Assembly (NCBI GenBank): GCA_964658305.1
Contig: OZ210885.1
Coordinates: 8,928,001-8,992,000 of the forward strand
Direction: 5' to 3'
Source: Leptogorgia sarmentosa
Lineage: Eukaryota
DNA: 64,000 bases
Shown: piece by piece, positions 1 through 64,000 of the stretch
Layout: each line of letters begins with the position of its first letter
How positions within the stretch are numbered: position 1 is the stretch's first letter
Notes under the pieces: generated by a model
What the model saw: only the letters and a program-made list of their open reading frames with translations
What the model was told of the DNA's origin: nothing
Databases searched by the model: none
Translations under genes and position numbers: made by a program

Positions 1-49
1 GGATCCGCCCCTTGTTAATTACGACGTCTGAATAACATCACACCAAACA

Positions 50-123
50 CGTCCCTGGTTGGACTCGAACCAACAACCTTTCGGTTAACAGCCAAACAAG
101 CTAACCGACTGCGCCACAGAGAC
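50..123 (-). tRNA. tRNA-Asn(GTT), variant with D-arm and anticodon-arm substitutions
   Basis: Reverse complement GTCTCTGTGGCGCAGTCGG...CTGTTAA...GGTTCGAGTCCAACCAGGGACG. Confidence 0.75.
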
Positions 124-169
124 TGACACTATGAAAAACCTTCTGAAAGAAAAATAAACTAAAAATAAA

Positions 170-935
170 TATATGTTATTTACCAGCTGGGAGGTCCGTA
201 CTGGAAAATATTTTGTCGAGGTCTCAAAAACGGCCCGAGGCCGAAGGCCGAGGGACGTTTTTGAGACCGAGACAAAATATTTTCCAGTACGGACCGACCT
301 AAATGGTAAATAACTTATTTATTTTTTCCCCTTGATGTTATGATAAAATTCGTCAAAGATTCCAGTGTTGCGAACTAGATTTTGAGATCAGTTTGTTTGT
401 TTACTTTGCTACTCTATCGCAAGTATGGCTGCTAAACAGCCAAGACGAAGTGAGAAAAAAGCCTTCAAAATTGACGCATTTGCTTCAATATTAACGCTTT
501 CCCACTCAAGATTACTACGAAAAAGGTAAACTTATTAAAATTATTTATTTTCCCGTTCGTTTCACGATACAAACATGGTTAAAATACGCTTTAGACAGCG
601 AAATATTTCGCCGAGAATGTTTTGTTTTGTTCATACTGATGAGACTTTGTTGATACTTATGAGTTTTTGTCGCTGTAAATACCCACTAAAATGTCCTTTA
701 GCATAATAAAATGAACTTTCATGTGTTCTTTATCACCTAAATTCGTTTTGAATATTTTAATAAGCGGCCATTCAATTTTAAAAAACAAAAACATTGTCTA
801 TATTTGTAATTAAATCTACGAGAATGCATGCGAGCGGTCCGTAAAGTAGGTTACGGACCGCTCGGCAACCAATCAGAAAGCTGTATTTAGGTTACGGACC
901 GGGAGTTACGGACCGGAAAAAAATAAATAAATGTT
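170..935. mobile_element. Non-autonomous hairpin-ended element, family A
   Basis: Imperfect palindrome of about 140 bp at 175-314 with tip GGCCGAAGGCC; TACGGACC repeats and CCAAT at the other end; near-identical inverted copy at about 27553-28320. Confidence 0.8.
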
Positions 936-1374
936 ATTTACCGGCTTGGACGTCCGTACGAAAAAAATTTACCCCGAACGGAATAAAGTAACATTAATAT
1001 TTTCTCATTTTACTGTTTTTGCTTGCTGACACGATTAATAAAGATGTAATTCCAGCACAGTAAAGCTATTCGCGATAGGCTGGAAAACCTTCGAATCCAT
1101 GAATAATGACAAAAAAACTAATTGATCATGAAAAAGTTTTTCCATTGGTTTTTATTAAGTTCTTGATTTTCACTCCTTTATAATTTTATTGGTTAAAAGA
1201 GTTTTTAACAGAGTGTATCCCTTTGGTAATTGAAATAACAAGTTCGCTTTTGCAATCATTTTGTTCATGGATCAATTTCTGTCAATTAACTCCGAATTGC
1301 AAAATAGGATGTTGGAAGAGAAAGGTAATAAAATTGGCGACCTTAAAATAACCTTTAAATCTCCTGTCCAATAT

Positions 1375-1446
1375 AGGTTCTGCCGAGACTTGAACTCGGA
1401 TCGCTGGATTCAAAGTCCAAAGTGCTAACCATTACACCACAGAACC
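1375..1446 (-). tRNA. tRNA-Gln(TTG)
   Basis: GGTTCTGTGGTGTAATGGTTAGCAC...CTTTGAA...GAGTTCAAGTCTCGGCAGAACCT. Confidence 0.85.
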
Positions 1447-1573
1447 TTAACACAATCTTGACAAAGTTTCCCAATTCTTTAACGTTTTTCCTTTCTTTCA
1501 CAGCAAAAGGAACACTCTTCAATGGCGGACGTGGATATTTACTGAACACGAATCATGTATCCAACACGTCACA

Positions 1574-1655
1574 GGTAGCGTGGCCGAGCAGTCTAAGGCG
1601 CTGGTTTAAGGCGCCAGTCATTTCGATGACGTGGGTTCGAATCCCACCGCTGCCA
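1574..1655 (+). tRNA. tRNA-Leu(AAG)
   Basis: GGTAGCGTGGCCGAG...TTAAGGC...long variable arm...GGTTCGAATCCCACCGCTGCCA. Confidence 0.85.
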
Positions 1656-2267
1656 AATTTTCGTTGTTCATGGCTGTATTCGTTTATTGAGCTGATATAA
1701 GTTTCACAAGCTGAAGCCTTTCAACCAAATATGGAAAAACTCGTAATTATATCCATGATTGAACAAGAGTAAAATTGATATTTTATGATATCATCCTCCT
1801 TTGCCCAAAAGTATTTCATTCCCACAAACCATTTCATGATGGATAGACTTTTTGCATTGGTTTCCAAATTCTTGATAACTTTTCAATCGTTTCTAATTTC
1901 CTTCGTAAAGATCTTCTATAACACAGTATCGCTTTTGTAACTAAAATAAGAAATTCAAGTTTGAAAACGTGATGCTTCTTATCCAAATTTTGTGAAAACT
2001 CGTAATTTTATCCAGGAAAAAGAGAAAGAGTAAAAATGATGTTTTCTGATATCACCCTCTTTTGGTCGAAACAATTTGATAGCCAGCAACTATTTGATCA
2101 TGGACAGAGTTTTTGCATTGTATTCTAAATTCTTGATCATTTTTTACTCTTCTATAATTTTACTTGCCGCTAACTCAGAATACTTTCAATATGTTGCATT
2201 TCAATTTTAATTGCACGACGAGAAAAAACCTGGCTTTGTAACACAGGAATGGTCAACAAGTTGTCAC

Positions 2268-2339
2268 TCCCATGTGGTGTAGTGGTTAGGATCTGGCGTT
2301 TTCACCGCCATGGCCAGGGTTCGATTCCCGGCGTGGGAA
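2268..2339 (+). tRNA. tRNA-Glu(TTC)
   Basis: TCCCATGTGG...TGGCG TTTTCAC CGCCA...GGTTCGATTCCCGGCGTGGGAA, followed by a T-run terminator. Confidence 0.85.
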
Positions 2340-2424
2340 TTTTTTCTGAAAATTTCAATTTGAAGCAGCTGTGTTCACATTCTCAAACTCGTTCTCTGAA
2401 ACCAAACCATTTTAACAGCGCTAC

Positions 2425-2490
2425 GACCTTGTGGCGCAATTGGTAGCGCGTCTGACTCCAGATCAGAAGGTTAAGTGTTCAATTCACTTC
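2425..2490 (+). pseudogene. tRNA-Trp(CCA) pseudogene, 3' acceptor strand lost
   Basis: GACCTTGTGGCGCAATTGGTAGCGCGTCTGACTCCAGATCAGA... runs into an A-tract where the acceptor 3' strand should be. Confidence 0.75.
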
Positions 2491-2780
2491 AAAAAATATG
2501 GATAGAAAAATAGGAAAAAAAATTTATGCAAATTGAGAAATTAGCAAAACTATTGCTATTGTATTATCTCTATCCCTCTTACCCATTCTTTTGGTGTTTT
2601 CTGTATTCAAGTCCTTGTTGACATGATCTTGCTTTTCGACAAAAAGTTGATTTTGCTGATCATGTTTAAAGTGTAACAATTTCCTAGAACTTACTCTGAT
2701 TTATTATTTGAAGGTGTTTGGTGAAAATGTTCGGCATCTTGTGGAATATGATTATTATAACGAAAGAGTCGGGCAACTTT

Positions 2781-2851
2781 GCGTTTGTGGTTCAGTGGTA
2801 GAATTCTCGCCTGCCACGCGTGAGACCGGGGTTCGATTCCCCGCTAACGCA
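2781..2851 (+). tRNA. tRNA-Gly(GCC), variant with stem mismatches
   Basis: GCGTTTGTGGTTCAGTGGTAGAATTCTCGCCTGCCACGCG...GGTTCGATTCCCCGCTAACGCA. Confidence 0.78.
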
Positions 2852-3280
2852 GATTATTATCATTTCTTGCATTTCGGTTTCGGTTGCAACTCGAGAAAAA
2901 ACGTGGCTTTGTAACACAGACATAATCTCATAATTTTATCCATAACAGAGGAAAGTAAAATTAATATTTTCTTCACCCTCTTTTAGCTAAAACTGTTTGA
3001 TAGCCACAAACGATCTCATCATGGAGACAGAGTTTTTGCATTGGTTTCCAAATTCTTGATTATTTTTCAATCGTTTCTAATTTTACTCATTAATTAAAGA
3101 GCTTCTATAATAGATATCGCTTTTGTAACTAAAATAAGAAGTTCACCTTCGCATCAATTGTTCTTCCTCGATGAATGATTTTTTTTCAACTAACTGTGAC
3201 TTGCAAAAAGGACATTGTAAGAGAAACGTAATGAAATTCGCTACCTTATGCAATGTTTCAAATGCATAGTTGAGTCTACT

Positions 3281-3352
3281 AGGTTCTGCCGAGACTTGAA
3301 CTCGGATAGATGGATTCAAATTCCAAAGTGCTAACCATTACACCACAGAAAC
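3281..3352 (-). pseudogene. tRNA-Gln(TTG) degenerate duplicate
   Basis: Near-copy of 1375-1446 with substitutions in the acceptor and anticodon arms. Confidence 0.7.
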
Positions 3353-3476
3353 TTAACACGTTAATATAAATGTTTCGAATTTTTTTAACGCTTCTTCTTT
3401 CTGTAATACAGAAAGGCATCTCTTTAAACGATGTCGATGTTTACTAAAAAGAAATTATATCGTTCAGGATGTCACT

Positions 3477-3562
3477 GGTAGCCTGGCCGAGTGGTCTAAG
3501 GCGCTGGTTTAATGAAGGCACCAGTCATTTCAATGGCGTGGGTTCGAATCCCACCGCTGCCA
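3477..3562 (+). pseudogene. tRNA-Leu(AAG) duplicate with a 4-nt insertion in the anticodon loop
   Basis: Copy of 1574-1655; loop reads TTAATGAAGGC instead of TTAAGGC. Confidence 0.72.
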
Positions 3563-4035
3563 AATGTTCGTTGTTCTTGCACGTTGTGGTTGATTCAGCT
3601 CACATAAGTTTCACAAGCTGACGCTTCTTATCCATATTTTGGGAAAACTCATAATTTCATCCATAACGGAAAAAATAGTAAAATTCTCAACTCTTGATAA
3701 TTTTTCACTTTTGTATCATTTTTCCCATTAAAGAGCTTCCATAAACGAGTATATATCGCTTTTGCACTACACGAAATGTATGGCAAACCCTCAATTTCAC
3801 TGTCGAAAACGCTAACAAGACAAACACAGTTTTTCCGGTGACCATTAAAATTTCCCAATGGTATTAAAATCGTTTTATTTTAACTGGGAGCATAGAAAAA
3901 ATTGTAATAAAATAATGGTACCTCTTTCACGTATTTGGGTCCGATAAATTCTCAAGGGAAAGAATCACAACAGGATGTGGCATGTTGAACGTAGCAAAGA
4001 ATAAATATGGTAGGAAATTGCATGTTTTCATGTGT

Positions 4036-4159
4036 GTCAAGATGGCCGAGCGGTCTAAGGCGCCAGACTCAAGTGCAAAAACTTGTCACGATCAACCTTG
4101 ACACAATAGGGCGTTCTGGTCCACACATGTGGTTGTGGGTTCGAATCCCACTCCTGACA
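4036..4159 (+). tRNA. tRNA-Leu(CAA) with a canonical-position intron of about 40 nt (about 4074-4113)
   Basis: GTCAAGATGGCCGAGCGGTCTAAGGCGCCAGACTCAAG[intron]TTCTGGTCC...GGTTCGAATCCCACTCCTGACA; one acceptor-stem mismatch. Confidence 0.82.
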
Positions 4160-4301
4160 ACAAATTTACAAACAAATTGAGAACATCTCTTTTCAAAGCT
4201 GATTTATTTACCAATTTCGATATCACCAAGAATATTTTTCTGATTTTTTACTGAAAAATTCCTAAGAGGAAAATATCTCCAATTAAAAAAGCTCATGTGT
4301 A

Positions 4302-4374
4302 TGTTTCCGCCCATGTTCGAACTGAGGACCTTGCGCGTGTTAAGCGCATGTGATAACCACTACACTACGGAAAC
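4302..4374 (-). tRNA. tRNA-Val(AAC), T-stem mismatch variant
   Basis: GTTTCCGTAGTGTAGTGGTTATCAC...TTAACAC...; first copy in a tandem unit of about 173 bp. Confidence 0.75.
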
Positions 4375-4474
4375 TGACTTATGCGCAAACATAGAAGTAG
4401 ATGTATTCACTTTAATTATTTTTTTTTAAATTTGAAAAGAAAGAAATATCTGCAGTTAAAAAAGCTCATATGTA

Positions 4475-4547
4475 TGTTTCCGCCCAGGTTCGAACTGAGG
4501 ACCTTGCGCGTGTTAAGCGCATGTGATAACCACTACACCACGGAAAC
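4475..4547 (-). tRNA. tRNA-Val(AAC)
   Basis: Intact cloverleaf; second copy in the tandem unit. Confidence 0.87.
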
Positions 4548-4955
4548 TGACTTATGCGCAAACATACAAATAGATGTATTCACTTCAACTATTTTTTTTT
4601 TCAAATTTGCAAAGAAAAAAATATCTGCAGTTAAAAAAGCTCATATGAGACACAGTTTCGGAGATGTGAATCGATGCAACAAAAAATATGAAGCAAGTTA
4701 AAGGCAATGCAGATCCAAGCCAGATTTAAACTGGGGTCCTTCCACTGTGCGACGCATGCAGAAACCAGTGCACTACACGAAATGTATAGCAATCCCTAAA
4801 TTTCACCGAAGAAACTAGAAAACGTTAACAAGATAAAATAAAAAATAACAAAACCACAGTATTTCCGATTACCATTCAAATTTTCCATTGGTATTAAAAT
4901 CGTTTGATTTTAACTGGGATTATAGAAAAATACGTCTTACTTGGTTAATGAACTA

Positions 4956-5027
4956 GGGCTTGCACGGGAATCGAACCTGTGACCTCTCGCACCCGAAGCG
5001 AGAATCATACCACTAGACCAGCAAGCC
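4956..5027 (-). tRNA. tRNA-Pro(CGG), T-stem mismatch variant
   Basis: GGCTTGCTGGTCTAGTGGTATGATTCTCGCTTCGGGTGCGAGAGG... Confidence 0.78.
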
Positions 5028-5136
5028 ATTGATGGTATCAAAATGTTTTTAATGTACTTTGTACTGACGGAGAAAATGGGGGATTAGTGTAAAAACTTAG
5101 CCGTTCGAAAACATTTCCCAATCTTGCAGCGAAGTC

Positions 5137-5218
5137 GCCGTGATCGTATAGTGGTTAGTACATTGCGTTGTTACCGCTATAACCCGGGTTCGAATCCTAG
5201 TCACGCCTAGTCACGGCA
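5137..5218 (+). pseudogene. tRNA-His-derived pseudogene
   Basis: GCCGTGATCGTATAGTGGTTAGTAC...; altered anticodon loop and a 10-nt duplication CCTAGTCACG at the 3' end. Confidence 0.72.
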
Positions 5219-5386
5219 TCTGATTCAAACAGGAAACGTATTGTAATTACGATTACGGATATCGTCACCGTTGAAGTTCTGTTTATTATTGCCGTTGGAT
5301 GTCGCCTTGGCATAAAATCGGATTTTTGATCAAAAATAATATCCATTATTTTTATATGTCTTTTCGGAAGGTTTGCAATGGAGTAG

Positions 5387-5392
5387 GTCTCT

Positions 5393-5436
<44 letters not shown>

Positions 5437-5469
5437 TTGGTTCGAGTCCATGGAGTCCAACCAGGGACG
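5387..5469 (+). pseudogene. tRNA-Asn(GTT) with a 9-nt duplication/insertion in the T arm
   Basis: Canonical Asn body, but GGTTCGAGTCCA-TGGAGTCCA-ACCAGGGACG. Confidence 0.75.
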
Positions 5470-5591
5470 TGTTTCGAGTGATGTTATTCAGGCGTCGTGA
5501 CGGCAAATGTAACCGAATTTTTTGCGCGAGGTTTTCTAAGGATTTACGAAAGCTTTCAAAAAACAGAACGTCTTACTTGGTTAATTAACTA

Positions 5592-5663
5592 GGGCTTGCA
5601 CGGGAATCGAACCCGTGACCTCTCACACCCAAAGCGAGAATCATACCACTAGACCAGCAAGCC
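5592..5663 (-). tRNA. tRNA-Pro(TGG)
   Basis: Same body as 4956-5027 with loop TTTGGGT; stems pair. Confidence 0.83.
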
Positions 5664-5900
5664 ATTGATTGTATCAAATTGTTCTCTAATGTACTTTGTA
5701 CTGACGGAGAAAAATATGGGATTAATGTAATATCTCAACCGTTGCAACTCGAGAAAGGAGATTCTGTTCTCGACGGAAAGAAGTCACGTGATGACACATG
5801 CGGTGAATGAATTTGTATTTAAATGCAAAATTGACAAAACAGAGGCAATGAAAATATTGATAGTTTCCTTGGCAGGTAATTAACCTAGGTCGACTACACA

Positions 5901-5947
5901 GGGAGTGTGGCTCAGTGGTGGAGCATTCGACTGCAGATCGAGAGGCC
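5901..5947 (+). pseudogene. tRNA-Cys(GCA) 5' fragment
   Basis: GGGAGTGTGGCTCAGTGGTGGAGCATTCGACTGCAGATCGAGAGG; no T arm follows. Confidence 0.7.
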
Positions 5948-6295
5948 GTTGTTATCACACCCATAAACTGGAAATCTTCAAAATTCTTGATTTATTGATT
6001 TTGAAATACAAGGCAATGCCAACGTAGTCTTGTGAACTGGAATCCATAAGAATAACTAGGAAATATTTGATTTGAATTGCTTGCCATAGATCTATTTTTG
6101 CTGCTGCCAAATATTTAACATACAATTATTGGAATCGCGTAGAATATTTTTTCTACTTTCAAAAACGGTTAATCTCGGGAATTCCTGAGAAAGAAAGATC
6201 TGACCGATGCTCGAGCCACTTTCGCCGCGGTCTGGATCCGCGCCTGAGACGTCAATGTTAAGTTGAATAACGCGAAATCTCTTGGTTGTTGCAAC

Positions 6296-6376
6296 GTGGT
6301 CGTGGCCGAGTGGTTAAGGCGACAGACTTGAAATCTGTTGGGAAATTCCGCACAGGTTCAAAACCTGCCGACTACG
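6296..6376 (+). tRNA. tRNA-Ser(TGA), variant
   Basis: GTGGTCGTGGCCGAGTGGTTAAGGCG ACAGA CTTGAAA TCTGT, long variable arm, GGTTCAAAACC...CGACTACG. Confidence 0.78.
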
Positions 6377-6718
6377 GAAAGGCAAATTTTCAGAATGTAT
6401 TTGGCAAAATTTTGGTGTTATAGCATGAAATAAGCAGAAAAAAGAGAAAAGTTATGAAAAGAAGTTGTCCAAGAAACTTTTTTAAAGCAAAGTTTTCAAC
6501 TTCTAACTCGAGTCCGAACGACGAGTGCTAATTTGAGTTTTCTGGAAAACACACGAGTATATGTTATTAAACAGTAATATCCATTATTTTTATATTTCTT
6601 TTCGGAAATTTTTCAGTGTTCAGACGTCGTGACGGTAAATGTAACCGAATTTTTTGCGCGGGGTTTTCTAAGGACTTACGAAAGCTTTCAAAAAAGAGAA
6701 CAGTTGGTTAATTAACTG

Positions 6719-6790
6719 GGGCTTGCACGGGAATCGTGCACGTGATCTGTGGGACCCGAAGCGAGAATCATACCTCTAGACCAGCAAGCC
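6719..6790 (-). pseudogene. tRNA-Pro(CGG) degenerate copy
   Basis: Homologous to 4956-5027 with disrupted anticodon and T stems. Confidence 0.7.
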
Positions 6791-6888
6791 ATTGATTGTA
6801 TCAAAAAGTTTTCTAATGTGCTTTGTACTGACGAAGAAAAATATGGTATTAATTAATGTAATATCTCAGCCGTTGCAAAGTCGCCGTG

Positions 6889-7321
6889 GCTAGTTTTTTT
6901 TCCGTAGACAGTCGGACACCTCATTGATGGTCGGACAAATCATTATTAACATATTAACATTAGCATTAGGAATAAGCATTATAAAGATTTTGATTGTAAG
7001 ACCTGGCAGCTTGAGCGGTTGGTGTAGTGGTAAGCATGCGGACTGCGTGCAGCGTGTCTGGGTTCGATCCCCATCAGGGCGTTATTTTTTTCGTCATTTA
7101 TTTTTCATTCTGCCAAAGATATTTGAGCGATTTATTTTTGAAATAAAGCCGTACTTAAAATTTTCTTTCAAAATTTTATTTATATTCAAGGTTAGGGTCA
7201 GAACTACTGTTTGGGTAAGTGTTAGTATTGTCAATTGATCACGGGAAAGAGTCTGGACGCTAACAAAGGAGGAGTCCGACCATCTCGGAGGGGTCCGACT
7301 GTCTACGGAAAAAAAATTTGC
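6889..7321. mobile_element. Mutator-like MITE (9-bp TSD) inserted at the 5' end of a tRNA-His gene
   Basis: TIR GC...TTTTTTTCCGTAGACAGTCGGAC at both ends. TSD GTCGCCGTG at 6880-6888 and 7322-7330. Internal tRNA-like A/B boxes at about 7013-7080. Confidence 0.8.
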
Positions 7322-7324
7322 GTC

Positions 7325-7365
7325 GCCGTGATCGTATAGTGGTTAGTACATTGCGTTGTGGCCAC
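7325..7365 (+). pseudogene. tRNA-His(GTG) 5' half
   Basis: GCCGTGATCGTATAGTGGTTAGTACATTGCGTTGTGGCC, then deleted. Confidence 0.7.
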
Positions 7366-7419
7366 AAAATAATATCCATTATTTTTATATTTCTTTTCGG
7401 AAGGTTTTCAATGGAGTCG

Positions 7420-7465
7420 GTCTCTGTGGCGCAATCAGTTAGCGCGTTCGAGTCCAACCAGGGAC
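7420..7465 (+). pseudogene. tRNA-Asn with the anticodon arm deleted
   Basis: GTCTCTGTGGCGCAATCAGTTAGCGC-GTTCG-AGTCCAACCAGGGAC; the deletion lies between two GTTCG microhomologies. Confidence 0.7.
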
Positions 7466-7680
7466 TGTTTTGTGTGCTCAGACGTCGTGATGGTAAATGT
7501 AAGCATATTTTTGCGCGGGGTTTTGATTTTATTCAGTTGGTCTAAACGAAATTTTACTTTAATGATGCCAAAATATTCCACAAAATACGAAAACTTTTCA
7601 AAAAAAGTTTCTTCGAAAAAGTATAGAATTCATAATTACCACTTCATATTTTTTGTGACGTTTTTCACCTGGCAATATAG

Positions 7681-8081
7681 GTTCTCCAACATTGGGCGAG
7701 ATATTCAACTCATCCTAAGACTGTCCTGATGTTGTTGATAAATTAGCTGGAGCAAAAGATGGATCTTGCTGGATCCTTCGGAAGAACCCACAAGGTACAA
7801 GCTCATGCTTCCGAAGCTGAAATCTACATAATGAATCTTGCAAATAGTCTTAAAATTATTTTAATTAGGTTTGGTGTTATATTCATACAGACTAAGCTGG
7901 ATTAATTTGCGTTGGTTGGAATGAAGAATAGTCCAGTAAGTTCGACAGTCCCATCCGATTCGTCCCCGGTTGACCCACAAGGACCGCCACACTGGTCAAG
8001 TGTTTTGGGCGATATCACAGTTCTTGATTTTAGAGTCCAGGTCTCAACAAACAAAAGTTTTGATGGCACAAGAGCAGACTG
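7681..8081 (+). pseudogene. Two-exon remnant resembling the N-terminal part of a fibrinogen-related domain
   Basis: 'DCPDVVDKLAGAKDGSCWI' then 'VWCYIHTD*AG' / 'FALVGMKNSPVS...PHWSSVLGDITVLDFRVQ...DW|gtaag'; contains stops and a frameshift. Confidence 0.45.
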
Positions 8082-9513
8082 GTAAGAATACACAAACTAA
8101 TAATTTCTTGTTAACCATGCGCAAAGTCAGCACCGAGCTCGTCTTTTGTACCGACAGTGCACGTAGTGCGAGTTATAACAGGAAAATGATTATCTCATAC
8201 GAACATATGATTGAAACTTCAACACTTTCTATCATATCAGCAACTTTACAATAAAGAATACCGAATGGTTTTCCGTGCAGGATTGCGTCATTCATACACG
8301 TGGGATGTGGCGACTTTCGGAAAGCGTAAAAAATCAAGAGCCGCAGGCGAGTCACTTTCCGAAACTCAAGCCACATCCCAAGTGTATGGATAACGCTATC
8401 CTGCACGGAAAAATCATTTGGTAATTGTTTTATAAAATAACTAAAGTGAAACAACGGAAAACGTTAATATTTCTTTTCCATAAATACGAAAACCCTTGTT
8501 TGTTGTTTTCGATAGCAATTTGTGTTACTGTCAAATTTTCGCATTTTATTTTAATTTATTGCCGACATTTTAAAAATCCCGTGACTCGTGAGCATTATGC
8601 TCGTGAGTAAGCATTCAGAATTTTCCAATCAGGATACTGTGCAGGATTGTCTGATCTTGCAGGATTATTGACCAATCAAATTGCGTGTTTCACTGTAGTT
8701 ATTATGTAACAGCCTTTCACGGCCGAAAACAATTTACTCGATAAGCGTGGTGACGTCATAACGTGGTCAATAAGATCAGAACTGAGTCATTAGACATGCG
8801 AAATATTTTCTTGTCAACAGAGATAACTTTTCCCATATGAAGAGTCCCTTAGTCTGCAAACAAAATTATAAGGATCAATGGTCCAATGATGTATCTGTAA
8901 AAGACTGCGGAAATGAAATGATTTTAGAATACGACTAAGAGATAATGACGTCTGAAGTTCAGTAAGGTTTGCTGATAATGCTGTACATGTGACGACCATT
9001 GCAAACATCATTGGTAATTTTACTTTTATTGACAAGTATTCTATAATAATTCCATAGTTACAAACCATCAAATACAACTAAAAATTTACACTAAAGTCAA
9101 AACAAAATCATTTTCAAATATACAGTTGCCTCTTACGTTAATCAGGCAAATTGCTGAACATTTCCAGATATGTTCACCGTTTAACTTATTCAGTGATACT
9201 GTCACACAGCTATTTCCTGCTGAAGCCTGGACAAGTGTATCTTAATTACTGACAGTAGGGATATTGAATAATGAATGAGGTAAAATGTAGAAAACATTGA
9301 ATCAGAAATGATCTCAGAAAATATGATGCCTGCGTCTACTATCAAATTAATGACTTTCAAAAATTAAGTAACGCACCGATTCGAATGGTGGTTGTTTTGG
9401 TAAAAATAGTCATAGTCGAATATTAGTCTACAGGGTGTCCCAAAAAGCCCCAAAACCTTTGAAATTAGCGCATTGTTTGAATTTGAATGCCCCAGCACTA
9501 AGCTAACCCCTAA

Positions 9514-9720
9514 GATCCCGTTTACACGGCACCGGATCAGCTTGGTCACGACATCAAATTTAATTGTTTCAAGACGAGTGTGGCTCTTAATTAAATCTAT
9601 GGTAATATTACAGAATTTAATAACCACTAATCATAGAATGTTTGGTTAGAGTAAAAATAACCTAAAACGCGACGAAATCATTGTCGTGACTACGTGAATC
9701 CAGTACCGTGAAACGGGGTC
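9514..9720. mobile_element. PIF/Harbinger-like MITE nested in a Tc1/mariner-like MITE (about 9431-9920)
   Basis: TAA on both sides; TIR GA(T/C)CCCGTTT(A)CACGG. The host starts TA-CAGGGTGTCCC and has degenerate inverted ends. Confidence 0.65.
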
Positions 9721-10046
9721 TAAGCTAAGCCAATTTTGCAAGCCATTACTTTAGTCTATATTCAAATTTTGGTTTTAATCAAATCGGACGCATATTACAA
9801 GTATATCTCATTACAATTGCTTAATTACTTTTTACGAATTTTTTCGAGTTCAAACTGAAAGGGCTTTCAAATTCCAACAATGCATTAATTTCAATGGTTT
9901 TGGTTTTTTGAGTCTTTATTCTACTTTATATACATTTTATAGTATTTTTCATTGCAAGAAATATTGATATTGTTACTCCACATACTGTATCCTTGTTTCC
10001 ACGTTTAATATTCATTTCAGACAATGTTGCAATATCTCTCAAGTCT

Positions 10047-10372
10047 TCAACCTTTTGGTTGGAGTTCTTTTGAATGCGAGGATAACTTATTAAGACGAAG
10101 GAAGCAGACCCGACCTCCTGCCAGGCCAACACAAACCATTCCATTTGAGCCACATGCAATGGCTAAAACATTCCGGTCGAAATGAAACTCTTCAACACAC
10201 TCTCCATTTTGTAGGTTCCACAGTTTCAGCGTCTTGTCATAATCCGAGCACGACAAAAGAAATTCACTTCCGGCCGCTAATGCCAACGCTCTGATACGTT
10301 CAGCATTTTGAATTGGAAATCTATAGAGAACCTTTCCAGTTATGAAGTCCTTAATCGCCAAAGAACCATGAC
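10047..10372 (-). CDS. Coding exon 15 (terminal): last WD40 blades and stop codon
   Basis: LLSCSDYDKTLKLWNL...VCVGLAGGRVCFLRL; TGA at 10049-10047; AATAAA on the minus strand at 9920-9915. Confidence 0.88.
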
Positions 10373-13300
10373 CTAAAAATGTGATTTAAATTTTGTTAAT
10401 CTGTTAAAGCAATGTTACGCGAGGCAATTTTTGTGATCAATTTTGGATTGATAGCTATGTTTTATATTTATAGTGGCTGTTACGAACGAAAGATTTTGAT
10501 CGCAGTGCATATACCCAAGGCAATTTCGATACAACGTGAGACGTATTTTAATTTGGATTTACAGCCATTTTATCGAACCGGCATTTCACGTGAATCAATT
10601 TTTGCCATCACTTGCGAGCTGATCTTGGATTGTTAGCCGTGTTATCTAACGGCTACGTTATACAGAATAATTATTTTGCCAATATTTGTGACGCAATTTT
10701 AGCTTCATAGTGATTTATGTTGCAGGTATGTTACTAAAAGGAATTTGTCGCAACTGGCAACTTAATTTCGAATACCGAGCCGCCTCTTCAACAGTCGCTT
10801 TTATGCTTTTAATAGAAATTATTAATAGGTGCGGGCGTAAATTTAGGGATGCGCGGGTAGTTTTGACACTCCAACTTTCCCGCAATATCAAAACTGCCCG
10901 CGCATCTCAGAATTTGCGCCCGCAAATTCCTAATTTCTATTAAAAGCATAAAGCGCCTGTGGAGGAGGTAGGGCCCAGAGGTCACGTTATTTAAGTTGCT
11001 GTCTCAGAAATTGTTCACATAGACTGCTACACAACTCGCTTTTCACAATTCTTTACATAACATACTAATTAGGAAATGTTAGCAGTGCAAACAGGGACTT
11101 ATCTGCACAAATTTCCAGCGAGTCTCATCTAAATAACATCGCTTTAAATCTGATATTAGGTAACATGCAGCTAAACTTTTCACTTTTCACATGTGAAATA
11201 AGGATTTCATATGTAATTGAATTGCACATATGAAAATTTCACATGTGATTTTAAGATTTCACATCTGATTTAATTTCACATATAACTTTTCACGTGTGAA
11301 ATAAGGATTTCATATGTGATTGAATTGCACATATGAAAATTTCACATGTGATTTTAAGATTTCACATCTGATTTAATTTCACATATAACTTTTCACATGT
11401 GAAATATGGATTTCACATGTGATTGAATTTCACATATGAAAATTTCACATGTGAATTTAAGATTTCACATGTGATTTAATTTTACATATAACTTTTCACG
11501 TGTGAAATAAGGATTTCACACAAAATTTCATTTCACATGTGAAAATTGCCGATTTCACAGGTGAAATTAGCGTTTCACATGTGAAATTAACTGAATCACA
11601 TGTGAAATAAACGTTTCACATGTGAAATTAGCATTTCACATGTGAAATATTATGTGAATTTCCGTAACGGATACACGTTCGTTATATTATATTATTTATA
11701 TGATCCCACTCTCCCGGGATTCAATGAAGCGCAAAATGATTTTGAGGTATTGAAATGAGTCATAATTTATGATTTGAAGAAATGCTAAACTGTTGGTTGC
11801 CTAAGATTTTGTTCTGCTGAAATATCAAACTGGCAAAATGTTGTTGGGCATCAATTTTTGTAAAATATATCTTTTTTGGTGATTTGTGCTAAAAGTGTCC
11901 TAACTTTGGTTGTTTCGTTTCATGAACGTTACTCATTTCAATACCTCAAAATCATTTGACGCTTCATTGAATCCCGGTTAAGAGGGATCGTATAAACAGG
12001 CCCTTAAAGTGCAAGCTTGACTTTGCGTGCTGTACGTCACATGTAGGCTCTATGTTGATCACATTTAAAGTGTGCCGCGCTGTAATCTTAGAGGTCACTG
12101 ATATAATGAATGGCCTCAAGTCTCGCCCGGTGACGCCTTGCATCACAGTAGTAATAAATATTTTAATAACACAACATTGTCACGACCCTTTATTACGCGT
12201 TTGGTGGAGTTATCCTGGGCGTTGTAGATCATGACAACAATTCTATTTTTGCAGCATGTGCGCATGCTAATGTTTTTCTTCTAGTTTTCCAATGTATGAA
12301 TTACGCGAGCACACCTTGTGCAATTGAGATTAGAAAATAAAATAATAACAGTTAAATTATTTACCTAATATAGCCACAAGGTTGCCAGAATTGTTAATCC
12401 TTAAAACTTTCTCAGTGTTGAAAAGATTGGTGATTTGTCGCTCGTCGCCGTTCAAGTTCCACTTTGTGACTTTCTCTCCAGCTGTACCATCAATATATTT
12501 GAGCGGATAAACACAAAAAAGGGAGTTCTGGACCACGCGCATTGTTTCAATTCTCTCCATTATAAGCACATCTTCGTAACTATGCACGACACCGTTTGCA
12601 TTTATCCGATCAATCTGTCAAAATAATCAAACCACTTCTCAATATAACGTCTGTTCCATAGAGAACCTACAATTCAGTGGAATATCTATATATACGTCTT
12701 ATATGTCGTAAAGCAAACTACAAGCTCTTTTATACCTATCTATGGTTGTCATGGGATCCTTAATGCAGCGCCGGATTAACCCGTCATTGGGCCGGGACAA
12801 AAAAAAGTAAAGGACCGTAATTTGGTGAATATGAAAACATGAAACATATATGTAATCAAATTGAAAGTCTTGCCCATTGTATAGTCAAAAACGATAATAT
12901 GCATGAACATAGGGAATAGCATTTTAACGTGAAAGTGGCTTTTACCACAGCGACATTAACTTAAGTGAGTCTAGTATTTCGTGTTCAATGCTAAGCATAA
13001 GCGTACGTGGTAAATTTTTTCAGAGGGGGGCAGAAATTTTATCTTTGCCCGAATTTGAGGGGAGCGAATGTCACGAGGCGCCACCATGGTTGGCGCCGAG
13101 CGAGAAATTGTTGAACTTTTACAACCTCGGATTGCCGGAAACGGCGATTTCAAAGTCCTAAGTCCACTTTCTGGGTACGCTCGTTCAGGTGAACGATTGG
13201 AGGATTGGTGACATTACCTTATTCCTTCAACCTATTCCTCATGTTGCCCGAATTATGCTCAAAATCAGTGCCCGAATTTTCCAATTTGATTTTTTTTGGG

Positions 13301-16300
13301 GCCGCCCGCCTCGTACGCCTATGATGCTAAGTAGGTTGAAGTTTGCAATCTTATCGTTGTCTATAGACGCAGATAATTCTTGAGTAATTTAGGACTCTAG
13401 AATTTCCTGTCTTTCAATCGCCCAATTTTTAATCAAAATTTGTTTTTTCGAAACCAACAGTAACTGGAATTTTTTATACATTGTTTTTCTTGGGCCGGTA
13501 AACAAGCTTTTGAGCTGGGGCCGGGGGCAAATGCCCCCATTGCCCCCTACATAATCCGGCACAGCCTTAAGGGATCACTCTAATTACTATATTTTTTTGT
13601 TCTTTTCATAATTATTATAATTAGTCCTATTATACCTATAAACAAAATGCTATTAATATTCTATTCTATTCTGTTCTTAACTACGTCTTTCCATTAAATA
13701 TTTTCCCCACAAAATGATATGAACACCAATCCAGTTATAAATGCTTATTATTACGTATTTTAAATTCGAGAATTCCTTTCGAACTATTTTCTATTATTCT
13801 TGCTTGGTTACGTCAAACAGCTCATAAAGTAGCAAAATGAACAAAAAATCAGCCGTCAGAATCGAAGTTCTTGAATTCATAATATGTATTTAAAATGAAT
13901 GAAGGCAAGAGGTAAATCGTGGAGCGGGATGACACAAGCATCGAGAGGGAGGGGGATGACACAAAACACCAACTGTTTTGGCTGAAAGGATGAATATTGT
14001 GTCGTCCCCTAACGTTTTAACAAACAATTCACCGAGCATTTGCATTTATATTTATCAAGTATAATGTACTTTATGTGCAGGAAACATTGTGTGTAAATCT
14101 AATTGAACTCTTGCGTTCAGCAATTACAATGCATCTATATTTCAGCAGTCACGTTCACTAAATTACAGTTAAATTACTGCAATACGTGTGGAAAATGATT
14201 AATAAATGAACATGAAGGTTAATTCTATTCAAATTGCTGTTTTTGCGTTACGCACATGGTTACGCACATGGTTGAACAATTAAACAGATTTATTTAATTG
14301 ATGTAATTCGCCTGATAATCAATGTCACATGATCAAATACATGTGGGATGTGGACTCTGACAATACTAAATCATTATTGAATGATTTGAGGCATTTTAGA
14401 TTGCCTAGCTACGTTCTTATCCATACAAATAACTGCAAACAATGATGAACAATAGTATAACGTTAAAATTGCGTTAGCGAGTAGCAAAACATGTGAATTT
14501 TCGTTCAAGAAAATGTCTTCTGAGACGCGTTTTTAAATTATTTTTCGCAATATTTTCATGTTTGATCTCTGATTCTACTAAAACAATTAAATCCACTCGC
14601 TCTCGATTTCTACGAGATGATAGTTGATTCGGGCTTCGCCCTCATCAACTCATCACCTCATAGAAATCTCGAGCTCGTAATCTAATTGTTAAATAGAAAT
14701 CTCGAACTCGTAATCTTATTGTTAAATAGAAAACAACCTTTGCGAATAGAATCGAGTAAAACCTCGCCAATTTACGACAGCTTTAGAACTCGGCAAAGTT
14801 ATTTTACTGTTCTGAAAATGTATTTTCTACAAAAAACACATGATGGTGGGAAAAAGAAGTTGTGGTGCCTTCGTATCTCGAAATTTGTTCGGGGTTTGCC
14901 CTGACATGCATTCCGTAGAAAATGTTATTTATCACGACCATTATTAACTTATGTATAATGCATTGCAAGCATTTAGACTTTTGTTCAAGGACGAGATTTA
15001 ATTTAATTTAATTGTTTTAACCTGATCGCTCGATTTCTAGCCCATGTTATTCGCAAATATATATTTTAATAAAAACTGCCTTCGCATACTTTAATTTTAA
15101 AGGTTTCGCCGTCTTATACAAAATAGTATGGAATTTTTTCATATTCATTTTAAAATTATAGCTTTGGGTTATTGCGTCATCGCGGCTCGCACATTTCTGG
15201 TAATGAAAGAAAAATCCAGCAAGAAAAAAACTATTAATTTGGTTGATTTCTTCCTGACATGGTGTGAACAATGGGGATTTATTCCGAATTTGCTTCCCAA
15301 TCTTCAAAAGGAAGATTGGGGCCAAGTTAATTTGCAATAATTCTAGAAACTTTTCATAACGTGTATGTGCATGTGATGTTTTACATCATGAAATTTGAAT
15401 TACAGCTCAACCAACAACAAGTAACACGCCCAAAAATAACATTTGAAAATCTCGTTTGGAAAATGATATACATACCTTTTTGCCAGAAGCAACTATGATA
15501 TCATCCGAGCGGGGCACGAATTCTAACGCGGTAATGGGATCCGAACAAATGTTGTCATGTGACCATATTAACGTCGGCAAGTTTTCTTCAACATTCCAAA
15601 GCTTCACAGACCCACCAATAGACCCCGATGCAAAGCGACGTGAACGATCATGACCTCCTACCTCGCCTTTAACTTGAGAAATAGCATCCTTGTGCGCTGG
15701 GAATTTCAACTGCGATTTATTGTTAAGATGAAACCATAACAGTTCTCCGTCATCACAACCAAGAAATGCATAGTTTGAACCAAGAGCAGTAATGCAGTTT
15801 ACTTTAACTTCTGGTTGACCCAAATTAATGCTGGCCTCGGTATCAATAAAAGTTCTTAGTTCGATCCTGTTTGCCTCGTCAACAAAAACGAAACGGACAT
15901 CATCACTTAATAAGCACACAAAACGTATGGCGACTCCAGATTCGGTCTTTGCGAAGGTTTGAACTATTTTAGAACACTCTATGTCAACCAGTGACAATGT
16001 TCCTGAACTGCTTCCAGACAGAGCAAATTTCCCATTTGATGTGATGTCAATTGCTGTAACTATCGAGTAGTCAGGGTGACCTGAAAGAAGTAAAACGTTT
16101 AAAGTCATTTGAAGTTGTCAAGTATATCAATTAATATTTTGTAAGTTCAGCAAGTCAGTGAATAACACAAATTACCATAAACTTTTACGCCGGGCTCCGC
16201 TTTTTGCGAGTAATACTCAAAGAAATAAACTTATAATTTTGATGGGGGAACAACATATTTTTCGGAAAGATAAGCTTGAAATTCAAATTTCAGGATACTT

Positions 16301-19300
16301 AGACAACAATCGATGAGATCTTTTAGCTTGAACGAATGGCTTTTGAATTGGTTTCATTATCTTGGATGTTTTAGCGATCTATAGCCACTCTGCTTTTTCA
16401 AGTTACCATGTCCATAAAGTCCATTGTGTTATCAGAACAATCGTGTACGTTTAGTATTGAACTGAGGTTTATCGTTCACCAATATGTCCCAAGAGTAAAA
16501 TGCATACTATGCCGTGTTCGGTACCAAAATGTGGAGCGAGAAAGAATTTTTCCCGAGGTGCAGCCTTTTCCTATAGATGTGCCGTGAGTCCGAGACTCTA
16601 TTCATCAGCAAACGCGCTTTGCCAAAAAGCAACGCGTGAAAATTTAAATTCAGAATGGCTAAGACTGCTCACGAGGAGAGATGCGTATTGAAAAAAGTCG
16701 GATGATTTAGATGGTTTCGACAGTTGGACTATGTTTCTCAGTACCAGCTGTTTTTGGCATTTTGATTTTGATGAGAAAACGCTGAGGGAAATCCGGGGGT
16801 ATTGATGAATTCTGAGGACATTGTTCGTACAGCCGCTCGGAAGATAGCGCGGGCTGAAATGTCCGCGAATTCTGGCTATGATGCGGACTAACAATAGCGT
16901 TATATATCAAAATAAGGATATTGTGCTAAAGAAACGGTTATCCAGCAGTAATTCACGCATTTATTTTTCCAAGACAACTGCACGTCAATTGTTAACCGGA
17001 TTGTTTTGCATTCATAAACTTGTTTGAGATGTTTATATTCAATGAAAATAATGTCATGGAATAAGAAATACTTCTTAACATAGGATTGGAGCCAATTTAT
17101 ATAAAATCTGTCCTAATAGTCCATCTTGTCATTATATAAAATCTTTATATACTTGGTTTTGTCGTGAATCATTGCATGCCGAGCAGGTTCAGACAAATAC
17201 ACTCTGTTACACCCAGATCTTTAACAATTGGGACAAATTACATACAATTACGTTTTTTCTTTTTTTTCCAAGATCGCATTGTTTTCAGTAGCAGATCGGC
17301 ATCATGCTGTTTTACGAACAATGCAGTTTTAGGATTAATAAGGTATAAGTTGCGCGATAATGGAAATCGTAGATGGTCAAACTCATCACTGACAGTCGAA
17401 TGGATAATTTATTTTTGACTGGATCCCGCATTTTTAACAGCAGGATAACCCAGGAAATACAATATTGGCGTCAAAAATGACTGGAACTACAGAATTGGGG
17501 CTCGTAGTTGGGGTCCTTTATAGCACTTCCAAACAGTGAGATAACTGAACTAATCTTGATAAGGTCAAAAGTAAATATACATAACATACATTATTATATG
17601 GCAAGTGTTCTGAGCGGTTCGTCTGCTAAAATACAGCGTGCTGATTGGTTCCTGAGCGGTCGGTAACCTGCAGTACGGACCGCTCACGTTTAGCGACGTC
17701 GGTTGTTTATTGAATCAAGCGACAACGAAGACGAAATAAGTTAAAAACATGTTTGAAAATTCTGTTCTTTTTTTGTTTCAACATTTTGTTCTTTTTTTGG
17801 TAGCCAATAACGTTTTAGAGAACAATTTTTAGCGAACTTCTTCAGCTGTTCTTATATTAATTAGCCGTTTACCGGCTTTGTTCATAGTGTTGAATTGTTG
17901 TAAACGAGTTTTGTTTATCTTTTGCGATATAATAAATAGCTTATTGACTGAGTTTGTTCGATCCGTACTGGAGGATACTGCACGGTCTCGTTCTTTTCTC
18001 GACCGTGCAGTATCCTCCAGTACGGACCTCACACTCAGTCAATAACATATATGTATAATGCAAATAAATTAAAAAGGATGACGGGAAAAATTCTTGATCA
18101 GCTAAAAATGCATTGAGATTTACATTCACCGCAGCATCGATGTGCTGCAAATCCTATAGGATTTCTATATATCACAGCAATCTTGTAGTTTTGGTATTCT
18201 TTCTCTTCATGCAACACGACCTAAATAATGCATATCAGCTTGTAGATACTCGCGATGAAACCGTTTTCATTGTATTGTTCGTAATCAGAAAATAGCATGT
18301 GAAGCCATAACAATTTCTAAAATCGAATCCAATAGTAATTTGAATGCACTGTTTTTTTCGGAGAAATATATTGTCAACTAAAACGGATATTTCACAAACA
18401 TAAATTTTGCGTGTATAAAGATGGTACAATACCCTGTAGTCGCATCAATGACTTAAAAGTATTTAGAATATTCCTTCATTTACCCACCTGCATTATGCTC
18501 GACCAAACTATTTGTTGACAGTTTCCCGTGGAAAAACACATTATTCTGAAGCGACCCAAATAATACTATTTTACCGTCGGGTGATATTACTGGTGGGACG
18601 CTCGACCCTTGACGAACAGTCGATACTTGTAGTGAGTCGAGATTGATTTCACAAGTATGCATATCCCGGCTGCATGTGTAAATCATGTTGCGATCGCATG
18701 CTATTTCCACTGTATAGGACGCGGGTAAAATGACTTCTTTCAAAGACGCATCAGGCTTTTGCCAGTCCCAGATGAACACATGGTTATCTTTGCATCCAAT
18801 TATAACTTGCAACCCATCAGAACTAAAGCGAACAATCTCAGGTGTGCCATCGCTATCAATTCCTTTGATCACACTGCCATCAGACAAATTCCACACCTTG
18901 AAAATAAAAGGAAAAGTTTTTCTGTGTGATACGCAAGAAACGCTTTCAACTTGTGACTACATTGATTTTAGCAAAACTAATTATGAATATAATAACTAAC
19001 ACGCACATGAATGACTTTGTAAATAGGTTTAATTAGTTATATTATGCGTGCTACTTAAAGCGATTATAAATCGGAAGTTATGCAGTTTTTAAGGATTGGG
19101 ATAGAGCACAACAAATTAGTTAATACGTTCTAGATTAGGTTTTACGTTTTAATTTCCGAGATATACGTATTAAGAACAGACCTAGAATATGACTGGACAA
19201 AGCTTCGGGAATGCATAAATGAACCAAATGTGCTCATATTGCTGACACCATCTAAAATCCACTGTGGTGCTTTTGAAGTTCCTACAGTTTTAGGTTATTA

Positions 19301-22300
19301 CTTGAAATATTTATTAAACATTGCTTGAATAAATCTCCTCCAAAAATTGCGTCTTTTACCTTTTAAATTTGCTCGTGAATAACTAATGAGGTCACACGAA
19401 GATGTACGCGGTGTGATTCTTTGCAAAGCTGTTAAAACGTTCTAGAAAGCACTAGAAAAGTTATGACCAGCTCTGTGTATGTCTTAAACTGCAAAAGACA
19501 TTTTCTGTATAATCCGACCATGAATGTTGCGATACCATTAATGGAAACTGCGATCAATGTCACTCATTTTAGAATCTTATCTCATTAGAAATTTTCTAAC
19601 TTCAAAATTCCAGACTGAATCCAAAAGGATGATAAATCCGGTAGTAGGAGATCAGTGGATATATAGGCTGGAAAGCACATTACCCTCAGTAACACAATCT
19701 TTTAATGATTTTGTTCAATTTATGTCTTCATACTTTATTTATGCATTTAACAGTTTAACTGCATGTATACAACCTCGTGAATAAAGCTACTGCAGAAAGT
19801 TTGCCTTGTTTGCTTGAGTTCAGGAGTCTATTGGAGTGTTCGTTAGACTAATCTAGATACTTGTTAGCAAATATTTCAACCGTTGTTAAAATGCTCGGGA
19901 AGGTATAAAATCGCAGATACGGAGCAGGCAATTGATAAAAAAGAATATTCAACTTCAAAATATTTAAGTTTTATTCACGTCAGAGTTTTAACAGGTTGTT
20001 TTAGGAAATGCAACTAAGAGCAACAGTCTTGCTCACCACCTAAACGATAGAAACAGATTTAACGTTTCGATGAAACGTCCTTCCTTGGAAATTGCTGTGT
20101 TCACTAATGTAGTTATTCAGTGGATGGCGCTATCTAACATGTGAACAACCATCCCGTTGCAGGAACCTTATAAATTGTTACTGCATGAGACCTCCCCTCC
20201 ACTACACGAGCGGGGGGAGTTGAAATTTGATTTCTTTCACCAGTTGTTCACAGGTATTACTATTTACGCATGCGTTGCCCAAAATGAATTTTTCCACGAT
20301 TCTTGCCCCTTCTAGTCATCTATTATATACATGATTATTTCCGAGCCTCATATTTATTGGACTATATCAAATGTCAATTAGACATATCTATAGATACCGA
20401 TTTTGAACAATATATATCTTGTGTCGCATCACGAATATGTAAACTCGTACATGACAGAACTTCAGCATTCAGTAAGTTGTTGCTGGGTCTTCCAGCAACA
20501 CAAAATAGATAGTACTGTAAGTGTCTTTCCCGTATAGATGACAAATTGCATGGTGGGGATTTTAGTAATGGGGGTATTTTACGATCGGGTTAATCTGCTT
20601 CCAGATGATCTAACTACATACAATACAAATAAAAGTTGTATTTAAAATACTCAGTTGTGTTGGTAGTGGCTTTATTAACAGGCAGCAAAGAGTCTACGCT
20701 CCACCTAAATAATATAAACAGATTTTACGTTTCGAGCAGAGGCCCTTCGGTGGGATCGAATAGTGTGTTACACTAATTCCCGACGAGGGCCTTTTGCGGG
20801 ATACGTCAAATCCATTTGTATATCCCTTATACGTATTGAGTAGACCTTTATTTGTTGTTCATGTTGCCATCTGCTACCTACACTGGTCACATATTCATAT
20901 ACTTCAATTATTATCTATCATGGGTTATGAGTACGTTGACCTGAAACCGTCATCATACAGGTCTGAATGAAGTTGATGTACAGTACTGTGCAAAAGTTAT
21001 AGGCACCTCGTGAAAAAGCATTTGACGCCATCTTATTGTAAACTTATCGTATAAGTTTACAATAAGTTTACAATAAGATGGCGTCAAATGTTTTTTCACG
21101 ATGTATTCCAATCTTTAAGATTGCAAAATCCAAGGTCATTAAATAATAATAATAATAATAATAATAATCCATATACTGATATACAATTTTACTAGACTAT
21201 TTTTAATATTAAAATATAACCTACTTAAAACGGTCATTCTTATGCTTTCTTACTATATATTATATGTAAATGTACATTTCTTTCGGTTCGGGTTTAAGAT
21301 ATGTCAGTACGAAGTCCTGGAATGGATTAAATGTGAAGTTACAGGTTTCAAAACAAAGCGCAAAACGCGGATGTCGTGCAGTTTAAGTCTGAATTTCCAG
21401 TCCATGCCTTCGATTTTTAGGGTCTGATACAAACCTTCTTTAATTTTAAAAACACATCTGATATCATATAGCATCAGAAAATCAAAGTTATAGACTTATA
21501 GTTTATGCCAGTCAACCGAAATTTGCGTATTACATATACTGACACTTGCATGCTGATGATTTCCTCTTTGTTTTCTTCGTGCATTATTAATGCGTTTCAC
21601 AAGTAGCTATATGTACCCATGTTTTGTAAAAATTCGGTATACATTCCTAATAATGAATACGCCGAGTCGAAACGTGGAACAAACAATTCAAAAAATTTCT
21701 TGTGTTCGGATGTTTGTATTTCTATATGTACAGTATAGCTAGTAGCCTTGTGTACCATACCTTTATCGAGGACTTCGTTGAGGCCTTGAAGATATTCCTA
21801 TCCTTTGACAGCGAAACGACATAGCGATCATCAGCAGAGACTGCAACATGTTTTGCCCATTCAAGGTCACCTATTGATCAGGAAGGAAGAAATAATCAAT
21901 TCAGAAATTGAAGTAAACATTAAAAGGATATTTTCTGTAACAGTCACAAATAGGTTGTGCATGATCAAGTTGGACGCGTTATTTAAATTAATGTAAAAAT
22001 CTTTGCAATTTAAGGATTCATATTATACAATGAAAAGAAAAATCTTGAGTAGTGGATTCAATACTGTATCTAATATAACTTGATAGTAAGTTCTACTCAC
22101 CAACTGAACGATATAGGCAGTGAATTTGTTTTCTAACGTTTAGGTAGTAAGTAGAACTTTTGTTGCTTGTTGATGTTATTATATCCGGAACCTACACAGC
22201 AGTTGTCTACCAGCATTCGATATTGCCATTTTTTCATCATAGAAGATATTTTCATCATCACAAATGGAGATGTATTTTTTACTTGTAAAAAAATGCACAC

Positions 22301-25300
22301 ATTGAGCTATCGCAAGCACCTCCATTCATATGACGTTGCATTGATAAATAACTTTGTAGCAATAAATTACGATGAACTACTAGACTACCATCCTTTAGAT
22401 ATTTATAGGAATTGTGAGAAAGTACATTAGAATGCGATACGATTTAGCGGATTGTGAAAGTTAAGATGCAAATTTAAATTTTAATGTAATATATAATATT
22501 GTTCCCACATGCTGGACCATTTGTCAATATTTTAAATATATATAAATTTCATAAAAAAAACTGGTTTGTATTTATTACCAATAATAGGAGGGATTTCCAA
22601 AGAAATTAATCAATGCAAAACACGATATAGGAATATTCGCGCCCTCTCACCCATTTAGCCACACCAAAATTGTGCAAATTTACACTTATTTAGAGTTCGC
22701 TGACGCTGAACACTTCGGAATTTAGAGTGTGGTCGCATATTGAACCTTATTCTAATGGACTAGACCATAAACTATCAAAAGAATGGACTGGAAACGCACG
22801 CTGAAACTGCACAACAACCGCGTGATACGCTTTATGTGGAACCCTGTAACTTCATATTAAATCCATTCCAAGACTTCGTATTGACATATTTCAAACCAGA
22901 AGAGAAATGAGTGTGCATCTATCCACTGTTCAAGGCAAAAAATCACCGTTGCAATAAGTGGTGAGAAATTTTATATCTTGATATTTTGCTTGCGTTGTGT
23001 TTGTCATTGTTGTCTGTCAGTATCAAATATTCCGTATCTCTACACTCTTCTTTATACTCCTGTAATAAACAAATAAATTCACAGTTGCTCGTTTGTACCG
23101 TTATTATTTGCTCGTTGTGATCGCTAAGCTCACGATCGTATAAGCTAAAATCGTATTTAGCGATCCATCACAATTGGTAAATAAAAATTGTATACACTCG
23201 CCAACCGTGAAGTAGCCAATCTCTATGTATTGTCTTTCCGTCTTAGAGAGTCCCATGGGCGTACGGGCTGGGGGGGCACGGGGGGGCCTGTGCCCCCCCC
23301 AAACTGTTCACGGTCGGGCAATTGAGCTCGAATCGTTCGGGCAAACATAACTCCATCATAGTTGATAGAATATTAACTTTATTAGACAATATAACATCAA
23401 CAATACGATGAAAATCATTATCCTCTAAAACATCCTATATGAAGTATTCTAATTCCAAAGCTCAAGTATTTCAGATCAAATATGTATTACATAACGAAAG
23501 AGGTATAATATGACATCTTGAAAATGCCATTTCTGACGATCTAGAGACCAAAATTTTTAAAATTTTCTCGCTCGGCGCCAACCATGGTGGCGCCTCGTGA
23601 GCTTCGCCCCCCCTTATCTGTCAGCCCCCCTCCCCCCACTTCAAATGTCGTTCCACAGGTCCTGTCGGGCAAACAATAATGTGCCCCCCCAAACAAGATA
23701 GGGCCCGTACGCCCATGGAGAGTCCCCAAATCTCATAAAACATTTCCCTTTCGTCAATGATGTAAATAGAGATGTGTACGATTTGTAAATAATATAATTC
23801 GAACAAACGAGCCAAATGTGCATGAAGTAATTTGTTTATTATATGAATACAAGGAATGGTGTACAATTACGGAATATTTGATACACACAGGCGACAATGA
23901 CAAACACAACACGAGCAAAATATCAAAATATAAAATTTCTCACCACTTATTGCTTTGTTTCAAGTTTTATTTCGTCATTCTGCTTGAAACTAGTTGAAAT
24001 TTTGTAATTATAATTGGTTATAAGAATACCAAAGTAATTCTTTTCATTACATGCAATTATCTTAGGAAATATACAAATTAACGGCAATTAACGTAATTAT
24101 TCTAGGAAAGACTGCTATCCATTCAACTGTACTTAACCACCGGTTTTCTGTCTTCATATCAGTGCAGAGCGTTGCAGACAAGAACGTTTCTCATTAACTA
24201 TTCCGATTTGCTAATTATACACGAGTATCTACAAGATTTGAATTTCCAGGTCAATTTGTTCTACGTAAAAATAGTAGTTTTTGAACATGGTACAGTACTT
24301 GAAGCACAAAATTAACAAGGTAGCGGCCAGGTTCATATGAATTTAATAAAATGAAAATGAATGGCCCAAATAGACAATTTGAACTATACCTGTGACAGAA
24401 AAGCACTGTGTGTGAAGATTCCAAACTTTGAAAGTGCCATCTTTAGATGCGCAAACACATCTAGAGTCACCACGAGCGATTGTAATATCTGTGACGTCTT
24501 CTGAATGATCAGAGAAACTGTTTTCTTCTATGTACGCAGCAGTTTCCAGGTTCCAAACCCTGATACTTTGATCCAATGACGCTGTCAAAACCTTCTTTTC
24601 TTTGGGAATTATTGCAACACCGCTGAAATATTACAAGTTGATTGTTTATTACTAATAATAATTTGTTCTACCGAAAAAAGGCAAAGACGATCTCTGCGAG
24701 ACTATTGATTGTTTAAGAAACCCATATTATCAAAATATGCTGTATAATTTATTCATAAATGATCTGGGAAATATGTCCTATTCATCGAATGTTAATGCAA
24801 ATGAAAACTACATCTATGGTCACTTCATCTTTAGCAAAAATCTTTCTATTACTATGTCGACAACAATTAAGAAGACAGATAGATAGATAAAACCTTTATT
24901 TACATAGGGTAGTCCCGTCAGTAATAAAAATAACTGTTATCAACGGGAGCCCTATTGACATATTGTAGAGTTCAGTACGGCAGAAAATCAACGAAAGCAG
25001 CAATACAAGATAGGATAATGATTGATGTACAACAGGTAAAATTATGTTGCATTGGATGTCATACGCTGAATTTCCTACGTTTATCCCTCATCTTTCTAAA
25101 GCCCAAGTCGTCCATTGCAAATAAGCACGACTATAGCCAGAAGCCAATTAGTATATTAGTGTAATAACTAGAACTTCTTATAGCGTTGTGAACAAATGGA
25201 TGCCTGAAAATTACTTTCATGGTGTTCAACTTCGCTATCTTTTCAATTCATCAATAACCGATTTCAAGAAGCATTGCGCCTAAGTTTGACTGTGAAATAT

Positions 25301-28300
25301 CGTAATAAATTAATACAATTACACAAAACAGAATGTGTTGTATGTTAAGCTTAATGTGATATATTGGGTCTTCGTTGTTGCCTTGCCCGCTTAACGATCC
25401 CATTAGATATAGCTGCTAGAGTGAACCCACCTGATGCATTCGGTATGACCTTCATAGCAGGAAAGGCACTTTCCAGTGTGGAAACACCACAACCTCACAC
25501 TTCCTCTGATGTCACCAGAGATAATATTCTTTTTATCATCGCTCACAGCGACACTGGTAACATCGGATTCATGACCCTTAAGAGTACGAATTTCTTGATA
25601 TTTTTTTAAATCCCAAATTTTTATTGTCCCATCGTCTGAACCAGACACAAGCATTGGATTGTTTTTTCCTGAATCTAAAAGAGAAACTTCGCACTTTAGT
25701 CGAACTGGCACAAAAAAAAAACAAGGGAAAGCAAAGTACATGATATCCTAAATATATTCAATAACTCGATTGCTGACAGGAGGAATTTTCATATATGCAT
25801 TCTGCATGTCCAGGCAATGGATTCTACAGTAGTAGAATACAGAAAGTTTATTTTGTTGGTACCGTTAGGATATTGAAGAGAAATTGACGCAAAAAGAAAT
25901 TCCAATGTGTCAGGATAAACTTGAAATACTCAAAATATGGCCGAACCGTCTTGCACGTACAATAGTCATGATCACGAATGAATTGTGCAAAGTAACATCA
26001 TTCTTCCAGTTAGTTTTGCATAAGCATAATGTTAAAGCTCATTACGACCGCGAGGAGGTTATGTAATCATCCTGGTTTGTTTGTGAAATATCGAACATCT
26101 TGCACAATTGTTTGCCATTACACAAGGAAGAGATGATTACATTTTGGTTCAATTCGGCTGAGAATCAAGCAAAACATTTATGAAAAAAAACTTTCGTTCC
26201 TTTATTTTTAATGCGTAATGAAGTTAATTGATATTCTGGATGTGTTGTGTGAATTAGTAAATTTACGGTACCAAATTTGGGTGAAAATTTATTAAGCCCC
26301 CACCATCTACTTGCCACCTGAAAGCAGGAAGACAGAAATATCCCCCAATATCTCACAACAAATATAAAACAGGTCAAACTATATAAATTTTGTCTGTTGG
26401 AAGAAGAGGGTCTGAGGACAAGATGGACAAGATAAGTCAAACGACACCTGGCTATATATCTTGGCAATGGACAGTATATCTAAAACAATATTACTTTACA
26501 AACAACATTCATGTTGGCTTCGATCCATTTGTTACTTTATCTATATAATTTCATAAGTTAAAAACAAATGGTATAAAATGCTGTCATATTCTGTTGTATT
26601 GAATTCTATTATATATTGTAGTTCAATTTGATACATGTGCATTAATGAGATACATGTGAAACAGCTAGAATTGTTCTTGGTTGATGTATCCCTATGAAAT
26701 GCATTTCAGAGCAGTGCCGTAGGATGGTGGGGCACTTTCACCCCCAACTTTCATGGTTATAAGTGCCGTTTTAAAAAAGAAATTGACCTTCTTTCATGCC
26801 TAGGATTTGTACAGCTTTCTGATAGACATGATAATTTGCCCAAATGTACTAAAATATTTTGTAGGATTCCATCATTCATTAGCTTTTAAATGTTTTTTTT
26901 CCAAGATGCCGCCTTGCTGATTGCAAGTTGCAAATACAGGAACAAGTTTTTATTTAAAGTTGCAACATTTAATAGTAAAGGTTTGGATTCTGTTGTCCTT
27001 GTGCCTCCCCCTCCCCTACAAACTACAACTTGATTCCTATGCCCTTGTTTCAGAGCTTGCTTTTATTTTTACGGCACACTATTATTACTTACAAGAGGTC
27101 TCAACGCTAATAAAATATACAATAGCCTAAATGCCAAGTCTTTTGAATCTACTTGTACAGTATCACAATTTATACATTAAGGTCTGCGACACAGGGTAAT
27201 CAGTTGAAATATACACACACAAGCAAATTGTCTCAAAGTATATTTAGAAAGCTAGCATAGATAAATCTAGTGGCCATTTTAAAATACTCTTAGCATATAC
27301 AAATACAACCAGCCTAAAAATTTGAAAGAAATGAGAAAGTCCTAAAATAGTGCTTGTACATGAAAGCACTGGCTACCACCATACTAACATTTAAGGAAAG
27401 ACTTTGCTTTCTTTCTAGGCATAATTTTTAATTACAATATTAGAATGCTGTTGCAAGCAGGTATTTTTGTGCAATAATTGGGAACATTTATTCCAAAACA
27501 TGATATTCCCCTCCAATCATTGCTTTATTGAACCATTAAGGAAGTTTATAATAAATAATATGTTTTATTTTTTTTCGGTCCGTAACTCTCGGTCCGTAAC
27601 CTAAATACAGCTTTCTGATTGGTTGCCTAGCGGTCCGTAACCTACTTTACGGACCGCTCGCATGCATTCTCGTAGATTTAATACAAATATAGTCAATGTT
27701 TTTGTTTTTTAAAACTGAATGGCCGCTTATTAAAATATTCAAAACGAATTTAGGCGATAAAGAACACATGATAGTCCATTTTATTATGCTACGGGATATT
27801 TTAGGGGGTATTTACAGCGACAAAAACAAAAGACAAAAGTCTCGTCAGTATCAACAAAACAAAACAAAACATTCTCGGCGAAATATTTCGGTGTCTAAAG
27901 CGTTTTTTAACCATGTTTCTACCGTGAAACGACCGGGAAAATAAATAATCTTAATAAGTTTACCTTTTTCATCGTAATGTTGAGTGGAAATGCGTGAATA
28001 TGGAAGAAAATGCGTCAATATTGAAGGATTTTTGCTCACTTCGTCTTGGCTGTTTAGCAGCCATACTTGCGATAGAGTAGCAAAGTAAACAAACAAACTG
28101 ATCTCATAATCTAGTTCGCAACACTGGAATTTTTGCGAATTTTATCATAACATCGAGGAGAAAAAAAATAAATAAGTTATTTACCATTTAGGTCGGTCCG
28201 TACTGGAAAATATTTTGTCTCGGTCTCAAAAACGTCCCTCGGCCTTCGGCCTCGGGCCGTTTTTGAGACCTCGACAAAATATTTTCCAGTACGGACCTCC

Positions 28301-31300
28301 CAGCTGGTAAATAACATATATTTATCCGAATGAAATAACAAATATAATTCTGAAGAGACTCTATTGAAGTAAGATTTTCAAAATGTTATGAAATATTAAC
28401 TCATACAGTATTGCATACCTGTTGCGACAACACATGTCACATCATCTGTATGGCCAACCAAACTGGCCTCGAAATTTAGTGTATCGGCTTTCCACAACTT
28501 GATAGTCTCGTCTTGATCTCCAACAGTAGCAATGAACTGTCCATCTTTGGTCGTACACAGCGACTTGACTCCCTCAGGAATACTTGTTGAGAGGTTTTTT
28601 CCGGTAGATACACAATACACTTTCAGCCCTACAACGCATGATGGATACTCGTCAGACTGATGTTTCATTATAATATAAGCAGGGTAAAATCTGCAACGTG
28701 ATTGGCTAATGAGCGTGCATTATAACAGCGTAATGCACGCATCTAGCTATTAAATTTCTCCCGCGACTCTTTGGTTTGACAAAAAGACAATAAAAATACA
28801 TATATACTAAAAATACATCCATTAAAAACGCTTGAATTGTTTGCTTTCGCTCAGCTAAAGGAATAAAGCTGTGTTGCTGCTTGGCAACATTTGAGAACAC
28901 GCTTGATTACATGTAAAGAGAATTGTAATTTTGATCTTCCTAACGAAGTTATTTGTTGCGCTAATATTCTCTTATATTATAAAAGAAATAGAAAAACTCG
29001 TCGCGTGCCATTATGCTGTTATAATTGCACTCGGGCAATGTTGTGAGAATACGAGAGAATCGCGTAAAACACTCGGCTACGCCTCGTGTTTTACGCGATT
29101 CTCTCGTATTCTCCCAACATTTCCCTCGTGCATTATAACAGCATAATGGCACGCGACTCGTTATCTATTTCTTAAATAATGTCTAACCCTAGACGATTTT
29201 TTGAAATCTTGTTTTTAATTGTGTCCCTCTCCGGCGCTGAACATGCTCTGGCTGTTGCTGGCAGTGCTTCCATTTCCGAACTTGGTAATTTCCTTATTTT
29301 TTCCTTTTTTTGACCGGGATTTCCTTCAAAAAATATCAAAAATTCCTTCAAATTTCCTGCTCGAAATCAGTGCTCAACAAACTCTCATCGAAGAAAATGT
29401 GTAATTTACTATAAATTATAGACTACTTACAGCCAATTTTAACCAATTTTTAGTGACAAATATGAAGAAATTAGGAACTAATACATCGATCAAGGTTGTG
29501 CGGCTACATATGACATGTCATCGTAAGAAAAATTTCAGAAATGCCACCATTTCGTAGGCAGAATGGATAATGGACTCTAAGTTCTTCGCGTTTGCCTTTT
29601 GAACGTTCCTTTTATAATTTACGAATTGTCTATTTTGCTTTGAAATTTGAAAGATTTAGAAAAACCTATTTTGCAATCAAAACTGACTGTCTATCAGTTA
29701 ATTTTGGAAAATGGTTAATGGAAAATAATATGACTTTTATATATAGATTAAGGATATAAAAAATCAGGAACGGAAAGTTTTAAAACATTTTTGACTGTAC
29801 AAGAGCTTTAAGTTGGGAGATTAGAATGTAAAATCTCTTTTAGCATATGAAATTCGAATATGAAAGCAACCTGAAGCTAAGAGTATTAATATTATACTGT
29901 AGAAAGAATGCGGTTATGCCTTATGCGGCTGCCTGTCTGGTTAGTGGTTACTGGTTACTCTGCTTCCGCAAATCGGATTGATACATATTCTACACTTTAT
30001 TTCCAAAATTTAACTACTTTTAAGATATTTTTGTATTTTCCTTCAACTTTCCTTTATTTTTCTAGAATTTCCTTCAAATTTCCTTCAAAAATTATTTCCT
30101 TTTCATTTCCTTCATTTTGCCAAAAAATCCTTTCAAAAGGAAATTTCCTTCAAAATGGAAGCACTGGTTGCTGGCTTATGTTTTTACACTGCGTTTCACT
30201 GCGCTCTACACGACGTTTACAGTTAACCGCTGGTTTGAAGATACGCAGTCGCTGGAATCCTCAAACCAGCTGTTGCAATTATTGTTTGAAATGAACAATT
30301 TGTACTTTTGGCGAAGGTTGAGAGGTGCTACTCAAACAGACGTATCTGGTTTTCCCAGGAAATAATTTTACTTACAGCTACGTTGTAAAACTGCTGTTCC
30401 TGGCATCAAACACAAAAAGAATTAGTGAACATGGTCCAATCACACGATACTATGCCGTTTGTAAATTTCATAAACCCACCCTCTACCATAGCTACATTGT
30501 TGTCAAATTGTATGCATTGTAAAGGGCATCCATACCAGTGGTACTGTTGGTAAAACTTGGTTACAGATCGCGAAAGTTACATCCGTGAAGCAAGGGCCAT
30601 GTATGGCAGTTGGGCTTCGTTCAAAATAATGAAAATATACTTTGTTTTCAAATGTAGTCGATTATGTACAACAGGTTACAGGTACGAGTTCAGATAAAAT
30701 GGTTGAAATGTACGAAGGATTAACAACGAGCTCTCTTTCTCTCCAACCCGTTTCCGAAAGTTGAAATACAAATTTTTAATTCTTTTTTTTCCACTGAGTA
30801 TATACCGCACGAATAAAGACAAACACCATTGAAATCCTAGTAAAATGATCTTTCGAACGGTGGGTCGCATGTTAGTTAAACAGAACACAAAAAAAAATAA
30901 AGATTGATCGTCGGAAACGTAAGGCATTAGCATCTATCTGAGAAAAACAGAGTCCAATATGTTGAAATCCATGTCCTTATTTCTCACTGAAGCAGCATAT
31001 TCATGAAACCTGTTTTATGTTCGTGTTATTTGCACATATAAAAACATTTTTACAAGCTTTTCTGTAATTGTCTGTAATTGTCGGAAATTTCCGCACGCGC
31101 ACGGCATTTACTAAAACAGGATAAATCAGGTTGCGCAATAGTCTGAAACACGTGGAAAACATGCCTTTGATTACGTAGGGTGCGTATTCGTATGTTTTTC
31201 AGTCTTGGATAAACTCACTTCTGGTTTATTCGCACGCGACAAAAAAAACACGACAGGTGTCCCAGGAATTTCGCCCCCCACCCCCCTCCCCCCACCTCCC

Positions 31301-34300
31301 CCCACCCAGCCAATTATAGTCATTGGGCGAATTCGACTTAAATTAATATGGTGTTGGAGAGAAAGAGTACTTTTCGTAAGTAATACATTTTTCTAAAATG
31401 TATTAACGATTATGCTGCACGAATCTGACGAAATGCTTCTGAATTTCACATATTCGCTACGGAGCACAAGTTGAATACATACAGTGAATATTTAACTCAC
31501 TGTGATGACTGTGTCGCTATTTAGAGTGTACTCCCACTCAAATATGGAACGTTACGTGAAACCCAAGAACTGAAACGATATGCATCAATCCGCTTCATAA
31601 ACGTTCTTGTATTAAAATGTGAAGCCAAATTTGTTAGTAAATAGCGATGTACACAGTGGCGTAACTACTAGGGGCCCAACCTGGCCGGGGCCCTGGGAAG
31701 AGGTTTCTTCAGGGCCGTGGCTAATGTGAAATTCAAACAATTTTTATTGAAACTGAAGATGCAAAAAAAGTTCGAAGTTAACAAAATGTTTGATATCATT
31801 CAGTAGCTAGCTGAAACAATTTTGTTGCCTTTTAAATTGTGCTTGGATGTTGACAGTATATTAATTGTTGTATATTACACTCAAACTTTTACTGTTGTGA
31901 TTGTTTCTGCTTTATAGGAACTTATTTTAGTGTCTGCTTCTTCTTACGGAACGTTTTTGCCTTTTGGGTATAATTGAAGCTGCAGAAGAGATGTTAAATA
32001 GCTATAATATGTTCGATAATAAATAGCAGAATTAAAATGCATATCATATGCAGAATTCAGGAGAATATTTCGTAGAGCTAGCATAGTAAAAATGTGAAGC
32101 TAAGAAGTATAATTAAGAGGCCATCCACAACAGTTCAACCGAGGGCCGACACTGGAGATTTACGCCGCTGAATTTGCAACGTAAAACAAACATTTTGTGA
32201 ACGTACTTTCAAGTATTTTTATTTGAAGAAAAAATAATTATTTTCATTTAATAACAGTATTCCAATATTCAATTTGATACCGGCGGGGTAACATATTTCC
32301 GAAAGTATGATCATTTGCGGAGTTATTTGACAAACACAATATGAAAAGGATTTAATTTTTTCTCCAATGGCATCGTTGCTGGCGTTCCTTCAGAACTGTT
32401 AAATCCGTACACGTCAGCAAAATCTTATTTCTTATCGAAACTCGCGCACTTTAATACTAACTTTTAAGCAGAGCGGAAGTCGAGAAAACGTTTATGCAAA
32501 TTTTCGTTTACCTATTCTGAACAACATTTTGATATCCTTGTTTGATTTGTGTTTAAGATGCTTACCATCGTCTGTTCCAATAAACACTCGCTGATCATCT
32601 GCACTGAAATCCAGATCATTAACAACACTCTCCCCTTGGAACACAAAAAGCTGTTCATAATTATCCATTTTCCAAAGGATTGTACTTCTGTCCACCGACC
32701 CCGACGCTAGTATTGTTCCACTTTGTGACACAGCCAAACAGGTAACTCTCACAGAATGTCCCTGTAGTTGTTGAACTTCTCTACCTGTTTATAAAATACG
32801 ATAGCACATATATAAAAGGGTGTAATAGGTAATTTTCACTCACATCGTTACTACATTGGGAGTATTTTTCAAAACATTGCGGCGATAAAATAAACTAGGG
32901 ATCCAAGGATAGTGCAAAGTTTCTAAGGCCTAGGTCGATATAGGCAGTCAACTACGGAGTTTCGCATGTCAGGAGAATTTGGGACGCTCCCCCCGGAGTT
33001 TACACTATGAATGACTGAATGACTACATGACTACATGACTACATGACTACATGACTGATGTGAATTTTCGCCACTCATCACAATACTGCAAAGTTTCTTT
33101 GAAACTTTGCACTAATTATTGAGACAAGTAACTACATTAACTAACCCATCAGCTACACTCTGTTTACACCGCTAACTTCCATTTTTACTATTACGTCCGT
33201 ATAGCAACTTAAACAGCAATGTAAGCGATAGACAAACACCGAAACGATCTTCAATACTAAAAACAAAATAACTGTAATTTTGCGGAATTTACTGTAGCGT
33301 GTTTTACAGGCGTGTGTTTTCATTCGTTACTTCTTGGGATTTCATAAAAGTATGCCCTCATCTTTGTTGTGCAAGTCCATAGATATAGGTATCGAGCCAA
33401 CTTGAACGCTTGGGTAAGACTCGCTACCGGTCCCTGTTGCCTCGATAACTAAAGTGGTAGAGTAACGGTTAATGCCGAACAGTTTACTGAAACTTATAAT
33501 ATATTTACTAGTGTTTAAAATTTAGTGGCTGATGTTGGTGGTAGAACAGAAAGTATAGATAATTGGAAAGCATGCATGAGGCTATAAACAGGAAATGTTC
33601 TATACGGTGAATACCAATGATTGCACAGGAATTTTGTCCTACTTGTATTTGTAATTACTGAACTTTCACATTTAAAATTGGCATATATCCATTCATTTTA
33701 TGCACACGATTTCTTAATAATTGTATGTTTTATTGTTTAGAAGAAATATGTCACTCTGTCCGAATTAGTTTTTATAGTTTGGTTAATATAATGTTGCTGA
33801 CAAAAAGCATTTCCCTTGTGCGGTATTCAGGATTTTTCTCTTTTTACGCAGTAAACATTGATTTGTCCAAGCAATGACTGAATTAATTTTGATCCCAGCA
33901 TAAATCTGGATGAACATGTCTCTCCTAGTATCTAAACCAAATTTCAAATATCATCATATGACGACGACTACCGTACATGATTGGCTAATTTTCGAATGAA
34001 TTATCAATTACTTTGAGTGTAAACATTTGTTCCTCACCCATATTAACGGCATATAAACAATATTCTCATTTCAATGAATAATCAAGATTATAGCTTTTGT
34101 TTAGCTAAAAAGGCATGACTTGTATGAATATGTTTTAAATAGAGTCATAATATATACGCTATAATTCAATTTTTCTGCTTCCAAAACTAAAACTTTTCCC
34201 AAAAAACCGGGGCAGTGGCCTACAGGTCTAAAAAATGTGCAAAACTGGAACACGGATAATTTTCGCTCGAAATTTTGGTTTTCTCAAGAAATTTTTACTT

Positions 34301-37300
34301 AGCTTTGCTTATATTTTGTTGCTGTTGTTGTACATATTCAAGATTAAACCCGCGAACATAGTTTCGATAAGGAGAACTAAGATTCTGCAAGGAAAAATCT
34401 GCAGTACATTTGAGTTGCCCACTCAACAACTCAAATTTCCCTAAGTAGCGTTGAATAAAACATTCTGCTAGAATGTGCCATAGCCAGAACTGAGACCAAC
34501 CGATATATACCATATATCAAGCCATATTACCTACAGTGATGCGAAGCATAATGGGACGAGCCCTGAGGCCATTGGGGTCCAGTGAGCTCCCTGAAATTAT
34601 AGCGCCGTAAATTTCTGATGTAATCAAGATAGGCCTACTGCACCAAGTCAAACATGTACTTTATTAAAACCTTTCTATCTATTTAGTTCATTATCAGCGC
34701 TAAAAACAAGAATTAAAGCTGAAGGCTCGCAAAAAGTTATTTGAAAAGAATCATTTGCACAGCAAAGTTTTGTCAATTAAAATGTTACTGCAACGATTTT
34801 TTCGACCTCATTTTTTTGCGTTAAATAAATACTCAGGTCGAAAGACGAAATTTGGTGTATAGATGACTTTTGTACGTGGACAGGAAGTAGCTAAATTTCG
34901 CCTCCGAACTTCGATATCGGATGCGAACAGAACAGCCGCCATCTTGTCACCTTGTGACGTCACAAGTGTAACACGTTTAGCGAAGCTACTAGTAAATTCT
35001 GTTACGTTAGACCTATACTCTGTGTTTCTCGTGCTTTTTTGGCCGGAAAAAATCTTTTGAAACAAAACTTGAACATAGGCATTTTAAGATAATATATTTT
35101 GCTCATGTCGAGTAACGAGTCTGGCGGAGACCCGCAATCGTGTGAAAGTTCCAGTGAAACTGACCCAGTGTCGGATGGCTCAGTTAACTCGGATTAGTCG
35201 GGTGGCTCGTTAGTTCATGTCACATCGCACTGCTTTACGTACGACGACGAACCTATATATATATATATAGCAGAACCTGGGGAAACGAGTTGTGTTCCAG
35301 AAGATCAAGATGGATTGTTGCCAGCAACTATTGAACAAAGAAGCGACGGTAGAATAACTCTGGAACAGTGGTAAGAAGATTCAAGACTGTGAAGCCTAAT
35401 TAAAATAGCCGACGTATACTAAATTTAAATTTATATTTCATTGCTTTTATTTAATATTCATCTGTAATGATATATTGTTAATTTTGATATCAATATCAAT
35501 ATATTGATAACAGTATAATTACTGTTTCCACATTACCGTTTCCACATTCTCATTTTCAATTATTAGATTTGTAAATACTTAAGCTGTGGCAGAATAAATT
35601 CATTCGATTTGATATGGAAAATTCATAAGAAGTTCATTTACCTTGTCTGTATGCTTAGTATTACAGTAGTTAGGGTTATGAAATTTCATCTACGTTTGCT
35701 TATACGGTATAAACATTCATGTAAATCGTTGCGTTGAAGGTATTTTATTTTGTTTTTCAAACCAGCGCAGGAAGTGCACGAACTACGAGTTGTAGAAGTT
35801 GTTGTTGTCACATCGGGCATGTCGTCACTGAACAAGTCAAAGGATGTATCATGATCAATATTGTGACTTGTCATTGCTATCTCTTCAACTTTTGCTGGAG
35901 AAGACACCAACTTCACTAGCGACAATCTTTTACTCTGGCGAATTACCTAAAATTATACGAATAATTTAAATGTAAAGTGCTTCGCATATTATAAAATTTA
36001 CCATGTGCATGGACGAAGAATGCGCCTTTGCACGCATGATACAATACTCGTGTTATTTACCTGTAATCGTTTTCGCTCTGTGATTTGCTGTTCGGCCGGT
36101 GGTATAATTCCAGCTACATCAATCGTATAGGAACAGCATCTTCTTTCAATCTCCTTTTAATATTTAGCGATTTTGCTAATTCTAGATTCATATCATAGCT
36201 ACGGATCTTCGAAGTGGGCTCAAAAATACCAAGAGGTCGCCGTTGCGTGAAAACCCTGTCTATGTTTACAGACAAATTTCACGCACTTATTCCGTCTCTG
36301 AGCATCTGTTTCTTCATTAGGGAATAGATGCATAGACATTCCTTCAGTTTTGCTATCATTGGCGCAGCTAACTAAGTTAGGACCGCCAGCAACGCAGAGT
36401 TTTCCTCCGCGAGTAGCTTTACGTCTATTAGAAATATACGCCATGTTGAAAATGGGTTACACTTGTGACATCGCACGGCATTAAGATGGTGGTCGAAAAG
36501 TTCGCACGGAAGTAGCCAAAAATCGCAACTTCGAAAGGCCATAAAATCCGTTTGAAAAGAGCAATTTTAATTCTGTTTGCGGTGAACATATTCGGAGAGT
36601 ACAAGTACTTTAAAATATGCCAATAAAAAGGGGTCGAAAAATTCGTTGCAGTAACACTGCGACTGAAGCGACTCAGTCGTAGTGAGAAGTTATTGATTAA
36701 CATACATTGTTTGGGCACTTATAATAATGTAGAATAAACAAAAGGAGGGATATGTGTCTTTTCCAACAAAAAATATCTTGCGCATGAAATTTAAACGCTT
36801 AAAAGTCATTTTGAGTTGAGAAAATGGAAACTTTGTGGAGTTGTGTATTGCTTTTGAAAGTTTCAAGAACACTGGTTGAGTTTAAACCCTCAAAAACGTC
36901 GCACAAACTTACGTTTTTTAGAATAATTAGCTGTTCGCATGCTTAATTTAGGCTTGCATACCTGTCTCCTGGTCTAAGACGCTGATTGAACCACCCACTA
37001 AACCACAAATGGCCAGAGTACAGCCTGCAGCATTGGTCGTGGCTAATGAGATTACGGGCATATCAAACATCTTTCGCGATATCTCAGAGCCTCCGAGATC
37101 CAGACACGAAGATTCCGGTAAAAGATAGCAGGTCTTCGTGCCTGTTTCACGGAGTTGCTCTGATATCTTCTGTATCCACGGATACTCTTGGTACGATAGC
37201 AGTCTGCCTGGAAAATAAATATACACAACAGTGTCATGAAATATCCTCGCAAAATCATAAAATTAGGCCTACATATTATCGTTCTTGCCTTTGCAACTTA

Positions 37301-40300
37301 TTTTTAACATGGATAACTTTTTGTTTAACTTTTTGAAAAAAGTAAAACTGAAATAAAAAATTACGGGGTATAAGAAAGGCCAAGAAAGAATATTCCATAG
37401 CAAGCTGAAGCATACAATCCTGGACAAAAGTTGTTGTAAATCCAACTCTTTCCTCCAGAATTCAATGTTGCCACGTGAAATGGCAACGAAACATTGCAGG
37501 GCTTTAGCAAACACGACGCGAAGTGAGCGGGGATGTGAAAATGGCGCGGCCGCCATGGGAGATGTTTTACTTCCGGTTGAGTCCAGGACGTCGCACATGT
37601 TCCGTTGAGGACGGCATCTGGGCTGTTTTCACCTCCTCTCCAGAACGTCACATATGAATGCTTGTTTTCAAACATATTTCCCTTGCTAGTTCTGAATTTT
37701 ATTTTGATTGACAAACGTACGCCTGAATAACTCAACGGGTTTTAGCTGCCTTAATTCTTAGCAAACATTTTAATCGCCATAATAAAATGATCAAAATATA
37801 TAGGTACGTTGGTTCAATGTTACTCGTTTTTTACCAAATCCCACATTTTAGAATACAAAAGTTGGATGAAAACAACCCGACGTTAAAATGAACAAGTAAA
37901 AATAGAAATAAGATAAATTTGCACCATTTGAACATAAGAAAACAGAATTCATTTTATTTGCCCTAAAAAACTGTCTATTGATACATATTCAAACACATGA
38001 GGGAAAAAAATGGCAACATTGAAATCACTTTTAAATATCGTTAAATTGCATCCAGTTGGACCTAAATATGGATAATGATATCGAACAGTTGTACTGAACG
38101 GAAAATGAAGTATTTATCTTGCAAAAATTACTTGCAGATTTGCGATTTCAAAACCGCGAAAAGACCGATAAAAGTGTCTTTTCCAAAGAAACTCATTAAG
38201 TGTTACTCAAAAGTCTTCAGAAAAATCTTCTTGCTTGCTTTTTGCCTAGTTTATGACTAATTTAAAAATAGGCACGCACGATGCGTGCATGCGTCTACGT
38301 TGATGTCTTCCATTTGAAACTCGCCGTATGCTCAGTATAATACAAACCCGAAAATATAATGTGACGCATTTGAACTTCGTAGCTTTGAACTTCGTTTTAA
38401 CACGATTCTAGTAAGATTCGATGTTTTGTGTGTGGACGCCTGTTAATTTGAATTTGTTTCGAAAATGGAATGTTAAAAATGTCACAGTTAATCCACAACA
38501 CAATAAATTATTTCAATGTCTTTCAAACAATAACAATAGAGGTGTGAGTAGAACGCGCTTTGTCAAAACGCTACACTAAATTTTGTTTTAAAACCCTTGT
38601 ATCGCATCAACAACCATGAAAAGAAAATACTTCCGATTCCTCAACACACAGTAGTGACAGTACATGAAAACCCCGTTTAGAAATCGCTTTACAAAGCTTG
38701 GAAATTAGACCTTCGAACGAACAACGTTAGAACAACGCACACGGCACACTTGCGATTTGCGAAACACGCCACAGTAAATCGCATACGTCACGAGTTAATT
38801 TGCTGAAAGTTCGATACATCAACGGTAAAGATAACAACGTTTGAGTGTTAGTGTTTACCTTGAGAGCTCGTGACGTCAAAATACGTCATGTTCGTGGTAC
38901 AAACACAGCCTGCCTGCCTGCCAGAAATTTTACGCTTACATAGCCTCAACGTTGTTTAGCAACGTAGACGCAAAAAGACATAAACTACGCTTGATCCCAA
39001 CCCAGATCCTAAACCCGAAAAAGAAAAGTCGGGAAAATATTGGGAAAAAAGTTTTAACTCCAAATCGCTATAGCACGAATAAGCGTCGAACCGAAGCCTG
39101 AACTATGCAACTGCGACAGACGCATCGCGCGCCTAACCGTCTGAGCAAATTTCGAGCTCGCTGAAATTCTTCGAAAACAAAACTATTTATATAGTGGAAA
39201 TGTATTATGTAACATTTCAAATGTGAGGGGGAAGGTATCGACCGTTTTGGAAGGCAAAGACCGTTTACGAAAAGGAAATAACCAGCGGCGTACTATAACA
39301 TTGATTTTGGGAGGTGGGATTTACAACGTTTTTGTTCAAGATTGAACCTTGGAGAAACGTCGTTGTAACACCAAAGCTCCCCCACCCCCGAATTCAATGT
39401 TGCCACGTGAAATCTCCCACCTTGATTTTGGGGCTGTTACAAAAATTTTCCCCACGACTGTGGCATAATGATAATGCAAAGGTAAACTAAACTATAGGAA
39501 AACTGGATAAAATAAAGTTCATTGTTTTATTACCTAGCAGTTGTGGACAGATTGAATCAGCATTCTTCTCGATAACGGGGAAAGATAACATTAATGATGA
39601 TTTGAGGAGTTGGGTTTCCTGTGACAGTGTGCCCAAAAAACGAAAATCTGATACAACGGAGGGTAGGTCAACGTGTTTGACTTTTTGTTGAAGCCAGTTT
39701 AAATCGAAGAACAGTTGAAGTAGCTCGCCATGTTGTTCTGAGGAGGAGATGTGATAGGGTAGGAACTTGAAGTAATAGTCTTTTTGCGCGGTAGTTGAAT
39801 TTTCATTCCATTTACCGTTCACGCATTGGCCACGAAGTGTCTCCACAAACAAACGCTGAACACCAGTTAGTGAGCCCGTGACTTTAAGTTTTCTCCGAGC
39901 AAAATCCAGCAGTAAATCATGCACACGGTAGCTTGTCTTCTTATGAAGTTGAGGTCCTGAAAAAAAGATTTTTGGGACGTCAAGCATCAATCAGTTACTG
40001 ACATTGGTGCATTGACAAACGATATCCAACGGGCAGTAGATTTTCGTTTCTCTAAAACTGACTAATAAATAGTAATACAAAGATAAAAACTGTTTTGCAA
40101 CTTGACTTCTGACTTAAAGGACAGTTATTCAATGCACGACTTGCGGTTTAAAGTAATTTTAATGTGAGGATTTACTAAAACATGGCTTTCACATAACTTC
40201 CTTAAATTAAAACTCGCTCGTGTACCTTTTTGAATCATGGATTTTCTTTCAAGAGAATCAAGTATACGTCTTGTTTTGATAGGTTCACACAATGTTCTAC

Positions 40301-43300
40301 CGGCTCCTTCTGTGGACCAAAACAGCTCCAGTACATCTGAAGGTATATTTGTATCTTCTGGAAATATACCAAAATCTAGGAACTTTTCTTGTTCCGATTG
40401 TTCTAAGCGTTCAAAGCTAATATTAATGGCTGTAACGATGTTATCATAAGGATAATTGTCGGTGGCAACCATTGAATGAAGTTCTTCCAAATCAGTAGTA
40501 AATCCATCTAAAATATCTTGCCAAGCCTGTTCCGAACGATTGCCGTTTAAATTTGAACCAACAAGTGAGAGGGCCAGCGGCAGGCCTTTGCACTGTTTTA
40601 ATAGTTCTTCAATAATTTGCTGCATTTTTGGACTAAAGCTAGGCAGTTCATCTTGCTTAATCCCAGCACTTTGAAAAAAGAGCTCTCGAGATTTATCCTG
40701 TTCCATTATATCGAGTTCGTAGACAAAACCTCTTGAACCTCGGACAACATTGACATCTCTGGTAGTTATCAATAACTGACATTTTTCAGACAAGGTATCA
40801 AACACAGCAACGTCGTTAACATTCCAAACATCATCAAGAACTACAAGACATTCCTTATCGCTCTGCAATAGATAGAAAAATATTAGATGTAAGATACCGT
40901 ATGGTCTTTTTGCTGAGTGTCTTCACACTAGACAGCCTGGAAATGACTTCACCGCAGTGCGACTATACCCTTCAGCTTATTAAAACTTTAGAAAGTGTTT
41001 AAGGAACGCGCCACGTACATTATTAACTCCTATATGCAAATCCGATTAAAGATATATTAAATAGTGCTTTTAATTCAAGGGTTACACAGCGGAGCCAAGA
41101 ACCTCGAACAGCCAAGCGAAACAAGGATTGAATACAGGACGTGTCAAAAAAAAGTTTAGTGTAGGAAATATTCCCTAAACTAACGTGCGTTAACGAAATC
41201 TGTGAAAACGTTGAGTTAACCTATGCAGATTAACACCCTCTGGTACATCTCGCACTGAGTTTATTTAAATCTTTTTCCTTTCTTTTTCAGAGTAGGAAAT
41301 GTGTCGATGGAGAGCATTTTAAAAATAACTTGGGCACAAAAACTAAGTTCTTTTCACGAATTTTGAGTCAATCGACTCAAAATATGGAGCATGTTGTACA
41401 AGTTATTGAATTGTTGTGGAATTTGGTGCCCGCAGTGTTGTCACTGCGAGAACTGGATTTTGCGCTGCTTCCTGCGTATACCCATTAATTTAATGCATAA
41501 TTGGATATTCCATTAATTTTCAATGCAAATTCCAAGCTAATTCCCAAAGGTCTTATTTAAGCAAAGAAAATGCGGGAAATACAGTTTTCGGACATCGCGA
41601 GTTCGCCTCAGCGAGTGCGTAAGTTACAAACCTCACCAAATGTGGATAAGTTACTAACCCCTGGACGACCCAGCGGACTCCAAGACAAGTTACGGGTAAA
41701 GTAATACCATATTATTTAAACAACATGTACCTTTTATAATAATCTAAATAATATGGTAATGCTTTAACCTTAAGCCTATTTTCCACTACATTATTTCGCG
41801 AAAAAAATTGACAAGAATAATTGTGATGTTTTATATTCATTCGCCACTGAAGAAATTTGTTACACTTCTGTAGATGTTGAAAATGTTCACTGTTGGCGCG
41901 AAAGAACGAGGAATTACTGAGATTTGTCGGTGGCAAAATTATTCGCCAGCGGCGGTCAAATACGTGAGTGGAAAACGGGCTTTACGCGAGCTTGTCCAGA
42001 AAGAATAAAAATAAGGCTTGTTTGAAATTGGCTTTGAACCCAAAAAATTCGAATGCATACATACTGTGTTCTTTTTAATCCAGTCTTGTGCTTCACGGAT
42101 AACACTGAAAGGTTTTGCTCCACCAAGAACTTTTACTAAGATGTTAATCAGTGCTAAACAGTCAGGAGTTTCACCAACATCAAGCCATATCACTTGACGT
42201 GAAACTGAAACTTCCCATGCGACAGCCAGAGCTAAGATGGTCTTACCCAGACCCCCCATACCACGGATACCAACGACGTCACCGCTGCGACTTCCCACCA
42301 CACCAACTTTACTATTTCCCTCCGTAAGTAACTTCAATATCTCGTTCACTTCTGATGGTCTTCTCACCATGTCACGAGGTAGACTGCGTAAACCATACCA
42401 ATCTAAGATAGGAAATAAACGAGTTATGCTGGATGAGTACAACTGAACCTAAAAAATTTATAGTAAATGCATGGAGATTATTCATTCAAAAGATATCTCT
42501 TTACAAGTTTTTACCAGAACTGCAAAACAAAACGTTGTCATGTATTTAACATCGATTTTGGTAAAATATATCTTTCATGGTGATTAGTACAAGAAGTGTC
42601 CTAACTTTGGTTTTTCATTTCATGAACATGACTCATTCTAATACCTCAATGATGGAAATTAACCTCAAATACCTTTGATGGATGGAAATTGCTGAAAACA
42701 TAAGGGTACACTAGAACACATCGCATAGTACAATTGCGCTCTCTCTGTTCCATCAGTTCTCATAATTTGTATATTTGAGCTCTGAATTCGAGATCACATG
42801 ACAATAAAAATAAACGAATTCGGTATTTTGACATAAATGGAAAAATGAAACTTAAATATCTGACATTGTCATTTAAGCACTCTCGTTGCAGTTGAGCTGG
42901 GTTGGCTCTTCACCAGCTTTTTTATTTGGTTGATCACTGATACCGCAGTAATTAGGGAGTTATAGAAAGATTTTAGGAAATCTTCTTAGCTGTCAATTTC
43001 GGCATTTTGTTTATTTTTGTCCATCCAAAACTGGCGAATAGACCCAGTCCTCTGCTCGAATCGGAAATGGCTAATTATAATACCTTTATTTTCGGCAATC
43101 TCTAAATATTCATGTTTTTGTTCACTATGACACATCGCCCTGATTTTTTCCTCAAGGGCACCAAGTTTCTCTTCAACATTGCAGCGTAGTTCACGTAACT
43201 CTAGACCAATGTTCGACTCTATATTATCAAGCTTTGTTGTCACTCCGGTCATCTGCAGAGATATAAGATTCCTACAGTTACGCTCTGAAACGAATAGCAT

Positions 43301-45339
43301 AATAGCACAAATATCCTGCGCCATGATCGAAAGGCCAGCTAGTAAGCAATTATAGACGACAAATGGCCGCGCGGTAAGGCGAGATAAACGGAGCTTGTAA
43401 AAACAAAAATAGAAATTCATCAAACCTTCGTGTCTGTTTCAAGATGCCAACTTTCAATACATCTGCGAAGTTCTGACAAGCTTTCTTTAAATAATTTTGA
43501 GTATCGTCCGTCAACAAAAACGTTTGAAACTAGCAATAAAGAATGAATGTCAGCTAATGAAACAAATAGAGATTAGATTGGTCGAGATATGTATTATACG
43601 TCAGCAATTAAAGCAGCTGTGTCACGGTCTGCGCATCTGTTCTGCGCATAATATGTTAACCTCGTAAAATTTCAGAAACTGCCAGGAAATACTTTATGTG
43701 TCATGGTGCCGTCAGTGAACACAGAGATAATGTATATGAATTTATTTTATACTTTAAAACTTTTTGGATTGTTCAACTAATTGAAAACGTTGACAAAACT
43801 TAAATAAAAAGTTTGCGACACAGGTTTGTCAGTCATAGTCCAAAATGTTTCCGTCCGAAAACACGTTTTTGCACCCATGACCGATACAGACCAAGAATTC
43901 GAACAAGAAAAATCCATGCCTATAATCACTGAAGGAAAATGATGGACTATACCAAATGTTTCAAAAGTAAATAACTGAAAATTTGATGTGTCAAGTTTAT
44001 ACATTTTAATGTTTTATTTACACGTTTCTTATTAAAACACTTGCACTGTGATTTTAACAAGCAAAGCTAGCCAGAGCTTATAAATATATAAATTGAGAAC
44101 AAATCTATATAATAGCAATATTTTGAACCTTATAAATTCGGAAGATCAAAATGTCTTAAAAATCATGCTGGGAAAAGAAGTAACTAAGATCTTCAAGTAC
44201 CGATTTAGTTTTGTTTTTAAATGGCATGAACTGACTTTTAACGACCAAAAGCACATAATACTTAACAACAGTAAGAATACAGGAATAATGAATTATCTTT
44301 TGTGTGTTCCTCACTATTACTGTACGTACAACAGTTTTTTTTTTTGGGGGGGGGGGTTAATAAATACTTCATCATGTATTTCTTATCCTTAAAATGTTGG
44401 CGCCAGAAGAGGGCGTGTTACGAAATTTAATGATATTTTCATTCTTTCACTTATTTCATACAATTATTGTTATTGCGCATTGGTTTACATTCTCCGATTT
44501 TCAGTTTTTGACTTCAAAAGCAAATGAAGCAATTTCTCGTGTATTCGTAACAATTAGCATACAGTCATTAAACTTTAGCAAAATATAGCTAACAGTAAAC
44601 GCTAAAGAAAGACATTGCCAACACTGCTGTTGTGAACACAATCACAACTTATCAATCAGAAACACAATAAATGGTGACATTCCCAAGCGGGAAGCTGCAG
44701 CATCACACCTTCGAACGATACGATACAACTTGAATCATTACCTTTGTTTTTCCAATCCTCAAGATCATCACACACCTCTTTTTCAGCCGCAGTTGTTAAA
44801 TTGATATTTTTCACCAACCATTGCAGGTGTTGAATCGCGTCATTGAACAAAGCATTGGTCCATTTGGGAAAGTTACAATGGGCCCATTCGTTTCTCACGT
44901 TTGACCTTACATTCTTTGCGTACACTGAGGCACCAGATGTTATGAATGGATCTGCTTCACACATGATAGTCAGTAAAGCAGAAAGATCCATTGTATCGTC
45001 AAAACCTGTAAACTTTGCCATGAAGGGTTGAACGAACAGCTTTGCCAAAGACAGAGCATCTTTCACCGCGTAGTCATATGCACGGGGAGATTTATGCACA
45101 TCATTACCGTTGATGTTTTTATATTGTAAGGAAAAGGTTGATGGCGGAAGTGTTTTCTTATACTTTCCAGAAGTTTGTCTGTCAATTTCATCAGGTGGTT
45201 TACATAAGTCTTGATACCAGCTCTTCAATTCTGCATCGACAACTTTCCTCAAGGTGGGAGTGACAACTTTGGTAAGGCAAATACCAATCACAACCCATCT
45301 GGATTCTTCATCTGTTGTGTAACTGGCACTGGTTGCCAT
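10047..45339 (-). CDS. HEPN-domain / NB-ARC / WD40 STAND protein (Apaf-1-like architecture with N-terminal HEPN instead of CARD), 15 coding exons, about 1700 aa
   Basis: Manually joined exons 45339-44742, 43338-43084, 42402-42065, 40862-40226, 39956-39534, 37207-36962, 32784-32566, 28628-28419, 25674-25431, 24622-24390, 21870-21761, 18896-18488, 16080-15476, 12614-12365, 10372-10047. All junctions are GT-AG, phases are consistent, total 5103 nt ending in TGA. Motifs: RNEWAH, Walker A GMGGLGKT, Walker B LVVLDDVW, LLITTRD, CKGLPLAL, FGIFPED, VHDLL, many GH...W[DKN] WD40 repeats. Confidence 0.9.
10783..10970. repeat. Foldback/MITE-like inverted repeat
   Basis: Arms of about 80 bp, e.g. TTTATGCTTTTAATAGAAATTA...TAATTTCTATTAAAAGCATAAA. 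Confidence 0.65.
11176..11670. repeat. 103-bp tandem repeat built from TTTCACATGTGAAA palindromes
   Basis: Unit starts at 11184, 11287, 11390 and 11493, followed by shorter CACATGTG repeats. Confidence 0.85.
11714..11977. mobile_element. MITE with TIRs of about 47 bp
   Basis: CCGGGATTCAATGAAGCG...GAGGTATTGAAATGAGT and its inverse; partial copy near 42560-42650. Confidence 0.7.
12365..12614 (-). CDS. Coding exon 14: divergent beta-propeller segment
   Basis: gacag|ATT acceptor, TAG|gtaaat donor; phase fits both neighbours; VTKWNLN. Confidence 0.75.
12766..13564. mobile_element. hAT-like MITE hosting a nested MITE
   Basis: TIR CAGCGCCGGATTA / TAATCCGGCACAG; 8-bp TSD CCTTAATG / CCTTAAGG. Confidence 0.65.
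12996..13323. mobile_element. hAT-like MITE (nested)
   Basis: TIR CATA(A/G)GCGTACG; perfect 8-bp TSD ATGCTAAG. Confidence 0.8.
14473..14697. mobile_element. Hairpin element family B, partial reversed copy
   Basis: Reverse complement matches about 59850-60065. Confidence 0.75.
15476..16080 (-). CDS. Coding exon 13: WD40 repeats
   Basis: GHPDYSIVTAIDITSNGKFALSGS...FPAHKDAI...FASGSIGGSVKLWNV; GT-AG. Confidence 0.9.
17585..18050. mobile_element. Hairpin-ended element related to family A
   Basis: Palindrome at 17941-18044 containing CCAGTACGGACC; ends AATAACATATA like family A; ATTGG motif at the other end. Confidence 0.7.
18488..18896 (-). CDS. Coding exon 12: WD40 repeats
   Basis: VWNLSDG...VRFSSDGLQVIIGCKDNHVFIWDW...VISPDGKIV; GT-AG. 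Confidence 0.88.
21761..21870 (-). CDS. Coding exon 11: short WD40 exon (absent from the ORF track)
   Basis: GDLEWAKHVAVSADDRYVVSLSKDRNIFKASTKSSIK. It bridges phase 1 to phase 0 exactly; aatag|GT acceptor, AAG|gtatgg donor. Confidence 0.82.
23254..23717. mobile_element. hAT-like MITE
   Basis: Perfect TIR CATGGGCGTACGGGC; perfect 8-bp TSD GAGAGTCC. It sits between inverted repeats of about 85 bp at 22951-23036 and 23868-23953. Confidence 0.88.
24390..24622 (-). CDS. Coding exon 10: WD40 repeats
   Basis: LTASLDQSIRVWNL...DHSEDV...SKDGTFKVWNL; GT-AG. Confidence 0.9.
25431..25674 (-). CDS. Coding exon 9: WD40 repeats
   Basis: LVSGSDDGTIKIWDL...LKGHESDV...VRLWC...EGHTECI; GT-AG. Confidence 0.92.
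27553..28320. mobile_element. Hairpin-ended element family A, opposite orientation
   Basis: Reverse complement aligns along the whole length with 170-935. Confidence 0.8.
28419..28628 (-). CDS. Coding exon 8: WD40 repeats
   Basis: DETIKLWKADTLNFEASLVGHTDDVTCV; ttgtag|GG acceptor, G|gtatgc donor. Confidence 0.88.
28670..29180. mobile_element. Hairpin-ended element, family E
   Basis: Palindrome of about 190 bp at 28983-29172 with tip CTCGGCTACGCCTCG; arm motif GTGCATTATAACAGC repeated next to GATTGG at the other end; ATAAT at both borders. Confidence 0.75.
29262..30166. mobile_element. hAT-like MITE
   Basis: TIR CAGTGCTTCCATTT; perfect 8-bp TSD GTTGCTGG; subterminal TTTCCTTCAAA repeats. Confidence 0.88.
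32566..32784 (-). CDS. Coding exon 7: WD40 repeats
   Basis: LQGHSVRVTCLAVSQSGTILASGSVDRSTILWK; GT-AG. Confidence 0.9.
32910..33113. mobile_element. Short element with subterminal inverted repeat, (TGACTACA)n microsatellite and 3' palindrome (HINE/Helentron-like layout)
   Basis: TAGTGCAAAGTTTC ... TGACTACA repeats ... TGCAAAGTTTCTTTGAAACTTTGCACTA. Confidence 0.55.
34781..36658. mobile_element. Decayed Kolobok-like DNA transposon with a THAP remnant (minus) and a convergent KolX-like remnant (plus)
   Basis: TIR TGTTACTGCAACGA.TTTTTCGACC; TTAA on the left only. THAP-like 'CVAGGPNLVSCAND...MHLFPNE...RRNKCVKFV...AHF' at 36444 to about 36205. Broken acidic ORF 35105-35370 ending 'DGLLPATIEQRSDGRITLEQW|gtaag'. 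Confidence 0.6.
36962..37207 (-). CDS. Coding exon 6: end of helical domain and start of WD40 region
   Basis: G|RLLSY continues the QLLGRL motif; phase 1-1 GT-AG. Confidence 0.85.
39534..39956 (-). CDS. Coding exon 5: MHD-like motif and APAF-1-type helical domain
   Basis: YRVHDLLLDF, YYFKFLPYHI, LFFDLNWLQQKV, ICPQLLG; phase 1-1. Confidence 0.9.
40226..40862 (-). CDS. Coding exon 4: NB-ARC Walker B, GLPL and winged-helix part
   Basis: CLVVLDDVW, LLITTRD, CKGLPLALSLVG, FLDFGIFPED; ag/gt boundaries. Confidence 0.93.
42065..42402 (-). CDS. Coding exon 3: NB-ARC N-terminal part with P-loop
   Basis: VVGIRGMGGLGKTILA, VIWLDVG; ag/gt boundaries. Confidence 0.92.
43084..43338 (-). CDS. Coding exon 2: helical/coiled-coil linker
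   Basis: tag|CTGG acceptor, AAAG|gtatta donor, phase 1-1. Heptad-like 'LDNIESNIGLELRELRCNVEEKLGALEEKI'. Confidence 0.75.
44742..45339 (-). CDS. Coding exon 1: predicted HEPN (DZIP3/Swt1/DUF4559-like) RNase domain
   Basis: ATG in context ATCATGG, splice acceptor 11 nt upstream (45351-45352). Helical domain with 'DLSALLTIM...VRSNVRNEWAHC'; RxxxxH at 44895-44878. Donor AAAG|gtaatg. Confidence 0.85.
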
Positions 45340-46511
45340 GATTCAGGGATCTACAAATAAAATATACGTGAATTAAGCATACGCAATTTAAAAAGACTTT
45401 CATGCAATCAATGAATTTCATAACATTTTTATGCCCTTCATATTTTAATATGCAGTTAACATCAAAATACGTGGCACTAAGGGCCCATTTACACTACATA
45501 GTGGAAGTTCCATTAGCTAATATGCATAAGTGAATGAAAGCGTACGAATAGCCTCATTAACTGAGCGATAAACTCCCCTCCAGTCACATAAGCTCTGTTG
45601 TTGATTGGTGGAGACGACAAAATATGAATTTTCGTCAGACGTATGTGAATGACATGCTGTTCGAAAACAAACTTACTTGTGCAATGATATGCGTAAAACA
45701 GGCTTGCTGATTGCATGGTTGAGAACAGCATATTAGAATTTTCGTCCATTGATTATAAGTAATATATCATTCTATTGTCTATCGTAGAGACTGTACTGTA
45801 TATGCCGTACACACATGAGTATATATTAATTAATGTCAGATCGTCATCTGAAGAGTAGCTTTATAATAATTCATACATACAGATCTACAGTACAAGTCAA
45901 GGATCAGAATTAGCCTGCGGTACACGAGAGCTATCAGCTGAGCAAAAAGTTACTAGTGTCTGTTAGCTCAGCCGACAGTCGAAATATAGAATTGTCAAAC
46001 AATATACAGGACGGGAAAAAGTTGCATGGTACAATCATAGAAACTATTGAGCATACGATGCAGATCGAACATTCAAAATATTTTTCGCGGTATAGCAACG
46101 ACTGTTTTCTAGCTTGTCCATTCCTTCGCTTTCTTCGTTCATTGTGAAAAAAACATCATATTAACTGTGCACAGCAAATTCCTGTCGACTAAGTAATTAA
46201 CTGCACTCGTGACAAAAACAACTGAAGGAACAAACTGCATGATATACGTATGTATGTTACGTACATAGGACAGCGTCGAAAAAGTTTTCCAGGGCAGGAA
46301 CGTCGCCAGGGAGGGGACTGGGAGGGGGACGAGTCCCCCCAGTTATTTTATTTTTGTTCTAAATCTGTTCTAAATCTGAAGTTAAAGAGGGCGGGGGTTC
46401 GATTATTCAGAATACTATTTCATATCAGTATATAGAAACATTGCATATAATCGATCTGGTAAGACAGAGAGTTAGCTTTGTTATATACTCGAATGTGTGA
46501 CCAGTTATTAT

Positions 46512-47473
46512 TAAAACAATTATTGAATGAGGTCGAGTAGGATATGAGGAATTATTAAGGCCGAAGTTTCGGTGTTATTTGTCGAAGGCTGAGGCAAATA
46601 ACACAAACAGAGGCCTTAATAATTCAGCATATCCTACGAGAACCGCATTCAATAATTGTTTTATTATTTATTTGTATCTTTATCAGACTTCGGATAAACG
46701 CATTGTACACAAGAACCTTCTTTGAGAAAGCCATTTGTATTTTTCAGCTTTTGGCATACAGTAAGCAGCATAAATTAGTCGACGTCATAATGTCATATAA
46801 TTTTCAATATACGACATAATTACGTCATAATGTCGTATATTAAACAATTATTGAATGAGGCCGAGTAGGATTTGAGGAATTATTCAGGCCGAGGTTTGTG
46901 TTATCTGCCGAAGCCGAAGGCTGAGGCAGATAACACAAACCGAGGCCTGAATAATTCCCATATCCTACGAGGAGCGAATTCAATAATTGTTTTATTATTT
47001 ATTTGTATATAGCGCTTGCAAAAACACGCAATTGCAAGATACTGGAAATAGAACAATAATATAGTGTTCGCAAGACTGAATAAGCCAATCAGACTACAAG
47101 AGAAAATGTTCTTATCGCTGTTGTACATTTCAAGGTCGCAGTCAGAGCAATTCAGCATAGCTAAACAAAAATTAAATCAAACAAATTTATTTCAACTCAA
47201 TATAAACGTTTGGAAGAACCTTTCCTTTGAGGAAGCCATTTGTATTTTCCACAATTTTCCCGCTTTTGGCATATGCAGAATAAATTAGTCGACGTCATAA
47301 TGTCGTATAATTTTCAATATACGACATAATTACGTCATAATGTCGTAAATGAGGATTTATTGCACTGCTCTTAACCAATCAAAACTCTTGAATTATTTGA
47401 AATAAATAATAAGAGGATTTATTGCATTGCTCTTAACCAATCAAAACTCTTGAATTATTTGAAATAAATAATA
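46512..47473. mobile_element. Two nested or tandem copies of hairpin element family F
   Basis: Palindromes at about 46514-46661 and 46842-46992 (tip GCCGAAGCCGAAGGCTGAGGC); duplicated CCAAT-containing 3' ends at 47350-47473. Confidence 0.75.
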
Positions 47474-47837
47474 ATTAACATTAGTAGAATCCTACTCGTA
47501 TACTATTGCAAATGCTGTAATTTGATTGGCTACTCTACTCGATATCTATTTAACAATTAGATTACGAGCTCGAGATTTTTATGAGGTGATAGTTGATGAG
47601 GGCGAAGCCCGAATCAACTATCCTCTCGTAGAAATCGAGAGCGAGTAATCTAATTGTTTTAGTAGAATCAGAGATCAAACATGAAAATATTGCAAAAAAT
47701 AATTTTAAAACGCGTCTCAGAAGACATTTTCTTTAACGAAAATTAGCATGTTTTGCTACTCGCTATCTATCGAGGAATAGATAGCGAGTAGAGTAGCCAA
47801 TCAAATTGCAGCATTTGCAATAGTATACGAGTATGAT

Positions 47838-49144
47838 CAGTGCTCTCACTTCTAAGGATTTTTCCTCAGAAATAGGAATTTAGCAAAGTTTTAAGGATTT
47901 TTTTAAGGAATTCAATTTTTAAGGAATTTTCTAAGGAATTTTAATATTTCGAGAAAAGCCACTCTCTCCAGTAATTCTTTAGCTCAGTGAGAAAAGCCTT
48001 TGGTAAAATGCCCTGAGCTAAAGAATTACTAATTAATAATAAGGTAATTCTTTATCTTAGTGGTAAAATGCCTGTGAAACACATGTCACAGCAAACTAAA
48101 ATTTAAAAAATGGTGATTATAGTTAATTTACATAATTATAGTTTCTGATAAATTGCGCGAATGTGCGCTTCCGGTCCGGCTCAGGAGATGATAAGTCGCT
48201 CATCCTATCCCATTTTATCTTGTATATACTTTAGTAAGCTCAGGTACCTCACAAATTGTGTTTATTAACGATTTTGAAACTATTTGAGACTTTGAGTCTT
48301 GTTTTTAAAACAAGAGGCAAAAGAACGGGATTGCAGGGTACTTTGGGGGTAGTTGCAAGGATAAACAAGTCATTTAAGGAATTTTGGGAATATCTGAGGA
48401 ATTCCGGAGCTCACGTTAAGGAATTTTGAAAATTCGTTGTGAGAGCCAGTGCTCTCACTTTTAAGGAATTATCCTTAAAAATAGGAATTTTGAACGGTTT
48501 TAAGGATTTTTTTAAGGAATTAAGGTTTTTGAGGAATTTTTTAGGGAATTTCAAAAACATTTTGTCCTGGACTGAAACATTGGACGGAGGATAACCAAGC
48601 TCAGCAAATGAGATTTAAACTTAAAGTAGCAACATAGGCACATAATGATATATATTGGTTCTGTATGTACATATGATACATATTAGTTCGCAAGCTGTGG
48701 TTGTACTACATCTAAGACCTCTAGACTCTATTCTGAGTGTTAAGGCTTAGGTTAACACTCTGAAATGGCGTTTCCGGCGATCTAGAAGCTCTAAATTCTC
48801 AAAATTTTCTCGCTCGACGCCAACCATGGTGGCGTCTTGTGAGACTCAGCCCCCTAAATTCTCAAACCGTTCTTACGGCCCTGCGTCTGATTCTGAGTCA
48901 GACAGACATTTATAAACGATCAAAAATACATCATGTTGATGTGTTCTTTATGGATGTATGTTAACAATCAAGTGCTTTATTGCTTAAAAACAAGTTGAAA
49001 AACAGCAAAAAAGAAGAAAATTACACTTTTGCAACTATGTGACCAGGCTTGTAGTAATTTTACCAATTTAAGGAATTTTATGGAAATCTGAGGAATTTTC
49101 GAGTTTTTTCTAAGGAATTCGAAAATTTGATTGTGAGAGCACTG
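47838..49144. mobile_element. hAT-like MITE, composite of two related units, inserted into a family B hairpin element
   Basis: TIR CAGTGCTCTCAC; perfect 8-bp TSD AGTATGAT; internal junction GTGAGAGC-CAGTGCTCTCAC near 48440-48459; many AAGGAATT repeats. Confidence 0.85.
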
Positions 49145-49553
49145 AGTATGATTCTACTAATTGTTAAATAGATGCTTAGCAGCTTTTACGGTCTTTGTTG
49201 GAACAAAGAATTGGTTTTTATTTTGTCATGTGTCCTTTTGTTTTCATATTTTCATTTACAAGTATACAAACAGGCTAAACCCAAAAAAGGGCCTTTGCTC
49301 GAAACGTTGAATCTTATTGTATCTTTTAGGCAGTGAGTAGAACTTCTCCAGGTTGCTAATGTAGTTAATATTACATATATTTCATATATTTACTCAACAA
49401 GGCAATGCACCCTCTGTTCAGTGAGCAAACCAAAAAATCTGCCAACATTTTTAGCTGACCAGTCAAGCTAGCAGTGGCCCTGACACATTTTGCACTATTA
49501 TTTCATTCATTTTCAAACCAGATCATTTTACTCACAGTGCTACAACTTAATGG

Positions 49554-49815
49554 TAGTGGCGCCAGGAAGGGGGGCAAGGGGGGCCAGCCACCCCCCTCCC
49601 CCCCCAATATTTTTCTAGGTATAATTTTGATAGAGAAAAAAGACCAGTAGGAGATTATCAAGTTTTCCACGAGGTATAATTGTCTTCCATTTCAGATAAC
49701 CCATAATTTTTCATTGAGGGTATGTAGAAAAAATTCCCAGACCTTTTAGCAAGGCCAGACTTCACAAATTTTGTATTTGAACCCAAAATAAAATAAAATC
49801 GTGCTGGTGCCACTG
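49554..49815. mobile_element. hAT-like MITE (older)
   Basis: TIR (T/C)AGTGGC(G/A)CCAG; TSD CTTAATGG / CTTAATGT. Confidence 0.6.
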
Positions 49816-51794
49816 CTTAATGTGTTAATGTCTCAAGTTCATCAATTTTCAAAATTCCAAAAATTCTGAAGGAATTTTCAAAAGCACATAATGCAGGGAG
49901 TTGTAGAAATTCCACCAGCTTTGATCAAATGTTGCAGATATTTCAGTGGGGTGGATCAGAAACACTTCACGTGCAGAAATATTCCTCAGGGTGGAATAAA
50001 TCAGGCTGGAATCTTCAGAAATTCCAATATTGAGGTGCCAAAATTAATTACTATCCTTACAGTGTATTTAAAACAGTCGATTGAAGAACCTAAAAAACTC
50101 TTTATCAGTGAAATTACTCAAAACCAGACTGAGACAGTACTTTGAGAGATTGTTACAAAGCTGATGTGCATTTAAACGTGCATTTATTGCTGTGTTTTAT
50201 ATTTCTTAGTATGCTTATATATTTATATTCAAGTATAGGAATACATTCACGTTTCCTATCCACTGCAAGCATTCAAGTATATATCTACATGAACACACTG
50301 CTTGTTGGCAATGGAAGTTGTGTTTCAAAACACTTTGCCGTAATTAGTAAATAATTTCACTAAACTGATAAGTGTGACAATAAATGCTACAAAGTGCTGG
50401 CATAAAACCATATAATGTGCCACGGTAATGCTGCATCTTAGCAGCTGAACTAATCACACCTGTCTAATATTACACATCTAGAGAGCAGCTCAAGCATGGC
50501 AAGAGTAGTTATGAAAAAAAAACAAAACCAATTGTCAAGCAAATTATATATGCTATATGGAGAAACAATCATCACATATGCTACATTTACAAGGCACAAT
50601 AATATGCAGCAATGTATTAAAATCCTCCAAAATGTCTTTTTGTCAATTTCTGGTTGTGTAGTTTTTACTTTTTGATCTTTTTAAAGAGAAGCAAAATGCA
50701 TGTAATATGGGGGTCACATATTGTGTCCCTGCTACTAATAAATCTTGAAGGGATTGTAATTTAATTCATCAGCCCACGAGATTAACATCCTTGTAATATC
50801 AAAACATGATTGAATTCTTGTGGTATAAAACAGCTATAAATATATGTAACACAAAACTTGTTTGCTGGGCAAATAATAGAATTGTCTTCACAATTTAACA
50901 AATTTATATTAAGCATAGTATAATTGTACTGAAAGAATGTGGGTTAGCAGAGCAAAAGCTAGAGGTTTTGGTGGTGTTTTTAGAGCAAGTGAAGGCACTG
51001 TGTAACAGGGAATGTTCTGGACTTATTTGCCATGCTAGGAATCACCAGCTAGGTCACAAACTACTGATGCAATATACAACTTGATGCATGCTGTACTACA
51101 GTATAAAGTCAATGATGATAGGGTTAGAGTTTCTATATCATTTATTAATGTTTGTCTGAACACAGCTCGGCAGTCACTGCCAAGAAATTTGTATGGAATG
51201 AGCTGGAATGCCTTAGAGAAGCTATGGGAAAAATCATTAATGAAGGGGCAAAATTAGCCACTGAATTCACTAAAGTGTACAGTATATGTTGTTATGAACA
51301 CCGAAGGTGAATTTTAGCCTACGTAATTGCTGATATTATTTCACTAACATTAAATCATGATTGTAACCTTGTCATATGAAATGCAGCTATAAATATTTGT
51401 AAGCAAATCTTGCTTAGTAAGCCATATTCCCCTCATGAGCAATTTCTATTACAATTAGTAATATCAGTATTCAAAAATTCCGTGTTAACAGAGCGAAAAC
51501 TTTTAGGTTTTGGTGGAGTTTCCAGCAAATAAATTCTGATAGGGATATAAACTCGCTTGAAATGGCAATCAATACAATCATGTATGGCAAAATATAAACG
51601 TACAGCATGAAGATTTAGCTTCCGGCTTTGGTCCTTCGCAGTTCGTTCATTATTTCGAGCATATTATACCTATTTGTAAACTTATTACGGTTGAATATAT
51701 TTGTTCCGTCATTTGTGTCGTTCATGTCTATCGTATTTTCCTTTCAACGGGTATATTGCTTTCCTAACACACGGCATCTTCGCAGCACTGTGAC

Positions 51795-52020
51795 GGGAAA
51801 TCCTACGGGAATTTCTTTGGTTTACTAGACATTTAAATCAAACTCACCTCGTTTGTTATCCCCTGTCCCACTTTCAAATATTCGTCAATGTAGTATGATT
51901 GCGCTTATATTGACAGAGAACGAAATACATGAAACTCACTGCTACAATAAAGCACAGACTGGCTAAAATATTAAAACTCTGAGTGTAATCAGAACATGGC
52001 TTGGGAAAAGGGGAAATCCC
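51795..52020 (-). promoter_or_regulatory. Putative promoter and 5' UTR exon of the HEPN-NB-ARC gene with NF-kB-like sites
   Basis: Strong minus-strand donor GAG|gtgagt at 51848/51847. GGGAAATCCC at 52011-52020, GGGAAATCCT at 51795-51804, GGGAATTTCT at 51807-51816. TATA-like AATATAAG on the minus strand at about 51904-51911. Confidence 0.45.
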
Positions 52021-55000
52021 TTTCAATTTCCGGCAGATTAAAATTCAGCCTGCGAGAACTTGAGAATGCCTTGGAAAATAGTTTTAAATTCCTTGAATTT
52101 TCCTTTAGTTTCTATCAATATGTCACTTCGATTTCTCTATCGTGCTACCATCAGACGTGAAAGTCAAACATATTTTATAACTATATTGTATACAAAGAGA
52201 AAATGACGGTAACACATCTATCTAAGGCTTAAAATGTCGCTAAATCATAAAATGTCCCCAGTGCCAGTGGATCGATTTTCGCCCTACTTGTCCGTCAAAT
52301 GAAACTCCAAATTTACGCCATTTGAACAACCAATTGTACTATATTGTGTTGTCTTTAAGGCAAACACTTCTGTTCCCGAATATAATCTCCTTTGAGTTTC
52401 AAAACGAAAGCGGAATTAATCTTTAGGCTATGACATGGCAGATTCCTCGCTGTTGACCATGATATCTATTTCTACTACATAAGTATACGCCTCCCATAAT
52501 TATCAATTGCATTGAGGAGAGCACTTAATAACATGTCAGGCTACCTTGACGCCCGGGTGTTCCTCGGTAATTATCTTCGGAATAATATTTAATTTGAATA
52601 TTTTAATACTCAATGCATTAGGTAATGTCGAGGGTGATCGGGGGACGATCGCCGCACGTTCCGAACAGTTTACGAACCCCGAGGTAGCCTGACCCTATGT
52701 TATTAAGTGCTGTCCTTGCAGTTAAATGGTTCATTTCAAAACATTTTTGGACATAGCTAATAAAAAATAGGTACACAACGCTACATGTACTGCGCCCAGC
52801 TTACTTAGTTATAAAATTATATATGGCAAATTGCGCAAATACCGATTCATAAAACTTGAGGTTGTCCTAGTTACAGTTTTTCAGTACATGATATAAGTTT
52901 CGTGACTACCTCGCATTCTAGAATTCGCGCGACCATATCAAATTGCATAAGACTCGAAACATGACGACATATGATAACACATTAATTTTTATGTTATTGC
53001 GTCTGTACAATAGCGACAGCGCTTTGCGATTGTTTGTGAAAAATGTGGCTTTCCACGGACCTAGTTTACCTTTTGTATGTACTTAAAACCATATTATATA
53101 CACAATATTCTGTTCATTCACGCAACATTGGTGTAGAAGACGGTAATATATATGATCCGTATACGCGTAGATACAAAACAGGATACTTTAGACTATATAA
53201 GATTTCCTTTGTTTTGTTTCACGCTCATCTAAATTGCACAAACTCGTTTTATTACAAAATACAAAATACAAGGTATTCTCCTGATTTCCTGGTGTTGAAT
53301 GTTTCAACAATTCTGTATGACGAGGCGTCAAAACATTTGCATATATTGCATGATCACTGTGACACTGCCGACAGTCCAAGCATGTACAAATATGTCAATG
53401 CCGACACGCTCAAAGTATCGTAGGCATGAGGTTACACGTTGTGTGAGGATTTTAGTTGCAACTTATATTTATAATATTCAAGACGTATTAGATTTCAATA
53501 AATATATGCAATTAGAACGCATCCCTGTCTTGTCGTGTCCCAGCTATAAAATCATGTAAATGCATAATATCACCTCATTACTACCCTCATTACAATCTCT
53601 AAATTTTTATCCTAACTACACCTGTCTACAGCATACAACTTAAACTTCATCTGATATACCAGAATATGATTTTTAATTTCTGCACATTCACTGCGGATCA
53701 GTATAGATAGTATCGTGCAAAATATAACGCGAAACCTGCTCAGCATAAACAATTTTGTGTGGCATTCTTGATCGGTAATCCCTTCGATTTGTAAGCGTGG
53801 ATTATACAGTCTTCCTATATTCTTGTTAGCATATTATAACCCAGCAAAAAATTGAGGAAGCTACAGCCCACTCTGGGCCATGGGCTCTGCTGCGCTTGTA
53901 GAAAATAGTTCCAATTTCTCGAATGATATTTTTAAAGACTTTGTATTCTAGTACCCTACATTGCAAAGGCATAGGAAAATATCCGCGAGTACACGCAGTC
54001 TGCATTCCGCAGTAATCGCATTGGCCGAGTCAAGCTAGGAAGGTTACATTTCGATCGAAATATTTTTAATACAGCAAATATCGTTTTATGTCATAACGTA
54101 CAGTCTTTACCGTGTAAAAGTACGAAACATAAAAGCGTAAAGATTTTTGTTCCATAACAATGATCTTCTAAGAATTTAATTGAGAAGAAGAACGCGTGGT
54201 GAACCCATGAGTAAACACACTGAATTGCAATCCATCTTGATAGGTCGTATTAATTATTATTCACATTTTCTGATGCCATACAATTTTATTTGTCAAATGG
54301 AAACCACTTTCTTGTTTACTCATCCTAACTTAATGTGAAACAAATTTCATACGCAGATCTTGATCAACGTATTTTTCAAGTTAAATCCTCACTACAATAT
54401 CACTTGAGTGGCAAGCTAAAACATTACATCTGGCAAATATCTGTCTCAACGCGTCTTTGCGCACAATACCTAATCTCAATGGCTTTGAAGGTCAAGTATG
54501 CTTGATATTATTGTAGCTACGATCTTTTGATCAGTGATGTGAGATAAAGCAAAAGAGAAAAACGATGTATTAAATGTTTTGGTGATTGTAATAAATGTAG
54601 TGGTGTCCAAAAGAATGAGGCCGTAGGTGTTATGGAAAATTCGCATTGGGAACATTTCTTTGAAGCCGCGACACACATGAAATGAAATAATGATATTTGA
54701 TACGAATTGTGTTTATAATGTGCTAGACTGACACAGCGAGCTAGCAACCGAAATGTTTTCAATTGCATGAAGCGCATAAAACGTCTTTAAGGCAACATGA
54801 ATGCTCACTCCAATAGCTGCATTTAGGGATGGAAAATAACCACTCATTCAATGTCGTCTCTATCAATCACGTTATTCATTTATAAGTGGAACTGCTAAAT
54901 CTTCTAGTCCGACTCATTTCCTAAGCCTAACCTCGACCTCCATAAGTCCATAAAGTTCCGCGTTTTTGTATCGCAGCTTTTCCAAGCCTGATTTACGCCT

Positions 55001-57106
55001 TTTTTGTGGATATTATATTAATTTATAAAATTTACTGTCATTTCTCAGTAATTTCTTAGTACACACCCCACTTCGTTAATTCTTGAGATAGTAACTTCGA
55101 AGCCAAAAAATATACTAGTGTAGTATGCTACTCAAGTTCAGTGACCTGGTCTAGCAGAAACATTATCTGTATGTATATTAACTATAACTCTGTGTATAGT
55201 AAATCTCAGTATGAGTCTATAAATCAGGATCAAGACCTTTCGGTGATTTCAACGAACAAAGGCAACTGATACTTGTAGGTGAATCAGCAGATATCTCACA
55301 TCATAACAGTGAGAATATTTCAGCGCATATTATGAAATTTCACACTAATAATCAGTCATTATAGCTATAAGTGCATTATATAGGAGCGATATGTAAAAAT
55401 TATGTTAGGTTAACCTTTTCAGTTTTAAAACCTACAATATTTTTGCAAATACTTCCAAATCATTCTGAGTCATGTCTCGTATTGCATATTTCAATAAATA
55501 TGAGTAGACCTTGTCTGTGCTTTTGCCTTGTCTTATGGTTATGCAAGCTATAACAATAACATGTGTAGGTATAGCATTATATAACACGCTGAAACGGGAA
55601 AATATTCAATTCGAATCCATACATTTATCCATCTTAGAATAATTCACATTTCTCGTATTGTATAGCATATTTTAAGATCATTTTGCACCACATTCCAAAG
55701 GCATTTGCGAGTGTACACAGTCTGCATTCCACAATAATCGCGTTGGCCAATTGACACTAGAAATATTATGTTTCTTACCTTTAATTATTTGAGTATGTCT
55801 ATCGCAACATTTTGAATAAATCTTTTCTTGTGCTATATCGTACGGTCTTTACGTTCAAGTACCAAACATAAAAGTGTAAAGACTTCTGTTCCCATACCAA
55901 GACTTCATTTAGTTTCAAAACGAAAGCGGAAATAAATCATTAGGCCGTATACGAAAAATCTTGCTGACGTGCTCACTCTTGTTGCTGCATTCCCGGAAGT
56001 TGGATATCAGTCATTCTTGAGATACGCGTAAAATATGGAAAAGAACAGCGAGCCATGGGAAAAGAGTTGAAAGAAAAGCCAAGATTGAAGGCATCATACA
56101 TTAAATGTCTGTAGTCTGTACGGTATTGAAGTTCAAGATCGCACTGCTCTTTTGAGTCAGGTAATTATAGAACTTATTCAGCTGGGTTTTTTTTATTATA
56201 AAGATATGTAATTGGACCTCTACATGGCGTTTTTGGTGGTTAATCCTGTGGTACTCGCAGGGTCTATAGGGACCGTTCATTGTTGAACTGATAATCAAAG
56301 AGTGCTATATTGGACTTTCCTTTGAATGATGTTTTAGGTATTTAGATCTGGTTTTATAGGTATGATCATGTATTGTGGGTATTAGGTTTTAGTTCTTTTT
56401 TTTATTTAGTCTGTCTAGGTGTTTAAAATGTCCAGCTAGTCCGTGTTGTAGTGTGTCGCCGTATGTTATAAATGACCAAAACACGATATCCGCGCAGGGC
56501 CTATATTATAAGACCGTCCTGCGAGGTGTTTTTTAGGAAGACACGCATATAACACAGATACACACATATACATATAAGTTTATACATTCCACGTGCACGC
56601 AATTAAAAAAGTGAAAAATAAATTCTACAATTAATGTAGTAAATTAAAAACTGTAAAAGGTGAGAGAAAGGCATTGTGGATATGGTTGTAGGATGGTATC
56701 GTGGTATGGCTGTGGTATTTATTAATACTAGGGAAAAGATGAAACCAACCTTCTGTTCAGGCAATTCCTGTAGTAGCTACCTTCAGAGGAGTATGACTGG
56801 TGAACAAGACAAGGAGTTACAATTAGTTGTATAACCGAACACATTTGTAACAGACCAGGGCATTGTGAAGATATGTAGCTACGGATCCATTGGGGTGACA
56901 AGGATCATATGTGACGATTTCATTACTTTAATAAACTGTAACATTTTACATATATCGATGTTAAAATCGGTGAAACAAAAATCTCAGCGACATTGTTCAA
57001 CTTGTCAACAACACACGAGGCATAAAAATAGATACGTCAAAAGTTCGAACTGGAATGCATTACGCAATATCAATTCAATTCATTCGTTGACTGTTGTTGA
57101 GATAAT

Positions 57107-57330
57107 ACTATGATGAAACATGTTAAAGATGTATCAAATTTTATTAATATCTCCCAGACACGCAATATAGCTTTTGAGGAAAATGTCCGCAACTATTTTC
57201 AAAGGGAAAGTCAGAAGAAACGGCTCGTAGATGTTTGTCGGACTAGATGGGTGGTCAGGGTGGAGCGTATATTGCTGGTTTGGATACATTCATTGAGCTA
57301 TTTGTCCGTTATCAATTTAGCTTTACAACT
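57107..57330 (+). mobile_element. hAT transposase fragment (ZMYM1/PRKRIR-like)
   Basis: 'FINISQTR...KKRLVDVCRTRWVVR' matches the conserved L..C.TRW motif of hAT transposases. Confidence 0.65.
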
Positions 57331-59479
57331 CAGATTTAACACCGACAGCCTTAAGGGTTGGGTGGACTAAGATGATGACTTTGAGAGAGAAAGGGCTAGA
57401 CATCCAATAATTGTTTAGTACAGCTCGCATATCGTTTTACCGACATCGACATATATAAATTTCAATAAAAGTTAAAATTCATTAAATTCAATTGAAAATT
57501 CAATCCAATAAATGATGGTTTTGAAAATCTGTATTTCGCGAAAATTAATGCCCTTTTTCTATTTTCGGTCATCGAAGTCGCGAAAATAAAGTCTCGCTAA
57601 ATATGGCTTCGACAAAATCGCGAAATTAAGTACGCGCGAAATTAAGTACGAATAAGGTAGTTGCTTGATAGCAATGCATGGTAATGCAAGATTTTAAAGT
57701 AATAAATTCCTCTGTACGTCATGGAATATATGCTCTAAAAATATATTGCTAGGTTTCGCTGAAATATAATCAACCATCTGAAGGGAAACTGATTGAAAAT
57801 GTCATTTTCATTTTAGTTGTCTTTCAAGCCAGGAAATGATAACAACAGACGGAGCAGTTACATACTTCCAAGTGTCAACATATGACTGGTCATTCGATGA
57901 TGGTCCGTTTGGCGAGATTGTTGGCATAAGCGATGCAAAGGAATGGGTAAAAAATGCAATAAGATCTTGCACCACATTCGTGAAAAGACCCAGGATGAAT
58001 CGATTTATCCAAGACACCCTTGTTGGTTTACCCAAAACTGACCACTGGCAAGGTTGCCTGAAAAGTAGGGTGGTGTGTTCCAACTATAATAATTGTTAAA
58101 GTTTATTTCAAACAAAACCATTCTTGGCTTTGTGTTCCAACTTCAAACTATGCCTGGTGACAGCTACCTACAATCTTGCTTGGGGGGGGGGGGGGGTACA
58201 TCATTTTTATCCAAGATTGTCTTAAGACTCAGATTTAATTTCTCTTACCATCAATTCATATAAATCAAATGTACATTATTCTCAAGCACTTAGTAGTGAT
58301 AATAGCACATTATTATTTTATATTATGATTATGTATAACAACATATCATCAATGAATAAGCAAATGCAAATTGTTATCGAAAAAAGGGACAATTAAAGAC
58401 TGAAGTGAAGTACTGATTTAGTTGCTATAAATAACTTAAATTGGAAGAATATGTGGTATATTACACTGTAGGTGTATTATCTATGCATCAGTATTCTTAC
58501 TGTATAAATCAAATTTTTGTCAACTAAAAAATAGTGTTATGGAGAGTATTGTTTGATATTACTGTAGGGGTTGCTACAACAATTGTAGCATGTTTTAAAT
58601 ATGATAAATATCTACGTCAAAAGATTTATTTATCACTGATAAATGTGTTATTATATTGTTAACCTATTGCATAATATATGCATGCAGCTTAAAGACTAAT
58701 AAAAGTCCAAGAACAAAGAAAATTTAATTGCCAGTGTAACTTACATGTTATAATTAAACCAATAACATAAAGCCATGTTACTAGTTTAACTCTTGCATGA
58801 AGGTCAATTACCCAAATTCGCATATTATTTTTGTTTTTCTTCCTTTTTTACATGTTATATTAGAAAATAACCCTAAAAATCATTTCTAATTTTTCATATA
58901 ATAGCAAGATTATTAGTAATTAGGTCGTTGTTCAAAACGTTTATCAGTGGAAAAGGCATTACCCTATACTGAGCACATTGGATGGGGCATACTTTAATAC
59001 AAATTGATATAGATGAATGTGTTGTGTGAATTGTCATATTTACGTTAACAAATCTGCGGGGAAATTCAGGAAATAACATTCAGCTTTTTTGTTACTTCCA
59101 CTGGAAACTGATGATGTTGTTTGTAGCGTTAAAATAGTCAAAGGAGGGTTCAATATTGGAGTTTGCCAAGGCTAAAAGTTAATTTCTATTGCTTTGCTCT
59201 CAAAAATGTTTACTCGGCGACCCACGCCCCTGCCCAAGTAGAATGTACCTAGTGCACTATCATGTAATAAATAGACGAAGGGGGGATGCCTGCAGGAATC
59301 GCTTTCATGTAATTTTCTACGCTAGCTCTATTTTCATGTAATACAAAGGAAAGCAAAGGAAAATAATATGGCTACTGCCGAAAACTCGCGTTTTTCTGAG
59401 GTTTCTGAAGAATTTTCTTGATACAAATAATTCTGGGTGTATACTAGAAACATGCGAGTTATTATACATTTAGTGTATA

Positions 59480-59596
59480 CTAAAACAATTAGACAACTCG
59501 GCCTTGTTGTCTATCAGCGAATAGTCAACTCGAACTTTGTCCTCGTTGACTATTCGCTCATAGACAACTTAACCTCGTTGTCTAATTGTTAAATAG
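59480..59596. repeat. Isolated hairpin, family G
   Basis: AACAATTAGACAA...TTGTCTAATTGTT imperfect palindrome with CTCG/CTCG bulges. Confidence 0.7.
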
Positions 59597-59847
59597 ACAG
59601 CTTTAACAAACACAACGCGACTTCAAAGAGGACGTGGAAATGGCGTGAGCACAACCATAAATGGCTGATTAGTAAAACTAAATACAACAGTATTAGAAGT
59701 TCGCTGATGTTTAGATAAAAAAACGGTAAAAAGTCTAGGTCTAGACGATTTGACGATTCCAGTCAAGACGAATTAGTGGGGGAAAAAAACCCTTGCTCGA
59801 AACGTCGCAGCTGTTCGTTAAATTTAGTTGCTGAGTGTAATGATATA

Positions 59848-60144
59848 TTTAACAATTAGATTACGAGCTCGAGATTTCTATGAGGTGATAGTTGATGAGG
59901 GCGAAGCCCGAATCATCTATCATCTCGTAGAAATCGGGAGCGAGTAATCTAATTGTTTTAGTAGAATCAGAGATCAAACATGAAAATATTGCAAAAAATA
60001 ATTTAAAACCGCGTCTCAGAAGACATTTTCTTGAACGAAAATTCACATATTTTGCTACTCGCTATCTATCGAGGAATAGATAGCGAGTAGAGTAGCCAAT
60101 CAAATTGCAGCATTTGCAATAGTATACGAGTATGATTCTACTAA
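59848..60144. mobile_element. Hairpin element family B (other copies at about 14473-14697 reversed and 47481-49160 interrupted)
   Basis: Palindrome with tip GGGCGAAGCCC; three copies in the window share sequence. Confidence 0.8.
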
Positions 60145-60639
60145 TATCCATTATAGTTATACAACTACACATGCTATACGAAAAATAAACTTCAGTGGCA
60201 CTTCGTGCTCGTGTTCCCACTGAATTTCTCGTTTCTCCCAAACTAGCTTCCACGCTGTTTCTATAACTCTAAGAAATATGGAAAAATTGCTTACTATTCC
60301 CTTTTTTAAATAGACTTTTGAAAATAACAAAAACAGTGTTGCGTTGTAGGGAAGGCATTTATATATTAATAGAGCTTTATTAACGACTTTTTAAACCACG
60401 ATCAAACCACGAATTATATCTACAAGTTTTGCACTTTGGACACATCGACTAAATAGAACATGTACAGCATACGTTTCCTTTCATTCGATAAAATTCTTTA
60501 CAGAAGCTCATATAACTAGTAAAGGATACCCTCATGCACCAAATATTTTTGTCAAGTCTTTTCTTGTACTTGTATGCAGCGAAGTCTAAGGTACGTCTAT
60601 ATTGTACGAATGTTCATTATGTGTGATGTACTCAGGTTC

Positions 60640-60760
60640 AGAATGTTATTGCGATATGTTACCATGAGTATATATCCACACCGGACAGGCTGAAAAATTG
60701 GCCTGGCCTCGGTGGGAATCGAACCCGCGACCTTTGTTTTGCTAGTCCATGCTATATAAC
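60640..60760 (-). mobile_element. tRNA-derived SINE fragment
   Basis: Minus strand has B box GGTTCGATTCCC followed by a non-tRNA body; no acceptor stem. Confidence 0.55.
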
Positions 60761-62599
60761 GAATGAATTCAGCCGCACCGATATAAAGACACATGGAACT
60801 TACATTAGCTTTCTTTGTATTCGCATACATAAAATATTTAAATGCGTTAGGTAGTTCAAACTGAAACGTTTTTACTCTTATTTTTCTCATTTCATGTAAA
60901 AAATTGTTTAACAATTAAAAACTTAGAAATTTATCCCACCTCGATGGTTTCGTTAACAAGATTGAGTATTCCTCTTTAAAATAAAACCGTACGTGTGTTC
61001 CTGCAATATTTTTTCTGTCCGGACTCAACTATTATGAACGCAGATGTATTCTCTGTTTCAATAGGGAGATTTATAATCGACAACTTTTGTTATAAATTAA
61101 ACTACATAACTGTTTTGACATGACAATTAAAGTGTCAAAAACCAAATTTATTAATTCCACACACACACACACATAAGCACGTACGGAATTTTGTTTTGCG
61201 AAATTCAAGAAATAGTAGCTAATAGCCTAATATAAAACTGCTAATGAACAGATAGCCTTTTTAAAATGTTCCCCTTCAAAACCCCGAGTAATTTTAGTAA
61301 ATTACGAAATAATAAACAATGTTAAAAAATAACACCTACCAATGTTCGATCGTATTGTTCTTTATTTATACATGAACAGTCTTTGCATGCTTTTAATCAT
61401 ACATATAATTTCGAATGCCGCGCGCTCCGCTAGTTAGTGTAGAATTAATTTGGTAAAAGATATATAGCACGGGCAGAATATAATTTTAAAATTTTAATTA
61501 ATGCTCAATATTAGTATTAGCAGAAATATGAAATGAAAAACATTTGCCTTGGGGACTGTTTTCATAGTAAAAAAGCCTGTAATAGTAAAAAAAATGGAAG
61601 CGCACAAAAGCAGTTGCGTGCCATTATTGAGGCAAATATTGAATGTGTAAATATAAACAAAGGCAAGTAATATGCAGAAATTAACATACGCTCACAATAT
61701 TTCAATAAAGAAACATCTATCTGGTGTAATAATTTTCTTTCCCCGAACATATAGGCAAAATACGTACTGGGGCCGATGCTGCATATTTTGGCTTCAAATT
61801 TCCAGTTGTGAGTATACCCTTCCAGTTTTGTCTCACTTTGGGATCACTTCGCGGCTTGGTTACCAAGCACTGATCCAATTCTGACTCTAAACAGAAAATA
61901 TTGTCTTTTTTTTTTCTTTCTGTTTTTCTAATCCAGGCCCAAACAGTAATTCTGACCCTAACAGCAAAATGCTGAGAAAAAAAATCTTGAAAAAAAAACA
62001 AACAAAATGAGAAATAAACAAAATGACAAAAAGCCAAAAAGCCAACACGCGATAATCGGACCTCCGTCGTCCGGGCGTAAGTCAGGGGCGAGGCCGGGTA
62101 AACGGCAATTTACTCCCGAGCAAAGGACAAAACAAACTGTGGACAAGAAAGAGGGAACAGAATGATTTTTCAACGAGCAAATCAATTTTATCAATAATAT
62201 ATCATCATATATTTCTTAAAATACAATTTTTGTTCTTTCAGTTTACAATTTTTCGCAGAGGTCCACAACGCCCCGCTGCGAAAGCCGCATTATCCAATCG
62301 GATTGCTTCATTTTTACGAATAAAAATGATCATTATCAGACACATCGCAACTTGTTTCAATTTGTTCAAACTGAACGGTTGTTAATAACGTCCGTAGGGA
62401 CATGACGTTGATATGATAGTTAAGTTCAGACTGTTATATTAAAGATTCAACTACGATATATTGGAGCATTCCATGCAGCTAAAAATTTACTGTATGGAGA
62501 GACATACCAAAAATTTGAAAACAAATATATATATATATATATATACTCTACTAAGGGCGCTTTCCATTACAGTCGCTTTGCCATCTCGTAAAAGTAAGT

Positions 62600-63820
62600 T
62601 GTACTACTTCAGAAACTCTCTGCTGTCGGAGCCTCGCCTGCCGTGGTCCAGTGGTTCCGGAGTTACCTATCCGATCGGACACAGTTGGTACGCATTGACT
62701 CGGTGCTGTCAGATCCATTACCAATCACACACGGAGTCCCACAGGGAGCGATTCTTCCGCCGCTCCTTTTTTGTATTTACATAAACGACCTACCTGGCGC
62801 TCCCCAATTCAGTCAGCTCGAGTCATATGTTGACGACTCCAAAGTTCTACTATCGTTTCCTGTAAATGACGTCAATAACGCCAAGACCAAGCTTGAAAAA
62901 GATCTACGAAATGTAGCCTTCTGGTGCTGTAAAAACGACTTGTTGATAAACCCCGACAAAACGAAGTTCATGCTGATTGGGACCAGGCAAATGATGAGTA
63001 AACATTCAGTTGATTTTACTGTTTCTTTCATGGGAAAGTCTCTCACTACTGTCGAATCGGCAAAAGACCCGGGAGTCTATATTGATGCGCATTTGACTTA
63101 TGACACCCATATCTCTCATCTGGTCTCCTCCTGTCTGTCAAAACTAGTGCAGATCAATCGTACCAAACATAGTTTTGATAGAGAGACCTTACTATTAATT
63201 ATTACATCTCTGGTATTCAGCAAATTGCTTTATTGTTCAACAGTTTGGGCAAACACATCAGCTAAAAACCTTCAAAAGCTTCAACTCATCCAAAACTTTG
63301 CCTGTAAAATCATCACAGGTGGCCGCAAATATGACCATGTGACGCCCTTACTCAAAGAACTAAACTGGCTCCCAGTCAGTGAGACACTTAAGTTTAGAGA
63401 TGCGATTATGGCCTACAAATGTTTTAATAACTTAGCACCTGATTATCTATGCTCTAAGTTAAAAAAAACGATCTTGTATTCACAATCGTAAAACTCGCAA
63501 TAATGATAACTTGCAAATTCCTCTGTTTAATTAAGCAAGTGGCCAGAGAACCTTCTCTTATAGAGCGGTCTCTCTGTGGAACAGGCTCGATGTAGATTTA
63601 AAAAACTCTGCATCCGTGAAAGCTTTTAAAAAGCTTTACTTGCAAAGACTCTTACAAGAATGAATGACTGTAGTATACTTGCATATGTTTTAGTAAATGG
63701 TTTATTGATAGAATTTAGAAACCTTATTTTATTTATATTCATATATTAGTTTGTAATTTTGTAAATAGTTACTGAAAAGCCTTTATAGGAGTAATTATTA
63801 AAGTATTACTTACTTATTAA
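62600..63820 (+). mobile_element. 5'-truncated non-LTR retrotransposon (CR1/L2-type) reverse transcriptase remnant
   Basis: WFRSYLSDRTQ, GVPQGAILPPLLFCIYINDL, YVDDS, DHVTPLLKELNWL. Frameshift near 63470 and a later stop; AT-rich 3' UTR with a TTAC-type tail. Confidence 0.9.
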
Positions 63821-64000
63821 TGTTGTACAGCGCGCACGCCAAGAAAGTTGAATAAAGCTCACTACAGCTTGTAAGCGTGTCCCCGCGGGCAAAATCAGAC
63901 AAGGAATGCTAATATTCAACACCCTTAACGAAAAGTAAAACATGTTCGCTAAGCTCGCGCGGGCAAAGCGACATGAAGACATGAGACTGACCGGAAAGGT

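What the first reader, a model, noticed from the sequence alone, without database searches (positions are those of the whole stretch)
10047..45339. Apoptosome-like receptor with a HEPN RNase in place of the CARD
Seen: one intact 1700-aa spliced reading frame. It has a helical N-terminal domain carrying RNEWAH (R149-H154), a coiled-coil linker, a complete NB-ARC (GMGGLGKT, LDDVW, TTR, GLPL, VHD), an APAF-1-type helical domain and a long WD40 array. Known: Apaf-1 is CARD-NB-ARC-WD40 and oligomerises when ligand binds the WD40s. HEPN RNases use RxxxxH and need dimerisation to form the active site (RNase L/IRE1 KEN, Cas13, Csm6, PrrC). Inference: ligand sensing would oligomerise the protein and dimerise the HEPN domains, giving a caspase-independent RNA-cleaving immune or cell-death effector. 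This parallels bacterial STAND-nuclease (Avs-type) defence logic. HEPN-like N-termini are reported on invertebrate NLR-type proteins, so novelty lies mainly in the Apaf-1-type WD40 scaffold and the untested activity.
Basis: partly seen in the sequence, partly recalled or inferred. Interest (0 to 1): 0.88.

Follow-up and report, generated by a model that had tools for sequence, protein, structure and literature searches.

The report
Soft-coral apoptosome-like receptor with RNase head
An intact, spliced gene, likely from a soft coral, encodes an Apaf-1-like sensor that carries a predicted RNA-cutting (HEPN-type) domain where its closest relatives carry cell-death adaptor domains, so it would likely cut RNA directly when triggered; RNase-headed immune sensors on other scaffolds are already described in corals and bivalves.

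Summary
Observation confirmed. Sixteen minus-strand GT-AG exons give one 1706-aa frame: N-terminal helical domain, linker, NB-ARC, APAF-1 helical domain, WD40 array. Contigs of three runs join exons 1-7, and two other proteins share the layout. RNxWAH is conserved (R 138/143, H 138/143).

The domain misses every Pfam cut-off, but its relatives link to CXorf38/DUF4559- and Swt1-like HEPNs. Fold searches were inconclusive.

The same domain heads many other immune NTPase scaffolds (26 of 31 long relatives), and its tree conflicts with the NB-ARC tree. It is a mobile effector exon.

Best reading, untested: an oligomerisation-activated RNase effector. HEPN-STAND-repeat receptors in cnidarians and bivalves are in print since 2013, and SAMD9 is an animal STAND nuclease. 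The Apaf-1-type WD40 scaffold was not found in the papers searched. This scan noted similar designs in mussels and protists, but no look-alike sequence. New variant of a known kind.

The parts
44742..45339 (-). Coding exon 1 (aa 1-199): the whole HEPN-like domain; D118 codon 44988-44986, R149 44895-44893, N150 44892-44890, H154 44880-44878; ends in phase 1
   Evidence: joint 44742>43529 in X4, X5, X6; AF2 model pLDDT 96.8
43426..43529 (-). Exon 2 (aa 200-234): helical linker
   Evidence: joints on both sides; aligns to P0001
43084..43252 (-). Exon 3 (aa 235-290): amphipathic, likely coiled-coil linker
   Evidence: joints 43426>43252 (X4-X6) and 43084>42402 (X4, X5)
42065..42402 (-). Exon 4 (aa 291-403): NB-ARC, Walker A GMGGLGKT; starts in phase 1
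   Evidence: joint 42065>40862
40226..40862 (-). Exon 5 (aa 404-615): Walker B LDDVW, sensor TTR, GLPL, winged helix
   Evidence: Pfam NB-ARC E 1.3e-22; best PDB hit Apaf-1, E 9e-16
39534..39956 (-). Exon 6 (aa 616-756): VHD (MHD-type motif) and APAF-1 helical domain
   Evidence: APAF1_C E 2.3e-11; all 6 PDB hits are Apaf-1; joints
36962..37207 (-). Exon 7 (aa 757-838): end of helical domain, start of WD40 region
   Evidence: joint 39534>37207
32566..32784 (-). Exon 8 (aa 839-911): WD40
   Evidence: joint to exon 9
28419..28628 (-). Exon 9 (aa 912-981): WD40
25431..25674 (-). Exon 10 (aa 982-1062): WD40
24390..24622 (-). Exon 11 (aa 1063-1140): WD40
21761..21870 (-). Exon 12 (aa 1141-1177): WD40
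18488..18896 (-). Exon 13 (aa 1178-1313): WD40
15476..16080 (-). Exon 14 (aa 1314-1515): WD40
12365..12614 (-). Exon 15 (aa 1516-1598): divergent propeller-like region
   Evidence: no Pfam hit; aligns to P0001, E 3e-10
10047..10372 (-). Exon 16 (aa 1599-1706 and stop): WD40

Best explanation
This intact 16-exon gene, likely from an octocoral, encodes an Apaf-1-type NB-ARC-WD40 receptor with an N-terminal predicted HEPN ribonuclease, and it likely works as a self-contained immune effector that would cut RNA when ligand sensing drives it to oligomerise. Shown: the gene, the splicing of exon 1 to the NB-ARC exons, intact switch motifs, and family-wide conservation of R149-N150-H154 and D118. Inferred from Apaf-1 and STAND biology: at rest the WD40 propellers fold back on the nucleotide-bound NB-ARC; a ligand (unknown; pathogen protein or nucleic acid more likely than cytochrome c) releases it; nucleotide exchange builds a ring; the roughly 90-aa helical linkers bring HEPN domains of neighbouring subunits together into composite RNxWAH active sites; the resulting RNA cleavage would shut down translation or kill the cell without a caspase adaptor. 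Inferred history: a phase-1 HEPN exon took the effector slot of a DED/Death-domain-bearing cnidarian Apaf-1 paralogue within octocorals and has been exchanged or captured more than once.
For: Motif: R149 138/143, N150 135/143, H154 138/143, D118 136/143, full R[NDH]xxxH 130/143 in an alignment of the window domain and 142 homologous segments, against 31% for the modal residue at 158. Family link: 38 of 71 members match HEPN_Swt1 and 22 of 71 match DUF4559 at E<=1 (best 9.7e-7 and 3.9e-9). P0379, 38% identical to the window domain, passes the DUF4559 cut-off, 27.6 vs 27 bits. Atlas top clusters for homologue P0002 score 0.96 and carry HEPN_DZIP3 or DUF4559 in 11-38% of members. AF2 model (pLDDT 96.8) places the motif at the end of helix 137-153, after an insert, as in HEPNs. 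Context: 26 of 31 long relatives carry an NTPase switch (15 nSTAND3, 4 NB-ARC, 4 NACHT-type, 2 Roc-COR, 1 GIMAP), and one more is a kinase-KEN protein. NB-ARC motifs are intact and closest to Apaf-1 in the PDB. HEPN-bearing rows form a 97/98 clade nested among DED/Death-bearing rows. Precedents: oligomerisation-activated HEPN in RAZR (PMC13017515, abstract and passages); SAMD9 tRNase (PMC10246899, search listing).
Against: The window domain passes no Pfam cut-off (best HEPN_Swt1, E 0.14). Foldseek finds nothing at E<=0.001. With the good model, VIA ranks an acyl-CoA dehydrogenase bundle first (Z 8.1, rmsd 2.9, 84 aligned) and the Swt1 C-terminal domain fifth (Z 6.9, rmsd 3.2, 114 of 136), all under the Z of about 13 asked for helical bundles. 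HHalign to one DZIP3-HEPN sequence puts the motifs in register but scores only E 0.23, against 0.37 for a reversed control. Several non-motif residues (L123, L101, N79, W160, F132, N77) are as conserved as R and H. The relative CXorf38 is itself only a predicted RNase (PMC3710099; bioRxiv 10.64898/2026.05.28.728550), and Swt1's HEPN is called inactive (PMC3710099). No ligand, induction or activity data.
Confidence: 0.58

Rival explanations
1. It is an RNase receptor, but the HEPN dimer is pre-formed through the helical linker; ligand and nucleotide exchange switch it on by relieving autoinhibition or changing geometry (RAZR-like), not by creating the dimer.
For: The linker is long and amphipathic, and P0171 has a heptad-repeat expansion there. 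The A2 profile picks up coiled-coil proteins weakly over that stretch. RAZR is dimeric and oligomeric before activation. CXorf38 is modelled as autoinhibited by a downstream helical bundle.
Against: The heptad test was weak (0.44). The linker is the least conserved region (33-40% identity to P0171 and P0001). The domain also sits C-terminal to Roc-COR in 2 relatives.
Confidence: 0.17
2. The domain is HEPN-derived but acts without catalysis, as an RNA-binding or homotypic recruitment module that takes over the adaptor role of the DED/Death domain it replaced.
For: It occupies the adaptor slot. Inactive HEPNs exist, for example Swt1. No member of this subfamily has a shown activity in the papers searched.
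Against: Inactive HEPNs typically lose the motif, whereas 130 of 143 keep R-N-x3-H here, across different scaffolds.
Confidence: 0.15
3. The domain is not a HEPN; RNEWAH is a structural helix cap in an unrelated helical bundle of unknown role.
For: No significant direct profile or fold match for the window protein.
Against: Transitive Pfam matches fall on the motif-bearing half of two HEPN profiles. Atlas neighbours are HEPN clusters. The D-x-S-A-L-L and R-N-x3-H order matches DZIP3-HEPN in register.
Confidence: 0.07

Closest known systems
Apaf-1 (vertebrate CARD-NB-ARC-WD40)
   Same: NB-ARC with intact motifs, APAF-1 helical domain, C-terminal WD40s; best PDB match for exons 5 and 6.
   Different: No CARD. 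A 199-aa HEPN-like domain and a linker of about 90 aa instead. WD40 region of about 900 aa, in a 1706-aa protein against 1248 aa. Orthology not tested.
Cnidarian Apaf-1 paralogues with DED or Death N-termini (Zmasek et al. 2007, PMC2246300, passages read)
   Same: Same NB-ARC clade: 51-64% identity to Dendronephthya and Xenia proteins, 43% to a Nematostella protein. N-terminal swaps to double CARD, DD, DED and TIR are described there.
   Different: The passages describe those N-termini as protein-interaction domains; here the slot holds a predicted enzyme.
CXorf38/DUF4559 and Swt1-like HEPN family (Anantharaman et al. 2013, PMC3710099; sections 6 and 16 and passages read)
   Same: R-N-x3-H motif, upstream conserved Asp, insert within the helical core; CXorf38-type HEPNs fused to NACHT and DEATH in cnidarians and proposed as apoptotic or defensive RNases.
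   Different: Below the Pfam cut-off. The NTPase is NB-ARC, not NACHT. The insert holds no conserved Cys pattern in the conserved-column list, whereas CXorf38 is said to have a Zn ribbon.
DZIP3/hRUL138-HEPN-NACHT receptors of corals and bivalves (PMC8260672, PMC10236652, PMC9646362; passages read)
   Same: HEPN-STAND-repeat layout, lineage expansions, proposed immune RNase role, untested.
   Different: Different HEPN subfamily, missed by Pfam-based surveys; NB-ARC/Apaf-1-type body.
Bacterial RAZR and Avs/STAND effectors; bacterial Apaf-1 homologues with a built-in caspase (PMC13017515; bioRxiv 10.64898/2026.01.04.697583, passages read)
   Same: Sensor-triggered oligomer switching on a fused enzyme; Apaf-1-like propeller sensor with a direct effector in place of the CARD.
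   Different: Bacterial. RAZR has no STAND domain; the Apaf-1-like bacterial effector named is a protease.
SAMD9/9L and RNase L
   Same: Animal infection-activated RNA-cutting effectors (SAMD9 tRNA-Phe nuclease, search listing of PMC10246899; RNase L HEPN/KEN dimer).
   Different: SAMD9's nuclease is not a HEPN (recalled). RNase L has no STAND domain (recalled).

Membership tests
HEPN superfamily | Rx4-6H motif with a polar residue after R | tested here: met
   R149-N150-E-W-A-H154; full motif in 130 of 143 aligned domains
HEPN superfamily | Detectable homology to a described HEPN family | tested here: met
   At family level only: P0379 passes DUF4559 cut-off; 38/71 HEPN_Swt1 and 22/71 DUF4559 at E<=1; Atlas 0.96 clusters
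HEPN superfamily | Four-helix core with an insert, motif at the end of helix 3 | tested here: inconclusive
   Model helices fit; VIA Swt1 C-terminal domain Z 6.9, rmsd 3.2, 114/136; Csm6 Z 5.8, rmsd 4.5, 118 aligned; tied with unrelated bundles
HEPN superfamily | Additional upstream acidic residue | tested here: met
   D118 in 136/143, 31 residues before R149; CXorf38 D134 is 28 before R162. Equivalence inferred from spacing and the register
HEPN superfamily | Composite active site across a dimer, and RNase activity | not testable with these tools
   Needs biochemistry or a solved structure
Pfam HEPN_DZIP3 / HEPN_Swt1 / DUF4559 (as curated families) | Score above the gathering cut-off | tested here: not met
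   Window domain: only HEPN_Swt1, 12.8 bits against 27.5; not filed under these families
AP-ATPase / NB-ARC STAND, Apaf-1/CED-4-like | NB-ARC with Walker A, Walker B, sensor, GxP and MHD-type motifs | tested here: met
AP-ATPase / NB-ARC STAND, Apaf-1/CED-4-like | APAF-1 helical domain followed by WD40 repeats | tested here: met
   APAF1_C E 2.3e-11; 16 WD-like matches, 11 of them at 15 bits or more, with a locally built and iterated profile
Apaf-1 proper | N-terminal CARD | tested here: not met
   No CARD hit in exons 1 and 3; relatives carry DED or Death domains
Apaf-1 proper | Orthology to vertebrate Apaf-1 | not tested
   No vertebrate or CARD-bearing Apaf-1 sequence was available for the tree
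Apaf-1 proper | Cytochrome c-triggered heptamer | not testable with these tools
   Needs experiment
Invertebrate HEPN-NACHT receptors | NACHT NTPase | tested here: not met
   The NTPase is NB-ARC; works like them, not a member

The most novel reading that the evidence does not exclude
Octocorals have built an RNase apoptosome: an Apaf-1-type ring that switches on its own HEPN ribonuclease instead of recruiting caspases. Its head is one exon-encoded member of a large HEPN subfamily that Pfam misses, which cnidarians and molluscs plug into at least eight kinds of immune scaffold and keep exchanging between paralogues.
Probability: 0.55. Interest if true: 0.72.

Novelty: new variant of a known kind. 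Interest (0 to 1): 0.5.

Why it matters
If active, it would be an animal Apaf-1-type receptor that executes by RNA cleavage, linking apoptosome architecture to the sensor-oligomer-nuclease logic of bacterial defence. It offers a clean test, with a one-exon effector and a well-understood switch, of a hypothesis in print since 2013 for which the paper searches here showed no experimental test: that invertebrate HEPN-STAND proteins are RNases. It also shows that Pfam-based counts of coral and bivalve immune receptors miss an effector family: none of 31 long relatives had a HEPN hit at E<=1e-5.

Tried and rejected
No genome is held for this window, so paralogue number is unknown.

No RNA holder was listed by record. 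X4-X6 were treated as transcript-like only because their contigs skip GT-AG introns.

Homodimer prediction of residues 6-199 gave no verdict (score 0.00; alignment not used).

Foldseek on both models found nothing significant. The first, shallow-alignment model (pLDDT 73) ranked the Swt1 domain second (Z 7.8, rmsd 3.4, 112 aligned) and listed several other HEPN chains; I rely on the better model, where the rank is lower.

A PDB sequence search with the family profile gave only coiled coils. PADLOC gave no hit for the window domain; 3 of 71 members hit a CARF-HEPN model weakly. HHalign against single DZIP3-HEPN and KEN sequences was not significant. The heptad test was inconclusive. No upstream 5' UTR exon appeared among the listed joints. 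There is no second copy of the domain in the window.

Rejected: a chance fusion of two neighbouring genes (RNA joints plus P0001 and P0171); a pseudogene (single stop, intact motifs); a CARD-to-HEPN swap as the actual history (DED/Death relatives).

Literature: 0 papers held HEPN + Apaf-1 + cnidarian + NB-ARC, and 0 held HEPN domain + NLR + invertebrate + cell death + RNA cleavage from 2020 on. Searches listed none describing this layout. The library lacks most subscription papers. Supplementary domain tables (for example PMC10236652 Additional files 15-17, PMC8260672 Table S5, PMC3710099 Additional file 1) were not opened and might list it.
Full report
1. Observation. Six-frame translation and Pfam show a multi-exon gene on the minus strand. 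A homologue search with exon 1 returned 18 longer proteins. The best, P0001 (1709 aa, 68% identical over the domain, on a 5604-nt contig), has NB-ARC and WD40 domains; the named hits are octocorals, Dendronephthya and Paramuricea. The organism is therefore likely an octocoral; it was not identified. Using P0001 as a guide I fixed 16 coding exons with 15 GT-AG introns. They give 1706 aa with one terminal stop and 56% identity to P0001 over 1741 columns.

2. Splicing. Six runs hold the DNA; none is on record as RNA. X4-X6 (three samples, one study) give contigs that stop at exon ends and skip introns 1-6 at the modelled sites; intron 8 is skipped in X4 and X5. One X4 contig carries the RNEWAH codons and exon 2 together. 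No listed contig spans from exon 1 to the NB-ARC exons, so that link rests on a chain of joints plus two independent records, P0001 and P0171, which hold the domain, NB-ARC and WD40s in one frame.

3. The N-terminal domain. It is encoded by exon 1 alone. A full-library search found 388 representatives at E<=0.001 and a profile search 407 proteins, with named hits in octocorals, Acropora palmata and the clam Mercenaria. From the 168 proteins then in hand I kept the 142 segments that cover the motif region. With the window domain, R149 is kept in 138 of 143, N150 in 135, W152 in 137, H154 in 138 and D118 in 136; the full R[NDH]xxxH is in 130. The window domain passes no Pfam cut-off. However, 38 of 71 members match HEPN_Swt1 and 22 match DUF4559 (CXorf38) at E<=1. 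The matches examined fall on the motif-bearing half of both profiles, and one relative passes the curated DUF4559 cut-off (nine proteins picked partly for such hits). The Atlas, queried with homologue P0002, returns clusters at 0.93-0.96 in which 11-38% of members carry HEPN_DZIP3 or DUF4559. A confident model (pLDDT 96.8) shows a long first helix, an insert, a helix starting at D118, a helix ending in RNEWAH and two more helices, matching the HEPN layout described in PMC3710099. Structure searches do not settle it: Foldseek has no significant hit, and VIA gives the Swt1 C-terminal domain Z 6.9 over 114 of 136 residues, tied with unrelated bundles. I put HEPN membership at about 0.9 and catalytic activity at about 0.75-0.8; these are my judgements.

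4. A mobile effector. Of 31 relatives longer than 600 aa, 15 carry nSTAND3 (mostly with ankyrins), 4 NB-ARC, 4 a NACHT-type NTPase, 2 Roc-COR and 1 a GIMAP GTPase. One is a kinase-KEN protein, 2 show beta-helix/MYND only, 1 ankyrins only and 1 nothing. None had a HEPN or WD40 hit at E<=1e-5. Among all 401 proteins fetched, 283 carry the domain, 35 are WD-rich and 2 are both. The WD40 scaffold is therefore a rare partner in this sample, which is limited by each search's length range and candidate cap.

5. The scaffold. Exons 5 and 6 match Apaf-1 best among solved structures. A search with the NB-ARC region returned 12 close proteins, P0001 and P0169-P0179. Two carry the HEPN-like head and three begin at or inside the NB-ARC. 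Of the five other N-termini scanned, four match DED (two above cut-off) and one Death; none matches CARD. P0174 and P0175 were labelled Death by likeness to P0173 and not scanned. In the tree, the three HEPN rows group at 97/98 inside a 98/94 clade with the Dendronephthya DED and Xenia Death proteins; a tandem-DED protein and the Nematostella DED protein lie outside. The simplest history is replacement of a death-fold domain within octocorals. Vertebrate Apaf-1 was not in the tree, so orthology is open. The window protein is closest to P0171 in the NB-ARC (77% against 57%) but to P0001 in the HEPN (70% against 60%). AU tests on a 17-row HEPN tree reject window+P0171 (p 0.0006) and all three together (p 0.004). 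I named the groups from the NB-ARC tree but after seeing the HEPN tree, so these p-values are indicative. Exon 1 ends and exon 4 starts in phase 1, which would allow such swaps. The WD40 region spans about aa 790-1700, with 16 profile matches, 11 of them strong; room for a third propeller is an inference from length.

6. Mechanism. Shown: gene integrity, domain order, intact switch motifs, conserved candidate catalytic residues. Inferred: WD40 autoinhibition, ligand-triggered nucleotide exchange, ring formation, pairing of HEPN heads through the helical linker, RNA cleavage and translation shut-off or death. HEPN RNases form composite sites in dimers, and RAZR shows activation by ring assembly. 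The ligand is unknown. PMC11747288 (abstract) reports DNA sensing by Apaf-1-like proteins from lancelet to human, so nucleic acid is a candidate. In Nematostella the dsRNA-induced Apaf-1 is the CARD-bearing one (PMC11251625, passages), which says nothing for this clade.

7. Novelty. PMC3710099 already proposed CXorf38-type HEPNs fused to NACHT and DEATH in cnidarians as apoptotic or defensive RNases. HEPN-NACHT expansions are reported in anthozoans and pearl oyster, N-terminal swaps on Apaf-1 paralogues in PMC2246300, and bacterial Apaf-1 homologues with a built-in protease in a 2026 preprint. PMC8195603 (passages) lists HEPN, STAND and WD40 combinations in oysters. The HEPN-NB-ARC-WD40 Apaf-1-type layout was not found in ten searches (the strictest returned none); supplements were not opened. 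Earlier notes of this scan describe HEPN-STAND-repeat genes in mussels, protists and an unidentified eukaryote; none matched by sequence. Verdict: a real, intact new variant of a known design, with a good experimental handle. Interest 0.5.

Noticed in passing
window 50-6377: Cluster of 14 tRNA genes (Asn x3, Gln x2, Leu x2, Val x2, Pro x2, Glu, Gly, Ser) 3.7 kb beyond the gene's stop codon; no link to the gene shown.
   Followed up: no
window 62598-63488 (+): Reverse transcriptase frame of 297 codons (RVT_1, E 2.5e-11) with a stop just upstream; looks like a 5'-truncated LINE-type element.
   Followed up: partly
window 35689-36456 (-), intron 7: Broken frames that look like a THAP-type element (resemblance recalled; no relevant Pfam hit); one X5 contig covers 36319-36587.
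   Followed up: partly
window 56835-57367 (+): Broken frames resembling a hAT transposase (recalled resemblance; no Pfam hit).
   Followed up: partly
window 11182-11649, last intron: Minisatellite with 20/52/103-bp periods.
   Followed up: no
window 42398 and 32788 (runs X4, X5): Loose ends with unlike but coding-looking sequence at exon starts suggest other NB-ARC-WD40 paralogues in the same runs, with different upstream exons.
   Followed up: no
window 43178 (exon 3) and 40256-40313 (exon 5): An X5 contig has a 9-base in-frame insertion in the linker exon; X4-X6 share a cluster of differences near the end of exon 5.
   Followed up: no
P0128: The same HEPN-like domain fused to a kinase and a KEN (Ribonuc_2-5A) domain: an RNase L/IRE1-like protein with two predicted RNase domains.
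   Followed up: no
P0010, P0022, P0030: P0010 and P0022 carry this domain followed by a DZIP3-type HEPN; P0030 has two matched stretches. Possible intramolecular HEPN pairs.
   Followed up: no
P0378 (Acropora palmata): The domain fused to a P2X7 intracellular-type domain.
   Followed up: no
P0180-P0192: The next-closest NB-ARC-WD40 proteins (26-29% identical to the window region), mostly from JGI and Logan records, mainly carry TIR-like N-termini (by eye and some precomputed PF13676); likely bacterial, not confirmed.
   Followed up: partly
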